Shown piece after piece: positions 1 through 50,949 of a stretch of DNA of 50,949 bases. The notes beneath the pieces are model-generated. The model worked only from the letters and a program-made list of their open reading frames with translations. It had not been told where the DNA came from and ran no database searches. The DNA comes from a plasmid: the sequence record NZ_CP034927.1; one strand, written 5' to 3'. The first letter of the stretch is position 1, and every line of letters begins with the position of its first letter. Made by a program: the position numbers and the translations under genes.

Positions 1-395
1 CCGCGGTTGTTGTGCCCGGCGAGTTCCTCGATGCGGCGGGCCGCGGCCTGATGCTCGGCCGGCAACATCGCATAGGATTTTTCCCGGACCTCCTTCGAAA
101 TGGCGTTCACCGCGTCCTTCAGGGCGGTGTGGCTGTACTTCTTCATCGTCTCGTCACCTGCTTCCTTCCCGGGTGGTGAAGCCGTGCCCGTCCCGGAACC
201 CATTCCGGATGATGACACCGTGGAGGTTCGCCGGGCGATGGCGAGCATGTTCTCCCATATCGTCATCGCATTGATGAACATCGGGTCGAGTGCCGGCACC
301 TCCCGGACACCCGTCATCGCCTGCACCTGGGAACGGAGCTTCATCAACTCGTGTAGCATCAGGTCGGCGGCTTCCAGGGAGAGGCCATGCGGCAT
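1..395 (-). CDS. hypothetical protein, 3' end outside window
   Basis: The minus-strand frame is open from the window edge up to an ATG at 395 (MPHGLSLEAADLMLHELMKLRSQVQAM...MKKYSHTALKDAVNAISKEVREKSYAMLPAEHQAAARRIEELAGHNN). Third-position GC is high. An alternative internal start is the ATG at 150. No family is recognised with confidence (possibly phasin-like). Confidence 0.35.
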   Translation of the reverse strand, partial: MPHGLSLEAADLMLHELMKLRSQVQAMTGVREVPALDPMFINAMTIWENMLAIARRTSTVSSSGMGSGTGTASPPGKEAGDETMKKYSHTALKDAVNAISKEVREKSYAMLPAEHQAAARRIEELAGHNNR

Positions 396-663
396 GACAG
401 GCTTCGGACACAAGCTGGCAACCTCATCGTCGCGGACCGGGTGAACGAGCCAACCGGCTCGTCCCCCTGCCAGCTTATAGCCTTGTATTCGGGGATGCGG
501 TTGCCCGCCTTGCCGGAAGCCGGGCTGGCCGAGACCCTCTCAGCCACACGGATGCGAGATACCGTCCGGCGATGATGAGTGGCCGGGCGAATGGGCATGC
601 TGCCCTTCCGGCTCACGGATTCCAGACCTGGCTCCAGGATCCGGGAGTCGAAGCCGAACGACC

Positions 664-1149
664 TCAGCTGTCGACGCCGACCGCGTTCCATGAGGCCTGC
701 AGGTCGCGAACGATGGACCAGGCGACGTATTCGCCGCCGTGCCGGGGAGTCACAGGCAGGGGCCGCAGGTTCCCCCGGTTCTCCAGCCGCTGCGCCACCC
801 GCAGCTTGGCCCGCAGGCCGTCGTGGCCCCGGGCCGGAGTTGCGATCAGCGTCTGCTCGACCTCGGAGAGCCAGTCGGTGGCGGCATCGAGCTCGGGCTT
901 GAGGCGGTCCTCGTCGGCAAGGGTCCGTGCCCTGGCCTGCAGCGCCCCCAGGGCGGCGTAGGCATTTCGCCATTCGACGTGGAGACGTTGGAGATTCTTG
1001 TCCGGATCGCCGGATGACTTGGTCTCCGACACGGCACCGCGGAAGGCGGCAAGGGTCAGGCTGCCGGCAGCCAGTGCGGCGAGCGCCGCACGGCGGGAGA
1101 GGCCTCCTCCGCTTCGGTGGCGGTCTGTGATACGGGTATGCTTAGCCAT
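664..1149 (-). CDS. hypothetical exported protein with twin-arginine signal peptide
   Basis: 161 aa. The N-terminus MAKHTRITDRHRSGGGLSRRAALAALAAGSLTLAAF has an RR motif followed by a hydrophobic stretch. Third-position GC is high, typical of real genes here. Confidence 0.6.
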   Translation of the reverse strand: MAKHTRITDRHRSGGGLSRRAALAALAAGSLTLAAFRGAVSETKSSGDPDKNLQRLHVEWRNAYAALGALQARARTLADEDRLKPELDAATDWLSEVEQTLIATPARGHDGLRAKLRVAQRLENRGNLRPLPVTPRHGGEYVAWSIVRDLQASWNAVGVDS

Positions 1150-1278
1150 GGCCGGCTGATCCCTTCAGCAGCTGTGGTCAGGCCGGGCGGGAGGGGTCCA
1201 GCCTCTCGTCCGGTCGCTCTGATGTTGTGAGGGTGGTCCCTCACACGTAATGTGTAACCCTACTCACCCAACACAACA

Positions 1279-1291
1279 ACTCAATTTGAGT
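1279..1291. promoter_or_regulatory. perfect 13-bp palindrome ACTCAATTTGAGT upstream of an XRE regulator gene; candidate operator
   Basis: Read directly in the sequence, nested inside TACTCA...TGAGTA. It lies in the divergent intergenic region between 1149 and 1305. Confidence 0.3.
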
Positions 1292-1304
1292 AAGGTAATT
1301 CGTT

Positions 1305-1544
1305 TTGGAAATCACGCCCGCGCAGTGCCGTGCGGCTCGTGCTCTGCTGAATTGGTCGCAGGATCAGCTGGAGACAGCGGCTAAGGTAGCACGCAAGACC
1401 ATCGCCGATTTCGAACGCGAAGTCCGCCGGCCGTACGCGCGGACGCTGGAGGCTCTTCGTGCCGCTCTGGAAGCGGCAGGAGTGGAATTCATCCCGGAAA
1501 ACGGAGGAGGCGCCGGGGTGCGCCTGCGGAAGCAATCCTCGTGA
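1305..1544 (+). CDS. XRE-family helix-turn-helix transcriptional regulator (79 aa, TTG start)
   Basis: LLNWSQDQLETAAKVARKTIADFEREVRRPYARTLEALRAALEAAGVEF is a typical small alphaproteobacterial HTH_XRE protein. Its stop overlaps the next gene (GTGA). Confidence 0.7.
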   Translation: MEITPAQCRAARALLNWSQDQLETAAKVARKTIADFEREVRRPYARTLEALRAALEAAGVEFIPENGGGAGVRLRKQSS

Positions 1545-1879
1545 AGGCCTGGATCACCGCTCTTGGCCTGCTCCTCACCCAGGCGGGCACTGCCATGGCG
1601 CAGACCATCGCCGTTCCGTCCGATCCCCGGGCGCGCTACGAGCTGGTCGGCAAAGTCAGGCGCGACGATGGCCTGGTCGAGATCACCACGCGCCGCCAGG
1701 GCCCGTCCGGTACGTCCTTCGCCCGGCGTGAGGCCGATTGCCGCCGGCGGTTGCTCCGCTACCTCGGTGAGGGCGACACCCTGGAAGAGGCCAGGTGCCC
1801 TGCCCCCAATCCCGGCAGGATGTCTCCCCTCGTCGACGGCTCCATCTCCGGCCACATCGTGCGCTTCGCATGCCGGTAG
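1541..1879 (+). CDS. hypothetical secreted protein (signal peptide MKAWITALGLLLTQAGTAMA)
   Basis: GTG start overlaps the upstream stop. It has an N-terminal signal-peptide-like segment and a 112-aa ORF. Confidence 0.5.
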   Translation: MKAWITALGLLLTQAGTAMAQTIAVPSDPRARYELVGKVRRDDGLVEITTRRQGPSGTSFARREADCRRRLLRYLGEGDTLEEARCPAPNPGRMSPLVDGSISGHIVRFACR

Positions 1880-2226
1880 CCGGTGAGACGAGCGCTCCGG
1901 CCGGTGCCGTCTATGACGGCGATGGCCGGCTGGTCCTGGGCAGTGGTCCCGCCTTCTCGCTCGGCCTGATCACGGACCGTGCCTTCCAGGCGGTGCTGCA
2001 CAACCTGGACGAACCGGGGAACACGATCGAGCAGGAGGACCGCCTCTGGCTCCTGCCCGAAGGGCTGATCCCAGACGCTCCCCTGCCCGAGCACGTCCTG
2101 GCCAGCCTCGCCGCGGTCGTGCGGGCCGGCCGCAAGGTCGTCGTGATGGCGGATAGTGCCGAGGCCGGCAACCGGGCCTGCGAGGCCATCGGGCAGGCCC
2201 TCGATGCGAGGCAGGGCAGCGCCTGA
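1870..2226 (+). CDS. hypothetical protein
   Basis: An internal ATG at 1870 overlaps the previous stop (ATGCCGGTAG), so the three genes 1305..2226 form an operon. No family is recognised. Confidence 0.45.
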   Translation: MPVAGETSAPAGAVYDGDGRLVLGSGPAFSLGLITDRAFQAVLHNLDEPGNTIEQEDRLWLLPEGLIPDAPLPEHVLASLAAVVRAGRKVVVMADSAEAGNRACEAIGQALDARQGSA

Positions 2227-2291
2227 GCGCGCGTCACACAGCGTTCTGTCCGGATGGCCAGATCACACCGTCCGGCCGGCCCTCCCCGGCA

Positions 2292-2684
2292 TCAACCGCG
2301 CCGGCTGGCCCGTAGCCACGCCGCGAAGGCCGCTTCGTCCAGCCCGCCTTCGACCAGCCGCAGCACCTGCTCCACGACCCGTGGCGCGGCGACGTCGATC
2401 TCGACACCGTTGGCCTTGAGGAAGAGCACGCAACAGCCCCAGGCGGTCCGCTTGTTGCCATCGTTGAAAGGGTGGTTGGCCGCGAGACCGTAAGCATAAG
2501 CCGCGGCCAGATCGAACAGGTCGGGGATGCCGGCATCGGCATAGGCGAGCTTGTTGCCGGGACGGCCCAGGGCGCTGTGCAGCATGCCCTCGTCCTTGAC
2601 GCCCTGGATCCCACCATACTCCCGCAGGGCCTGGTCGTGCAGGAACAGCACGACATCGGCCTCCAGGAACTCCGGGTCGCTCAA
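2292..2684 (-). CDS. doc: Doc (death-on-curing) toxin, Fic-fold family
   Basis: LHDQALREYGGIQGVKDEGMLHSALGRPGNKLAYADAGIPDLFDLAAAYAYGLAANHPFNDGNKRTAWGCCVLFLKANGVEIDV matches the Doc/Fic core including the HPFxDGNKR motif. A TTG start at 2684 overlaps the antitoxin stop (TTGA). Confidence 0.8.
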   Translation of the reverse strand: MSDPEFLEADVVLFLHDQALREYGGIQGVKDEGMLHSALGRPGNKLAYADAGIPDLFDLAAAYAYGLAANHPFNDGNKRTAWGCCVLFLKANGVEIDVAAPRVVEQVLRLVEGGLDEAAFAAWLRASRRG

Positions 2685-2908
2685 CGCCTGGCGAGTTCCT
2701 GCAGCGCGTCGGCCTGCTCGCGCAGGACCTCTCGGGCCAGCTGCATCTGCCGCTCGAGCTTCAGGTTGCGCTTCACCAGCTTCACCCCATCCGCCAGTTC
2801 CACCAGGGTCAGGTCCTGGCCGACCTCCAGCCCCATGCGGATCCTCGTCTCGGCCGGGAACGTCACCCCGACCGAGTTGCCCTGCCGGCGTAGTGTCACC
2901 GTGGTCAT
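2681..2908 (-). CDS. phd: Phd-like antitoxin (AbrB/SpoVT-MazE fold) partner of Doc
   Basis: 75 aa, MTTVTLRRQGNSVGVTFPAETRIRMGLEVGQDLTLVELADGVKLVKRNL. A GGAGG RBS precedes the ATG. It is translationally coupled to doc. Confidence 0.65.
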   Translation of the reverse strand: MTTVTLRRQGNSVGVTFPAETRIRMGLEVGQDLTLVELADGVKLVKRNLKLERQMQLAREVLREQADALQELARR

Positions 2909-2919
2909 GATGCGCCTCC

Positions 2920-2938
2920 GTCTTACGTTCAGTAAGAC
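2920..2938. promoter_or_regulatory. inverted repeat GTCTTAC-N5-GTAAGAC immediately upstream of the phd-doc operon; candidate operator
   Basis: The repeat was read directly in the sequence, 12 bp upstream of the phd start codon. Confidence 0.35.
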
Positions 2939-3034
2939 TAGGGCTTGTACCCCGCCCCCTCAAGGGTCATCGACGCCCGCGGATCGTGCGGGCCGCCATC
3001 ATGGCCCTCCCCGGGGCGCCCGATGTCCACGCCT

Positions 3035-3460
3035 TCACCCTTCCCGTTCCGCCGAAAGCGGGCAGCAGGCCTCGGCGGTGACATGGGCCAGCCGGCTCAG
3101 CCGCAGCGCCGTGATGCTGCTGCCCGGCACCGCCGCGGCGATGTGCTGCAGCACCGGGATCCGGCCCAGCACCTGCTCGCTCACCGCCTGCGCCACCAGG
3201 TCGGCCCCCGACACCCCGGCCGCCGTCCACACCGCCCGGCGCAGCAGCGCCACCGTCACCGCCAAATTCGGCCGCAGCCCGTGGATCTGTGCCACCTGCC
3301 GCACCAGCGACAGCCCGCGCAGCCCCGCCAGCACCCCGTCCAGCGCCGGCGAGGGCGAGATCGCCACCATCACGCCCCCCTCCAGCGCCGCCCGCTGGCC
3401 CGCCACCCGCGAGGTCTGCCGCAGCGGCTCGCTCACCTCTCGCGTCATCACTAACATCGA
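3035..3460 (-). CDS. hypothetical protein (142 aa)
   Basis: The frame has very high third-position GC (nearly every codon ends in G/C), unlike the overlapping plus-strand ORFs in the track. Family not recognised. The longer ORF in the track (to 4108) is a read-through into the IS66 end. Confidence 0.35.
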   Translation of the reverse strand, partial: SMLVMTREVSEPLRQTSRVAGQRAALEGGVMVAISPSPALDGVLAGLRGLSLVRQVAQIHGLRPNLAVTVALLRRAVWTAAGVSGADLVAQAVSEQVLGRIPVLQHIAAAVPGSSITALRLSRLAHVTAEACCPLSAEREG

Positions 3461-3538
3461 CCATAATGTTGGCTCGAAGCTCCCCGTCCGACGGCGAGGC
3501 GGCACGACATCGGTATACCTGGGAAGAAGGGCTCTCAG

Positions 3539-3593
3539 ACAGCGCTTACCATCAGCCTGCGCAGCGCGGCGAAGCTGCGGAACCAGGAAGAAC
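3539..3593 (+). pseudogene. putative 5' portion of a vapB-like antitoxin gene interrupted by IS66 (its 3' end is now at 16290..16344)
   Basis: The frame ...TALTISLRSAAKLRNQEE | [15 protein letters not shown] becomes continuous when 3593 is joined to the reverse complement of 16344 across the shared 8-bp GGAAGAAC. The upstream start is not identifiable. Confidence 0.3.
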
Positions 3594-3695
3594 GTACCCC
3601 TTCGGTGAGGGCCGCCTTCCAGCCTGGGGCTGAACCTGTCTTCTGATCTTATCAACGCTCGTAGGAGCGTTGTTAAGAACGGGGCGGTTTGGGAC

Positions 3696-4064
3696 ATGGA
3701 GATCATCAGCGGCGTCGAACGTCGCCGGCAATGGCGGGTGGCGGACAAGCTGCGGATCGTGGCCGAGGCTGAACGTCCCGGCGCGTGCTTCGTAGAGGTA
3801 GCTCGCCGGCATGAGGTGAGCCGGAGCGTACTTTGGGCTTGGCGCAAGCAGGCGCGGCAGGGCGTGCTGGTGGCCGAACCCGTGCCGATGTTCATGCCGG
3901 TGCAGGTGGCAGAGGACCTGCCGGCACCCGCCCCTCGGGCTGAGGCTGCGCCGGCGGCTTCTCCCCGGATCGAGATAGCCTTGCCGGACGGTACGGTGAT
4001 CCGCGTCGACGAGGGGATCAGCGCTGCCGCGCTGCGGCGTGTGATGGCGGCACTGCGCGGATGA
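3696..4064 (+). CDS. tnpA: IS66 TnpA (small HTH protein, orf1)
   Basis: MEIISGVERRRQWRVADKLRIVAEAERPGACFVEVARRHEVSRSVLWAWRK is the typical IS66 orf1. Confidence 0.85.
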   Translation: MEIISGVERRRQWRVADKLRIVAEAERPGACFVEVARRHEVSRSVLWAWRKQARQGVLVAEPVPMFMPVQVAEDLPAPAPRAEAAPAASPRIEIALPDGTVIRVDEGISAAALRRVMAALRG

Positions 4065-4408
4065 TCCCGGTTCCCTCCGGTGTCCGGGTCTGGCTGGCGG
4101 CGGGCCACACCGACATGCGGCGCGGCATGAATGGCTTGGCGCTACAGGTGCAGCAGGCGCTCGGGCGCGATCCCCATGCCGGCGATCTCTACGTTTTTCG
4201 GGGCCGCCGCGGCGACCTGGTAAAAATCGTTTGGCATGACGGGCTCGGCATGTCGCTCTACGCCAAGCGGCTGGAGCGCGGCCGGTTCATCTGGCCGCCG
4301 CCGGCGGATGGCGCGGTGGCGATTTCCGGGTCGCAATTGGCCTACATGCTGGACGGCATCGATTGGCGGAACCCGCAACGGACATGGCGTCCGGAGGTCG
4401 CCGGATAA
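4061..4408 (+). CDS. tnpB: IS66 TnpB (orf2)
   Basis: WLAAGHTDMRRGMNGLALQVQ...LYVFRGRRGDLVKIVWHDGLGMSLYAKRLERGRFIWP is the conserved IS66 Orf2. It overlaps tnpA by ATGA. Confidence 0.85.
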   Translation: MIPVPSGVRVWLAAGHTDMRRGMNGLALQVQQALGRDPHAGDLYVFRGRRGDLVKIVWHDGLGMSLYAKRLERGRFIWPPPADGAVAISGSQLAYMLDGIDWRNPQRTWRPEVAG

Positions 4409-4447
4409 GGCTGGCAGGCGGGCATCGGGTATGATTCAATTTCTGTC

Positions 4448-6037
4448 GTGATACCCGCGCCGGACACCATCCCCGCCGATATCGACGCGCTGCGCACCGC
4501 GCTGGCGGCGGAGCAGTCGGCCCGGCGTGAGGCCGAGGCGCGGGCCTCCGGCGCCGAGGCGATGGTGGCGCATCTCAAGCTGCTGATCGCCCGGCTCAAG
4601 CACGACAAGTACGGCGCCTCCTCCGAGCGCGGCCGCAAGCTGCTCGACCAGTTGGAACTCGAGCTCGGCGAGTTGGTCGCCGCCGCCAGCGAGGACGCCG
4701 CCAAGGTCGAGGGCGCAGCCTACAAGGACGGCAGCACCCGCCGCCCCGACAGTCCGCCCCGCGGCCAGCCGGTGCGGGCCCCCCTGCCGGCTCACCTGCC
4801 ACGCGAGCGGATTGTCCTGCCGGCGCCGACGACCTGTCCCTGCTGCAATGGCAGGCTGTCCAAGCTGGGCGAGGACATCACGGAAACGCTCGAGGTCGAG
4901 CCGATCAGATGGAAGGTCATCCAGACCGTGCGGGAGAGGTTCTCCTGTCGCTCCTGCGAGAGCGTCACCCAGCCGCCGGCACCGTTCCACCCCATCGCCC
5001 GCGGCCGGGCAGGACCGAACCTGCTGGCCATGATCCTGGAGGCCAAGTTCGGCCAGCACCTGCCGCTGAACCGCCAGAGCGAGACCTATGCCTTGCAGGG
5101 CATCGAACTCAGCGTCTCGACCATCGCCGGCTGGGTCGGGGCCTGCACCGCCAACCTGGACCCGCTGGTCACCCTCATCGAGGCCCATGTGCTGGCGGCC
5201 GAGCGGTTGCACGGCGACGATACCACCGTCCCCGTGCTGGCCAAGGGCAAGACCATCACCGGCCGGGTCTGGACCTATGTCCGCGACGACCGGCCCTTTG
5301 GCGGCCGGGCACCGCCGGCGGCGATGTTCCGCTACTCCCGTGACCGGACAGCCGAGCATCCGAACCGGCACTTGGTCGGCTATGCCGGCATCCTGCAGGC
5401 CGACGCCTATGCCGGGTACAACGGGCTCTACGAGGCCGACCGACAACCGGGGCCGGTCACCGAGGCAGCGTGTTGGGCGCATGGCAGGCGCAAGCTGTTC
5501 GAACTGGCCGAGTTGTCGCGGGCGCCGCTCGCCGTCGAGGCGGTGAGCCAGATCGACGCCATCTTTGATGCCGAGCGCACCATCAACAACCTGCCCGCCG
5601 AGGCGCGGCTCGTCCTTCGCCGGCAGCACGTCGCGCCGCTGGTCACCGACTTCGAGACCTGGATGCGCGAGAGCCGCGGCAAGGTGTCCCGGCACGCGCC
5701 GGTCGCCAAGGCCATGGACTACATGCTGGTGCGCTGGGAAGCCTTCACCCGGTTTCTCGGCAATGGCCGGATCTGCCTCACGAATAATGCTGCCGAACGG
5801 GCGCTGCGCGGTATCGCCCTTGGCAGGAAGTCGTGGCTGTTCGCCGGCAGCGATCGCGGCGGCGACCGGGCCGCGGCGATGTACTCGCTGATCTACACCG
5901 CCAAGCTGAACGACGTCGACCCGCGCGCCTGGCTGGCCGATGTCCTCGCCCGCATCGCCGACCACCCTGCCTCGCGCCTGCACGAGCTGCTGCCTTGGAA
6001 CTGGACCCGTGCGAGGGAGGGCAAGGAAGCGGCATGA
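4448..6037 (+). CDS. tnpC: IS66-family transposase TnpC (529 aa)
   Basis: It has an N-terminal coiled-coil/leucine zipper, the CPCCNGRLSKLGED...CRSCE zinc motif and a DDE core (HLVGYAGILQADAYAGY). Confidence 0.9.
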   Translation: MIPAPDTIPADIDALRTALAAEQSARREAEARASGAEAMVAHLKLLIARLKHDKYGASSERGRKLLDQLELELGELVAAASEDAAKVEGAAYKDGSTRRPDSPPRGQPVRAPLPAHLPRERIVLPAPTTCPCCNGRLSKLGEDITETLEVEPIRWKVIQTVRERFSCRSCESVTQPPAPFHPIARGRAGPNLLAMILEAKFGQHLPLNRQSETYALQGIELSVSTIAGWVGACTANLDPLVTLIEAHVLAAERLHGDDTTVPVLAKGKTITGRVWTYVRDDRPFGGRAPPAAMFRYSRDRTAEHPNRHLVGYAGILQADAYAGYNGLYEADRQPGPVTEAACWAHGRRKLFELAELSRAPLAVEAVSQIDAIFDAERTINNLPAEARLVLRRQHVAPLVTDFETWMRESRGKVSRHAPVAKAMDYMLVRWEAFTRFLGNGRICLTNNAAERALRGIALGRKSWLFAGSDRGGDRAAAMYSLIYTAKLNDVDPRAWLADVLARIADHPASRLHELLPWNWTRAREGKEAA

Positions 6038-6633
6038 CCAGCTCCAACATCGCCCGGCTGAAGATCACCCTCGACGACGTCAAGCCCGCGGTGACGCGCC
6101 GCGTCGAGGTGCCGCTGACCATCCGGCTCGATCGCCTGCATTTGGTGCTGCAGGCCGCCATGGGCTGGACCAACAGCCACCTTTACGAGATCCGCGCCCG
6201 CGGCGTGGGCTGGGGCGTGCCCGACCCAGACTGGGGAGACGGCCCGCTCGACGCCCGCAAGACGCGGCTCCTCGACGTCATCGAGGACACCGGCGCGAAG
6301 ACGCTGAGGTACCTCTACGACTTCGGTGACGGCTGGGAACACACGGTCAAGGTCGAGCGCATCGCCGATGCTATCCCCGGCCTGCTCTACCCGTTCCTGA
6401 TCAATGCTACAGGCCGTTGCCCACCCGAGGACGTTGGCGGACCCCCAGGTTATGCCGAGTTCCTCGACGCGATCGCCGACCCGAAGCACGAGAGCCACGC
6501 CGAGATGGTTCGCTGGGTCGGCGTGCCTTTCGATCCCGCCGGCATCGACTTCGAAGAGCACGCAAAAGCCGTCGACACCCTCGCCAAGGCGTGGTCACGC
6601 AAGCCAGCCACCCGGCGCAATTCCGCAAGCTGA
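6034..6633 (+). CDS. pRiA4b ORF-3-like family protein carried inside the IS66 element
   Basis: LKITLDDVKPAVTRRVEVP...LHLVLQAAMGWTNSHLYEI...YLYDFGDGWEH recalls the PRiA4_ORF3 family. Its start ATG overlaps the tnpC stop (ATGA). Confidence 0.65.
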   Translation: MTSSNIARLKITLDDVKPAVTRRVEVPLTIRLDRLHLVLQAAMGWTNSHLYEIRARGVGWGVPDPDWGDGPLDARKTRLLDVIEDTGAKTLRYLYDFGDGWEHTVKVERIADAIPGLLYPFLINATGRCPPEDVGGPPGYAEFLDAIADPKHESHAEMVRWVGVPFDPAGIDFEEHAKAVDTLAKAWSRKPATRRNSAS

Positions 6634-6743
6634 TCGCGGCCCTCCCAGGATCAGCGCCCCAGAGGAGCTCAGCCCCGACCGATAGCGGTGAACGCCGCCA
6701 ATCCGCGGTCCTCGGCTACCCGCGGCCTTGGCCGTATGGGTAC

Positions 6744-6834
6744 CTTCCTGCGCAGTGTCGCGGAGGCGGTGCTGCAGATGCTGATGGAGGCCGACGTGGA
6801 AGGCCAGATCGGTGCCGGGCGGCACGAGCGCACC
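6744..6834 (+). pseudogene. internal fragment of an IS256-family transposase gene
   Basis: FLRSVAEAVLQMLMEADVEGQIGAGRHERTGG resembles the conserved IS256 N-terminal region. The matching N-terminus (MTEERLPLADLLAKAGDGN) sits at 19495..19558 on the other strand. Confidence 0.55.
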
Positions 6835-7692
6835 GGCGGGCACCGTCAACTTGCCGGCCTCGAGGCGACGAGGCTGATTGATCGACAACGGACTCCAGGG
6901 CGATCAAGCCCGTGCGGCGACCCCGCTGACCTCGGACCACACCTCGAACGCGCGCGCCCTTGCGGCACGATAGTCGCAGGCGGTGACGTGGTCCCGGCGA
7001 AGATGAAAGAGGTTGTTGATCCCGTCGTGGGCGGAAAGGAAGCGCTGCGCTTGGCCAGCAGACTTGAACCGCTTCATCCCTCGTTCTCGTCGTCGTGTCG
7101 GCTGATGCGAGTTCTCAGCACGGTTGTTCAGCCCCTTGTGCTGGCGGTGCTCGACGGAAGGCATCACCTCCTTCTTCGCGGCGCCGTAGCTTGCCAGCTT
7201 GTCGGTGATCATGACCCGTGGTGGCCGCATCTGCCGCTTCAGCAGCTTCCTGAGTAGCCGCTTGGCAGCTTGCTTATCTCGTCGGCTCTGCACCAGCACG
7301 TCGAGTACCATCCCGGCCTGATCGACGGCGCGCCAGAGCCAGTGCGTCACACCGTTGATCTTGAGGACGACCTCATCCAGCTGCCACTTGTCACCGGTGC
7401 GGGGCAGCCGGCAGCGGATCTGATTGGCGAAAGCCTGACCGAACTTGCGGCCCCATTGCCGCAGTGTTTCGTGGCTAACCACGATGCCGCGGAAGGCCAG
7501 CATCTCTTCCACCATCCGCAAGCTGAGTGGGAAGCGGAAGTAAAGCCACACCGCCTGGCTGATGATCTCGCCCGGAAAGCGATACCCGACGAAGCTGGGG
7601 CAGGCGGCGGAGGCGGTCATCCTACCCCACTACCGGTGGTAGGCAGCTCGGGCAAGCTTGCAGCCGGCCAACTTGACGATACCGGGCACACC
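6835..7692 (-). mobile_element. IS6-family insertion sequence (about 860 bp)
   Basis: A single transposase ORF is flanked by imperfect terminal IRs (GGCGGGCACCGTCAACTTGCCGGCC at the left versus the reverse complement of the right end, GGTGTGCCCGGTATCGTCAAGTTGGCCGGC). The boundaries are approximate, within a few bp. Confidence 0.65.
6904..7620 (-). CDS. IS6-family (IS26/IS6100-like) DDE transposase, 238 aa
   Basis: FPGEIISQAVWLYFRFPLSLRMVEEMLAFRGIVVSHETLRQW...DEVVLKINGVTHWLWRAVD...MITDKLASYGAA...NNRAENSHQPTRRRE aligns with the IS6100/IS26 transposase motifs. Confidence 0.85.
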   Translation of the reverse strand: MTASAACPSFVGYRFPGEIISQAVWLYFRFPLSLRMVEEMLAFRGIVVSHETLRQWGRKFGQAFANQIRCRLPRTGDKWQLDEVVLKINGVTHWLWRAVDQAGMVLDVLVQSRRDKQAAKRLLRKLLKRQMRPPRVMITDKLASYGAAKKEVMPSVEHRQHKGLNNRAENSHQPTRRRERGMKRFKSAGQAQRFLSAHDGINNLFHLRRDHVTACDYRAARARAFEVWSEVSGVAARA

Positions 7693-9029
7693 GAGGTCCA
7701 ATCAATCTCGGCCGAGTTGCCGCACGTGATGCGCCCCGCCTGGTTCAACGGCAGGAACTTGCGGGTCTGGCCCAGGTCAGCCTCGGCCAGCTTGTCCATC
7801 TGGTACTGCGCAATCCACAGCCCGATCCGGGCCGCTTGGCATGCGAAGTCGTCGATCTCGATCCCGTAGAACGCGTCGAGCCGGACCACCTCGTGTGGCA
7901 ACTCTCCGAGATGACGAAACGCGAGTCGCTCAAGTTCGCGCATGGCCTTATAGGCCAGGATCAGGAAGTTGCCCGAGCCACAGGCCGGATCAAACACCCG
8001 CACGGCCGCCAGCCGATTCAGAAAGACCCGTAGCTTGGGCTTGTTGCTCTTCGCCTGCTCTAACTCAGCGCTGAGGTCGTCCAGCAGGATCGGCCGCAGC
8101 ACCTTCATGATGTTGGCCGCCGACGTGTAGTGCATCCCGAGTTCGCCGCGCTTATTCGGGTCGACCACGGCCTGCAGCATCGACCCGAAGATATCTGGGT
8201 TGATCAGCCGCCAGTCGAGCCGGGCGCAATCAAGCAGGTGCCGCCGGCATCGCCCGTCGAGTAGTGGCACTGGCAACGGATCGCGAAAGAGATCGCCGTT
8301 GACGTAAGGCAATCGCGACCATCCCCGGACCGGCCGCGCCTTCGCCTTCTCCGGAGCGAGATCCATGTGGGCAAATGCCCCCGCAAGAAAGTCTTGCAGG
8401 TCGCCACCGTCGGCCCTGGTCGATCGCTCCACGGCCGTCTGGAAGGCGTCTTTCTCGAAGATGCCAACATCGTCGGAAAACAGGCAGAACATAACGCGCG
8501 CCATGAACACATTGAGTGCATGGCGGTCCACTTCGCCCCTCCATCCCGGGTTTGCGTCGCGTACCGCGTCGAACAGGCGCGATAGATGCTTGGTGGCGCG
8601 GATGTCGGCCAGCCGTTCCGGGTCCGGCACGTGGCGCTCGTGGCCGCCCAACGGGAAGAGGATGTCGGCTTCATAGGCGAGGGCGTCCAGACTGAGCCGC
8701 TGCTCATCGCCGACCTTCGTGTCGCAGATCGCGATCGCGTCCCCGTCGTAAGCGATGACGATGCGGGTGCGCCTAGCTTTCGGCTTGGCCTCTTCCTCCG
8801 CCCGCATCGCCTCCATCGAGGGGACCGTCGCGCCCTTGTCCACAAGCGCGAAGCGAAGCATCCGCGTCCATGCGAACGATCCGCTGCCGGCCGCCTCGGC
8901 CCGGAGCTTCGTGATCGTCGCGCGCGGCGCACCCACGGCATCCATCAATTCGAGCCCGAAGCTTGCTCGGTCCGGCCGTCGCCCCACCAACGCCTCGACG
9001 TTGTCATAGATCTCGGTCGGACTCAGCAT
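7693..9029 (-). pseudogene. N-terminal about 445 codons of an MmeI-like type IIG/IIL restriction-modification enzyme (or related gamma-class N6-adenine MTase), truncated by the IS6 element
   Basis: It has the AdoMet motif I (VFDPACGSGNFL) and the characteristic upstream FMARVMFCLFSDDVGIF helix. The reading frame runs into the IS6 terminal repeat just after ...CGNSAEIDWTS, before any NPPY/F motif IV. The last 22 codons are IS-derived. Confidence 0.6.
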
Positions 9030-9453
9030 GCAGTCGTCCTACCACCTTGTGAAATTGTGCAAATCATCAATGGCCGCATTTCAGTACGGTGTGAGATTGC
9101 GAAGGTGCCGGATGGGTTCTTCTTCGGAAGAGCAGGATGTTGACCGGAGAGCCACTCGGGGCCGGCATCTCGCGAACGGCGACGCCGGGATCGGCATGAA
9201 AATTCAGCTCGTCGCGGTTTTGCACCACATACAGAGAGTTCTGAAGCATCGCATCAGTCCTGGCGCGTGGGCGCGCTTCGGTAGTCATGGTCGCAATTGC
9301 AGAAAGTTGAGCTGCGGCGCGGTCTGTCTACCACCGCGGTCACGCGCGTTGCTGGCCAACTGCTCACATCCGCTACGGAGCATCTGAAGTAAGCAGATGA
9401 TTGGCTGAGGTGATGCGTAGAGTCGATGATGAGAGGGAGCATGCGGGCGGCGC

Positions 9454-10131
9454 CTACCTGATCGCACTTCGTGCGAGCACGGCCCTGACCTGGGTAGCGC
9501 CCCACCTTCCGCCGCGTGGGGTGCGTATGCCGCGCGCGTCCAGCACTGCTGCGATGCCGCGGAGACTGGTAACACCGCTAACCTGCGCCTGAAGAATGAT
9601 GGGGACCACATTTTCTGCGAACCGCCGAGCTTCAGCAGCCGTCGCGGCGGCCCCTGCCCGACCGGCCTCATTGAGGTTCGTAGGATTACCCAGCCGGACA
9701 CCCTGTCGCTTGTGCGCGGCCAGCGCTGCCCGCGTGCGCTCGGAGATCATGCGCCGTTCCTTCTCGGCCAGCGCGGCGTAGATGTGCAGCATGAATGGGT
9801 CCACGTCAGCGCCGAGTTCGGCGACGAGGAACGGTACCCGCTGCACCATCAGCCCTGCAATAAAATGAACGTCGCGTGACAGCCGATCGAGCTTGGCAGC
9901 CAGCATAACGCTGCGTTGCCGCTTTGCGGCTGCCAGCGCCAGAACGAGCTGTGGCCGGCGATCAAGCGCGTCGCTCCCCTTTCCCGTTTCCACCTCGGTG
10001 AACGCCTCGACGATCTCAAGGCCGTTCTGGACGGCGAAAGTTGTGCACCGCTCTCGCTGGGCATTCAGTCCTAGCCCGGATCGACCCTGGCGTTCGGTGG
10101 ACACGCGATAGTAGGCGACGACGGGCTGCAT
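9454..10131 (-). CDS. serine recombinase (resolvase/invertase family), 225 aa
   Basis: The N-terminal catalytic domain [19 protein letters not shown]...DRLSRD has a serine nucleophile. The C-terminus is an HTH. Confidence 0.8.
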
Positions 10132-10170
10132 ACCCGTTCATTTGTGGGCATTCGGAGCTTTGTAGCAAGA

Positions 10171-10194
10171 GGCCAAACGACCGTTTGGCCTTTT
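10171..10194 (+). other. perfect 9-bp inverted repeat GGCCAAACG-AC-CGTTTGGCC followed by TTTT (terminator-like hairpin or recombinase site)
   Basis: Read directly in the sequence, between the serine recombinase start and the DUF2442 gene end. Confidence 0.3.
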
Positions 10195-10230
10195 GACGCT
10201 ATCAAGCCAATGTTCCTGGTCCGAATAGCC

Positions 10231-10632
10231 TCATGCGGATTTCCGTGGCCGCCCTCCCCTGGCGCCGTTGGCTCGCGCCGCCGCTGCTTTTGCAGGCGAC
10301 GTAGCCCGCCCGGCCTGACGGGCCATGAAGGCCCTGGTGCCGAACAGTCCCGCCAGGAGACCGAGGACCGAGAGGTCGGCATCGAGCGCCTCCCAGTGCA
10401 GGCCCGTGCCGGTTCCCAGCACCTCGACCTCGGCCAGCTGCTCGTCGGTTGCCCTTTCCAGTCCCTGCGCCAGGCGTGCCGGGAAGGCAAAGGTGCAGCC
10501 GTTGCTCAGTTCCACGATCACGCGCCCGGCCTGGCGGTCATAGCGTGCTGCCGTGGCCCTGGGCTCCGTCCGGCGCGCGGCCGCACCCCGGGCCAGCGCC
10601 TCGTCGATCTGCGTGTCGGTCAGCTCAGCCAT
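10231..10632 (-). CDS. DUF2442-like protein
   Basis: MAELTDTQIDEALARG...GRVIVELSNGCTFAFPARLAQGLERATDEQLAEVEVLGTGTGLHWEALDADLSVLGLL. The start overlaps the upstream DUF4160 stop (ATGGCTGA). Confidence 0.6.
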   Translation of the reverse strand: MAELTDTQIDEALARGAAARRTEPRATAARYDRQAGRVIVELSNGCTFAFPARLAQGLERATDEQLAEVEVLGTGTGLHWEALDADLSVLGLLAGLFGTRAFMARQAGRATSPAKAAAARANGARGGRPRKSA

Positions 10633-10885
10633 GGATCTCCCTCCAGCGCGCCAGCAGGACGGCCTGTTGCCCGGTGATGGCATGCATGGCGCGGCGAACT
10701 TCGCCGCGGCTCATGCCCTCAGCCCAGACCAGCTCCGGAAGACCACCCCTGCCGATCAGGTTGATCTTGGCCTCACCGTCTCCGAAGACATGGACATGAG
10801 CAGGATCGTGATCGTTGGCATAGATGACCACGCGCAGGCCGTGGACACGTAGCACAGTCACCCTGAGTACGTCATAACCCATCAT
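10625..10885 (-). CDS. DUF4160-like protein
   Basis: 86 aa, with VIYANDHDPAHVHVFGDGEAKINL matching the DUF4160 PPHxHV motif region. It is paired and translationally coupled with DUF2442. Confidence 0.6.
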   Translation of the reverse strand: MMGYDVLRVTVLRVHGLRVVIYANDHDPAHVHVFGDGEAKINLIGRGGLPELVWAEGMSRGEVRRAMHAITGQQAVLLARWREIHG

Positions 10886-10960
10886 GATGGGTTAATCAAG
10901 CTTGTTGAGCCAGTCCACCGCCCGTGGATCGTCTGGCGCACCTCTGCCTTTACGCCCTCG

Positions 10961-13228
10961 GTGATCAGACAATCCTGGTGGAGACATGAGCCCGATGCGC
11001 AGGCATCATCGTTCGCCTATCTGAGGACCATGCCCGGCATCCCGGCCCCCTCCCCTGCCCCGGCGGATCGCGGCCTGCCCACCGAGGCGCTGGCCGGGCT
11101 GGTGGAACGCGTCACCTACCACAGCGCCGAGAACGGCTTCTGCGTGCTGCGGGTCAAGGCGCGCGGCCACCGCGACCCGGTCACCGTGGTGGGCCACGCC
11201 GCCTCGATCTCGGCCGGCGAATGGGTGCAGATGTCGGGCGCCTGGGTCAACGACCGCGCCCACGGCCTGCAGTTCAGGGCAGGCTTCCTCAAGGCCACCC
11301 AACCCACGACGCGCGAGGGCATCGAGAAGTACCTGGGCTCGGGCATGATCCGCGGCATCGGTCCGGTCTACGCGGCCAGGCTGGTGGCGGCCTTCGGCGA
11401 GGCGGTGTTCGAGCTGATCGAGGCCGAGCCCGCCCGGCTGCGCGAGGTCACCGGCATCGGCCCCAGGCGTGCGGCGCGCATCGTCGCCGGCTGGGCCGGG
11501 CAGAAGGTGATCCGCGAGATCATGCTGTTCCTGCATGCCAACGGGGTGGGCACCTCGCGCGCGGTACGGATCTACAAGACCTACGGAGCGCGGGCCGTGG
11601 AGGTGATCACGGAGAACCCCTACCGCCTGGCGCGCGACATCCGCGGCATCGGCTTCCGCACCGCCGACACCGTGGCGGGCAGGCTCGGCATCGAGCCCAC
11701 GGCGATGATCCGGGTCCGCGCCGGGATCTCCTTCGCGCTCGCCGAGGCCACCGGTGAGGGGCACTGCGGCCTGCCGGTGGGCGAGCTGACCGCGCTCGCG
11801 GGCAAGCTGCTGGAGGTGAGTCCCGAGCTGATCGAGGCGGCCCTGGCTCTCGAACTCGACGCCGGCGAGGTGGTGACCGACACGCTGGAGGGCGGGCCTT
11901 GTGTGTTCCTGGCCGGGCTGTACCGCGCCGAGCAAGAGATCGCCGGGCGGCTGCGGCGGCTGGCCGCGGGCCGGCAGCCCTGGCCCGCCATCGATGCCGA
12001 CCGGGCGATCCCCTGGGTGGAGGAGCGGACCGGGCTGACGCTTGCGGCCAGCCAGCGCGAGGCGCTGCGGCTGGCGCTCTCCTCCAAGGTGCTGGTGATC
12101 ACCGGCGGCCCGGGTGTGGGCAAGACCACGCTGGTGAACGCCATCCTGCGGGTGATCCGGGCCAGGGGGGTGGAGGTGGCGCTCTGCGCCCCGACGGGAC
12201 GGGCGGCCAGGCGCCTGAGCGAGAGCACGGGGCTGGAGGCGCGGACCATCCACCGGCTGCTGGAGAGCGACCCGAAGACCGGTGGGTTCAAGCGCGACGA
12301 GACGAACCCCTTGGCCTGCCAGCTGCTGGTGGCCGACGAGACCTCGATGGTGGACGTGCCGCTGATGCGCGCCCTGCTGCGGGCGCTGCCCGACGAGGCG
12401 GCGCTGCTGCTGGTGGGCGACGTGGACCAGCTCCCCTCGGTGGGCCCCGGGCAGGTGCTGGCCGACGTCATCGGCTCGGGCGTCCTGCCGGTGGTGCGGC
12501 TGACCGAGGTGTTCCGCCAGGCGGCCGAGAGCCGGATCGTGACCAGTGCCCACCGCATCAACCGCGGTCGGCTGCCGGAGCTCGAGGCGACGGCGGGCAG
12601 CGATTTCTTCTTCGTCGGGGCGGAGGAGCCGGAGGAGGGTGTGCGCAAGCTGCTCACCCTGGTGGGCGAGCGCATCCCGGCGCGCTTCGGGCTGGATCCG
12701 ATCCGCGACGTGCAGGTGCTCTGCCCGATGAACCGGGGCGGGCTGGGGGCCAGGGCGCTGAACGCCGCGCTGCAGGCGGCGCTGAACCCGCCCGGGGACC
12801 TCAGGGTCGAGCGCTTCGGCTGGACCTTCGGCCCCGGCGACAAGGTCATGCAGGTGGCCAACAGCTACGACCGGGAGGTGTTCAACGGCGACCTCGGCGT
12901 GATCACAGGGGTGGACCTGGAGGAGGGCGAGCTCACGGTGGTCTTCGACGGGCGGGAGGTCGCCTACGGCTTCGGGGAGCTGGACGAGCTGGTGCTGGCC
13001 TACGCCACCACCATCCACAAGGCCCAGGGCTCGGAGTACCCGGCGGTGGTGATCCCGCTCAGCACGCAGCACTACGCCATGCTGGCGCGCAACCTGCTCT
13101 ACACCGGCGTGACGCGGGGCCGGAAGCTGGTGGTGCTGCTCGGGCAGCGCCGGGCCCTGGCGATCGCCGTGCGCAACCAGGGCATGCGCCGGCGCTGGTC
13201 GAAGCTCCGGGAGTGGCTGGCTCTGTAG
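10961..13228 (+). CDS. recD2: RecD2-like SF1B ATP-dependent DNA helicase
   Basis: It has a Walker A (ITGGPGVGKTT), DExx (LLVADETSMVD), motif VGDVDQLPSVGPG, a C-terminal YATTIHKAQGSEY, and N-terminal helix-hairpin-helix-like repeats (GIGPVYAARL, GIGPRRAARI). The start could be an internal ATG (about 11033). Confidence 0.8.
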   Translation: MIRQSWWRHEPDAQASSFAYLRTMPGIPAPSPAPADRGLPTEALAGLVERVTYHSAENGFCVLRVKARGHRDPVTVVGHAASISAGEWVQMSGAWVNDRAHGLQFRAGFLKATQPTTREGIEKYLGSGMIRGIGPVYAARLVAAFGEAVFELIEAEPARLREVTGIGPRRAARIVAGWAGQKVIREIMLFLHANGVGTSRAVRIYKTYGARAVEVITENPYRLARDIRGIGFRTADTVAGRLGIEPTAMIRVRAGISFALAEATGEGHCGLPVGELTALAGKLLEVSPELIEAALALELDAGEVVTDTLEGGPCVFLAGLYRAEQEIAGRLRRLAAGRQPWPAIDADRAIPWVEERTGLTLAASQREALRLALSSKVLVITGGPGVGKTTLVNAILRVIRARGVEVALCAPTGRAARRLSESTGLEARTIHRLLESDPKTGGFKRDETNPLACQLLVADETSMVDVPLMRALLRALPDEAALLLVGDVDQLPSVGPGQVLADVIGSGVLPVVRLTEVFRQAAESRIVTSAHRINRGRLPELEATAGSDFFFVGAEEPEEGVRKLLTLVGERIPARFGLDPIRDVQVLCPMNRGGLGARALNAALQAALNPPGDLRVERFGWTFGPGDKVMQVANSYDREVFNGDLGVITGVDLEEGELTVVFDGREVAYGFGELDELVLAYATTIHKAQGSEYPAVVIPLSTQHYAMLARNLLYTGVTRGRKLVVLLGQRRALAIAVRNQGMRRRWSKLREWLAL

Positions 13229-13299
13229 CTGGCATCCGCCAGCGCCTCTGCGTCTCCAGCACAATTTCTGAGGCTGCTTCATAGATAGCCGAACCTATT

Positions 13300-13435
13300 C
13301 AGACATCCACCGCATAAACGTACGTATGATCGGCAATACGTACGTTTGTAGGATAGTACGTTTGTGCGAGCGACATTGCGTATGGTAGACATGATGTACG
13401 AACGTATGATCGCTCGGACATGGAGACGTATGCGA
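13300..13435. repeat. cluster of ACGTA(C/T)G-containing direct repeats (12-mer TACGTATGATCG at least twice here and once more at 14239) upstream of parA; candidate partition site
   Basis: Exact 11-12-mer recurrence was read in the sequence at 13321-13332, 13402-13412 and 14239-14250. Confidence 0.4.
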
Positions 13436-14083
13436 ATGACGGTCTTAACATTGGCTGGGTCAAAGGGAGGCTGCGGCAAGAGCACATTGGGTCGGGCTAT
13501 GTCTGCTCTCCTAGCGCGTGAAGGAGCATCTTTCGCGGTGGTGGATGCGGACCCCAACAAGGCGCTTTCTCGATGGCTTACTGCCATTTACGAGGGACCG
13601 GAGATTACTCACTGCGCCGAGGCAAACGAGGACCGATTGGCACACTTAATTGCTGAGTTGCGCGACCAGCACGATTTAGTGCTCGTGGACACCGCCGGGT
13701 TTGAGAACCTTGGATCGTCGGTAGCAATTGCCTCGGCTGATGCGGTGCTCATCCCCTGCAAGGCTTCGGAAGCAGACCTCTACGAAGCCAGGACCACTGC
13801 CACAAAGGTCAAGTCACTTTCTGTTACTACTCGGCGGACAATCCCGGCTTGGGTAATTCTCAATTCCGTCCGAACTACGGCTGTAGCTGCTCATGCCGCC
13901 GAACAGATTAAGGAGGCAGGGCTAGAACGGCTCAGTGCTTCCCTTGGCCACCGAGCAGATTATGAGGCGGTAAGCCACACGGGGAAAATGCCGACTAGCG
14001 GTGCCGCCTTCCGTGAGGTCACGGATCTCATCGCAGAACTTCGAGCCAAAGATGCCATGCCCGCTGTCCGGGTGACCGCCTGA
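13436..14083 (+). CDS. parA: ParA/Soj-family partition ATPase (deviant Walker A KGGCGKST)
   Basis: MTVLTLAGSKGGCGKSTLGRAMSALLAREGASFAVVDADPNKALSRW. The ORF in the track starts earlier at 13364, but that stretch contains the repeats. The stop overlaps the next gene (TGATG). Confidence 0.8.
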   Translation: MTVLTLAGSKGGCGKSTLGRAMSALLAREGASFAVVDADPNKALSRWLTAIYEGPEITHCAEANEDRLAHLIAELRDQHDLVLVDTAGFENLGSSVAIASADAVLIPCKASEADLYEARTTATKVKSLSVTTRRTIPAWVILNSVRTTAVAAHAAEQIKEAGLERLSASLGHRADYEAVSHTGKMPTSGAAFREVTDLIAELRAKDAMPAVRVTA

Positions 14084-14583
14084 TGGCCAAGCCCACATTT
14101 AAGAAGCTGCCCGAGGCAGAGCAAAGGATGCCTCCGACAGAGTTAGTGGCTGCAGTACGAGCAGAAGACCCGAGCGTTCCTCCAGCGCGTGTAGAAGTAG
14201 AGCACGACACTCAGACGGCAATACGTCATTTCAGCCATACGTATGATCGACATGGCGGACAGACAATAGGTCAATCAGACGTCCAGCCATCCACGTCAAT
14301 CTCGGGCACTCTTGCACCAAAGCGAGACGCTCCATCAATAAATCAGCATGTCGACAATACGAAAAGACGTCCTGACGGCAATACGTCTGAACGATCAGAT
14401 GTTCTGACCGCTCTGACTGTACGGTTGCGTCAGAGTACTCTCGATGCAGTGCTGGCATCCTCCGAAAAACGGGGAGTTACGCTCAAGCAGGTTCTGACAC
14501 ACGCCTTGCGGGATGCCGGGATAAAGGTGGCCGCAGCCGATCTCGAAGATCGAACCCCCCGACGTAAGGTTCGTGGCGGGTGA
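14083..14583 (+). CDS. ParG-like ribbon-helix-helix partition protein (centromere-binding partner of the small ParA)
   Basis: The C-terminal LTVRLRQSTLDAVLASSEKRGVTLKQVLTHALRDAGI is a ribbon-helix-helix-like fold after a long, likely disordered N-terminal region. It is translationally coupled to parA. The 5' coordinate is uncertain. Confidence 0.5.
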   Translation: MAKPTFKKLPEAEQRMPPTELVAAVRAEDPSVPPARVEVEHDTQTAIRHFSHTYDRHGGQTIGQSDVQPSTSISGTLAPKRDAPSINQHVDNTKRRPDGNTSERSDVLTALTVRLRQSTLDAVLASSEKRGVTLKQVLTHALRDAGIKVAAADLEDRTPRRKVRGG

Positions 14584-14602
14584 CCAGCATGACACATGGG
14601 GG

Positions 14603-14868
14603 TGGACTCTTGCGAGCAATGTCCACTGTGGACTCTTGCGAGCAAAAGAGTAACCGAATCGGGCTCGTCTGGCTGAAGTGGAAACATTGCCAGCCGTCCT
14701 TCAGCTCACAAGGCAGCCGAGGACTCTTGCGAGTGGTCTGTGGACTCTTGCGATACGCCTAAACGTTGAATCAATGACTTCTGCCGGTTATCCCGTGGAC
14801 TCTTGCGAGCAAGCTAATAGTTTAGAATCTCTAATAACCTCAAATAGCTTCGCTCGCAGGAGTCCACA
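14603..14868. repeat. iteron array: about 6 copies of TGGACTCTTGCGAGCAA (one inverted, variant GACTCCTGCGAG), with a 7th copy at 15165..15179
   Basis: Copies are at 14603, 14629, 14720, 14741, 14796, 14852 (reverse complement) and 15165. An AT-rich stretch lies at about 14815-14850. The array is directly upstream of repA. Confidence 0.7.
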
Positions 14869-14961
14869 GGCGACAGATCCAGTTGCCATGGCATAAGGGG
14901 CTGAAGTCTGGGGAGATAGCCGGTGGGGACGGTGCATCGTCTGATCGAGACCCAGGGCAAG

Positions 14962-15843
14962 ATGGCAGCCCTGGCAACCGACATCGACCGGCGCGTTGTG
15001 GAAGCCGCTTCGTCATACATGGCCGACGAGGATTCCAACGTTGGCTTCATCTACTCTGGCTGGACCCAAGCAGCGCTCCCGCACAAACGTCTCCCCGACG
15101 ATGCCATTTGGAAGATCAGTTCTGAGCACGTAACCCTTCTGGTCGAACCAGGTCGGCGAACTGTGGACTCTTGCGAGGAAGCAGAGTGGGTAGGGGTGCC
15201 TTACGGGAGTCGCGCCCGTCTAATTTTACTCTTTCTTCAATCCGAAGCACTTCGGACTGGAGGGCGGGAAATCGAGCTTGGACGCAGCCTCCGCGCGTGG
15301 TTATCGCGTCTCGGCATTCCAATCGGTGGTAAGTCTTTTAAGGACGTTCGGGAACAGGCGGAACGGATCTCACGCTGCAGACTAACGTTCCACATTCGGA
15401 CCGCTGGTCGGGCTGGTTTGGTCAACCAAAACATCGTGGATACAGCGATGTTCGTTGGAAGCGACGACACGTCTCAGGGATCACTTTTCACCGATACCGT
15501 TCGCCTCTCAGAGAGCTTTTTTGAGCAACTCCAGAAGCATCCTGTTCCGATCGAGGAAGCAGCAATCAAGGCTCTTTCCAACAATAGCATGGCATTGGAT
15601 ATCTACTGCTGGCTAACTTACCGTCTACATGTCCTGCAGAGTCCAAAGCCGATTTCCTGGAAAGCGCTACAAGGACAGTTTGGAGTTGGCTATAAAGGTC
15701 TCCACCACTTCAAGCCGCGGTTTCTAGAAAACCTTGGTCTTGCATGTGCAGTCTATCCAAGGGCAGAATTAGAAGTGGATGAACGCGGATTGACACTGAA
15801 ACCGTCGAAATCACCAGTCATGCCTCGTCTGATTAAAGCGTAA
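14962..15843 (+). CDS. repA: plasmid replication initiator RepA (RPA-type, iteron-binding)
   Basis: About 290 aa downstream of the iterons. IYSGWTQAALPH...GVPYGSRARLILLFLQSEAL...LDIYCWLTYRLH resembles alphaproteobacterial plasmid RepA (Replication initiator protein A family). An alternative GTG start is at 14923. The region has lower GC than its surroundings. Confidence 0.65.
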   Translation: MAALATDIDRRVVEAASSYMADEDSNVGFIYSGWTQAALPHKRLPDDAIWKISSEHVTLLVEPGRRTVDSCEEAEWVGVPYGSRARLILLFLQSEALRTGGREIELGRSLRAWLSRLGIPIGGKSFKDVREQAERISRCRLTFHIRTAGRAGLVNQNIVDTAMFVGSDDTSQGSLFTDTVRLSESFFEQLQKHPVPIEEAAIKALSNNSMALDIYCWLTYRLHVLQSPKPISWKALQGQFGVGYKGLHHFKPRFLENLGLACAVYPRAELEVDERGLTLKPSKSPVMPRLIKA

Positions 15844-15991
15844 CCGGTACAACCCATTCAAAAGCACTTGAACGGCCAGAGAGGCAAGTGAGGCTGCTGG
15901 GCCTCGTCAATTGGTATGAGTGATATTTGTTGCTATTATGAAACATTCGTCTATCTGAGGTGGGATGTACCATCTTAGATAGACATCCAGT

Positions 15992-16293
15992 CTAACCCAT
16001 TGCTCGCGCCGGAATGGCCGGGACGATATCGGTCCTCGGGAAGTCATTGCCTTCGAAGAGCAGGGGCAGGTTCCAGCACTTGGCCAGGGCATAGGAAGCG
16101 CAGTCGCCAAGGTTGAGCGCGGCCGGGTGACGCCCCTTGCCATACGCCGGAACGCTTCCCGGGCGGTCTCCGCCTGCTCCCGGTCCTGTGCCACCACATG
16201 CATGCCGGCCCCGGCGATGATGTGCAGGAAGGCATCCGCCTCCGGTTCCCGCCGCAGGATGGCGATCAGCACCGAGCTGTCCACGGCAATCAC
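15992..16293 (-). pseudogene. vapC: vapC-like PIN-domain toxin, apparently frameshifted
   Basis: The PIN N-terminus (GTG) [22 protein letters not shown]...REAFRR is in one frame. The conserved C-terminus [40 protein letters not shown] is in the -1 frame. The switch occurs near TTCCGGCGTATGGCAAGG. Confidence 0.5.
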
Positions 16294-16344
16294 ACGGGCA
16301 GGCCGTCCTCGTCGTACAGATCCGCCTCGGTCAGCGGTTCTTCC
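16290..16344 (-). pseudogene. vapB: 3' end of a vapB-like antitoxin gene (…[17 protein letters not shown]), cut by IS66 copy 2
   Basis: The C-terminal DLYDExGLP motif is typical of VapB antitoxins. The GTGTGA stop/start overlaps vapC. The upstream part is at 35xx on the far side of IS66 copy 1. Confidence 0.45.
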
Positions 16345-16454
16345 GTACCCATACGGCCAAGGCCGCGGGTAGCCGAGGACCGCGGATTGGCGGCGTTCAC
16401 CGCTATCGGTCGGGGCTGAGCTCCTCTGGGGCGCTGATCCTGGGAGGGCCGCGA

Positions 16455-17054
16455 TCAGCTTGCGGAATTGCGCCGGGTGGCTGGCTTGCGTGACCACGCC
16501 TTGGCGAGGGTGTCGACGGCTTTTGCGTGCTCTTCGAAGTCGATGCCGGCGGGATCGAAAGGCACGCCGACCCAGCGAACCATCTCGGCGTGGCTCTCGT
16601 GCTTCGGGTCGGCGATCGCGTCGAGGAACTCGGCATAACCTGGGGGTCCGCCAACGTCCTCGGGTGGGCAACGGCCTGTAGCATTGATCAGGAACGGGTA
16701 GAGCAGGCCGGGGATAGCATCGGCGATGCGCTCGACCTTGACCGTGTGTTCCCAGCCGTCACCGAAGTCGTAGAGGTACCTCAGCGTCTTCGCGCCGGTG
16801 TCCTCGATGACGTCGAGGAGCCGCGTCTTGCGGGCGTCGAGCGGGCCGTCTCCCCAGTCTGGGTCGGGCACGCCCCAGCCCACGCCGCGGGCGCGGATCT
16901 CGTAAAGGTGGCTGTTGGTCCAGCCCATGGCGGCCTGCAGCACCAAATGCAGGCGATCGAGCCGGATGGTCAGCGGCACCTCGACGCGGCGCGTCACCGC
17001 GGGCTTGACGTCGTCGAGGGTGATCTTCAGCCGGGCGATGTTGGAGCTGGTCAT
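16455..17054 (-). CDS. pRiA4b ORF-3-like family protein (IS66 copy 2)
   Basis: The protein is identical to the product of 6034..6633. Confidence 0.65.
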   Translation of the reverse strand: MTSSNIARLKITLDDVKPAVTRRVEVPLTIRLDRLHLVLQAAMGWTNSHLYEIRARGVGWGVPDPDWGDGPLDARKTRLLDVIEDTGAKTLRYLYDFGDGWEHTVKVERIADAIPGLLYPFLINATGRCPPEDVGGPPGYAEFLDAIADPKHESHAEMVRWVGVPFDPAGIDFEEHAKAVDTLAKAWSRKPATRRNSAS

Positions 17055-18640
17055 GCCGCTTCCTTGCCCTCCCTCGCACGGGTCCAGTTCCAAGGCAGCA
17101 GCTCGTGCAGGCGCGAGGCAGGGTGGTCGGCGATGCGGGCGAGGACATCGGCCAGCCAGGCGCGCGGGTCGACGTCGTTCAGCTTGGCGGTGTAGATCAG
17201 CGAGTACATCGCCGCGGCCCGGTCGCCGCCGCGATCGCTGCCGGCGAACAGCCACGACTTCCTGCCAAGGGCGATACCGCGCAGCGCCCGTTCGGCAGCA
17301 TTATTCGTGAGGCAGATCCGGCCATTGCCGAGAAACCGGGTGAAGGCTTCCCAGCGCACCAGCATGTAGTCCATGGCCTTGGCGACCGGCGCGTGCCGGG
17401 ACACCTTGCCGCGGCTCTCGCGCATCCAGGTCTCGAAGTCGGTGACCAGCGGCGCGACGTGCTGCCGGCGAAGGACGAGCCGCGCCTCGGCGGGCAGGTT
17501 GTTGATGGTGCGCTCGGCATCAAAGATGGCGTCGATCTGGCTCACCGCCTCGACGGCGAGCGGCGCCCGCGACAACTCGGCCAGTTCGAACAGCTTGCGC
17601 CTGCCATGCGCCCAACACGCTGCCTCGGTGACCGGCCCCGGTTGTCGGTCGGCCTCGTAGAGCCCGTTGTACCCGGCATAGGCGTCGGCCTGCAGGATGC
17701 CGGCATAGCCGACCAAGTGCCGGTTCGGATGCTCGGCTGTCCGGTCACGGGAGTAGCGGAACATCGCCGCCGGCGGTGCCCGGCCGCCAAAGGGCCGGTC
17801 GTCGCGGACATAGGTCCAGACCCGGCCGGTGATGGTCTTGCCCTTGGCCAGCACGGGGACGGTGGTATCGTCGCCGTGCAACCGCTCGGCCGCCAGCACA
17901 TGGGCCTCGATGAGGGTGACCAGCGGGTCCAGGTTGGCGGTGCAGGCCCCGACCCAGCCGGCGATGGTCGAGACGCTGAGTTCGATGCCCTGCAAGGCAT
18001 AGGTCTCGCTCTGGCGGTTCAGCGGCAGGTGCTGGCCGAACTTGGCCTCCAGGATCATGGCCAGCAGGTTCGGTCCTGCCCGGCCGCGGGCGATGGGGTG
18101 GAACGGTGCCGGCGGCTGGGTGACGCTCTCGCAGGAGCGACAGGAGAACCTCTCCCGCACGGTCTGGATGACCTTCCATCTGATCGGCTCGACCTCGAGC
18201 GTTTCCGTGATGTCCTCGCCCAGCTTGGACAGCCTGCCATTGCAGCAGGGACAGGTCGTCGGCGCCGGCAGGACAATCCGCTCGCGTGGCAGGTGAGCCG
18301 GCAGGGGGGCCCGCACCGGCTGGCCGCGGGGCGGACTGTCGGGGCGGCGGGTGCTGCCGTCCTTGTAGGCTGCGCCCTCGACCTTGGCGGCGTCCTCGCT
18401 GGCGGCGGCGACCAACTCGCCGAGCTCGAGTTCCAACTGGTCGAGCAGCTTGCGGCCGCGCTCGGAGGAGGCGCCGTACTTGTCGTGCTTGAGCCGGGCG
18501 ATCAGCAGCTTGAGATGCGCCACCATCGCCTCGGCGCCGGAGGCCCGCGCCTCGGCCTCACGCCGGGCCGACTGCTCCGCCGCCAGCGCGGTGCGCAGCG
18601 CGTCGATATCGGCGGGGATGGTGTCCGGCGCGGGTATCAC
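17051..18640 (-). CDS. tnpC: IS66-family transposase TnpC (copy 2)
   Basis: The protein is identical to the product of 4448..6037. Confidence 0.9.
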   Translation of the reverse strand: MIPAPDTIPADIDALRTALAAEQSARREAEARASGAEAMVAHLKLLIARLKHDKYGASSERGRKLLDQLELELGELVAAASEDAAKVEGAAYKDGSTRRPDSPPRGQPVRAPLPAHLPRERIVLPAPTTCPCCNGRLSKLGEDITETLEVEPIRWKVIQTVRERFSCRSCESVTQPPAPFHPIARGRAGPNLLAMILEAKFGQHLPLNRQSETYALQGIELSVSTIAGWVGACTANLDPLVTLIEAHVLAAERLHGDDTTVPVLAKGKTITGRVWTYVRDDRPFGGRAPPAAMFRYSRDRTAEHPNRHLVGYAGILQADAYAGYNGLYEADRQPGPVTEAACWAHGRRKLFELAELSRAPLAVEAVSQIDAIFDAERTINNLPAEARLVLRRQHVAPLVTDFETWMRESRGKVSRHAPVAKAMDYMLVRWEAFTRFLGNGRICLTNNAAERALRGIALGRKSWLFAGSDRGGDRAAAMYSLIYTAKLNDVDPRAWLADVLARIADHPASRLHELLPWNWTRAREGKEAA

Positions 18641-18679
18641 GACAGAAATTGAATCATACCCGATGCCCGCCTGCCAGCC

Positions 18680-19027
18680 TTATCCGGCGACCTCCGGACG
18701 CCATGTCCGTTGCGGGTTCCGCCAATCGATGCCGTCCAGCATGTAGGCCAATTGCGACCCGGAAATCGCCACCGCGCCATCCGCCGGCGGCGGCCAGATG
18801 AACCGGCCGCGCTCCAGCCGCTTGGCGTAGAGCGACATGCCGAGCCCGTCATGCCAAACGATTTTTACCAGGTCGCCGCGGCGGCCCCGAAAAACGTAGA
18901 GATCGCCGGCATGGGGATCGCGCCCGAGCGCCTGCTGCACCTGTAGCGCCAAGCCATTCATGCCGCGCCGCATGTCGGTGTGGCCCGCCGCCAGCCAGAC
19001 CCGGACACCGGAGGGAACCGGGATCAT
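18680..19027 (-). CDS. tnpB: IS66 TnpB (copy 2)
   Basis: The protein is identical to the product of 4061..4408. Confidence 0.85.
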   Translation of the reverse strand: MIPVPSGVRVWLAAGHTDMRRGMNGLALQVQQALGRDPHAGDLYVFRGRRGDLVKIVWHDGLGMSLYAKRLERGRFIWPPPADGAVAISGSQLAYMLDGIDWRNPQRTWRPEVAG

Positions 19028-19392
19028 CCGCGCAGTGCCGCCATCACACGCCGCAGCGCGGCAGCGCTGATCCCCTCGTCGACGCGGATCACCGTACCGT
19101 CCGGCAAGGCTATCTCGATCCGGGGAGAAGCCGCCGGCGCAGCCTCAGCCCGAGGGGCGGGTGCCGGCAGGTCCTCTGCCACCTGCACCGGCATGAACAT
19201 CGGCACGGGTTCGGCCACCAGCACGCCCTGCCGCGCCTGCTTGCGCCAAGCCCAAAGTACGCTCCGGCTCACCTCATGCCGGCGAGCTACCTCTACGAAG
19301 CACGCGCCGGGACGTTCAGCCTCGGCCACGATCCGCAGCTTGTCCGCCACCCGCCATTGCCGGCGACGTTCGACGCCGCTGATGATCTCCAT
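19024..19392 (-). CDS. tnpA: IS66 TnpA (copy 2)
   Basis: The protein is identical to the product of 3696..4064. Confidence 0.85.
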   Translation of the reverse strand: MEIISGVERRRQWRVADKLRIVAEAERPGACFVEVARRHEVSRSVLWAWRKQARQGVLVAEPVPMFMPVQVAEDLPAPAPRAEAAPAASPRIEIALPDGTVIRVDEGISAAALRRVMAALRG

Positions 19393-19494
19393 GTCCCAAA
19401 CCGCCCCGTTCTTAACAACGCTCCTACGAGCGTTGATAAGATCAGAAGACAGGTTCAGCCCCAGGCTGGAAGGCGGCCCTCACCGAAGGGGTAC

Positions 19495-19558
19495 GCAGGA
19501 AGTTACCATCTCCTGCTTTCGCCAGCAGGTCCGCCAGTGGCAATCTCTCCTCGGTCAT
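19495..19558 (-). pseudogene. 5' end (first about 21 codons) of an IS256-family transposase gene, separated from its continuation at 6744
   Basis: MTEERLPLADLLAKAGDGNFL then continues in frame as RSVAEAVLQMLMEADVEGQIGAGRHER at 6744 once the shared 8-mer GCAGGAAG/CTTCCTGC is overlapped. Confidence 0.55.
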
Positions 19559-19814
19559 CGGGTCCTCGGCCGGTCAGGGGTGGGAGCGTCGCAACTCCAC
19601 GCTAGCCGCCAGGTCCGATGGCCACCCAAGCCCTACATCCCGGCCAACGCCGGATTTTCTACCACCTCCGCGGCGTTACCGACGGCAGAGATCACACCAT
19701 CTCGCGCTACCAAGACCTGCCGCGGCCCGAAAGATGGCAGAACTGAGCTCTCCGAGCCCTTCCGCGCACACGTCTCGTAAGCAACAGGATGCGCCCTTGC
19801 GGATCAACTTGTAT

Positions 19815-19834
19815 GCACTACAATTATGTAGTGC
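19815..19834. promoter_or_regulatory. perfect 8-bp inverted repeat GCACTACA-ATTA-TGTAGTGC upstream of the RHH antitoxin gene; candidate operator
   Basis: Read directly in the sequence, about 24 bp upstream of the ATG at 19858. Confidence 0.4.
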
Positions 19835-19857
19835 GTGAAGAGCTACGGAGGTTCATC

Positions 19858-20100
19858 ATGGGTGTACCGATCTCCATCCGCCTGGATGACGAGGTGCGGG
19901 CCGAGCTGGAGGCCCAGGCCCAATCGCGGGGCATCGGCTTGGCTACCCTGCTGCGCGATCTCGCGACCGAGGCGGCCCGCGCGACGCGGCGTGCCCGCAT
20001 CCGGCAGGCCAGCGCGGTGGTCGGCACCCGCGTCGCCGCGTCCGACGAGGCGCGGGCCTTCTACGAGGACTGGGGCACGCCGCGCGCCGATGCCGGCTGA
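19858..20100 (+). CDS. ribbon-helix-helix (CopG/MazE-like) antitoxin
   Basis: MGVPISIRLDDEVRAELEAQAQSRGIGLATLLRDLATEAARA. A GGAGG RBS is 6 nt upstream. The 3' end overlaps the toxin start. Confidence 0.7.
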   Translation: MGVPISIRLDDEVRAELEAQAQSRGIGLATLLRDLATEAARATRRARIRQASAVVGTRVAASDEARAFYEDWGTPRADAG

Positions 20101-20464
20101 CCCGCCCCTCGCCCTCAGGGCGGGACAGATCGTGCTGGCTGACTGGCGCGGCGACGCCCTGCCCAAGGAGCCGAACAAGCGGCGCCCGGCCGTGGTGGTG
20201 GAGGATGACGGCCTGTTCGCACCGTCCTACCCGAACGCCATCCTGGTGCCGCTGACCGAGGACGACGGGTTGGTCATTCCCGACTTGGCGGTAGCCATCG
20301 CGCCGACAGCGGAGAACGGCTGCAGCAAGCCATGCTGGGCGGTATCGCACCTGGTCGCCACCACCTCCAAGCTGCGACTGAGGGCGACCGCGTCGCACAT
20401 CACGCCCGAGCAGCTGGCCGCCATCCGCCGGCAGGTCGCGCTCGCGGTCGGCGTGGAAGGATAG
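20090..20464 (+). CDS. mazF: MazF/PemK-family type II toxin (mRNA interferase)
   Basis: GQIVLADWRGDALPKEPNKRRPAVVVEDD...AILVPLT is the PemK/MazF signature. Confidence 0.8.
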   Translation: MPADPPLALRAGQIVLADWRGDALPKEPNKRRPAVVVEDDGLFAPSYPNAILVPLTEDDGLVIPDLAVAIAPTAENGCSKPCWAVSHLVATTSKLRLRATASHITPEQLAAIRRQVALAVGVEG

Positions 20465-20554
20465 CCCGTTCATCCCCTCAGGCTTCGGGGCGGATGGGTC
20501 GGAGCCTTCCGTGTCCCGCGTGGCCTGCACCGGGTTGCACCGGAAGCTAGCTAT

Positions 20555-20845
20555 CTAGCTACCTGGACAATGCCGCAGCCGAAGCGCGGGATCTGCTGCC
20601 GAAGAACGATTGCGGCCAGGGATTGCTTTGACAGCATTCCTACTCCCGCGATCACTACTCCTCGGCGTTAGCCAAGCCCTTCGACGCATTGTAGTTTCGA
20701 GCAAGATCAGGTCCGCCTCCTCCATCTCCTCGACTGCCACGGTGACCCACACCTGGGCGGTGCCACCGCAGCACGGACAGGTCAGCTTTCCCTTCCAGAC
20801 CACGGAGCTGTCGAAGCCGCAGGCGCGGCACTGGAAACGGGCCAT
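20555..20845 (-). CDS. putative small zinc-ribbon protein (CxxC...CPCC); 3' half of the ORF is probably non-coding
   Basis: MARFQCRACGFDSSVVWKGKLTCPCCGG. Third-position GC is high only for about the first 50 codons. Confidence 0.3.
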   Translation of the reverse strand: MARFQCRACGFDSSVVWKGKLTCPCCGGTAQVWVTVAVEEMEEADLILLETTMRRRAWLTPRSSDRGSRNAVKAIPGRNRSSAADPALRLRHCPGS

Positions 20846-20863
20846 TCGTTGCTCCTCCGTTCC

Positions 20864-21139
20864 TCACCGAGGCGCGCGTTTCTGCGCCCTTTTCAGGAAC
20901 GCCCCTGTCGTGAGCACATCGACGTCGGCGGCAGGATCCTGATTGCGGACGATGCCGGGGATACGCTCATCCTCGTGCAGCACGATCATCGCCCGGTCGC
21001 TGTCGGTGATCCTCTTGACCAGCCATTGCACGATGGCCGTCTTGCCGTCGCTGCGCAGCCTGTAGGCGGACTGGCTTTCCAGCACCGTGGCATATAGCCG
21101 GACAGGATGGTCATCGCCCCGGCCGCCTCCGCCTGTCAT
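20864..21139 (-). CDS. hypothetical protein (91 aa)
   Basis: It has acceptable codon bias, but no family is recognised. Confidence 0.35.
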   Translation of the reverse strand: MTGGGGRGDDHPVRLYATVLESQSAYRLRSDGKTAIVQWLVKRITDSDRAMIVLHEDERIPGIVRNQDPAADVDVLTTGAFLKRAQKRAPR

Positions 21140-21348
21140 CCATTCACGGAGGGATAATGCGCCGGCTTCAACGCTGATGGACCTCTTCTGAAACCTGCTT
21201 GCTCTGTTGAAAGGCTCATGCGGCTTCGGCGAGGAGCATGAGGTTGTGGGTCAGGACACGCAGGATGAGTTCGCGTCGCTGAGCCTGATGTCCTCGGGCG
21301 GTGAGTGCGGAGCCGAGGCGACGTTTGTGTTGGCTGAAGCCACTCTCG

Positions 21349-22861
21349 ATAGTCGGCCTTGAACAACGTCTTCAGGCTGTCGCCCCTGCGAGCAGGGTGC
21401 GGCCTGTCGGGACGCTGGCTTGGCTGATCGGGGTGAGGATTGCCTGTCGGAGGGCGGCGAGGAGAGCGGCCAAAAGGGCCCTGAGGTGGGCGAGGATCTT
21501 GCGGATGTTGTGGCCGCAGCCGCAGAGGACGGCGTAGAGAGCATCGCCGAGCGTGCCCTTGAGGGCGCAGCGGGCGAGGCGGCCATCGGTCTTCATGTGG
21601 CCGATCTCGGGCTCGATGGCGCTGCGGCGGCGGAGCAGCCGGCGCAGGCGGGGCGTGAGGCCGCGGCTGGTGCCGCTGACGAGCACCCTGGTTGCCGTGA
21701 CGCCATGGCCGCGGTAGCCGCGATCGACCACGGCGAGGCTGGGACGCTGGCCGGTGAGGGTCTCGACCTGCTGGAGGGCGTCGGCGAGGGTGTGGCCGTC
21801 GTAGGGATTGCCGGGCTGGCTGCGCATGCCGACGACGAAGCCACCGGCGAGGGTGGTGGCGATGCTGACCTTCGTGCCGAACTCGTAGCGCACCCGCGCC
21901 TTGCCCTTGGCGATGCAGTCCACCTCGGGCTCGTGCAGGGCGTAGAGCTTGCGGGACGACTTCGGTGTCTGGAGCAGCAGGCGGGTGACGAGGGCGATGC
22001 GCTGCTCGATGCGCGCCCGCAGTGGCCCGTCAGGGACGGCGCCGAGCTTGCGTTCAACATCGCGCAGGATGCGGCCGGTGTAGCCCTTGAGCGTGCGCAA
22101 CGCCTTGCGCATGCGGCGGAACTGCCGGGCGTGGGCGTAGCGCCCCACCTGGCCGGCCAGGCGCGGCGCCAGGCGATTGTAGTTCTGGCGCAGGGCGATC
22201 CCGGCCTTGTGCGCCAGCGTCACCAGCGAGTGGCGGGCCCGCTCATAGAGGCGGCTGTCGGTCGGATGGGCGATGGCCTTCTCCATCACTGTGGTGTCCA
22301 CTGCGATCTCGGCCAAGCTGTTCGACGTCACAGCTCCCGAAGCCTGAGCCGCCTCGATCGTCCTGGTCAGCAACCACTCGACACCTTCCTCACCGATGCG
22401 ACCGCGCCAGCGGCTGAGAGAGGAGGGATGGATGGGCGCACGGTGCTGGAAGAAGGTCTCACCCGTGAAGTGCTGGAAGTACGGGTTCTCCACCCAGCGC
22501 GCGAGCACCGCCTCGTCGGAGAGGCCATGGGCGTGCTGGAGGTACATCAGCCCGGCGACCAGACGCGGATGCGTGGCCGGCCGTCCCTCAGCGGCGGGGA
22601 AGAAGCCGGCCCATTCCCGCTCGAACCAGGACCAGTCGATCAGCGCCGCCAGCCGCACCAGTTCGTGCCGCCCATCGATCATGTCGACCAGCCGCGGCCG
22701 CAGCAGATCGGCCTGTTCCGGCGGGCGCGGGCGGTGCTTCATGCCCACAAGATTCGCAGGGTTTGTCGTCGAAAACAATCGAACCCTGCAAATCCAGGTC
22801 GCCGAGCCCGGAAAATCTCACAGCTAGATCAGTGCCTTACGAGTTATTCAAGGCCGACTAT
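21349..22861 (-). mobile_element. IS1182/IS5-superfamily insertion sequence (about 1.5 kb)
   Basis: Terminal IRs are ATAGTCGGCCTTGAACAAC (left) and the reverse complement of the right end, ATAGTCGGCCTTGAATAAC. It carries a single 468-aa transposase. Confidence 0.7.
21372..22778 (-). CDS. IS1182/IS5-family DDE transposase (468 aa)
   Basis: It has an InsH-like N-terminal domain (HPRLVAGLMYLQHAHGLSDEAV) and a DDE_Tnp_1-like C-terminal domain (LAVVDRGYRGHG...). Confidence 0.85.
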   Translation of the reverse strand: MFSTTNPANLVGMKHRPRPPEQADLLRPRLVDMIDGRHELVRLAALIDWSWFEREWAGFFPAAEGRPATHPRLVAGLMYLQHAHGLSDEAVLARWVENPYFQHFTGETFFQHRAPIHPSSLSRWRGRIGEEGVEWLLTRTIEAAQASGAVTSNSLAEIAVDTTVMEKAIAHPTDSRLYERARHSLVTLAHKAGIALRQNYNRLAPRLAGQVGRYAHARQFRRMRKALRTLKGYTGRILRDVERKLGAVPDGPLRARIEQRIALVTRLLLQTPKSSRKLYALHEPEVDCIAKGKARVRYEFGTKVSIATTLAGGFVVGMRSQPGNPYDGHTLADALQQVETLTGQRPSLAVVDRGYRGHGVTATRVLVSGTSRGLTPRLRRLLRRRSAIEPEIGHMKTDGRLARCALKGTLGDALYAVLCGCGHNIRKILAHLRALLAALLAALRQAILTPISQASVPTGRTLLAGATA

Positions 22862-23079
22862 TTAACCCGCTTTTTAGCATCCTCCAATCGATGGTCGATG
22901 TAATAAGCATGCACGGTAGCGTACATCAGGTTAACCCGTTTAACAAAATTTGGTTTGCGCCTAATAGAAAGTTTTAACTTGGCTACGTGCTGCGCAATCC
23001 GCCAATCCCGCTCTCGCCATATTGCCAAACTTTCGCGAGCTTCTTCCTCTGTCAAAGGGTCAAATTCATCATCCATCAT
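22858..23079 (-). CDS. small hypothetical protein (73 aa) in AT-rich islet; stop codon lies inside the IS end so the 3' end may be truncated
   Basis: MMDDEFDPLTEEEARESLAIWRERDWRIAQHVAKLKL. The codon usage is AT-rich, unlike the rest of the window. Confidence 0.35.
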   Translation of the reverse strand: MMDDEFDPLTEEEARESLAIWRERDWRIAQHVAKLKLSIRRKPNFVKRVNLMYATVHAYYIDHRLEDAKKRVK

Positions 23080-23492
23080 GGCACTTCACTGATATTGATC
23101 GCGTCAGTTTATTTCTTTGGCTCCTGTTTGCAACAAAAAACAACTAATTTTAATGCTTTCAACCATGAATAGATTTAAAGAAAGATTTTCTACTGGATAG
23201 CAATCTACTAAGATCATTATTTGGGAATTTAGCAGATTTCAGATAAGTTGGCGTCATTGTGATAAAAATTGATCATATTAATCGTTTTAAAATTTCTTTG
23301 ATGTTTACAGGGTCTAGCATGTGAAATAGACTACGGATGCAGTTTTTTTGATATGATGCAATGCGGCGCTACGTAACTCTTTAGCGCGGAACTAGAACAT
23401 TCTAACCTATACTATAAATTATATGTGAGAGGAGAAATATAGTTTCAGCATGCGGTAAATCTACTACATACATTAAGCGAAAGGACACACAG

Positions 23493-23831
23493 ATGATAAA
23501 TGACCAAACTGTTGCGATCCCGGTGTTAGTCGCACACTTAATTCGATCGTTATTTTATATATTTCAAGGTTTGATGATTGCCCTGGTTATCGCAGTGCTA
23601 AATTTAGCTTTGCTATCCAGCATGATTGAAGGGTCGAGCAACTCGAACTCAGGATCTTTCCTGGTGGCCATTATTGCAACAGTTGCAGTTTCTGGCTGCT
23701 TCCTGTATTGGAATCAAGATTCGTCCGTACGGCGTGCGCAAACCCTAGGTTTAAGGCCTTCAATCTGGCGTCAGGTCGGTTTCTTTGTTGGGCTTCTCGG
23801 GCTTGCAGCTATCATGATCATTATTAAATGA
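23493..23831 (+). CDS. small hypothetical membrane protein (112 aa, about 3 predicted TM helices) in AT-rich islet
   Basis: The hydrophobic segments are IPVLVAHLIRSLFYIFQGLMIALVIAVLNLALL, FLVAIIATVAVSGCFLYW and VGFFVGLLGLAAIMIII. AGGA lies upstream of the ATG. Confidence 0.45.
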   Translation: MINDQTVAIPVLVAHLIRSLFYIFQGLMIALVIAVLNLALLSSMIEGSSNSNSGSFLVAIIATVAVSGCFLYWNQDSSVRRAQTLGLRPSIWRQVGFFVGLLGLAAIMIIIK

Positions 23832-23905
23832 GTATAAACTTGCTGATTTGAAATAAGAAAACGCTATATCTATAGGTGTTTTCAGTCGGATTGAAGCACT
23901 TATAC

Positions 23906-24096
23906 GGAGTCGGCCTTGAATAACCTGTTCAGGCTGCTTGGGCTGTAACTGGATGACGGTCCGGTTGGGCGATTGCGTCGATGAGGCTAGCGAGGATGGC
24001 GGCCAAGAGAGCCCTGAGGTGGGCGAGGATCTTGCGGATGTTGTGACCGCAGCCGCAGAGCACAGCGAAGAGGGCGCCGCCGAGGGTGCCCTTTAG
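23906..24096 (-). pseudogene. remnant (IR plus about 60 3'-terminal codons) of a second, diverged IS1182-like element
   Basis: AGTCGGCCTTGAATAAC followed by sequence about 80 percent identical to 21352..21560. It is cut off by the next IS. Confidence 0.55.
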
Positions 24097-24101
24097 AGCG
24101 C

Positions 24102-24758
24102 CTAACAGAACCGCCTAATCTGGCCGAGGCAGACGAGGGCGCAGGCGAGTGTGGTGAAGGCGAGGTGGATGTCGGCGCGGCGCTCGTAGCGGATGGTCAG
24201 GCGTCGGTAGCGGGCGAGCCAGGCGAAGGTACGCTCCACCACCCAGCGGTGTCGTCCGAGGCGGGCGCTGCTCTCGATGCCACGGCGTGCGATGCGCGGG
24301 GTGATGCCACGGGCGCGGCACTCCCGGCGGCAGCGACGGTGGTCGTAGGCCTTATCGGCGTGGAGTTTGCCCGGCCTTTGCCGTGGGCGGCCGCGATGGC
24401 CGATCCTGATCCGCGGCACGGCATCCAGGGTGGGCGCCAGCATCATGCTATCGTGCCGGTTGGCCCCGCTGAGCGTCAGGCCAAGCGGCGTGCCGCGGGC
24501 GTCCGTGACGAGGTGGCGCTTCGTGCCTGGCTTGCCGCGATCCGTCGGGTTCGGGCCCGTCTCGGCGCCCCCCTTTTCGCCGGAACAGTGGCACTGTCCA
24601 GCGCGGCCCGCCGCCAGTCGATCTGCCCCGCAGCCTGCAACCGCTCCAGCAGCAGGCGGTGCAAGGCGGCCCAGACCCCGGCCGCCTGCCAGTCGCGCAG
24701 CCGCCGCCAGCAACTCATCCCGCAGCCGCAGCCCATCTCGGCGGGCAGCCTCTCCCAT
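24102..24758 (-). CDS. IS427-group transposase OrfB (DDE), expressed as OrfAB fusion via -1 frameshift near 24578..24587
   Basis: GEKGGAETGPNPTDRGKPGTKRHLVTDARGTPLG...WVVERTFAWLARYRRL. The slippery motif GCGAAAAGGGGGG (reverse complement of the plus strand) lies where the OrfA homology ends and the OrfB homology begins. Confidence 0.75.
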   Translation of the reverse strand: MGEAARRDGLRLRDELLAAAARLAGGRGLGRLAPPAAGAVAGCGADRLAAGRAGQCHCSGEKGGAETGPNPTDRGKPGTKRHLVTDARGTPLGLTLSGANRHDSMMLAPTLDAVPRIRIGHRGRPRQRPGKLHADKAYDHRRCRRECRARGITPRIARRGIESSARLGRHRWVVERTFAWLARYRRLTIRYERRADIHLAFTTLACALVCLGQIRRFC

Positions 24759-24913
24759 GGGATGCCGCTGACCAGCACGAACACGATCCCCGTCAATGCC
24801 GCCCGGTCCGCCAGCCGCGGCCGCCCGCCCTTGGGCTTGGGCCGCTCGGGCGGCAACAGCGGCTCAATCGCCGCCCAGAGATCATCAGAAACCAAAGGCT
24901 TCGCCATGCCCAC
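24476..24913 (-). CDS. IS427-group transposase OrfA (HTH)
   Basis: MAKPLVSDDLWAAIEPLLPPERPKPKGGRPRLADRAALTGIVFVLVSGIPWERLP. Confidence 0.75.
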   Translation of the reverse strand: MGMAKPLVSDDLWAAIEPLLPPERPKPKGGRPRLADRAALTGIVFVLVSGIPWERLPAEMGCGCGMSCWRRLRDWQAAGVWAALHRLLLERLQAAGQIDWRRAALDSATVPAKRGAPRRARTRRIAASQARSATSSRTPAARRLA

Positions 24914-24946
24914 AGAAACGCATCATACCGGGTTTAGTTAGGCGCT

Positions 24947-25325
24947 TTTAATGGCGGCGCCGGGCATCGCCGTCGGCACGATCGCGGAGATGCTTATCGT
25001 CCTTGGCGACAATCCCGAGCGTATCCGCTCAGAGGCCGCCTTCGCCAAGCTCTGCGGCGTTTGTCCCATCCCGGCATCCAGCGGCAAGACCACCCGCCAT
25101 CGTCTCAACAGGGGCGGCAACCGACGAGCCAACGCTGCGCTGCACCGCGTGGCCGTTGTCCGGATGCGCTCCCATCCCGAAACGAAAGCCTATGTCCATC
25201 GTCGAACAGCCGAGGGCAAGTCCCTTCGGGAGATCCGACGCTGCCTGAAGCGGTACATCGCCCGGGAAATCTTCAATAGTCTCCGCACGCCAACCGCTCA
25301 GTCCGCAGTCTCAAATGGCCCTTGA
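24947..25325 (+). pseudogene. 3' fragment of an IS110-family transposase gene
   Basis: IRSEAAFAKLCGVCPIPASSGKTTRHRLNRGGNRRANAALHRVAVVRMRSHPETKAYVHRRTAEGKSLREIRRCLKRYIAREI is the conserved C-terminal domain of IS110 transposases. The 5' part is replaced by the IS427-like element. Confidence 0.65.
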
Positions 25326-25557
25326 CCAACATAGGAGCATCAACGCGCTCGCCGAGACGGTGATCGGGCTGTTCAAAACGGAGGTCATCCGCCGCCGTGG
25401 CCCGTGGCGGAGCCTTGAAGCCGTCGAATACGCCACCCTCGAGTGGGTGGCCTGGTTCAACAACCACCGCCTCCCCGAGCCGATCGGGAACATCCCTCCC
25501 GCCGAGGCCGAGGCGCGCTACTATGCCGCGGGCAAGGCACCAGCTTTGGCCGCGTGA
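25320..25557 (+). pseudogene. 3' fragment of an IS3-family OrfB (integrase core C-terminus)
   Basis: AETVIGLFKTEVIRRRGPWRSLEAVEYATLEWVAWFNNHRL is the typical end of the IS3 family. Confidence 0.6.
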
Positions 25558-25675
25558 CCCAACCACAACAGCCTCCGCCGAACCCGGGGCGGTTCAGTTC
25601 ATTACAGGCTGCGTGTGTGGTCGGTGGAGCGCCTTGGAACCTGAAGGACGATGGCAAGATCCCGAAAGGATCAAC

Positions 25676-26728
25676 ATGATCGATGATACATCGAAACTAC
25701 TTGGCAAGCGCGAGACCGTCCCTGGGAGCGGTGTTCAGGGCCATCGAAAGGCCCTCGAAGCCAGCGCCTGGCTTGCTGCCGTGGTCGAAAATTCGGACGA
25801 CGCCATCATCAGCAAAACGCTCGACGGTATCATCACGACATGGAATCGCGGCGCGGAGCGCTTGTTCGGCTACACCTCCCATGAAACCATTGGCCAGCCC
25901 ATCAGGATGATCATCCCCGATGACCGGCTTTTCGAGGAGGATGAGATCCTTCGCCGACTGCGCAACGGTGAGCGCGTCGATCATTTCGAGACGGTGCGCC
26001 TTCGAAAGAATGGCGAGTTGGTCGAGATCTCCGTCACCATTTCCCCTGTGAGAGCCGAAGACGGATCGATTCTTGGTGCCTCGAAGATCGCCCGCGACAT
26101 CACCGACCAGAAGCGCGCTTCGGCACAGCAGGCCCTCCTCTTGCGGGAAATGCATCACCGCATCAAGAATCTCTTCACCCTGACCGCCGGACTCGTCACG
26201 CTCAGCGCCAAAGCTTCCGCAGAAAGTGCAGTGTTCGTAGCCGATTTCCGGTCCCGACTCCAGGCACTGGCGCGGGCACATGCATTGACCATGCCCGATG
26301 ACAACGCTGCGAACACCGAGCCTGCCACGACTTTCGTCGAACTGCTCCAAGCAATCCTTGCCCCTCACGTTGCGGACGACAGGCCGCGCATTGCCATCAG
26401 GGGATGCGATGCGCCGCTTGTTGGAAAGGCGTTGACCTCGATCGCCTTGCTACTGCACGAGCTGGCCACCAATGCCGCGAAATACGGCGCGCTGTCCGGT
26501 TCCGGCGGCCGGTTGTCGATCGATCTGAGCGTCGAGAATGGAACCTTGCGCATGATCTGGCAGGAGTCGAACGCCCCGCATTCTTCTCCGGAGACGCGGC
26601 GTGAAGGCTTCGGTACCACCCTGGAACAAGCCGCTGTAAGCGGCGTTCAAGGCAGCCTTCATCGAGATTGGAAGGCTGACGGCGTCTCGATCACACTGGA
26701 GGTCGCGCTGCGATCGCTTGTAGGATGA
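25676..26728 (+). CDS. PAS-domain sensor histidine kinase, HWE/HisKA_2 type
   Basis: The PAS region has ITTWNRGAERLFGYTSHETIGQPIRMIIP. The HisKA_2 H-box is REMHHRIKNLFT. The HATPase region is LHELATNAAKYGAL. Confidence 0.75.
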   Translation: MIDDTSKLLGKRETVPGSGVQGHRKALEASAWLAAVVENSDDAIISKTLDGIITTWNRGAERLFGYTSHETIGQPIRMIIPDDRLFEEDEILRRLRNGERVDHFETVRLRKNGELVEISVTISPVRAEDGSILGASKIARDITDQKRASAQQALLLREMHHRIKNLFTLTAGLVTLSAKASAESAVFVADFRSRLQALARAHALTMPDDNAANTEPATTFVELLQAILAPHVADDRPRIAIRGCDAPLVGKALTSIALLLHELATNAAKYGALSGSGGRLSIDLSVENGTLRMIWQESNAPHSSPETRREGFGTTLEQAAVSGVQGSLHRDWKADGVSITLEVALRSLVG

Positions 26729-26967
26729 TCACGCGAAGCCGGGCCTGAAACCTGCTTCGCGGCTTTGCGGATCTACGCTGTGACCAAATCTGGGCCAGTG
26801 CCGTCTGTTCCGAAATGGAAATCTTGTTGTGACGGAAAGAGCTGACTGCTGCGCTTTCTCCCACGGACTGCCCGCCTTGGCGAACCGTCCGGGGCTTGTC
26901 AGTGGCCTGACAGGCAATGCATTCCGGAGGTGCCGATCATGGCGCCGGACCACGATCCGGCTTAGGC

Positions 26968-27981
26968 ATGGTGACCGGGAAGGATAGAAGTTCGATGAAG
27001 GCTTCGTGGAAGGCTGTGCTCGGCCTGGCGGCGGTCGTCGCCGTCATGGCCGGTGGCTACGTCGCCTGGAGGCTCCACGGCCGCGAACCTGCCCTGCCCG
27101 CCTACATTGCCTCCACCAATGGCCGCATCGAGGCGGAGCAGTTCGACATCGCCAGCAAGCTCGCCGGCCGCGTGGTGGAGGTGACGGTCGAGGAAGGGCA
27201 GATGATGGCGCGCGGCGCGGTGATCGCACGATTGGACGACTCCACTTTGCAGGCTCAGCTCCGCGCCGCCGAGGCGCAGGTCGCCGAGGCGCAGCAGGCC
27301 ATCGCCACGGCCGAGGCGGAGCAGGCGAGGGCCGCCAGCAGCCGCCGGCTCGCGCAGACCGAACTCACCCGCACCCAGGAACTCGCCCGGGGCGGCTATG
27401 CACCGACCGAGCAACTCGACCAGCGCCGCTCCACGCTGCAGGTCGCCGAGGCGACGGTCACCGCCGCCGCGGCGGGCAGGCGCCGGGCCGATGCCACCCT
27501 CGCCGCCGCCCAGGCCAACGCCGCCCAGGTCCGCACCCTGCTGGATGACACCGTGCTGACCGCGCCGCGCGCCGGCCGGGTCCTCTATCGCCTCCTCCGC
27601 AGCGGAGAGGTCGTGGCGGCCGGGGGGCGTGTCGCGACCCTGATCGACCCGAGCGACGTCTCCATGATCGTCTTCCTTCCTGCCGAGCAGGCTGGGCGCC
27701 TGGCCTATGGGGCGGAGGCCAGGCTCGTCCTCGACCCGGTGCCGCAATACGTCCTGCCCGCGATCGTCAGCTTCGTGGCCCCCGAGGCGCAGTTCACGCC
27801 GCGCCAGGTCGAGACGGCGCAGGAACGAGGGAACCTCATGTTCCGCGTGAAGCTGCGCCTGCCGGCGTCGCTGCTGCAGGCGCATATCGAGCAGGTGAAG
27901 ACCGGCGTGCGCGGCCTGGGCTTCGTCCGGCTCGACACAACGCAACCCTGGCCGGAACGGCTGCAGGTCCGGCTGCCATGA
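26968..27981 (+). CDS. yhiI: HlyD-family periplasmic adaptor (YhiI-like)
   Basis: It has an N-terminal TM anchor, then a coiled-coil rich in AQLRAAEAQVAEAQQAIATAEAEQ, then a beta-barrel domain. It sits upstream of rbbA. The start could be 26995 instead. Confidence 0.75.
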   Translation: MVTGKDRSSMKASWKAVLGLAAVVAVMAGGYVAWRLHGREPALPAYIASTNGRIEAEQFDIASKLAGRVVEVTVEEGQMMARGAVIARLDDSTLQAQLRAAEAQVAEAQQAIATAEAEQARAASSRRLAQTELTRTQELARGGYAPTEQLDQRRSTLQVAEATVTAAAAGRRRADATLAAAQANAAQVRTLLDDTVLTAPRAGRVLYRLLRSGEVVAAGGRVATLIDPSDVSMIVFLPAEQAGRLAYGAEARLVLDPVPQYVLPAIVSFVAPEAQFTPRQVETAQERGNLMFRVKLRLPASLLQAHIEQVKTGVRGLGFVRLDTTQPWPERLQVRLP

Positions 27982-30698
27982 CCGCGGTGCCCGTCGCGTC
28001 ACTTCATGACGTCCGCCACCACTACGGCAGCGTCGCGGCGCTGGATCGGGTGACGCTCGATATCCCCGCCGGGGTCATGGCCGGACTGGTCGGGCCGGAC
28101 GGGGTAGGAAAATCCACCCTGCTGGGCCTGCTCGCCGGCGTGCGGCGGCCGCAGGAGGGGGAGATCGTGGCCCTCGGCGGCGACCTGCGCGACCCGTCGG
28201 TGCTGACCGGGGCGCGGCAGCGGATCGCCTATATGCCCCAGGGACTGGGGCGGAACCTCTACCAGACCCTTTCAGTGGCCGAGAACATCGACTACTTCGC
28301 CCGCCTCTTCGGCCAGGGCGCGCAGGAGCGGCGGCAGCGCATAGCGGGCCTGACCCGCGCCACCGGCCTTTCCCGCTTCCTGGACCGGCCCGCCGGCAAG
28401 CTCTCGGGCGGGATGAAGCAGAAGCTCTCGCTCTGCTGCGCCCTGGTGCGCGACCCCGACCTGCTGATCCTGGACGAGCCGACCACAGGGGTGGACCCGC
28501 TCTCCCGCCGGCAGTTCTGGACGCTGATCGACCGGCTGCGCGAACGCCGCCCGCAGATGAGCGTGCTGGTCGCCACCGCCTACATGGACGAAGCGCAGCG
28601 CTTCGACTGGCTGGCGGCCATGGATGCGGGGAAGGTGATCGCCACCGGCAACCCGGCAGCGATCCTGGAGCGTACCGGTAGCCGGAACCTGGACGAAGCC
28701 TTCATCGCCCTGATGCCCGAGGAGCGGCGGCGTGGCTATCAGCCCGTGGTCATCACGCCGCCACCCCCGCCGCACCCTGGCGAGGCGCCGGTGATCGAGG
28801 CGAAGGGGCTGACCAGGCGGTTCGGTGACTTCGTGGCCGTAGACCATGTGAACCTCAGCGTCCGGCGCGGCGAGATCTTCGGATTCCTAGGTTCCAACGG
28901 CTCGGGCAAGAGCACGACGATGCGCATGCTGACCGGGCTGCTGCCCGCCACCGAGGGCGAGGCGCGCATCCTCGGCCAGCGGCCCGGATCGGGCGGCGAC
29001 GCACGACGGCATGTCGGCTACATGTCCCAGTCCTTCTCCCTCTACGGCGAGCTGACGGTGCGGCAGAACCTCCAGCTGCACGCCGATCTCTTCCACCTGC
29101 CGCGCGACCGTGCCGCCAAGCGGCTGGCCCAGGTGATGCACGACTTCGACCTGGAGGACGTCGCCGATGCGGCGCCGGAATCCCTGCCGCTGGGCGTGCG
29201 GCAGCGGCTTCAGCTCGCGGCCGCGGTGGTGCACGAGCCGGAGCTGTTGATCCTGGACGAGCCGACCTCGGGCGTCGATCCGGTGGCACGCGACCTGTTC
29301 TGGCGCCACCTGCTGCGCCTGTCGCGCGAGCAGGAGGTGACGATCTTTATCTCAACCCATTTCATGAACGAGGCAGAGCGCTGCGATCGCATCTCGCTGC
29401 AACACGCCGGCCGCGTCCTGGCCATGGGTTCGCCGGCGGAACTGGTGGCGCAGCGCCATGCCGCCACGCTGGAGGAGGCCTTCATCGGCTGGCTGGAGGA
29501 AGCCGCCGGACCGGACGAGGCGGGCGGGGATCTGCCGGCCCCCATGCCCGGCGCACAAGGTCGGGCCGCCTGGCTCTTCAACCCCCGCCGCCTGCTGGCC
29601 TGCGCCTGGCGTGAGTCGCTGGAACTGCTGCGTGACCCGATCCGGCTGGCCTTCGCCCTGCTCGGCCCGGTGCTGCTGACGATCGCCTTCGGCTTCGGCA
29701 TCTCCTTCGACGTCGAGAACCTGCCCTATGCCGTGCTGGATGGGGATCGCACACCGGAAAGCCGCAGCCTGCTGGAAAGCTTCGCCGGCTCCCGCTACTT
29801 CTCCGAACAGCCACCCCTGGCGGACGCCGCCGCGGCCGAGGCGCGCCTGCGGGCGGCGGGGATCGCCCTGGCGGTGGAGATACCGCCGGGCTTCGGCCAC
29901 GACCTTCGCCGTGGCGACCGGCCCGAGGTGGCGGTGGCCATCGACGGCGCCATGCCCTTTCGCGCGGAAACGGCGCGCAGCTACGTGCTGGGCCTGGCGC
30001 AGACCTGGCTGCGCGACCAGGAGGCGCTTTCGCCGCTGCCGCGCAGCCCCGATCTGCTGACACTGGAGCCACGCTTCCACTACAACCAGGCCTTTCGCAG
30101 CGCGGTCGCCATCGTGCCGGGCGTGATCATGCTGATGCTGATGCTGGTCCCGGCCATGCTCGCTGCCGTCGGCGTGGTGCGGGAGAAGGAGAGCGGCGCC
30201 ATCGCCAACTTCCGCGCCACACCGGTCACGGCGCCGGAATTCCTGATCGGCAAGCAGATCCCCTACTTCGCCGTCGCCCTGAGCAGCTTCGTCATGCTGC
30301 TGTTCGTCGCCCGCGTGGTCTTCGACGTGCCTGTGCTGGGCTCCGGCCCCGCGCTGGCCATGGGCGCCGCGCTCTATGTGCTGGCCTCCACCGGCTTCGG
30401 GTTGCTGGTGTCCGCCTTCGTCTCCAGCCAGGTGGCGGCAATCTTCGCCGCGGCCATCCTTTCCATCGTACCGGCGGTGAACTTCTCCGGCCTGCTGGTA
30501 CCGGCTGCTTCCCTCACCGGTCCGGCACTCGGCATCGGCCTTGCCTTTCCGGCCAGTTGGTTCCAGCAGATCTCGGTCGGTGCGATGAGCAAGGGGCTGC
30601 ACTTCGCAGAGCTATGGCACAACCACCTGGTGCTGGCGGGTTTCGCGGTGCTGTTCATCGGCGCGGCCACATTGCTGCTCCGCAAGCAGGAGCCCTGA
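27978..30698 (+). CDS. rbbA: RbbA-like fused ABC transporter (two ATPase domains plus ABC-2 permease), 906 aa
   Basis: The Walker A motifs are GPDGVGKST and GSNGSGKST, with two LSGGMKQK-like signatures and a C-terminal 6-TM ABC-2 domain. The size and order match E. coli yhiI-rbbA-yhhJ. Confidence 0.85.
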   Translation: MTAVPVASLHDVRHHYGSVAALDRVTLDIPAGVMAGLVGPDGVGKSTLLGLLAGVRRPQEGEIVALGGDLRDPSVLTGARQRIAYMPQGLGRNLYQTLSVAENIDYFARLFGQGAQERRQRIAGLTRATGLSRFLDRPAGKLSGGMKQKLSLCCALVRDPDLLILDEPTTGVDPLSRRQFWTLIDRLRERRPQMSVLVATAYMDEAQRFDWLAAMDAGKVIATGNPAAILERTGSRNLDEAFIALMPEERRRGYQPVVITPPPPPHPGEAPVIEAKGLTRRFGDFVAVDHVNLSVRRGEIFGFLGSNGSGKSTTMRMLTGLLPATEGEARILGQRPGSGGDARRHVGYMSQSFSLYGELTVRQNLQLHADLFHLPRDRAAKRLAQVMHDFDLEDVADAAPESLPLGVRQRLQLAAAVVHEPELLILDEPTSGVDPVARDLFWRHLLRLSREQEVTIFISTHFMNEAERCDRISLQHAGRVLAMGSPAELVAQRHAATLEEAFIGWLEEAAGPDEAGGDLPAPMPGAQGRAAWLFNPRRLLACAWRESLELLRDPIRLAFALLGPVLLTIAFGFGISFDVENLPYAVLDGDRTPESRSLLESFAGSRYFSEQPPLADAAAAEARLRAAGIALAVEIPPGFGHDLRRGDRPEVAVAIDGAMPFRAETARSYVLGLAQTWLRDQEALSPLPRSPDLLTLEPRFHYNQAFRSAVAIVPGVIMLMLMLVPAMLAAVGVVREKESGAIANFRATPVTAPEFLIGKQIPYFAVALSSFVMLLFVARVVFDVPVLGSGPALAMGAALYVLASTGFGLLVSAFVSSQVAAIFAAAILSIVPAVNFSGLLVPAASLTGPALGIGLAFPASWFQQISVGAMSKGLHFAELWHNHLVLAGFAVLFIGAATLLLRKQEP

Positions 30699-30702
30699 CG
30701 TC

Positions 30703-31809
30703 ATGCGCCATCTGTCCAACATCCTCTGGCTGGGGCTGAAGGAACTGCGGGTGCTGGGTGCCGATCCAGTCCTCCTGGTCTTGCTCGCCTATACCTTCAC
30801 CGTAGCGGTCTATACCGTGGCCACCGGCATGAAGACGGAGGTCCGCAACGCTGCCGTAGCAGTGCTGGACGAGGACCGCTCCGACCTTTCCCGCAGCCTC
30901 GCCGCGGCCCTGCTGCCACCACAGTTCCAGTCGGCGGTCCCGATCATGGCGCCTGAGGTAGGGCCTGGCCTGGATGCGGGCCGCTTCACCTTCATTCTGC
31001 AGGTCCCGCCACGCTTCGAATCGGATCTGCTGTCCGGCCACCCGGTGACGCTCGCCCTGGATGTGGATGCCACGGCGATGTCGCAGGCGGGCAACGGCGC
31101 CAGCTATGTCAGCCAGATCGTGCAGCAGGAGGTGGCGAAGCGACTGGGCAGCGCGGCAGAGCCCCTGGATCTTGTGATCCGCACCCGTTTCAACCCGAAC
31201 AGCCAGCCGGAATGGTTCACCTCCGTCATGCAGGTCGTGAACAGCACGTTGATCCTCTCCATCATCCTGCCCGGCGCAGCCCTGCTGCGCGAGCGCGAGC
31301 ACGGAACCTTGGAGCATCTCCTGGCCATGCCGGTCGGACCGCTGGAGATCCTGCTCGCCAAGATCGGCGCCAATGCATTGGTGATCGTCGGTGCCGCCGT
31401 GCTGTCGCTGCTGCTGGTGGTGCGCGGCCTGTTGGGCGTGCCGGTGGCGGGCTCCATCTTCCTCTTCGTGCTGTGCACCGTCCTGTTCCAGGTCTCGGTC
31501 GCCGCACTGGGCGTGCTGCTGGCGACCGTGACCAGCTCCACCGGACAGTTCGGGCTGTTGGCCCTGCCGGCCATCATCCTGATGATGCTGCTTTCGGGCA
31601 GCATGACGCCGCTGGAAAGCATGCCAGCATGGTTGCAGTCCGTCGTACAGGTACTTCCGACGACGCAGTTCGTTGCGATCGCCCAGGCCATCCTCTTCCG
31701 GGGTGCGGGGCTGGAGGTCGTGGCAGGCCGGATGGCTGCACTGGCTGCCCTGGGGCTGGGCTTCCTGACAGTCACCTACCTGCGGCTGCGCGCCACTCTG
31801 GCGGGGTGA
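30703..31809 (+). CDS. yhhJ: ABC-2 family permease (YhhJ-like)
   Basis: 368 aa. It has an N-terminal TM plus a periplasmic loop, then the ABC-2 TM bundle. It is immediately downstream of rbbA. Confidence 0.8.
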   Translation: MRHLSNILWLGLKELRVLGADPVLLVLLAYTFTVAVYTVATGMKTEVRNAAVAVLDEDRSDLSRSLAAALLPPQFQSAVPIMAPEVGPGLDAGRFTFILQVPPRFESDLLSGHPVTLALDVDATAMSQAGNGASYVSQIVQQEVAKRLGSAAEPLDLVIRTRFNPNSQPEWFTSVMQVVNSTLILSIILPGAALLREREHGTLEHLLAMPVGPLEILLAKIGANALVIVGAAVLSLLLVVRGLLGVPVAGSIFLFVLCTVLFQVSVAALGVLLATVTSSTGQFGLLALPAIILMMLLSGSMTPLESMPAWLQSVVQVLPTTQFVAIAQAILFRGAGLEVVAGRMAALAALGLGFLTVTYLRLRATLAG

Positions 31810-32347
31810 TGCGGGCGGCGTGCCGAGCCGTGTCGCCCAGCAACCGCAGCGCCGCGGCGAGCCTTTCCGCCTCATTCAGTGGATCGGTCCGGAACACCGG
31901 CAGCCGCGTCAACAGGCGGGCCAGGGCGAGCGCCTGCTCCACCGGGTGCTCGGCGGCGACCGCGCCCACCTCGCCACCGTGGCCACCCCAGGTGGCGGGC
32001 ATGGCCCGCTCCAGGCGATGCAGGTCGGAGGCGGCGCTCCAGGAGCCGGTGAGGCCGGCGGCGCGTAAGCCAAGGTCGTGCGGATGGGTGGGCAGGCCGG
32101 CCTGGGTGAGCCAGGCCGCGGCCTCGGCGAGCGCCAGACGGGCGACCAGGCCCTCGCGCACGGCCTCCGAAGCAGCCCCGGCGCGGGCGTCGAGGCGCGA
32201 GACGAGGTCCTCGGCCTGACTCAGCGGCAGCAGCAGCCAGGCGGGATCGGGCGCGGCCGCCGGCGGAGGCTGACCGGACCGGCGCGTGGCCCAGGGCAGC
32301 GTGCTGCCGTCGTCGGGATCACCTTCATCCTCATCCCAGCCTGCCAT
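31772..32347 (-). pseudogene. 5'-half paralog (truncated) of the DUF1612-like gene at 35795..36907
   Basis: MAGWDEDEGDPDDGSTLPWATRRSGQ...LLPLSQAEDLVSRLDARAGAASEAVREGLVARLALAEAAAWLTQAGLPTHPHDLGLRAAGLTGSWSAASDLHRLERAMPATWGG is about 85-90 percent identical to the full copy. The homology ends about 31840 and the ORF runs into the yhhJ 3' end. Confidence 0.5.
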
Positions 32348-32405
32348 GCACCAAACCTCCGCCCGAAGACGTTGAGAGGAGCTTCTGAGTTCCCGGTCTT
32401 CGTAC

Positions 32406-32697
32406 TCAGGATAGGGAAAAAACAGCAGATTGGAAATCGTTCTGAAATTCAAAGACGGGTATCGCTTGTGCTACTCCGCCGCCGGGCAAAACGCCCCCGG
32501 CGACCCCTTCCCGTCCCCGCAAGCAGCGCCCTGCATTCCGTCCGCAAATGGGGATTAGCGGACGGAATGAGGGACGCCGGTTGCGGGGGCATGACGCGGC
32601 CGCCGGGGGCGTTTTGCCCAGCGTCGGAGTAGCACAAGCGATACCCGCTTTTGAATTTCAGTCTGATTTTCAAGCCGCTGTTTTTCTATTATCCTGA
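32406..32697. repeat. about 290-bp degenerate palindrome: 97-bp arms (about 86 percent identical as inverted repeats) around a 98-bp core that contains a perfect 12-bp IR CATTCCGTCCGC-N12-GCGGACGGAATG and an 8-bp IR CCCCGCAA/TTGCGGGG, all sharing one centre (32551/32552)
   Basis: The arms were aligned by hand and are 32406..32502 versus the reverse complement of 32601..32697. Weaker mirror similarity continues outward on both sides. Confidence 0.7.
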
Positions 32698-32890
32698 TCA
32701 CGAAGATCAGGAGCCCCCAAGCCCCTTCAACAGCTCCGGACGGAGGGATTCACAGGACGCTACCGCCGACCAGTGCCGGCACGGGTCGCCACTGTGTTTT
32801 GATGGGATCCGAGGCTGTCCAGGACCCTATGGGAAGCGCATTGGGACCAATCGCCACATTTGACGGCTTTCCCGGGGCAGAGAAGAACGT

Positions 32891-34381
32891 ATGTCGGAAC
32901 CACTGTCGCCGCCGATCCTGCGGACGGGAATCCCCGAATTCGATGTCGTTCTGCGGGGAGGTCTGCCGCGTCACCGCCTGCATCTTCTCGAGGGCGCACC
33001 GGGCTCAGGCAAGACGACGATCGCGCTGCGCTTCCTGCTGGAGGGGATCGCCCATGGCGAACGCGGCCTCTACGTCACCCTCTCGGAAACGGCGGAGGAG
33101 CTGACCGCTTCGGCAGCCTCCCATGGATGGTCGCTCGAGGGCATCGACCTCTTCGAACTCGTTCCGGCTGAGGCGGAACTCGATCGGCAGCAGACGGTCT
33201 TCTACCCGGCGGAAGCCGAGTTCGGCGAGACGATGCGCACCATCACCAGGCGCATCGAAGCGACCAAGCCGGACCGGATCGTCATCGACAGCCTTTCGGA
33301 ACTGCGCCTGCTCGCCCAGGATCCACTGCCCTACCGCCGGCAGCTCCTCGCACTCAAGCGCTTCCTCCAGGGCCGTCAGGCCACGACGTTCGTCCTCGAC
33401 GATCTGACTTCGGGAGGCGACGCGGATCTGCACAGCCTCGTTCATGGCGTCATCTCACTCGAGCAGATCGAGCGGAACTACGGCGCAGCCCGCAGGCGGC
33501 TGCGGGTCGCCAAGATGCGGGGCAGTGACTACCAGAGCGGCTGGCACGACTTCGCCCTCGTCACCGGTGAGGTGCTCGTCTTCCCGAGCCTCATCGCGGA
33601 GGAGCACAGGACACCGGTCGTGGGCGCTCCCCTGCCGAGCGGAGTGGCCAGTCTCGACGAGATGCTGGGCGGCGGCCTCGACCGCGGCACGACGACGATG
33701 CTTGTTGGGCCCTCGGGGGTGGGCAAGTCGTCCATGGCGGTCCGCTATGCCATGGCGGCCGTGGCCGCCGGGGAGCATGCCGCCTATTTCGCCTTTGACG
33801 AGACCCTCCAGACGTTCTCGCACCGGGCGGCCGCTCTCGGCCTTGCCGTCGAGGAAGGGATGGAGACAGGCCACCTGAGCTGGAGCCGGGCCAGCCCGTC
33901 CCGCCTTTCGGCTGGCGAGTTCGTCTGGCGCGTACGGCGGGAGGTCGAGGACAGGCAGGCCCGCGTCGTGGTGATCGACAGCCTCAACTCCTACCTCGGT
34001 ACCATGCCGGAGGAGCGGTCGCTCATGCTCCACATGCACGAGCTCCTGACCTACCTCAACAATCAAGGCGTGGTGACGATCCTCGTCCTGGCCCAGCCCG
34101 GCGTGGTGGGCGATGTGAACAGCCCGGTCGACCTCAGCTTCCTCAGCGACACGGTCGTTCTGCTGCGCTTCTTCGAGGCGAACGGCGAAGTCCGCAAGGC
34201 GGTTTCGGTCGTCAAGAAGCGGAGCGGGGTGCACGAGCTCGCCATCCGGGAGTACAAGCTTTTCCCGCACGGCATGCAGGTCGGCCCGCCGCTGCAAGGC
34301 CTGCAAGGGGTGCTGACCGGTGTCCCGGCCTATACCGGTCCCCTGGGGGGGCTTATCGGCGGGAATGATGCAGCAGGCTGA
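32891..34381 (+). CDS. kaiC: KaiC-family double RecA-like ATPase (circadian clock protein KaiC homolog), 496 aa
   Basis: The two Walker A motifs are GAPGSGKTT and GPSGVGKSS, with the typical KaiC CI/CII duplication and a C-terminal ...DLSFLSDTVVLLRFFEANGEVRKAVSVVKKRSG. Confidence 0.85.
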   Translation: MSEPLSPPILRTGIPEFDVVLRGGLPRHRLHLLEGAPGSGKTTIALRFLLEGIAHGERGLYVTLSETAEELTASAASHGWSLEGIDLFELVPAEAELDRQQTVFYPAEAEFGETMRTITRRIEATKPDRIVIDSLSELRLLAQDPLPYRRQLLALKRFLQGRQATTFVLDDLTSGGDADLHSLVHGVISLEQIERNYGAARRRLRVAKMRGSDYQSGWHDFALVTGEVLVFPSLIAEEHRTPVVGAPLPSGVASLDEMLGGGLDRGTTTMLVGPSGVGKSSMAVRYAMAAVAAGEHAAYFAFDETLQTFSHRAAALGLAVEEGMETGHLSWSRASPSRLSAGEFVWRVRREVEDRQARVVVIDSLNSYLGTMPEERSLMLHMHELLTYLNNQGVVTILVLAQPGVVGDVNSPVDLSFLSDTVVLLRFFEANGEVRKAVSVVKKRSGVHELAIREYKLFPHGMQVGPPLQGLQGVLTGVPAYTGPLGGLIGGNDAAG

Positions 34382-35642
34382 CCCCTCCGCTGCCGACGTC
34401 TTCCTGATCCTCGCACCCATTGGACGCGACGCCGCGGAAATCGCCCGTGTGCTCGATGGGATGGATGTCTCGACACGGGTGGCAGGAACGCTCGCTGAAC
34501 TCTGCGCCATCCTCGAGCCCAACCATGGCTCGGGCTTCGCGGCGTTGTTGCTCACCGAGGAAGCACTCATTGGTGGAGCCGGGGAGCTGACCGCTTTCCT
34601 CCGGCGGCAACCGCCCTGGTCGGACCTGCCTGTGATCCTCCTGACCTCTGGTGGCCGATGGCGTGGAGCCGAGGGGCGCTGGGCTGCTTTCGAAGCCCTC
34701 GGCAACGTCACCCTGCTGACCCGCCCGCTGCATGCGGAGACCCTCCTCAGTGCGGCACGGGCCGCGCTCCGGGCGCGGGCGCGCCAGCACGAAACCCGCA
34801 GCCACCTCGAGGCCCTGAAGCTTGCGGCGGAAACGCTCGAGGCGCGCGTCGCCGAACGTACCGAGGCGCTGGAGGCCGAGACGGCCGGGCGTATCGCAGC
34901 CCAGGAGCGTCTTCTCCAGGTGCAGAAGATGGAGGCGATCGGTCAGCTCGCGGGAGGGGTGGCACACGACTTCAACAACTCCTCGGCGGTTGTGCTGGCG
35001 GGCCTCTCGCTGCTGGAACGGCGATACGGCGCGGCGCTGGCGGCCTCGGGCCCGGGGGCATCCCGGCTGCTGGCGGAGCTGCGCGATGGAGCCGAGCGCG
35101 GCGCGGAAGTCTCCCGCAGGCTTCTCGCCTTCTCGCGCCGGGAGAAGCTGCATGCCACGGAATTGGATGCGGCCCAGGTCCTGGGCGGCCTGCGCACGAT
35201 GCTGGCCAATGCGCTCGGGCCGGGGATCAGGATACGGGTGGAAGTACCGGCACAGGCCGCGCGGATCCGGGCCGACCGCCGCCAACTCGAAACGGTGCTG
35301 ATCAATCTCGCCATCAACGCTCGCGACGCCATGCCGAACGGCGGTGAGGTGACCTTCACCGCGGCGGCGGAAGTGGTTCCGGCGGACCATCGGACTCATG
35401 TCCCGGACCTGAAGCCCGGAGCCTATGTGCGCCTCGTCGTCGCGGACGCCGGAACCGGCATGGACATGAAAACCCTTGCGCGGGCGACCGAACCCTTCTT
35501 CACGACGAAACCGCAGGACCGCGGCACAGGCCTCGGGCTTTCCATGGCGGACGGTTTCGCGGTCCAGTCCGGGGGTGCCCTGCGCCTCGAGAGCGAATCT
35601 GGCCGGGGGACGAAGGTCTTTCTCTGGCTGCCGCAGGCCTGA
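34365..35642 (+). CDS. histidine kinase with N-terminal receiver-like domain (HisKA plus HATPase_c), coupled to kaiC
   Basis: The H-box is GGVAHDFNNS. The G-boxes are VADAGTGMD and GTGLGLS. The N-terminal CheY-like domain appears to lack the phospho-acceptor Asp (ALLLTEEAL). The gene overlaps the kaiC 3' end. Confidence 0.8.
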   Translation: MMQQADPSAADVFLILAPIGRDAAEIARVLDGMDVSTRVAGTLAELCAILEPNHGSGFAALLLTEEALIGGAGELTAFLRRQPPWSDLPVILLTSGGRWRGAEGRWAAFEALGNVTLLTRPLHAETLLSAARAALRARARQHETRSHLEALKLAAETLEARVAERTEALEAETAGRIAAQERLLQVQKMEAIGQLAGGVAHDFNNSSAVVLAGLSLLERRYGAALAASGPGASRLLAELRDGAERGAEVSRRLLAFSRREKLHATELDAAQVLGGLRTMLANALGPGIRIRVEVPAQAARIRADRRQLETVLINLAINARDAMPNGGEVTFTAAAEVVPADHRTHVPDLKPGAYVRLVVADAGTGMDMKTLARATEPFFTTKPQDRGTGLGLSMADGFAVQSGGALRLESESGRGTKVFLWLPQA

Positions 35643-35794
35643 AGGACCGGTTCGCACCGACGATGGCAGCCCTCTGCCTTGACCGCCTCCATCCCGGCCG
35701 GGATCGACGAACGGCATGGAAGGGGAGGAGGTCTGCCATACACCGGACGGGGCCCCGAAGGCTCCCCCTCACGGCGCCTGCAGAGGTCGGCGGC

Positions 35795-36907
35795 ATGACA
35801 GGCTGGGACGAAGACGATCCAGAAGACACCATCGGGCCGCCCTGGGCCACGCGCCGGTCGGGTCGGCATCCACCGATGGCCATGCCTGATCCCGCCCAGC
35901 TGCTCCTCCCGCTGAGCCAGGCCGAGGACCTGCTCTCGCGCCTCGACGCCCGTGCCGGGGCCGCTTCCGAGGCGCTGCGCGAGGGCCTGGTCGCCCGCCT
36001 GGCACTCGCCGAGGCCGCAGCCTGGCTCACCCAGGCGGGACTGCCCACCCATCCGCACGACCTTGGCTTACGCGCCGCCGGCCTCACCGGCTCCTGGAGC
36101 GCCGCCTCCGACCTCCACCGCCTGGAGCGGGCCATGCCCGCCACCTGGGGCGGAAGCGATGGCGAGGTGGGTGCGGTCGCGGCCGAGCACCCGGTGGAGC
36201 AGGCCCTCGCCCTGGCCCGCCTGCTGACGCGGCTGCCGGTCTTTCGCGGCGATCCGCTCGATGACGCCGATCGCCTTGCCGCGGCGCTGCGCAGCTTGGG
36301 CGACAGCGCCTGGCCGGCGGCCACCGCCTCGCCCGGTGCCGCTATCCCGGACGTCGCGGCCTGGCGGCGAGGCTGGCTGCAAACGGGGGAGGGGGCGCCG
36401 GCCCTCCTCGCCGCCGCGCAGGCCGCGGCCCGCTGGCTGCGCGAGGCGGGGGAAGGCGACATCGCCCGGCCGGAGCCGCAGCAGGCGATCTTCCTGGCCG
36501 CCGTGCTGCTGAAGCGCCGGCAGCGGCTGGCGCACGTGCCGCTGCCCTTCTGGGCAGGGGCGGGGCCGGGGCAGCGGCTGCCGCGACCCACCGGGGATCC
36601 GGCCACGTGGCCCTTGCTGTTCCTCGCCCGCGTGGCCGCGGCGGCCCGGCGCGGACTGGAAGTGCTCGACCGGCTGGAGGCAGCACAGGCGAAGCTGGTC
36701 GCCCTGACCGAAGGCACGCGGCGCTCCTCCTCGCTGCCCGCCGCGGCGGCGCTGGTGCTGCGCCGGCCACTCGTCACCGCGCCGCAACTGGCGAAGGACC
36801 TCGGCCTGACCCATCAGGGCGCGCTGCTGATCCTGGCCAGGCTGCAGGAGGCCCGGATCGTCCAGGAGGTGACGGGCAGGGGGAGCTTCAGAGCTTTCGG
36901 CACATAG
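35795..36907 (+). CDS. DUF1612-like protein with C-terminal helix-turn-helix (rhizobial plasmid-associated family)
   Basis: 370 aa. The C-terminal APQLAKDLGLTHQGALLILARLQEARIVQEV is a helix-turn-helix. The DUF1612 assignment is from memory of rhizobial homologs and should be verified. Confidence 0.55.
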   Translation: MTGWDEDDPEDTIGPPWATRRSGRHPPMAMPDPAQLLLPLSQAEDLLSRLDARAGAASEALREGLVARLALAEAAAWLTQAGLPTHPHDLGLRAAGLTGSWSAASDLHRLERAMPATWGGSDGEVGAVAAEHPVEQALALARLLTRLPVFRGDPLDDADRLAAALRSLGDSAWPAATASPGAAIPDVAAWRRGWLQTGEGAPALLAAAQAAARWLREAGEGDIARPEPQQAIFLAAVLLKRRQRLAHVPLPFWAGAGPGQRLPRPTGDPATWPLLFLARVAAAARRGLEVLDRLEAAQAKLVALTEGTRRSSSLPAAAALVLRRPLVTAPQLAKDLGLTHQGALLILARLQEARIVQEVTGRGSFRAFGT

Positions 36908-36923
36908 GAGATGCTCACCTTTT

Positions 36924-38382
36924 AGCTCGACTTTGGCCATCTGAGGCAGGCGTAGGCGGCGAGGCGGGTGACTGGCTAGGCTGGCGTGTCCCCGCCAAGA
37001 GACGCCGCCATGCTTCACCTGCCATCCCGCTTCGCCGCGGTGATCCTGAGCTTTGCGCCGCTGTTTTTCCAGCGCAGCTGGCAACACGCGGAGGTGCTGC
37101 TGATCGGGGCTATCCTGGCACCCGGCAAACGTACGGTGACCAGCCTGTTGCAGATCAGCGGGCTCGCGCAGGAGCGGCGCTTCGTGAACTATCATCGGGT
37201 GCTCAACCGGGCGGTCTGGAGCCCCCGGGCAGCATCGCGTCTTCTGCTGGCGCACCTGATCACAGCCTTCGCGCCGGATGGGCCGGTCATTCTGGGCATT
37301 GACGACACGATTGAGCGGCGCCGTGGCAAGCGGATTGCGGCCATGGGCATCTACCGCGACCCGGTACGCTCCAGCCACGGCCACTTCGTAAAGGCTTCTG
37401 GCCTGCGTTGGATCAGCCTGATGCTCTTGGCACCTGTTCCCTGGGCCGGTCGGGTTTGGGCGCTGCCGTTCCTGTCCGCGCTGGCGCCCTCGGAACGGTT
37501 TTGTCGCGACCAGGGACAGCGGCACAAGAAGCTCACCGACTGGGCCCGCCAAATGATCCTGCAGACACGCCGCTGGCTTCCTGGGCGGGACATCGTGCTG
37601 GTCGGCGACAGCGGCTTTGCAGCCCTGGAACTGCTGGCTGCGCTGACCCGGCACAGGATCACCGGGGTCACGCGCCTGCGGCTCGATGCCGCGCTCTATG
37701 ACCCGGCGCCACCCCGGCTGCCTGGCACCAATGGTCGGCCCCGTACCAAAGGGGCGCGCCGGCCCAACCTGGCGGAGGTGCTGGTCCGCACCGATACATG
37801 CTGGCAGCGCATGGTGGTCCCCCGCTGGTACGGTGGGGGCGAGCGTCACGTCGAGATCTGCTCGGCCACTGCCGTGTGGCGTCATGGCGGGATGCCCATC
37901 GTGCCGATCCGCTGGGTGCTGGTCCGCGATCCTCATCGCCGGTTCGAGCCGCAGGCCCTGCTGTGCACCGAGCCTGATCGAACGCCGGAGCAGATCCTGT
38001 TCTGGTTCATCCAGCGCTGGCAACTGGAGGTGACCTTCCAGGAGACCAGGGTGCATCTTGGGGTCGAGACTCAGCGACAGTGGTCGGACCTCGCCATCGC
38101 CCGCACCACGCCATGCCTGCTCGGGCTGTTCTCCCTCGTCACCCTCCTGGCCGCCCAGCTCAGAACCTCAGAACGCAGAGCCGCAATGAGCAGCGCCTGG
38201 TACCGCAAGGACCGTCCGACCTTCAGTGACACCCTCGCCGCCGTGCGGCGGCACATCTGGCGTGAGCAAGGTTTCCTCACATCCCGGCACAGCGGTCACA
38301 GCACAAAACCTCGGCGAGCGCTCCAGCACGCCTGGGCTTACGCCATCTGCCACGCCGCGTGATGGCCAAAGTCGAGCTTAGA
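36924..38382 (+). mobile_element. IS701/IS4-superfamily insertion sequence (about 1.46 kb)
   Basis: It has a perfect 18-bp terminal IR AGCTCGACTTTGGCCATC / GATGGCCAAAGTCGAGCT and one transposase ORF. Confidence 0.7.
37010..38362 (+). CDS. IS701-like (IS4 superfamily) DDE transposase
   Basis: ILGIDDTIERRRGKRIAAMGIYRDP...IVLVGDSGFAALELLAAL...WQLEVTFQETRVHLGVETQRQW matches the DDE_5/IS701 pattern. Confidence 0.8.
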   Translation: MLHLPSRFAAVILSFAPLFFQRSWQHAEVLLIGAILAPGKRTVTSLLQISGLAQERRFVNYHRVLNRAVWSPRAASRLLLAHLITAFAPDGPVILGIDDTIERRRGKRIAAMGIYRDPVRSSHGHFVKASGLRWISLMLLAPVPWAGRVWALPFLSALAPSERFCRDQGQRHKKLTDWARQMILQTRRWLPGRDIVLVGDSGFAALELLAALTRHRITGVTRLRLDAALYDPAPPRLPGTNGRPRTKGARRPNLAEVLVRTDTCWQRMVVPRWYGGGERHVEICSATAVWRHGGMPIVPIRWVLVRDPHRRFEPQALLCTEPDRTPEQILFWFIQRWQLEVTFQETRVHLGVETQRQWSDLAIARTTPCLLGLFSLVTLLAAQLRTSERRAAMSSAWYRKDRPTFSDTLAAVRRHIWREQGFLTSRHSGHSTKPRRALQHAWAYAICHAA

Positions 38383-39296
38383 CCCCGTTTCAAAACGGCT
38401 GAGGCGGGGTGAGCGGCGGGGGTTCTGCGCGTTCGGAGGGTGTCTGACGTCCTTCGAGGTGGCCCATGTGGACCCCTGCCGCCCGCGCGCAGCTTGCGCG
38501 CGGCTCCCAGCCTTATGCAACGTGCCTGACCGATGCCGAGTGGGCCCTGGTCGAGCCCTTCTTGCCAAGCCCTGCAAGGACCGGACGACCCCGGTCCTGG
38601 CCGATGCGGCGGGTCGTCGATGCGATCCTCTACGTGCTCCGTACCGGTTGCGCCTGGGCGCATCTGCCCCGCGACTTCCCGCCGCCCGGGACCGTGCACC
38701 GTTGGTTCCTGCGCCTCTCGCGCCGGGGCACCTTCGAGCGACTGGCGCACGCCCTCATCATGGCCGACCGCGAGCGGGTCGGCCGAGAGGCCTCACCGAC
38801 AGCGGCGGTGTTGGACGCCCAATCCGTCCGCTCGGGCGGTGTCGGCGTGAAAGGTGTCCGCGGCTACGATGCCGGGAAGAAGGTGACGGGCCGCAAGCGC
38901 CACGCCCTGGTGGACACGGACGGTAGGCTCCTGCTCGCCGCCATCTCGCCCGCCTGCCTGCATGACAGCCGCGGCGGTGCGGCCCTCCTGGCCATGTCGC
39001 GCCGCCCTTGGCCGTTCCTGGCCCGCTGCTTCGCCGACCGCGCCTACGCCGGTCCGCGTGTCGCCCGAGCCTCCCCCGTCGCCGTTACCATCATCGGCAG
39101 CGCACCCGGCCAGAAAGGCTTCGCCGTGCAACCCAGGCGCTGGGTGGTGGAGAGGTCCTTCGCTTGGTTCGGCCGCTGCCGACGCCTCGCTCGCGATCAC
39201 GAGGCCACCGTCGGTTCCGCCGTCGCCTTCTTCACCCTCGCCGCCGCCATGATCCTCGTCCGGCGTCTGGCTCAGCCGTTATGAAACGGGGTCTGA
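38383..39296 (+). mobile_element. second IS5-family (IS427-group) element with fused single transposase ORF
   Basis: The ends are AGACCCCGTTTCAAAACGGCTGAG and the reverse complement AGACCCCGTTTCATAACGGCTGAG. It abuts the IS701-like right IR. Confidence 0.65.
38466..39284 (+). CDS. IS427-group transposase (272 aa, OrfAB fused in one frame)
   Basis: LTDAEWALVEPFLPSPARTGRPRSWPMRRVVDAILYVLRTGCAWAHLPRDFPP...WVVERSFAWFGRCRRLARDHE. Confidence 0.8.
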   Translation: MWTPAARAQLARGSQPYATCLTDAEWALVEPFLPSPARTGRPRSWPMRRVVDAILYVLRTGCAWAHLPRDFPPPGTVHRWFLRLSRRGTFERLAHALIMADRERVGREASPTAAVLDAQSVRSGGVGVKGVRGYDAGKKVTGRKRHALVDTDGRLLLAAISPACLHDSRGGAALLAMSRRPWPFLARCFADRAYAGPRVARASPVAVTIIGSAPGQKGFAVQPRRWVVERSFAWFGRCRRLARDHEATVGSAVAFFTLAAAMILVRRLAQPL

Positions 39297-39848
39297 CAGA
39301 TGGCGAAAGAAGACATCCGAGCGGTCGGAACGGACAGCGGCCACCTCGCTTGGCTCATCCAGCATGACTCCCAGGAAGGCGCCTGGAAACGCCTCCACCA
39401 CGGCCCTGTCGTGGATGCGTACCGCATGCCTGGCGGGCTCGACGGTACACCCGCGCAGCACGATGCGGGCGCAGTCGTTGGCCGCGGCATTGAGCGCCTT
39501 GCCGACCGGGGCACTCGCTTGGCCAGGCTTGCCGATCCTGGCACCCAGGCGGCGCGTCAGTATCCGCTCCGCGGCACGATAGCGGCCAATCGCGTCGAGG
39601 CCCGCGCGCAACGGACCATCAAAGGCCGCGGCCTGGAGCCGGACCCTGCCGGCGACGCCGTGGATCGCGGCCTCCTGCTCGGCCGGAAGGGCCCGGAAGC
39701 GGCGAATATCCCAGGTGATCGCGCCTGGATCCCAGTCGAGCCGGCAGACGGCGCTGCTGCGACGCTTCGGCGAGAAGCCCACATCCACACCCAGCACCGA
39801 GCCCATGGGTAGCGGGGCGGAATCCGCTCCGGGATCTGTCTGCGTCAT
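39297..39848 (-). pseudogene. DUF429-like (predicted RNase-H-fold nuclease) gene, 3' end replaced by the IS427-group insertion
   Basis: MGSVLGVDVGFSPKRRSSAVCRLDWD... The final codons of the ORF in the track (…RSDRSDVFFRHLSDPVS) are encoded by the IS terminus. The DUF429 assignment is tentative. Confidence 0.4.
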
Positions 39849-40078
39849 GGCCCCAGGCTGCGCGACCGGCTGCGCAACGACAAGGGCGCTTCCCGGTTGG
39901 TCGATGAGAGACAGGCCGGATGGCGCTCGCGCCGTACGAGTTCGTGAGTCAACGTGGACGCTCATGCCGCAAGGTAACCACCGTATGCGAGCACTTGTGA
40001 CCCGAGACTGCTCATGGAGGAGGGAGCGCCGCCTCTTTCATGTTCACGAATCGTTCCTGTTTGCCCTAGCCTGATCGC

Positions 40079-40321
40079 ATGAGCGACGCCCTCTCCCCGA
40101 CCAAGCCCGGCGATCTCGCCCGGTCACTGCGCTACGCCCTTCAGCGTGACGAGCGCGGCCGGCCCCTGGCGCCCGAACACCGGGACAATCCCGACTTCAT
40201 GGCCGCTTGGCTGATCCGGCACCTGGAGCGCAGTGGCTATCTGGTCCTCAAGCGGCCCATCTCCCTGTTCCCGGACCAAAGCCAGGATGGTCCGGGCTTC
40301 CAGCACATGCTGGCGGATTGA
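40079..40321 (+). CDS. hypothetical protein (80 aa)
   Basis: Third-position GC is good, but no family is recognised. Confidence 0.4.
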   Translation: MSDALSPTKPGDLARSLRYALQRDERGRPLAPEHRDNPDFMAAWLIRHLERSGYLVLKRPISLFPDQSQDGPGFQHMLAD

Positions 40322-40503
40322 GGCTATGCCGGGGCGTGTGGAGCCTGCCTTTGGCACAGGCTCATGCGAATGGGTGACACCGCTCCGCCACGTCGCCAAA
40401 GTCTCAATTTAGATATATCTCTATCGAATTGACGCCATCCGCATGAACGTCGCGGAGTTCCCTGGCCGCCTGAGCCCGTTCGGGCGGCTGAAGGAGCTTT
40501 CCC

Positions 40504-41514
40504 GTGGCGACGATCTATGGCGACACCAGCACCAGCCTGTCCTGTCATCAGGTTGGAGGCGACCAGTTCATCCAGGGCGACGACGGCGTGAACTCCTACA
40601 CGGCCGTCTACAACTACCTCTATGGCGATGCCTACCTGATGCGTGGCTTCGCACGCGGCGGCAACGACACGATCCTCGGCGGCAGCGCCGGCATCCTGAA
40701 CGAGCAGATCTACGGCGATGCCTATGTCATGCGGGACTTCACGCAGGGCGGCAACGACCTGATCGTCGGCGGCAGCGGGGACAGCCACTCGAACCCGCTG
40801 GCCTTCGGCGACGCCTATGAGATGCATGGCTTCGCCCACGGCGGTGACGACCGGATCCTGGGTGGGAGCGGCACCGTCTACGGCGACGCCTTCACCATGG
40901 ACGGCTTCACCGTGGGCGGCGACGACATGATCACGGCCGGCTCCCTGCGGAAGTCGGTCTTCGGCGACGCCGCCACCCTGTCGGGCTTCGCCAGGGGTGG
41001 GAATGATCACATCCAGGTCGCGGACAGCTGGGCCGAGGTGTACGTCTACGGCGACGGTGCCCTGTCCGGCTTCGCGCGGGGCGGGAACGACCACATCGTC
41101 GGCGGGGCGAACTCCCCCTACGAGATCCTCGTGGGCGACGGTTCCCTGAGCGGCTTCGCGCGCGGCGGCGACGACGTGATCGTCGCGGGCAACGGCTCCT
41201 ACAACCTGATCTGGGGCGACGGCAGCAGGTCCGGGAGCTTCACGACCGGCGGCAACGACACCTTCGTCTTCACCCCGGGCGCCCGGCAGAACCAGATCAT
41301 GGACTTCGAGCAGGGCAAGGATCACATCGACCTGACGGCCTTCGCCAGCCAGGGCGTGCACGGCATCGGCGACCTGGCCATCCGCTCGGGCGACGTCGTG
41401 CTCGGCAACGGCCAGACCGTCCATGGCAGCTCGATCGACCTTGGCGGCCAGTACGAGTACATCGCCGTCCTGGATGTCACGCACCTCCAGGCCAGCGACT
41501 TCGTTTTCGCCTGA
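40504..41514 (+). CDS. secreted repeat protein with RTX-like tandem repeats (about 13 copies of YGDAxxMxGFAxGGNDxIxGG) and RTX-type C-terminal region
   Basis: GTG start with an AAGGAG RBS 9 nt upstream. The repeats were read by eye. The C-terminal FVFTPGARQNQIMDFEQGKDHIDLTAF...DVTHLQASDFVFA resembles T1SS substrate C-termini. There is no N-terminal signal peptide. Confidence 0.6.
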   Translation: MATIYGDTSTSLSCHQVGGDQFIQGDDGVNSYTAVYNYLYGDAYLMRGFARGGNDTILGGSAGILNEQIYGDAYVMRDFTQGGNDLIVGGSGDSHSNPLAFGDAYEMHGFAHGGDDRILGGSGTVYGDAFTMDGFTVGGDDMITAGSLRKSVFGDAATLSGFARGGNDHIQVADSWAEVYVYGDGALSGFARGGNDHIVGGANSPYEILVGDGSLSGFARGGDDVIVAGNGSYNLIWGDGSRSGSFTTGGNDTFVFTPGARQNQIMDFEQGKDHIDLTAFASQGVHGIGDLAIRSGDVVLGNGQTVHGSSIDLGGQYEYIAVLDVTHLQASDFVFA

Positions 41515-41554
41515 TCTGCATCCGGACATGACGATCCCGGCGCCGTCGCGACCG

Positions 41555-42124
41555 TCAGCGCCCGGCGCCGGGCCTCGTATCCTCCTCCAGCAGCTCGCTG
41601 ACGCTCAGGCTACCGCTGATCCGCCCGCGCCGCGCCAGCACGGCCACGGGCGTGCCCGGCCGCAGCACCTCGAACCGCGCCGGCCGCACCCGCACGCAGG
41701 GGGCCTGATCCCCGATGCGCAGGCAGACCACGTAGCGCTCGGGCTCGTGGTCCGGCACCACCGCGGTGCTGACCTGGCCGTTGGCCGAGATCACCGGCGC
41801 CACCGTCATGCCGCTGGAGGCCGGCCGCCAGGTCCGGCTGAGCACCACCCCCTCCAGCCGCTCCACCGGCCGGAAGGCGAAGTCCGCCAGCGTGAAGGCC
41901 AGCCACCAGGCCAGCGCCGCGGTGCCGATGGCCAGCAGCCACAGCGTGGCGCTGAGCAGCACCATCGGGAAGCGATGCTCCCCCGGCACCCGGGGCCGCA
42001 GCAGCGCCATCCAGGGATCGAGGAACATCTCCGCCAGCCACGAGGGCTCGCGCAGACCCTGCCCTGCCCCTCCGGATCCAGGTCCGTTCAAGTCGCCTCC
42101 CAGAGCCTGCCCGAGGCGCCGCAA
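41555..42124 (-). CDS. membrane protein, possibly DUF3592-like
   Basis: The TM segment is MVLLSATLWLLAIGTAALAWWLAF, followed by a soluble domain. It is the last gene of a 3-gene minus-strand operon. Confidence 0.4.
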   Translation of the reverse strand: MRRLGQALGGDLNGPGSGGAGQGLREPSWLAEMFLDPWMALLRPRVPGEHRFPMVLLSATLWLLAIGTAALAWWLAFTLADFAFRPVERLEGVVLSRTWRPASSGMTVAPVISANGQVSTAVVPDHEPERYVVCLRIGDQAPCVRVRPARFEVLRPGTPVAVLARRGRISGSLSVSELLEEDTRPGAGR

Positions 42125-42393
42125 TGGCCCTCACGCTCGTTGCCACGTTCGATGGCGCACAGCACGAAGTCCAGCGGATCCGGCATCGCCGGCTCGCCGG
42201 TGACCAGATGATCGGCCAGCGGCGGCAGCGGTGCGGGCTGGACCCGGGGATGCAGGCAGCAGGCCAGCCGCCAGGCCTCGCGCGCGCTGCGCGGCGACGG
42301 CAGGCCGCACAGCGTCCACAGATCCAGCCGGGCGTGCCGGCAGTCCCGGCACAGCCGGGGCGGCCGGCTGGAAGCGTCGGGCTCCCCGGCCAT
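42088..42393 (-). CDS. small Cys-rich hypothetical protein (about 101 aa)
   Basis: A strong GGAGGAGGGAGGG RBS lies upstream of the ATG at 42393. It has Cys pairs CRDCRH...C...CC...C. Confidence 0.35.
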   Translation of the reverse strand: MAGEPDASSRPPRLCRDCRHARLDLWTLCGLPSPRSAREAWRLACCLHPRVQPAPLPPLADHLVTGEPAMPDPLDFVLCAIERGNEREGHCGASGRLWEAT

Positions 42394-42415
42394 GGTCACC
42401 CTCCCTCCTCCTGCC

Positions 42416-42967
42416 TCAGGAGCCGACCACGAAGACCGAGGTCCGGTCGGCCCGCTCCTGGTGGGTGGCCAGGCGCACGCTGACCCAGACGCCGGGTGCG
42501 CCTTCCCATTCCCGCAGGTGCGGCCCATGCTCGTCCAGCAGGTCGTCACTGAGCACAGGTCCCGGGCTCACTTCCGCCGCCACCTCGTTGGCCGGCCGGT
42601 CCGGCCACTGGATCAGGTCGCCCACCTGGGGATGCTGCTCCTGCGGGAACAGGTAGGTGACGGTCTCGGGCGTCTCGGTGCGCGTCTCGGGCAGGCGCTC
42701 GATCACCAGCCGCGCCAGCTCGGGCAGCGCCTCGAAGAGATTGAGCGTGTCCTCCTCGCCCACCGTCCAGATCTTCTCCTTCGGGTTCCAGCGCGCGCTC
42801 CGGACCCGCTGCTTGAACAGCGCGATGACGGCCGGGTCGTAGCGGAACCCGACCTCGAAGTAGTGGCGCTTGCGCACCTGCACGCCCGGTACGCTGCGCG
42901 GCTCGGGCCCGGGGCGGCGCGCTGCGTCTCCGGGCCGCGGCACCTCGCCGCTGTGTTCCTCGTCCAT
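42416..42967 (-). CDS. hypothetical protein containing a HARP-like motif (183 aa)
   Basis: HYFEVGFRYDPAVIALFKQRVRSARWNPKEKIWTV aligns by eye with the SMARCAL1 HARP consensus (F.VEIGY.AELIAVFKQM.SR.YD.KTRKWSF). This is from recollection and needs a profile search. Confidence 0.45.
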   Translation of the reverse strand: MDEEHSGEVPRPGDAARRPGPEPRSVPGVQVRKRHYFEVGFRYDPAVIALFKQRVRSARWNPKEKIWTVGEEDTLNLFEALPELARLVIERLPETRTETPETVTYLFPQEQHPQVGDLIQWPDRPANEVAAEVSPGPVLSDDLLDEHGPHLREWEGAPGVWVSVRLATHQERADRTSVFVVGS

Positions 42968-43057
42968 GGGTCCTGTGGTCCTGCATGATGGGTGTGACGA
43001 CCGGGAGACGTGCTGGAGCAGGGCACATGTAGCCTATCGTCATAGGGATGATAAGAC

Positions 43058-43480
43058 GTGGAATCACCATGCGTGGACCTTCGGTCCGTCGCACGTCTCC
43101 CTGCGGCGATGGAACGGACGAAACGCGGCCCCGGGAGGGCCGGAGCGGCACAGGCGCAGCCACAGCGGGCGCGCGTCCCGCGCAGGCCGCGCCGGCCGCT
43201 GCCGGAACCGGAGGTGCCGGCCGGGGCGAAGGATCCGAGGGTCGTCCTGGGCGAGCGGGTGAACGCCCTGCGGGTAGCCCTCGGTCTCAGCCAGGAGGAC
43301 TTCGCTGGCCGGGTGGGGCTGGACCGGACCTATGTGAGCGGCATCGAACGCGGCCTGCGCAACCCCACCCTGCTGGTGCTGCTACGCCTGGCACAGGCGC
43401 TGGAGGTTCCGGTCACCGGGCTGCTGGAGGAGACGCAGGGGAAGGAGGGAAAGGGAGAGCGGCCGCCCGCGAAGCGCTGA
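43058..43480 (+). CDS. XRE-family HTH transcriptional regulator, divergent from the 42967..41555 operon
   Basis: LGERVNALRVALGLSQEDFAGRVGLDRTYVSGIERGLRNPTLLVLLRLAQAL. The true start is probably internal (for example GTG about 43214). Confidence 0.55.
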   Translation: MESPCVDLRSVARLPAAMERTKRGPGRAGAAQAQPQRARVPRRPRRPLPEPEVPAGAKDPRVVLGERVNALRVALGLSQEDFAGRVGLDRTYVSGIERGLRNPTLLVLLRLAQALEVPVTGLLEETQGKEGKGERPPAKR

Positions 43481-44224
43481 CGGGCAGCTTCCGTCATGGC
43501 CGGCACGGCAGGCGGGCAGGCCATGGGCCCCGTCCCGCTCTGCCGGCCCCGGCCATGACCCGCCGGGAGGGCGGGGCGCCGGCTCTGGTGAGGGAGGGCA
43601 CCGTCATCGCCTGACGCCCGCTACGAGACCGAGGTGGGCCGTCTATTGCTGCATCGCAATAGGCTACTGCGTGGCCCGGGCCATCAACCCGCACACGGGC
43701 GATAGAATTCCCGGTTTTCATTCCGATTTCATATTGAAAACGCGGATCCCAATCCCCATCTATGCTGCGGTGAAGCCGGGAGCCTGTTCGTTGCTTTCCG
43801 CCTTCCGGGCGCCTGTCGCCCTCACCCACCTTCCCCCATCCCCCTCATCCTGGCGGACCGATGCGCGCGCCTTCTGGCCGCGCTTCGGTCCCGGACCGCG
43901 CATCCGGCACTGAGCCGGCCGTCTTCTGCGAACCTCCTGCCCTGCCAGCGGTGGCAGCCCGATGACCGGGATGGGCCGCCCGGCGCTGCCCCCCGGGGGC
44001 CTTGCGCCGGCCCCGCCGCGTGCGCGCGGTGGATCCTCTTCCTGACCCCTTCGGCTTTCCTTCCCTTCTCCCGGCTTCACCACGCCTTCTCCCGATCCAC
44101 CTTCGCGGATCTCCGGTGATCACCGGCGGGAGGGAGGGGGCGCCACACCATCGCGCCCCCTCTTCTCCCCCGTCCCGTTGTCCCTGGCCGGTCTCGGTAG
44201 CTCCCAAGCCGACCGTCGCGGCCC

Positions 44225-44818
44225 TTGAGCAAGGCCGAAACCATCCTCCAGGACACCACGATGCTCTTCAGCACCGACGTTCCCGACGACGAGGCCCGGC
44301 GCCGGCGGGCCCGGCTCTTCCGGCACTTCGCCGCCCAGCTCATGCCCACGGTGGCGGAGGCCAGCGATGCGGCCCTTCCGGCCGCAGCGGAGTTCGAGCG
44401 CCTGCACCGGCGCCTCGATGTCCTCGAGCGCCACATGGCCGATCTGATGTTCCTCCAGCTGTCCGCGCAGGACCTCCTGCTGGGCAAACGGCGGGACTTC
44501 TCGGTTCGCAGCCGCGAGCTCATCGTCGCGGCCCTGCGCCGGGCGCCCTACCGGGGCCGCTGCCCCTGCTGCGGCCACGAGCCCGTCCTCGACGAGGCGG
44601 GCATGCCGCTGGAGGCGACCGAGTTCGACCATGCCTTCCACCGCGGGCTGAACCGGCCCGAGCATGGCTGGCTGGTCTGCCGGCCCTGCCACCGCGAGAT
44701 GACCCATGGCGGCTATCTCGCGCGCTTCTCGCGCATCCACCAGTTCCGCGCCTTCCAGGGCGCGGTACTCGCCGGGCGCGAGCGATCCCGGGCCCGGCCC
44801 GCGGACGCCCCGTCCTGA
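44225..44818 (+). CDS. HNH-family endonuclease
   Basis: CPCCGHEPV...EFDHAFHRGLNRPEHGWLVCRPCHREMTHG carries HNH/zinc-finger-like signatures. The real start may be the internal ATG (MLFSTD...). Confidence 0.6.
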   Translation: MSKAETILQDTTMLFSTDVPDDEARRRRARLFRHFAAQLMPTVAEASDAALPAAAEFERLHRRLDVLERHMADLMFLQLSAQDLLLGKRRDFSVRSRELIVAALRRAPYRGRCPCCGHEPVLDEAGMPLEATEFDHAFHRGLNRPEHGWLVCRPCHREMTHGGYLARFSRIHQFRAFQGAVLAGRERSRARPADAPS

Positions 44819-44843
44819 CGTTGGCACTCGCCAGCAACGCAAA

Positions 44844-44876
44844 GCCCCCGGCCTCGAAGGCCGGGGGCTTTTCGCG
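44844..44876 (+). terminator. rho-independent terminator (GCCCCCGGCC-TCGAA-GGCCGGGGGC then TTTTCGCGTTT)
   Basis: Read directly in the sequence, 25 bp after the HNH stop. Confidence 0.55.
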
Positions 44877-45050
44877 TTTCCGAGCCTGGCGGCTCCGGCG
44901 TCACCGGGCCGGAGCCGCGGCCTGTGGCAAACCGGGAACACGGCACGCCGCGGACAAATCCTGAGACGCCAACGTATCGAAATAACGCACTCGTTGCCTT
45001 GATGAGACAAAGGTTAACGATTACCGCCTTTCCCCGGCCCTGGAGGGGAT

Positions 45051-46811
45051 TTGCCAGACGTGTCCGGAACGCTGCCCACGGTTTCCCTCTTCGTCGCGAA
45101 GTCGACCCTGACCGAGGGGGCCGATACGGCCCTGAACGCGATCGTCACCCGCACGCCGTCCGAGCTGACGAGTTCCGTGACCGTGGAATTCTACATCCCC
45201 GTCACCACGCGCAATGTCGCCGGAGCGGACGACTTCGTCGGCGGCCTCGCCCCGAAGGTGGTGACCTTCGCCCCGGGCGAGACGTCCCAGGCGGTGAGCT
45301 GGGGCCTCGTCGACGACAACGTCCCGGAGGTCCCCGGCGCGATCGGCCTGTGGCTGCGCAACCCGGTCAATGCCACCGTCAGCACGAATGGCGGAGGATC
45401 GGCCGGCGTGGTCATCCAGGACAACGATCCGACCGATACGATGAGCATCGCCGCTGTCGGCGCCTCGGCCGTGCGGGAGGGCGATGCCTCGGACCAGGGC
45501 ACGCACAAGCTCACCTTCGACATCGTGCGTGAGGGCAACACCTCCTGGCCGGTCACCGCAGCGATCGTGATCGAGGCCGACACCTCGGCCGGCGCGCATT
45601 CGGCCTCGGCCGGCGACATTGTGGGCGGCTTCACCACGCAGTGGGTCTATTTCAATTACGGCGAGACCCATAAGACCTTCGAGGTCGCCATCGCCGGCGA
45701 CAGCCTCCTCGAGGGCAACGAGACCTTCGTGGTCCGTATTAGCAACACCTGGAGCCCGTCGGGCGCACCGGGCTTCCTGACCGGGATCGGCATCGCCGCA
45801 GTCACCGCGACGATCCTCGACGACGATACGCCGGTCGTGCCGGGCACCGCCGGCAACGACGTTCTGCACCATGTCGACGGCTCCCACATCTACGACGGCG
45901 GGGCCGGCTTCGACGTGCTGGACTACGGCGCGACAGGCCGCCGCGGCCTCGCCGTGACCCGCTCCGCCGAGGGCGACGTCGTCATCACCCATGGCGGCCA
46001 GACGGACACGCTGCGCTCGGTCGAGGAGGTCCGCCTGGCCGATGGGCGCCTTGTCTTCAACGAGGCCGACCCGGCGGCACAGGTGGTGCGGCTCTACCAC
46101 GCGGCCCTCGACCGCGATCCCGAGCAGCAGGGCCTGAACTTCTGGATCGACCGCCTCGGGGAAGGCCACGGCCTGCTCGATCTCGCGCAGAGCTTCCTCG
46201 CCAGCCCCGAATTCAACGCGCGCTACGGCAGCCTGACGGACAGCCAGTATGTCGACCGCCTCTACCAGAACGTCCTGGGCCGCGAGGGCGAGGCGGCGGG
46301 CAAGGCCTGGTGGCTGTCGCAGCTGGACAGCGGCCACAGCCGTGCCGAGGTGCTGCAGGGCTTCTCGGAGAGCGCCGAGAACAGGGCCAACACCGCCGGC
46401 CTCTGGCAGAACGGCATCTGGGATGTCGACGAGCACGCCCTGCAGGCCGCCCGGCTCTACGACACGGTGCTGGGGCGGCTGCCCGACGCCCCGGGACTGG
46501 CGTTCCAGGCCTCGCTGCTCGACAGCGGCGTCGCGCTGCGGGATGTCGCCGCGGCCTTCACCCGCAGCCCCGAGTTCCAGGCGAAGTACGGCGCCCTGAA
46601 TGACCGCCAGTTCGTATCCAACCTCTACCTGAACACGCTGCACCGGGCCGCCGAGCCGGCCGGGCTGGACCACTGGGTGGCCCAGCTGCAGGGCGGCGCC
46701 TCGCGCAGCGACGTGGTGCTGGGCTTCTCCGAGAGCCCGGAGCACATCGCCCTGACCGACCCGGACTTCATGTCCGACGATCCAGGCCACTACGGCATCG
46801 CCTTCGCCTGA
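45051..46811 (+). CDS. large secreted/surface protein with two Calx-beta-like domains and three C-terminal DUF4214-like repeats
   Basis: Calx-beta-like segments are VVTFAPGETSQAVSWGLVDDNVPE and THKTFEVAIAGDSLLEGNETFVV. There are three repeats of ...Y..LGR.PD..GL.FW...L..G.S...V...F..SPE. The start may be the GTG at 45060. Confidence 0.65.
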   Translation: MPDVSGTLPTVSLFVAKSTLTEGADTALNAIVTRTPSELTSSVTVEFYIPVTTRNVAGADDFVGGLAPKVVTFAPGETSQAVSWGLVDDNVPEVPGAIGLWLRNPVNATVSTNGGGSAGVVIQDNDPTDTMSIAAVGASAVREGDASDQGTHKLTFDIVREGNTSWPVTAAIVIEADTSAGAHSASAGDIVGGFTTQWVYFNYGETHKTFEVAIAGDSLLEGNETFVVRISNTWSPSGAPGFLTGIGIAAVTATILDDDTPVVPGTAGNDVLHHVDGSHIYDGGAGFDVLDYGATGRRGLAVTRSAEGDVVITHGGQTDTLRSVEEVRLADGRLVFNEADPAAQVVRLYHAALDRDPEQQGLNFWIDRLGEGHGLLDLAQSFLASPEFNARYGSLTDSQYVDRLYQNVLGREGEAAGKAWWLSQLDSGHSRAEVLQGFSESAENRANTAGLWQNGIWDVDEHALQAARLYDTVLGRLPDAPGLAFQASLLDSGVALRDVAAAFTRSPEFQAKYGALNDRQFVSNLYLNTLHRAAEPAGLDHWVAQLQGGASRSDVVLGFSESPEHIALTDPDFMSDDPGHYGIAFA

Positions 46812-46876
46812 AGGGTGAGCGGCAACGGGGCAGCGGACGGACCACCTCGACGCCGGCAGCCCCGGCGAACACCCAG

Positions 46877-46909
46877 GCCCCCGGCCATCACGGCCGGGGG
46901 CTTTTCGCG
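46877..46909 (+). terminator. rho-independent terminator, near-identical copy of the one at 44844 (GCCCCCGGCC-ATCAC-GGCCGGGGGC then TTTTCGCGTT)
   Basis: Read directly in the sequence, after the Calx-beta gene. Confidence 0.55.
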
Positions 46910-46937
46910 TTCCCACTGGACAGCGCTGGAAGAGGGG

Positions 46938-48101
46938 CTAGCCGGAAGTCCCCGATCCGGAGCGCTCCTTCTCCATAGGCCGCTCGTGCGCGCGGCTCTT
47001 CGGATCATGCCCCGCCTTGTCGCCGTCGCCGGATGGCTTGCGGAGCATGGGGGCGGTTCGGGCACGCTCAAGCGCCAAGGCATCGTGAAAGCGCCGCGCC
47101 GCGACCTGCCGCTTGCTGCGGTCGTAGTGCCCGCGGCCTGTCCGCAGGGTGATCGAGAGGATCGTGGGCCCGAGATGGGGATCGTCCGGAGCATCCATCA
47201 CGGCCGAGGTCATCAGCCCATGCCGGAAACTGTGCGGCCCGAAGACCCCATCCTTCCCGAAGCGCTTCTCCGACAGCCAGCGGATCCGCTTCTCCAGGCC
47301 GCGCGCTCCCAACGGCTCGCCGCCCCAGTTGATCCAGAAGGCCTCCGATGCGCGTCCAACCAGCAGCTCCAGCCGCTCCTGCGCGACGTAGCGGTCGATC
47401 CAGGGCGTGAGCACGGCCGGCAGCGGGCAGTTCTCGGCGTAGCGGGTCTTCGTGTCCTCGGGCCGCAGCCAGACCTCCCAGTGCCGGTCATCCCGGCGCA
47501 GGTGCTGGCCCAGCCGGAAGGCGGTGACCGTGCGCAGGCGGTAGCCGCGCGCCGCCAGGATGGCGATCAGCAGCCCGTCGCGCAACTGCACCTGCCGGCG
47601 CCGCGGAGAGCGTCTCGACGATCCCTCCATGAGATCCAGGCCCCATTGGAACATCACCGCGCTGTGATGGGCCGGCTTGTCGCGGACGCGCATCGGCAGC
47701 AGGTCGCGGACCGGCGTGCCGCCGGGACAGCGGATCCAGGCGTGGTCCCCGCCAGGGCCCAGGATCTGCAGCGCCATCTCGATCTCCTGCAGGCGGCCGA
47801 GCACCGTGTGGTCCGCGTTTCCCAGCGCGCGGAGCTCATCGAAGAACCGGCCGACGTTCTCTCCGGTCACCAGCGCCGCCGGCGGGAGGTCCGGATCGGG
47901 CAGCCCGTGCCACAGCAGGAAGCCCAGGAAGCGGCCCCAGCCTTCCTCGGCCTTGGTGATGCTGGCCAGCGCCCAGTGCCTTGCCTTGCACGGCCGGCGC
48001 GACCGCCGGCCCCGGCTGGCCAGGAACTCCTCCCAGATCCGGCGATGAGACGCCGGCCACTCGTGCAGGCGCAGGCAGCGCCGCCTGGGATCGGCGCTCA
48101 C
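46938..48101 (-). CDS. tyrosine site-specific recombinase (387 aa)
   Basis: The C-terminal catalytic region has ...GPHSFRHGLMTS...LRTGRGHY (R-H-R-Y pattern). It overlaps the upstream recombinase gene by ATGA. Confidence 0.75.
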   Translation of the reverse strand: MSADPRRRCLRLHEWPASHRRIWEEFLASRGRRSRRPCKARHWALASITKAEEGWGRFLGFLLWHGLPDPDLPPAALVTGENVGRFFDELRALGNADHTVLGRLQEIEMALQILGPGGDHAWIRCPGGTPVRDLLPMRVRDKPAHHSAVMFQWGLDLMEGSSRRSPRRRQVQLRDGLLIAILAARGYRLRTVTAFRLGQHLRRDDRHWEVWLRPEDTKTRYAENCPLPAVLTPWIDRYVAQERLELLVGRASEAFWINWGGEPLGARGLEKRIRWLSEKRFGKDGVFGPHSFRHGLMTSAVMDAPDDPHLGPTILSITLRTGRGHYDRSKRQVAARRFHDALALERARTAPMLRKPSGDGDKAGHDPKSRAHERPMEKERSGSGTSG

Positions 48102-49909
48102 CGGCCCACCCCCGCCCTGGCGACGGGACGCCGGACCAGGCGGGAGGCGAGGGCCAGGCCGCGCGTCTCCTCGCGCAGCCGCAGCACACTCCTGCCGAAG
48201 CGGAGCGCCGCCGCCTCCTTCTCGAACAGGATGTAGTGGCGCATCGTCGTTTCGATGGAGCGGTGCCCGAGGATGCGCCTGACCTCGTCGATCGCCTCCG
48301 GATAATGCCGCAGGTGCAGCCAGGCCGCGAAGCTGCGCATCAGGTGCGGGTTCACCTCGACACCGATCACCTCCCAGAGATGCGCCTTGAGGTGATGGGA
48401 CAAGGAGGATGCGCTGATCGGGCCGGCGCCGGCGCCGGGGAAGAGGTATGGATTGCCTTCATCCGTCAGGTCTGGCCGGTACGAGCGGATGTAGCGCTCG
48501 ATCAGCCTGGCGGACTCCTCCGGCACCGGCCACTCGATGGGCTCGCCGTTCTTGACCTCGTGGCCGGCGATCACGAGGTGGGTCAGCCGGCGTCCCTTGG
48601 GGCCAAGGTATCGCAGGTGCCGGTCGAGACGCAGCCCCAGCAGGTTGGACAACCGCATCGGGCAGATGGTCAGGATCTCCAGCATCGCCGCGAGCCGCGC
48701 CTGGCGGGCCGCCTCCACGGGCGTGAGGTCCTGGTCCTTCGCCAGCCGCATGAGCCTGGCCGGCTCGTGCAGCAGCCCGGCATAGGCTGCCGGCTGGGTC
48801 AGGGCCCGGATGCGTTCGCGCACCCGCAAGGGAAGGCCGGCCCTGGGGTCCGGCTTCGTGTCGGCGACCCACTCCCTGATCGTGGCGAGCGTTTCGGCAT
48901 CCAGGGGATCGTCCTTGCGTTCGGCGCAGTACTTGGCCACCCGCAGCAGGGCCACGGCCACGGTCCAGACCTGTCCGCCCCTGCGTTCGGTGGAGCGCTC
49001 GATGACGGCATCCAGGATGAGTTCCACCCGCTCGAGAGGCCAGACCAGGTCGCGCAGGGAGCGGATCTCCCCGGCCGGCACGCCGCCCAGCACCAGCAGG
49101 GCCGCGGCCTGCCGGATGGAGAAGAGCCGTGTCGTGATGGTCTGGGGGCGCAGCACATGGTGCCGCTTGCCTTGGAGACGTGACCGGCGCCAGATATTGC
49201 CCCCCTCGGCCGGCGCCAGCGTGGCGCTGAAGTCCTGAAGGTCGTCCTGAAAACTCTGGGGGTAATCCGTGAACGGCAGGGTGTAGGGCTGGCGGCGGCG
49301 GGGGGCTTTGAGGACAGGAAGCGGCATGCCGGAGGCGGCCACGACGTTGTTCCAGGCCCGCGCCACGACGACCGGGCGCCCGGCAGCCTTCGCGCCCAGG
49401 CGAATCCTCCTGTCGACCATGGCCCAGTCGGCCAGCACGGCGTCCGACATCGCTTCCGGCCCGATCCCGCGTTCGCCGCAGTATCTTGCCAAGTGCCGCA
49501 GGCAGGCAGCCTGCGCACCCTGACGGGCGTGGCCGAGCAAGGCCTGCCAGGCCGGGGACACACCCTCGAAGGTGCGCAGGTCCGGCGCATGCAGGTCCAG
49601 CCGCCGCAGCACCGCGCGCAATCCACTCACCATGTTGCCGAAGCGCTCGGTCCGCATGCGATGCGCACCCGGAGGCTTTCGGAACAGCGCGTCGTTCAGC
49701 CAGGCGACATCACAGGGTACCGCGGGCGGCGAGCGGTCCAGCAGGCGCGCGGCGGTCGCGAGGGCCGATCTGAGGTCGCGGCGGCGCGTCTCCGCCAGGT
49801 CGTCCCAGCCGGCCACGGCCGCGGCGGCATCGGCGAAGCTGGGCACCGTGGAGACGAGGGCCGGAGGGGCCGGCCGCATCCCGGCGGAGCGCGGATCGTG
49901 GTCTTGCAT
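48098..49909 (-). CDS. tyrosine site-specific recombinase, large form (about 600 aa)
   Basis: The catalytic region has ...HLMRSFAAWL...LGHRSIETTMRHY. The start codon choice is uncertain (alternative ATGs at 49954 and 50041). The ORF in the track extends to 50236 in a frame overlapping the next gene. Confidence 0.7.
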   Translation of the reverse strand: MQDHDPRSAGMRPAPPALVSTVPSFADAAAAVAGWDDLAETRRRDLRSALATAARLLDRSPPAVPCDVAWLNDALFRKPPGAHRMRTERFGNMVSGLRAVLRRLDLHAPDLRTFEGVSPAWQALLGHARQGAQAACLRHLARYCGERGIGPEAMSDAVLADWAMVDRRIRLGAKAAGRPVVVARAWNNVVAASGMPLPVLKAPRRRQPYTLPFTDYPQSFQDDLQDFSATLAPAEGGNIWRRSRLQGKRHHVLRPQTITTRLFSIRQAAALLVLGGVPAGEIRSLRDLVWPLERVELILDAVIERSTERRGGQVWTVAVALLRVAKYCAERKDDPLDAETLATIREWVADTKPDPRAGLPLRVRERIRALTQPAAYAGLLHEPARLMRLAKDQDLTPVEAARQARLAAMLEILTICPMRLSNLLGLRLDRHLRYLGPKGRRLTHLVIAGHEVKNGEPIEWPVPEESARLIERYIRSYRPDLTDEGNPYLFPGAGAGPISASSLSHHLKAHLWEVIGVEVNPHLMRSFAAWLHLRHYPEAIDEVRRILGHRSIETTMRHYILFEKEAAALRFGRSVLRLREETRGLALASRLVRRPVARAGVGR

Positions 49910-50033
49910 GGGTCGGATTTCCCGGTTTGGCCAAGGACGGCCAGGAGCGGCCATTCGTGCATCCGTAGCAGAGCTGAATACGAAATTTAGCGGGGCGACG
50001 GGCGCACGACGTCCGCCGGAGCGTTGATCCGGC

Positions 50034-50255
50034 TCAGTCATTTCCGGATCCCTCGGAAGAGCCGGTGTCGTCGCCGGCGCTGTCGGCCAGCGCGCGCTCG
50101 AGGTCCGCGAGGCGGATCCGCACGGTGCCGGCGATACGCACAGTGGGAAGCAGGCCGTGCTGGCGCCAGCGCCGCAACGTGCGGGCCGAGATGCCCAGGC
50201 GCTCGGTGACCTCGGCCAGGGTGAGCAGGCGCTCACCGGGATCGGGGGTGCTCAT
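50034..50255 (-). CDS. excisionase/AlpA-like HTH DNA-binding protein (73 aa)
   Basis: MSTPDPGERLLTLAEVTERLGISARTLRRWRQHGLLPTVRIAGTVRIRLADLERAL. Confidence 0.55.
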   Translation of the reverse strand: MSTPDPGERLLTLAEVTERLGISARTLRRWRQHGLLPTVRIAGTVRIRLADLERALADSAGDDTGSSEGSGND

Positions 50256-50477
50256 CAGAGGGCACCGCGGCGGAGCAGGCGACGCCCAACCTGCCCACGC
50301 CGCGGCGGCGGGAACCGGCGTGCCGCGGGATGAGATGTGTCCGGGGCAGTGCCCGGGACCGGAGGAGGGTGGGAAGGGTGTGTTTGCATGGCCGTGAGTG
50401 TCCGGCCACGGCCACCTCACGGTCACAGGACGAAAATGGACAATTCCGCCCTTTGACCGCCGTTCATTCCAGGTGCA

Positions 50478-50949
50478 TTATTCTTGGTTGCGCACCTTCT
50501 CCCGCATGGCTTGCTCGAAGGACCGTATGAAGGCATCGACCTGGCTCCGGTACGTCATGGGAGCTGGCATCCGGGCCAGCTTTTCGGCCTGGGCTCGGGA
50601 GAGGGGGCGCTGTTTCCCGAGCTGGAACGTCAGGGTTCCGCCCGCTTCCCTGATCGTGGTGGCATGTTTGGCTCCGATCCGCTCCGCGCGCTGGATCTTG
50701 CGGGCCTCATCCATGACCCGGTCACGCCGTTCCGCGTAGCGCTTCGCCAGAAGCGGGATCAGGTAGTCCTCCGTCAGCCAGTGCGACGGCGCGATGCACC
50801 GGTACATGTTGCCATCGGCCCGTGCCTCGCCGGGAAGATCCTGGAGGACATGGCGTACCAGGGCCGTGACGGTGGGATCGGTGCCAGCAAGGCGCAGCTC
50901 GTGCTCGGCCATCGCGACGAGCTGCGGATGGACGTCGACCGGGATGTTG
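50478..50949 (-). CDS. hypothetical protein, 5' end may lie outside window
   Basis: The frame is open to the window edge. An ATG at 50912 is a possible start. No family is recognised. Confidence 0.3.
   Translation of the reverse strand, partial: NIPVDVHPQLVAMAEHELRLAGTDPTVTALVRHVLQDLPGEARADGNMYRCIAPSHWLTEDYLIPLLAKRYAERRDRVMDEARKIQRAERIGAKHATTIREAGGTLTFQLGKQRPLSRAQAEKLARMPAPMTYRSQVDAFIRSFEQAMREKVRNQE

Follow-up and report, generated by a model that had tools for sequence, protein, structure and literature searches.

In the 50,949 nucleotides of plasmid NZ_CP034927.1 that were analysed here (the window), two opposed copies of one IS66-family element carry 8-bp flanks that do not pair within either copy, which raises the question of how this arrangement arose. 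A repeat search identified an inverted pair at 3593-6743 and 16345-19495, with arms of 3151 nt that were 100% complementary and 9601 nt between them. The true element is 3150 bp long (3594-6743 on the plus strand, 16345-19494 on the minus strand) and its two copies are 100% identical; the repeat exceeds it by one nucleotide through the chance complementarity of one flank's last base (C) and the other's first (G). The boundaries were set to the base by the empty sites in the Roseomonas mucosa relative L002.

3586..3593, plus strand: target-site copy A, GGAAGAAC, outer left flank of copy 1
3594..6743, plus strand: IS66-family element copy 1, 3150 bp, from the repeat search and the flank comparison
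6744..6751, plus strand: reverse complement of target-site copy B, CTTCCTGC, inner flank of copy 1
16337..16344, plus strand: reverse complement of target-site copy A, GTTCTTCC, inner flank of copy 2
16345..19494, minus strand: IS66-family element copy 2, exact reverse complement of copy 1
19495..19502, plus strand: target-site copy B, GCAGGAAG, outer right flank of copy 2

The flanks pair crosswise as reverse complements, GGAAGAAC with GTTCTTCC and CTTCCTGC with GCAGGAAG; two specified 8-mer matches would arise by chance with a probability of 4^-16 (about 2e-10). When 6744..16344 was inverted in silico, copy 1 became flanked by GGAAGAAC at both ends, and copy 2 likewise by GCAGGAAG. Removal of each IS together with one duplicate then yielded two continuous reading frames, the end of an antitoxin gene and the IS256 frame MTEERLPLADLLAKAGDGNFLRSVAEAVLQMLMEADVEGQIGAGRHERTGG. 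A preliminary description of this DNA had proposed swapped target-site duplications around two inverted IS66 copies, which both crosswise tests bear out, and had predicted that un-inverting the segment would restore the 8-bp duplications and both frames, which held in silico and against homologues. Its reading of the swapped duplications as the footprint of a 9.6-kb inversion is supported by the window sequence and by the relatives described below. It had further ascribed the flip to recombination between the 3150-bp repeats. The inversion itself stands, but recombination is one of two routes to an identical footprint: near-identical inverted copies with their duplications exchanged crosswise, as found here, are expected of inversion by homologous recombination, and inverted 8-bp repeats beside two opposed IS copies that bracket an inverted segment, also found here, are the pattern of replicative transposition (PMC4471558).

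Copy 1 is 100% identical to an annotated IS66-family element in NZ_CP024583.1 and NZ_CP034926.1. Its genes are as follows.

3696..4064, plus strand: tnpA (HTH_Tnp_1; PF01527, E=2.4e-11)
4061..4408, plus strand: tnpB (IS66 Orf2-like; PF05717, E=5.4e-38)
4448..6037, plus strand: tnpC, DDE transposase (PF03050, E=9.4e-93; zf-IS66, LZ_Tnp_IS66 and DDE_Tnp_IS66_C)
6034..6633, plus strand: fourth ORF, pRiA4b ORF-3 family protein (PF07929, E=3e-57)

The IS66-type DDE transposase TnpC (NF033517 score of 462.9 bits, cut-off 180), the imperfect terminal inverted repeats GTACCCCTTCGGTGAGGGCCGCC and GTACCCATACGGCCAAGGCCGCG (17 of 23 bases match) and the 8-bp target duplication place the element in the IS66 family, for which duplications of this length have been reported (PMC3281130). 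The gene order agrees, tnpA and tnpB lying upstream of tnpC in one orientation and overlapping each other by 4 bp. The fourth ORF overlaps the tnpC stop by 4 bp and is annotated at the same position in record L001.

Both insertion sites lie within reading frames that the inversion has parted.

3467..3593, plus strand: antitoxin remnant, upstream piece (...ISLRSAAKLRNQEE), from comparison with the intact antitoxin
16296..16344, minus strand: last 15 codons and stop of the antitoxin gene, parted from the upstream piece by the inversion
15907..16299, minus strand: vapC (PIN) remnant; the PIN match covers residues 4-31 only and is below cut-off
19495..19558, minus strand: IS256-family transposase remnant, start codon and first ~19-21 codons (MTEERLPLADLLAKAGDGN...)
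6744..6838, plus strand: IS256-family transposase remnant, codons ~20-51, cut downstream by an IS6 element

Across the join, the antitoxin sequence is colinear with L002 and with the genes for the intact 117-aa antitoxin in L003 and L004, and the homology of the upstream piece to the intact 117-aa protein starts only about 20 codons before the join. The gene, previously described as vapB-like and split by the inversion, is indeed split, but what was split comprises the final ~35 codons of a gene for an HTH-type antitoxin, previously truncated at its 5′ end. The vapC remnant has an internal deletion of about 100 bp compared with L003 and L004, as seen from a split blast match and from protein comparison. 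Likewise, the IS256 transposase was split as proposed, but the gene was a stub of ~51 codons already cut by the IS6 element. Its rejoined 51-aa N-terminus gave an unbroken match across the join in 80 plasmid records (tblastn); among the 15 of these 80 that were listed, several matches lie under annotated IS256-family transposases and one, in Roseomonas sp. OT10, reaches 92%. Neither the 51-aa IS256 stub nor the 39-aa antitoxin stub matched a family model of NCBIfam or Pfam, and their identities come from tblastn against plasmids for the former and direct alignment to L003 and L004 for the latter. Both interrupted genes were dead remnants beforehand, with no working gene disrupted. Because both were already pseudogene stubs, the inversion event looks neutral.

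The segment between the copies was annotated with Pfam.

6744..16344, no strand assigned: inverted segment, 9601 bp, its orientation relative to both flanks opposite to that in L002, L005, L006 and L007
~6839-7683: IS6 element, IS6 transposase by Pfam
7617-9029, minus strand: MmeI N-half fragment
9454-10131, minus strand: serine recombinase, 225 aa, resolvase/invertase-type
10961-13228, plus strand: RecD2-like helicase
13364-14083, plus strand: ParA
14923-15843, plus strand: RepA (RepA_C)

It also holds DUF2442 and DUF4160 (Pfam), the IS256 stub, the vapC remnant and the 3′ end of the antitoxin gene. The earlier assignment of its contents (par/rep, RecD2, a serine recombinase and a restriction-modification fragment) was therefore confirmed by Pfam, with the vapC remnant in addition. 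An exact look-up with the full-length recombinase retrieved the independent short-read contig L015 (SRR5932748; 9661 bp), which consists of the interior plus 30 bp of the IS at each end; its interior is identical to that of the window and it reproduces both inner junctions exactly. L015 was the only other member of the IS-bearing lineage that we found, and its contig ends inside the IS.

The DNA of the window is of plasmid type and belongs to the Roseomonas mucosa group. In R. mucosa L002 (NZ_CP044118.1), L005 (CP025059.1), L006 and L007, right flank, interior and left flank are contiguous, and both 8-bp sites are single-copy, free of the IS and in the order predicted by un-inverting the window. 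Site A in L002, for instance, is a single uninterrupted copy (GGGAGAAC). L010 (CP025194.1) has an empty un-inverted site on the A side only, its stretch ending at 10904. The comparison with related plasmids that had been suggested to check the inversion thus gave the un-inverted order in four relatives and, on the side of site A, in a fifth. Since at least five R. mucosa plasmids or contigs carry the backbone with empty sites in that order, L010 on the A side only, the un-inverted order is ancestral. The ancestral order is shown to be left flank, antitoxin and vapC remnants, RepA, ParA, RecD2, recombinase, MmeI fragment, IS6, IS256 stub and the PemK-side right flank. One IS copy lies in the antitoxin remnant (site A, GGAAGAAC), the other in the IS256 stub (site B, GCAGGAAG). 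The intervening 9.6 kb now stands in inverted orientation, and each copy has one A and one B flank, the inner ones reverse-complemented. No PLSDB record showed the arrangement of the window, whether the query was the IS, the interior or the first 25 kb. The best backbone matches in PLSDB were 98.4% identical and IS-free at both sites, and an exact look-up of the RepA protein returned the L002-type arrangement only.

Most probably, at roughly 60%, the IS inserted independently at A and B and homologous recombination between the inverted copies followed. The IS would have entered the two sites in opposite orientations, each time with a normal direct 8-bp duplication; a crossover of the host's RecA type between the 3150-bp perfect inverted repeats would then have flipped everything between them. 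In recombination-proficient bacteria, perfect inverted repeats of kilobase length recombine efficiently. The observed structure has all the features of classical IS-mediated inversions by homologous recombination: two identical inverted copies, neither with a direct duplication of its own, crosswise reverse-complement duplications, interrupted genes that are mended by re-inversion, and relatives in the un-inverted state. Nothing of substance differs; here the element belongs to the IS66 family and has a fourth ORF, the replicon is a Roseomonas plasmid and the genes hit were already remnants. It is an IS-mediated rearrangement of a well-known, textbook kind. We infer the two-step order, which is not observed directly since neither a two-copy un-inverted nor a single-copy intermediate was found: PLSDB and the assemblies from exact-protein look-ups, among which short-read assemblies could not show it, held no un-inverted two-copy form, and among the relatives found, all of which have both sites empty, there was no single IS copy at A or B.

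The main competing explanation is a single event. One IS66 copy at A or B would have attacked the other site in trans on the same molecule, and a Shapiro-type intermediate would have copied the IS and inverted the 9.6 kb at once. When the geometry of this step is worked through, the outcome is A-[IS]-rc(B)...rc(A)-[IS']-B, exactly as observed. IS26 shows this one-step pattern, which has been argued to be more parsimonious than insertion followed by recombination, and its inversion in trans has the same end product with the same 8-bp repeats, including an ISSwi1 gene split into inverted pieces beside two opposed IS copies (He et al. 2015, mBio, PMC4471558). One event is also more parsimonious than three, and the copies in the window are 100% identical with no un-inverted two-copy intermediate found; however, identical copies and missing intermediates would be expected just as much if the two-step history were recent and its lineage sparsely sampled. 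While IS26 (IS6 family) transposes through cointegrates, we know of no replicative or cointegrate pathway demonstrated for the IS66 family, and the literature searched made no statement on its mechanism. Most IS26 copies lack direct duplications, whereas other copies of the window's IS have ordinary ones, GGTCGCCA in NZ_CP024583.1 and CATAAGGC in AP031464.1; indeed, every other copy with both flanks readable in complete records has a plain direct duplication, as does an 82%-identical relative in L002 (CTTCGAGC). An exact look-up of TnpC similarly returned single copies with direct duplications in complete plasmids, besides fragmentary metagenome contigs. These direct 8-bp duplications indicate that simple insertion is the usual outcome for this element, and a one-step origin seems to us the less likely route. 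If it were true, the locus would be evidence, at the level of sequence, for a replicative pathway of the Shapiro type in the IS66 family, like that of IS26 and Tn3; proof of this origin would bear on the transposition mechanism of the IS66 family, and is the one thing that would give the locus wider interest.

Two further origins were considered, namely arrival of the 15.9-kb IS/segment/IS unit as a composite transposon, or flipping of the segment by its own serine recombinase in the manner of Hin or Gin. The bracketing of the segment by two copies with their left ends outward would suit the former, and the 225-aa resolvase/invertase-type gene inside the segment the latter. The outer flanks GGAAGAAC and GCAGGAAG differ, however, and form no direct repeat, and the segment is resident rather than imported because the relatives hold it contiguous with both flanks and without the IS; this rules out insertion as a composite transposon. 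A Hin/Gin-type switch was rejected as well. The inversion breakpoints lie inside the 3150-bp IS copies and not at short recombinase sites, the recombinase gene is 2.7 kb or more from either boundary, and its product is cut to 133 aa in L002-type relatives with the same backbone (L002, L005-L009 and L012-L014 among those shown). Both origins are negligible as explanations.

The orientation of the segment in the window rests on the genome assembly, and might represent an unresolved or arbitrary choice by the assembler, or just the commoner state in a mixed population. None of the four IS/flank junction sequences changes with orientation, and contig L015 ends on either side after 30 bp of the IS, so that short reads cannot fix the orientation. 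On the other hand, the window passes through both 3150-bp copies, which normally needs reads longer than the repeat, and we consider an artefact of this kind improbable. Were the true state un-inverted, the plasmid would carry the two inverted IS copies all the same, each with a direct duplication, and the rest of the analysis would be unchanged. As all four junctions are the same in both orientations, ordinary junction PCR, which the preliminary description had suggested, is uninformative, and reads or amplicons across the full 3150-bp IS are needed. Under independent insertion followed by recombination, the same crossover could flip the segment back; it is plausible that the segment may still flip, and a culture may hold both isomers.

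An IS66-family element that is currently active, with identical copies within and between strains, is reshuffling plasmids of the skin commensal and opportunist R. mucosa. Two isomers are possible for a segment bounded by 3.15-kb perfect inverted repeats; this affects assembly, plasmid comparison and typing, and the structure as it stands is a potential 15.9-kb composite transposon with a rep/par module. These are practical points only, and none is a discovery.

The 31 nt at the left end of the IS had 0 exact matches in a scan of the GTDB representative genomes. The flanks of the copies in L027, L030 and L031 (GGAAAAAC, GGTTCTTC) look like site A. They were rejected as homologous antitoxin sites, their translations being unrelated sequence, and we make no claim of a target preference from so small a sample. 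The element resembles ISPpa5a and ISPpa7, IS66-family members of Paracoccus. These, too, have overlapping ORFs in their tnpA, tnpB and tnpC arrangement and a DDE TnpC that carries a zinc finger and a leucine zipper; their terminal inverted repeats are likewise imperfect and their target duplication measures 8 bp (PMC3281130). These elements measure about 2.7-2.8 kb compared with 3150 bp here, and the extra length is due to the fourth, translationally coupled pRiA4b-ORF3-like gene.

A repeat search of the window (50,949 bp, 67% G+C) returned a single long inverted repeat, whose arms (3593-6743 and 16345-19495) are 100% complementary and 9601 nt apart. Reading of the boundaries, followed by a scripted test, gave a true element length of 3150 bp (copy 1, 3594-6743, plus strand; copy 2, 16345-19494, minus strand); the repeat finder's one additional base is due to chance complementarity of the adjoining flanks. 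The element is an IS66-family insertion sequence.

Genes and 8-bp flanks of the two IS66-family copies
3586-3593, flank: GGAAGAAC
3696-4064, plus strand, tnpA of copy 1: HTH_Tnp_1 match
4061-4408, plus strand, tnpB of copy 1: PF05717, E=5.4e-38
4448-6037, plus strand, tnpC of copy 1: PF03050, E=9.4e-93; also zinc-finger, leucine-zipper and C-terminal IS66 domains
6034-6633, plus strand (16455-17054, minus strand, in copy 2), fourth ORF, pRiA4b ORF-3 family protein: PF07929, E=3e-57
6744-6751, flank: CTTCCTGC
16337-16344, flank: GTTCTTCC
19495-19502, flank: GCAGGAAG

TnpC scored 462.9 bits against NCBIfam NF033517 (cut-off 180), the pRiA4b ORF-3 family gene overlaps the tnpC stop codon, and the IS termini are imperfect inverted repeats with 17 of 23 bases matching. 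A 100%-identical element is present in Roseomonas sp. FDAARGOS_362 plasmid NZ_CP024583.1 and R. mucosa NZ_CP034926.1, and one of 99.9% identity in AP031464.1. Ordinary direct 8-bp duplications bound it in the two records whose flanks were read, NZ_CP024583.1 (GGTCGCCA) and AP031464.1 (CATAAGGC), consistent with the listing of IS66-family elements with 8-bp duplications (PMC3281130). The PF07929 gene also occurs in 82%- and 77%-identical Roseomonas relatives, adjoins an IS66 tnpC on Sinorhizobium alkalisoli plasmid H18 and is matched on further Sinorhizobium plasmids. To all appearances it is an accessory gene that belongs to one IS66 subgroup as an integral part.

In the window, the flanks are unmatched within either copy and pair crosswise as reverse complements. 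The scripted test of the four 8-mers agreed on this point with the preliminary description, which had read the swapped duplications as the footprint of a 9.6-kb inversion; the chance probability of two specified 8-mer matches is ~2e-10. Reverse-complementing 6744-16344 in silico restored direct duplications, so that copy 1 lies between two GGAAGAAC 8-mers and copy 2 between two GCAGGAAG 8-mers, and removal of each IS with one duplicate left two continuous frames. The vapB-like antitoxin frame reads ...ISLRSAAKLRNQEE up to the join and runs on into 15 residues beyond it, colinear in DNA and protein with the 3′ end of intact 117-aa HTH-type antitoxin genes, which an intact vapC follows in R. gilardii plasmid 3 (L003) and R. 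mucosa GlSt084 p2 (L004). The IS256 frame reads MTEERLPLADLLAKAGDGN before the join and FLRSVAEAVLQMLMEADVEGQIGAGRHERTGG... after it, and 80 plasmid records match this peptide with no break at the join; several of 15 listed matches out of the 80 fall within annotated IS256-family transposases, one at 92% (Roseomonas sp. OT10). The earlier claim that two genes are split across the IS copies holds; both are remnants and neither was a working gene.

Only ~35 3′-terminal codons of the antitoxin are kept in the window and in the related plasmid L002 (NZ_CP044118.1), with homology to L003 and L004 starting from ...AISLRSAAKL; compared with these intact pairs the remnant (3467-3593, with its 3′ end within 15907-16344) lacks the first ~80 codons. 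A ~100 bp internal stretch is missing from vapC; the BLAST match is split, the two flanks of this deletion overlapping by 19 bp in the alignment, and the PIN domain match, at residues 4-31 only, is below cut-off. The IS256 transposase is a ~51-codon stub abutting an IS6-family element (~6839-7683). The vapC/antitoxin module (15907-16344 and 3467-3593) had already decayed before the IS arrived, and because neither split gene was working, both insertions and the inversion were probably neutral. L002 carries a different IS66-family element (82-83% identical, same four-ORF layout), whose insertion produced a separate 8-bp duplication, CTTCGAGC (read on the strand of the window, GCTCGAAG; L002 8524-8531 and 11614-11621, window 3472-3479). 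This insertion site lies 114 bp from site A, the target in the antitoxin remnant, with the element in opposite orientation, and is empty in the window; four further R. mucosa plasmids have this second element adjoining the same backbone. Insertion of two distinct IS66 elements, in different lineages, into one ~120-bp antitoxin remnant might mark a local hotspot, or reflect chance.

Comparison with related plasmids, which show the un-inverted order, is the strongest evidence for inversion of the segment. Several R. mucosa plasmids and contigs contain the interior, ~98% identical to that of the window. By local BLAST, the order in L002, L005 (CP025059.1), L006 and L007 (CP034906.1) is reverse-complemented right flank (window 19494-20417 or -20483, 99.9-100%), interior 6739-7688 and 9784-16344, then reverse-complemented left flank, the 122-bp piece of which (3472-3593) was aligned in L002. 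In these four, site A and site B (the target in the IS256 stub) are single-copy and without the IS; L010 (CP025194.1), which starts at 10904 and is informative for the left-flank side only, likewise lacks the IS at site A. Because both sites are single-copy and IS-free in relatives, the un-inverted order is ancestral and that of the window derived by inversion, a polarity made clear by the inability of the window's arrangement to recreate an empty site. A 9661-bp contig from independent short reads (Logan SRR5932748) reproduces window 6714-16374 without a difference; it spans the interior and, at each side, 30 bp from the right end of the IS, which confirms the inner junctions. The L002-type relatives lack ~2.1 kb (window ~7684-9783), comprising part of the serine recombinase gene, whose product is full-length (225 aa) in the window vs 133 aa in these relatives, and most of an MmeI-type fragment with N-terminal, helicase-spacer and half-methyltransferase domains. 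Their deletion begins exactly where the IS6-family element ends, as expected for IS6-mediated adjacent deletion, so that the older of the two states is the one in the window.

Inversion of the 9.6-kb segment between the two inverted IS66 copies is thus supported. Insertion of a composite transposon was rejected, as the outer flanks form no direct repeat and relatives free of the IS already have the interior in place. The serine recombinase encoded inside the segment was rejected as the agent of inversion because the breakpoints fall in the IS copies and do not coincide with short sites for such an enzyme. We favour, with a probability of roughly 0.6, a route in which the IS would have inserted separately at sites A and B, in opposite orientations and with a direct duplication each time, after which homologous recombination of the two copies, perfect inverted repeats of 3150 bp, would have flipped the segment. 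The sole non-trivial possibility is that the IS66 element itself made the inversion, a copy at A or B having transposed replicatively "in trans" to the second site in one intramolecular event. The geometry of this route, A-[IS]-rc(B)...rc(A)-[IS']-B, reproduces the observed pattern, and He et al. documented such inversion for IS26 (PMC4471558). The two routes yield the identical product and cannot be told apart by sequence. We nevertheless consider the replicative route less likely and favour two insertions followed by recombination, because no replicative pathway is known for the IS66 family, the literature searched on the family contained no statement on one, other copies of this IS with both flanks read in complete records carry plain direct duplications, and any host proficient in recombination should recombine long inverted repeats that match perfectly. 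Intermediates of either route (a single copy at A or B, or two un-inverted copies) were not found in plasmid records, GTDB representatives or exact-protein look-ups of RepA, recombinase and TnpC. The rearrangement is a clean case of a long-known IS-mediated type, on an IS-rich Roseomonas plasmid.

Since recombination falls inside the IS, the four IS/flank junction sequences are identical in both orientations, which differ in linkage through the 3150-bp element only. Junction PCR and short reads are therefore unable to show co-existing isomers (the short-read contig ends within the IS on both sides), and reads or amplicons need to span the whole IS. The likeness of the junctions would also allow the orientation shown to be the assembler's choice or only the majority state, which we regard as very improbable. 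Unmatched flanks surround the same IS on metagenome contig L030 (ENA ERZ27316681; left CCTGACGG, right GGAAAAAC), and GGAAAAAC stands at the left end of the IS on L027 (ERZ27316695), from another ENA sample; this pattern reflects either a further rearrangement mediated by the IS or a chimera that the assembly formed across the repeat. On L027 and a further contig, L029, the IS ends are truncated by 8 bp, and a transposase gene with a Tnp_DNA_bind domain lies on that side.

Elsewhere in the window, a low-G+C island (23001-24000, 40.8% vs 67% overall) with small ORFs, including a predicted 112-aa membrane protein (23493-23831), has an IS5-family transposase gene (21372-22817) on one side and a DUF4096 IS4/IS5-type transposase fragment on the other. 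Direct repeats of 131 nt, 83% identical (21438-21568, 23971-24101), bracket the island. Inverted repeats of 517 nt, 86% complementary (31814-32330 and 35806-36322), enclose a KaiC-like double-ATPase gene (32864-34381) and a histidine-kinase gene (34317-35642), adjoined by a 173-nt near-palindrome (32377-32726; arms 80% complementary, 4 nt apart). The HlyD/RbbA-type ABC ATPase/ABC-2 permease cluster at 26164-31271 is 94% identical to one on NZ_CP024583.1, which also carries the identical IS copy, in keeping with a pool of plasmid modules that these strains share.

Follow-up and report, generated by a model that had tools for sequence, protein, structure and literature searches.

The near-palindrome upstream of kaiC in the stretch of plasmid DNA analysed here (50,949 nt of sequence record NZ_CP034927.1, hereafter the window) most probably consists of two diverged paralogous copies of a plasmid module placed head-to-head at a short recombination site, a reading to which we give a probability of roughly 0.7. 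Since it comprises head-to-head promoter copies joined at a recombination site, the structure looks like a scar of plasmid shuffling rather than a purpose-built regulatory hairpin. An eye-catching structure would thus be a product of plasmid recombination, and the idea of a special regulatory element for kaiC falls away.

A near-palindrome of about 390 bp upstream of kaiC

The near-palindrome is real, and every figure given for it in the initial annotation was reproduced. Its 97-bp arms (32406-32502 and 32601-32697), described as about 86% identical as inverted repeats, measured 85.6% and so did not fall to the level of about 60% that had been set as a lower bound for the structure. The 98-bp core is self-mirrored at 71% and holds a perfect 12-bp inverted repeat, CATTCCGTCCGC (32534-32545) and GCGGACGGAATG (32558-32569), around the 12-bp spacer AAATGGGGATTA, together with an 8-bp inverted repeat, CCCCGCAA (32515-32522) and TTGCGGGG (32581-32588). 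Arms, core and both repeats share one centre, at 32551.5. Only the size had been put too low, at 290 bp: the palindrome extends over ~390 bp (32356-32746) and is 79-80% self-complementary about the same centre. An inverted-repeat search returned arms of 173 nt each (32377-32549 and 32554-32726, 80% complementary), and a blastn self-alignment with the reverse complement covered 32356-32746 over 392 columns (78.6% identity, E = 2e-90). This mirror symmetry is far above chance, mirror identity at 7,165 other centres in the window having a mean of 28% (sd 4%, maximum 43%). When folded as single-stranded DNA, the 391 nt form one hairpin of -151 kcal/mol, as against -67 +/- 4 kcal/mol for shuffled sequences (z = -19).

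Mirror similarity runs on outside the palindrome, where a truncated gene on the left resembles the 5' half of the gene at 35795-36907. Given this resemblance, the inverted-repeat arms would have been ~750 bp long before the block carrying kaiC was inserted. The leader parts of the arms are now 76-80% identical and the coding part ~82%, and blastn detected no second copy of an arm anywhere in the window.

Arms of the DUF1612/HTH_13 leader type

Each arm is of the ~200-bp promoter/leader type found ahead of DUF1612/HTH_13 genes on plasmids of Roseomonas. The initial proposal that the DNA before kaiC is an inverted copy of a DUF1612-gene leader was borne out, as both arms align over their full length with the upstream regions of such genes. 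By blastn, a single arm lies upstream of 'helix-turn-helix domain' (DUF1612/HTH_13) genes on ~18-20 Roseomonas plasmids, and the full palindrome is present on two plasmids only; 12-15 Roseomonas leaders can be aligned along their entire length. The features concerned are as follows.

31772-32347, minus strand: truncated DUF1612-like ORF (191 aa), the coding part of the left arm
32348-32534, minus strand: left arm, a putative DUF1612-type promoter/leader, aligned with 12 Roseomonas leaders; conserved block at 32456-32476, -10-like TATCCT (plus-strand AGGATA, 32408-32413), putative ribosome-binding site GGAGG ~10 nt before the ATG
32569-32746, plus strand: right arm, a second, paralogous putative DUF1612-type promoter/leader, now upstream of kaiC, from the leader alignment; conserved block at 32627-32647, -10-like TATCCT at 32690-32695, putative ribosome-binding site GGAGG at 32742-32746
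35795-36907, plus strand: full-length DUF1612/HTH_13 gene (370 aa), the probable original partner of the right arm

The truncated ORF is 85% identical (BLASTP) to residues 1-180 of the 35795-36907 protein and ~82% identical to its gene at the DNA level. Homology to the full gene stops at ~31801, at the 3' end of an ABC permease gene. The ORF has a weak match to NCBIfam RHE_PE00001, and the same truncated ORF is annotated in CP025064 and CP099478. The full-length protein matches Pfam HTH_13, with a C-terminal HTH domain, scores 86 bits against RHE_PE00001 (under the cut-off) and is 84-92% identical to Roseomonas plasmid proteins. The right arm is the more isolated of the two leaders, being only 70-78% identical to any other arm, with a best PLSDB match of 80.8%. 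Taken together, the alignments point to two divergent putative promoters of the DUF1612 type, one facing the truncated ORF and the other facing kaiC, the kinase gene and the full DUF1612 gene. As a sigma-70 consensus scan of 32250-32950 returned no promoter (and one weak terminator-like hairpin, which is not conserved), it is conservation that marks TATCCT as -10-like. A conserved leader RNA structure was rejected, since RNAalifold on 13 leaders gave a weak fold of -10.95 kcal/mol to which covariation contributed next to nothing (-1.19). A literature search on DUF1612/DUF1403 returned a Fido-domain paper and two incidental mentions only.

A conserved lox-like site and its tyrosine recombinase

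The 12-bp inverted repeat at the centre forms part of a conserved 34-bp site.

32535-32568, no strand assigned: lox-like site of 34 bp at the palindrome centre, organised 13-8-13 as ATTCCGTCCGCAA / ATGGGGAT / TAGCGGACGGAAT

A single position, A against T, distinguishes the two site arms. The conserved core, TTCCGTCCGC-AAA-N6-TTA-GCGGACGGAA, was found at 12 further PLSDB or genome loci and at 37 metagenome loci, and over ~50 loci the site arms are almost invariant and the central 6 bp variable. The metagenome loci come from an exact-pattern scan with AAA and TTA fixed, and are therefore unusable for testing the asymmetry of the site; at the loci found independently of the search pattern, AAA points toward the recombinase gene and TTA toward DUF1612 in 12 of 12. 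The window site keeps this native AAA...TTA polarity. Ahead of DUF1612 homologues of 36-58% identity, nhmmer detected the site without the leader. Searches of the literature with the half-site sequence gave unrelated matches only.

What accompanies the site, in one unvarying orientation over more than 50 other loci, is a tyrosine recombinase gene, divergently transcribed on the AAA side (among others in L002-L004, L008, L020, L026, L031 and L077-L081). In the metagenome loci with sufficient left flank it adjoins the site in 15-16 of 21 cases; on the TTA side, DUF1612 is the neighbour in just 3 of 18, and the DNA there varies between loci. The recombinase belongs to Pfam Phage_integrase, and its closest solved relative is Cre, with which it aligns over Cre residues 47-329 (E = 1.5e-11, ~47 bits), keeping the equivalents of R173, E176, K201, H289, R292 and Y324. 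There is one copy per plasmid; members of the family include WP_075801122.1 (R. gilardii plasmid 3) and WP_265548234.1. Judged by these features, the enzyme looks active and plasmid-specific, and more distant homologues are preceded by repeats of a 13-8-13-like form, related but distinct. By analogy with loxP and Cre, or with attA/attD and IntA, and from its architecture, its linkage and the mosaic breakpoints described below, we infer that the 34-bp site is the crossover site of the recombinase, which makes a recombination site the likeliest identity of the palindrome core. Being so close upstream of the recombinase gene, the site could equally, or additionally, be an autoregulatory operator.

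No recombinase gene is present within 50 kb in the window, where tblastn detected just a 17-residue remnant (35716-35766). The window site is an intact orphan lox-like site, and any enzyme acting on it would have to be supplied by another plasmid in the same cell. The initial annotation had put forward a search for the 12-bp core in other plasmids, with the HTH protein as its candidate ligand. The core did prove widespread; the company it keeps is that of the recombinase gene and not of the HTH protein. Since it travels with the recombinase, and DUF1612 is adjacent in only 3 of the 18 loci, the HTH protein is a poor candidate for binding the core, and an HTH-protein operator at this position is disfavoured.

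The strong predicted hairpin, on a plasmid rich in insertion sequences, also brings to mind an origin of replication or transfer (oriV, oriT or a single-strand origin), or else a MITE or similar mobile element bounded by long terminal inverted repeats. We regard both as highly improbable: the structure is single-copy in the window with no target-site duplication seen, homology links its arms to gene leaders and not to transposon ends, related plasmids are typed as non-mobilizable and lack a relaxase, and the RepA and ParA genes of the related plasmid pTT14-7 lie 6-12 kb away. Furthermore, no Rfam family and no tRNA (ARAGORN) was found in the window, and no form of the site turned up in viral contigs. 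A MITE or REP-like element was rejected on copy number and leader homology, and a replicon function on the position of RepA and ParA elsewhere on pTT14-7. Of the 'recombination or replication hairpin' offered initially, the replication half thereby becomes unlikely and the recombination half survives in the core.

Mosaic breakpoints and distribution among related plasmids

In four plasmid pairs, ~100% identity on one side of the site gives way to divergence within a few bases (0-5 bp). L078 and L080 are 100% identical over the left 1,500 nt, with the first mismatch at +33 (site = 0-31) and a right side, leader and gene, that is 48-96% identical per 50-nt bin. L002 and L078 are 100% identical on the left, with differences beginning at -1 and in the spacer. 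Between pTT14-7 and the window there is one mismatch in the left 1,500 nt, including the left arm, and the first right-hand mismatch falls at +34. On the left, CP025064 and the window differ only in a patch of 7 nt and at one or two scattered positions; on the right, their first mismatch is at +37. Because identity changes so sharply at the site in all four pairs, the site behaves as a crossover point, and these natural breakpoints suggest that the recombinase and site are active. The leader, however, is the fastest-evolving stretch (48-88% identity in plasmids that share 80-100% in the flanking genes), so relaxed or diversifying selection, and not crossover, may account for some of the drops in identity.

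The palindrome had been expected to be conserved in related replicons, and here the comparison went the other way: its long form occurs in one lineage only, made up of the window, CP025064 and CP099478, and other loci have a single arm or the core alone. Over 100-nt flanks, mirror identity is 0.82 in the window, 0.72 in pTT14-7 and 0.19-0.35 at ~45 other loci. In CP025064 the gap-free value is 0.38 owing to an indel; there gapped arm identity is 95%, and blastn found the inverted copy. A centre-deleted derivative of the palindrome is present in two plasmids, CP025059 among them, and the series includes an arm-to-arm gene-conversion variant with homogenised arms. One left arm is joined to three different right arms in the window, CP025064 and CP099478. 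On this distribution, the long mirror symmetry appears to be a derived state.

Inverted duplications are a known artefact of long-read sequencing, and a chimeric palindromic read could in principle have produced the structure. This would have to account for a junction found in three independent assemblies with a different right arm in each, for arms that are diverged and carry indels, and for a deleted derivative in two further plasmids, and we consider the chance of an assembly artefact practically negligible.

Origin of the head-to-head arrangement

In the native module, as found on plasmids of Roseomonas and other Acetobacteraceae, a minus-strand tyrosine recombinase gene is followed by the 34-bp site, a ~200-bp leader and a plus-strand DUF1612/HTH_13 gene. 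In some cases an AbrB/PIN toxin-antitoxin pair is inserted beside the recombinase gene. In the ancestor of the window, CP025064 and CP099478, the recombinase side would have been swapped for an inverted leader and the first ~180 DUF1612 codons. The junction would fall within the left 10-12 bp site arm, turning the short inverted repeat of the site into the axis of an inverted repeat with ~750-bp arms. Since the native AAA/TTA asymmetry is kept, the junction should lie outside the region exchanged by a tyrosine recombinase; an origin by replication strand switch, or by a short-homology exchange between two half-sites, is then the most likely. Later, the right-hand partner would have been exchanged at the site and, in the window, the kaiC/kinase block inserted before the right-hand start codon. 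The template-switch scar, one of several origins raised initially, is in this sense (strand switch or inverted duplication) the best reading of the long symmetry, which is itself probably not under selection.

It is also conceivable, if unlikely, that the recombinase made the fusion, with antiparallel synapsis of two sites joining two DUF1612 sides and, reciprocally, two recombinase sides. Consistent with such an event, the symmetry axis lies exactly at the site centre, the near-identity of the site arms makes antiparallel synapsis conceivable, natural crossover breakpoints occur at the site, and arms of ~80% identity between paralogues would be the direct outcome of joining two different modules. 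However, exchange within the 6-8 bp region predicts a left …CCGCTAA, whereas the window, CP025064 and CP099478 have the recombinase-side …CCGCAAA. In addition, with a non-palindromic spacer (TGGGGA), partners aligned antiparallel would carry mismatches, and no symmetric TAA...TTA or AAA...TTT site occurs among 85 loci, which are a biased sample.

The preference for strand switching over recombinase catalysis turns on one asymmetric base pair, and one later mutation could produce the same state.

Under the preferred strand switch or half-site exchange, arms that are 80% and not ~100% identical mean that a simple snap-back would need either great age or the later replacement of one arm. The three right arms on one left arm could reflect such later exchange, or an intermolecular switch between paralogues. 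As the arms have diverged and differ among the three plasmids, the initial event cannot be reconstructed with certainty.

Inverted duplications are known to arise at short inverted repeats via strand switching or snap-back, and quasi-palindromes by template switching. The present structure resembles these in that its axis is the centre of a pre-existing short inverted repeat that has kept its asymmetric loop, the junction falls within that repeat, and mirror similarity begins immediately outside the half-site. Centre-deleted and arm-to-arm gene-conversion derivatives exist here as well. It differs in its ~80% arm identity and in having a second route of rearrangement, given that the short repeat doubles as a recombinase site.

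Comparison with known recombination systems

The closest parallel is Cre/loxP of the phage-plasmid P1. Both sites have 34 bp, two 13-bp inverted arms, an 8-bp asymmetric spacer and one asymmetric arm position, and at the related loci the site lies tens to a few hundred bp from the recombinase gene, on a plasmid. The Roseomonas recombinase aligns with Cre over near full length with its catalytic residues kept, and it is present once per plasmid, as expected for dimer resolution or cointegration. Cre is nevertheless distant (~47 bits), and at the position of its W315 the present enzyme has His, the usual residue in tyrosine recombinases. In sequence the site has no relation to loxP, and the window site, in contrast to loxP, is an orphan embedded in a long palindrome. 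Other Cre-type recombinase/target pairs include Dre/rox, Vika/vox, Nigri/nox and the YR series (PMC10250229, PMC3553980), and pairs of this kind are in demand as orthogonal tools for genome engineering (PMC10250229). The recombinase and 34-bp site described here form a candidate pair that is apparently undescribed. Sequence matches place the putative pair on plasmids of Roseomonas and other Acetobacteraceae, and in soil metagenomes.

In IntA of Rhizobium etli, with attA and attD on p42a and p42d, a plasmid tyrosine recombinase likewise acts at a short palindromic site with a divergent centre and mediates exchange between co-resident plasmids (PMC4928290), which is what the mosaic breakpoints suggest here. 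Such exchange is a possible route by which the skin commensal Roseomonas mucosa, with its many co-resident plasmids, swaps segments among them. The IntA att site has 23 bp, with 9-bp palindromic arms TCCGATAAG and a 5-bp centre (PMC4928290). An Indioceanicola homologue (L084), 50% identical to the Roseomonas recombinase, has upstream repeat arms, TCCGATAAG/CTTATCGGA, that are the attA arms; the inner arm here, TCCGCAAAG, is two positions off. Compared by site and role, the present system differs in its 13-bp arms and longer spacer from the 9-5-9 of attA, and with attA arms occurring only at L084 it was not assigned to IntA/att.

XerC/XerD, acting at dif, cer and psi, share with the present system a tyrosine recombinase, an imperfectly palindromic core and a role in multimer resolution. 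The best NCBIfam matches of the recombinase are XerD (45 bits, cut-off 330) and XerC (33 bits, cut-off 335). There is a single recombinase gene instead of a pair, and the site, organised 13-8-13 where dif is 11-6-11, has no sequence relationship to dif. With scores far under the cut-offs and an unrelated site, membership of Xer/dif was rejected.

kaiC and the kinase gene in an inserted block

The palindrome had been described as the leader of kaiC. This does not hold for a native leader, because kaiC sits in an inserted block that is missing from pTT14-7.

32739-35781, plus strand: inserted block with kaiC and a histidine kinase gene (3,043 bp), 99.5% identical to R. gilardii U14-5 plasmid 2
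32891-34381, plus strand: KaiC (Pfam KaiC)
34320-35642, plus strand: histidine kinase (Pfam HATPase_c)
35716-35766, within the inserted block: remnant of a tyrosine recombinase gene (17 codons, tblastn)

In the otherwise collinear pTT14-7 the right arm runs directly into the full DUF1612 gene, and window positions 32725 and 35781 map 17 bp apart. The junctions of the block share the microhomology GACGGAGG, and the last 14 nt of the native leader of the full DUF1612 gene resume at 35781. By these comparisons, kaiC and the kinase gene came later, entering the leader of the right-hand DUF1612 gene ~15 nt before its start codon.

This order of events bears on the proposal that the palindrome is a selected bidirectional operator, through which a common regulator such as the HTH_13 protein co-regulates kaiC and the divergent ORF. 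The arms share the conserved blocks GAGTAGCACAAGCGATACCCG, TTTCAGA, CTGTTTT, TATCCT and ACGAAG, and for this reason both transcription units very probably answer to the same factors; the DUF1612 protein, moreover, has a terminal HTH domain. A selected operator is nevertheless quite improbable, with kaiC inserted late, the left-hand 'gene' only a truncated fragment, the long symmetry restricted to three related plasmids, the core accompanying the recombinase and not the HTH gene, and a centre-deleted derivative persisting in two plasmids. Co-regulation would instead be a by-product of the duplication and not its cause.

A different function can be imagined for the module as a whole, namely that recombinase, site and leader make up a platform for gene capture and expression on multipartite Acetobacteraceae genomes, loosely comparable to the intI-attI-Pc arrangement of integrons. 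On this speculative and rather improbable idea, kaiC and the kinase gene would have docked at or near the site, to be driven by the resident DUF1612-type promoter, and the head-to-head form would be a selected two-way hub. The variable TTA side of the site, the three right-hand partners and the occurrence of the kaiC block directly behind a DUF1612-type leader in two different plasmids fit a platform without demonstrating it.

Long palindromes are unstable in bacteria and subject to SbcCD-dependent processing. The full, arm-homogenised, centre-deleted and insertion-interrupted forms found among these plasmids make up a natural series for palindrome tolerance in bacteria.

A long palindrome between two divergent gene copies

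When we recomputed the palindrome upstream of kaiC, all coordinates and numbers of the initial annotation were reproduced exactly: the 97-bp arms have a mirror identity of 85.6% (annotated as about 86%, and above the level of about 60% below which the structure was to be discounted), the 98-bp core mirrors itself at 71%, and the perfect 12-bp inverted repeat (32534-32545 / 32558-32569, 12-bp spacer AAATGGGGATTA) and the 8-bp inverted repeat (32515-32522 / 32581-32588) share with arms and core a single symmetry centre at 32551.5. The palindrome exceeds the extent first described. A repeat search of the window gave arms of 173 nt each with 80% complementarity, and blastn of the region against its own reverse complement aligned 32356-32746 at 78.6% identity (E = 2e-90); mirror identity at other centres in the window was 28 +/- 4%, with a maximum of 43%. 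The folding prediction proposed as a check, run on 391 nt as single-stranded DNA, returned one strong hairpin of -151 kcal/mol (z = -19 against shuffles).

Genes around the palindrome, placed from Pfam and NCBIfam scans
27978-30698 and 30703-31809, + strand: RbbA-type ABC transporter
31772-32347, - strand: 191-aa ORF, truncated paralogue of the HTH_13 protein (85% identity)
32891-34381: KaiC
34320-35642: histidine kinase
35795-36907: 370-aa protein with an HTH_13 domain at its C-terminus
After the 35795-36907 gene: DDE transposase

The 191-aa ORF matches residues 1-180 of the HTH_13 protein at 85% identity, and is therefore a truncated paralogue, directed away from the palindrome. The HTH_13 protein family is distantly related to RHE_PE00001/DUF1612, a family grouped with Fido domains in earlier work (PMC2686095).

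The arms are copies of a DUF1612-gene leader

PLSDB blastn matches to the palindrome came from Roseomonas plasmids only. The whole structure was found only in CP025064 and CP099478, and a single arm of about 225 nt was matched in about 18 records, immediately 5' of a gene annotated 'helix-turn-helix domain-containing protein'. The aligned leaders (n = 12-15) have in common GAGTAGCACAAGCGATACCCG, TTTCAGA, CTGTTTT, a -10-like TATCCT, ACGAAG and a GGAGG ribosome-binding site. Since every shared block is present in both the left and right window arms, each arm is a copy of the DUF1612-gene promoter/leader, as expected if, as first proposed, the kaiC upstream region is an inverted duplicate of that leader. 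These putative promoters are assigned from conservation; a sigma-70 consensus search found no match. With no Rfam match in the window and no convincing conserved RNA fold in the aligned leaders, we rejected an RNA element as the class of palindrome or leaders; membership of the palindrome among MITEs also failed.

The core is a candidate recombination site

The 12-bp inverted repeat at the centre of the palindrome is also where the leader stops at single-copy loci, and in a leader profile search this repeat was all that matched upstream of far more distant DUF1612 homologues (36-58% protein identity). The motif, TTCCGTCCGC-AAA-N6-TTA-GCGGACGGAA, forms with one extra base on each flank a 34-bp 13-8-13 site with one asymmetric arm position, its arms conserved at 96-100% and its central 6 bp freely variable. 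At all site-bearing PLSDB/genome loci but four, tblastn found the AAA side to carry a tyrosine recombinase gene, directed away from the site; the exceptions are the three palindromic loci and one other compared locus, L076. An exact-pattern scan of metagenomes yielded 37 site loci. A recombinase, constant in orientation, lay on the AAA side in 15-16 of the 21 with at least 1.3 kb there, as against a DUF1612 gene on the TTA side in only 3 of the 18 with at least 1.3 kb on that side. Thus, the site goes with the recombinase, and the DNA on the TTA side is variable.

Many R. mucosa and R. gilardii plasmids (loci L002, L003, L004, L078 and L080) carry an AbrB/MazE-PIN toxin-antitoxin pair between recombinase gene and site, with its own 8-bp inverted repeat at the promoter (GGATATAC-N10-GTATATCC); the pair is missing from R. 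gilardii plasmid 3 (L077) and from most metagenome loci. Some metagenome loci have extra direct half-site copies just beyond the recombinase-side arm (tttccgtccgc-acccgtccgc-t-TCCGTCCGC; L060 at ~535-560 and L064, the same element, and L066 at ~1697-1721), which may be accessory binding sites. Distant DUF1612 homologues without a recombinase (L019 ~3866-3893, L033 ~3908-3934 and L013) have another inverted repeat, GGAAGGAAA-N7-TTTNSTTCC, about 100 nt 5' of the gene, which may be their own operator.

The recombinase resembles Cre

By sequence, the best solved relative of the recombinase is Cre (E = 1.5e-11). In the alignment, which spans Cre residues 47-329, the counterparts of R173, E176, K201, H289, R292 and Y324 are conserved, whereas Cre W315 is His in the Roseomonas-plasmid protein. 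NCBIfam matches to XerD and XerC were weak only, and assignment to Xer/dif failed. The gene occurs in one copy per plasmid on 17 Roseomonas plasmids and on Azospirillum, Skermanella, Indioceanicola and Magnetospirillum plasmids, and the broader family on 196 plasmids. Distant homologues have related yet different repeats 5' of the gene, ATTCCGCGCGATA-AGTGGGGC-TATCGCACGGAAT in Magnetospirillum and ACGTCCGATAAG-CACC-CTTATCGGACGT in Indioceanicola; at L084 (1230-1261) and L085 (1204-1241), such lox-like repeats lie upstream of recombinase homologues 40-50% identical. The Indioceanicola repeat shares its 9-bp arms with the experimentally defined R. etli IntA site attA, TCCGATAAGCATTACTTATCGGA (PMC4928290), which hints that IntA may belong to the wider family. 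In function, the 34-bp site and recombinase may be likened to R. etli IntA/att, a system that cointegrates plasmids (PMC4928290). They also match the Cre/lox-type pattern that serves to find new recombinase/target pairs (PMC10250229). Site architecture, adjacency and catalytic residues support this putative membership of the Cre/lox kind. The searchable literature, outside the published candidate table of recombinase/target pairs, yielded no account of the 34-bp site.

In pTT14-7, a collinear palindromic relative of the window, the sole tyrosine recombinase (L007 5952-7085) is a 37%-identical paralogue beside a ParDE toxin-antitoxin pair, with half-site-like motifs GCGCACGGAA and GCGGACGGCA in the intergenic region. 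The paralogue and motifs may belong to a further recombinase/site system, related to the first, within the same strains.

Sequence identity changes at the site

Pairwise identity to the left and right of the site
L078 versus L080: left, 100% identity over 1,500 nt; right, first mismatch at +33 (the site occupying 0-31) and 48-96% identity in 50-nt bins over leader and gene
L002 versus L078: left, 100% identity; right, differences from -1 and in the spacer
pTT14-7 versus window: left, one mismatch in 1,500 nt; right, first mismatch at +34
CP025064 versus window: left, differences limited to a 7-nt patch plus one or two isolated mismatches; right, first mismatch at +37

These profiles support the site as a crossover point: one left-hand sequence meets, at the site, three different right arms, with 70-75% identity among them. 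Fast evolution of the leader, which varies more than any other stretch when otherwise similar modules are compared, could explain part of this contrast. In comparisons of co-resident or sister plasmids (L078 vs L080, L003 vs L002), the leader of roughly 200 bp (+32 to +240 from the site) is 48-88% identical, against 80-100% for the coding sequences either side; this could stem from crossover at the site, or from diversifying selection acting on a specificity determinant.

Origin and history of the palindrome

The 12 loci whose discovery did not depend on the search pattern all have AAA as the inner triplet facing the recombinase and TTA as the one facing DUF1612. The window site retains AAA...TTA, and because this native polarity agrees with the right arm, it was the left arm that took the recombinase side's place, with the junction within the left half-site. 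From this one asymmetric base pair we infer that the junction would have arisen by a replication strand switch, or short-homology exchange, between two 10-12 bp half-sites, preserving the original loop. Strand exchange by tyrosine recombinases falls within the 6-8 bp spacer. Had the recombinase itself made the head-to-head fusion, the exchange would have given a flipped DUF-side arm (…CCGCTAA), from which the window site differs, making this origin improbable.

Strand switch or short-homology exchange apart, later events can be read from relatives. pTT14-7 and the window are collinear apart from the stretch between window positions 32725 and 35781, which map 17 bp apart in pTT14-7; there, the right arm continues directly into a full DUF1612 gene. 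The 3,043-bp block 32739-35781, with kaiC, the kinase and 17 recombinase codons (35716-35766), matches R. gilardii U14-5 plasmid 2 at 99.5% identity; there, it follows the plasmid's own leader and first 10 DUF1612 codons, and the 8-mer GACGGAGG is shared at the left junction. Together, the gap in pTT14-7 and this match imply that kaiC arrived later, about 15 nt 5' of the start codon on the right, in an ancestral head-to-head gene pair whose inverted arms were about 750 bp long. In L004 (4001-7042), which carries the R. gilardii block, it lies between a complete recombinase gene (-) and, on the + strand, 185 C-terminal codons of a paralogous one, of which the window retains the 17 codons at 35716-35766; the block may move via recombination between recombinase genes or sites.

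The outer parts of the CP025064 arms are perfect mirrors, which indicates arm-to-arm gene conversion. CP025059 lacks the palindrome centre, window 32135 being joined to 35913, and CP025193 has the same match pattern by similarity search. In this fusion (L005 7600-7640 for CP025059; also CP025193), the left gene is cut at about codon 71 and continues as the right gene from about codon 39, the join lying inside a 30-nt quasi-palindromic coding stretch.

For the 100-nt flanks, mirror identity reaches 0.82 in the window, 0.72 in pTT14-7 and 0.19-0.35 at all other loci, apart from CP025064, whose 0.38 in this gap-free measure is lowered by an indel (arms 95% identical when gapped). As high mirror identity is confined to one lineage, the long palindrome is a derived rearrangement, not an element conserved across related replicons. 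The initial interpretation is thus upheld for the leader duplication and not for conservation, and the palindrome is an ordinary, though instructive, recombination scar.

Since the arms are divergent copies of one promoter region, the truncated ORF to the left likely answers to the same signals as the kaiC, kinase and DUF1612 genes to the right, which would be a by-product of duplication. The window holds no cognate recombinase gene; the site is intact, and a recombinase from a co-resident plasmid could act on this putative target.

Elsewhere in the window, an AT-rich island at 22858-24100 (41% GC vs ~68% elsewhere) contains small ORFs, one a predicted membrane protein, and is flanked by two insertion-sequence transposase genes (21372-22778 and 24102-24913).
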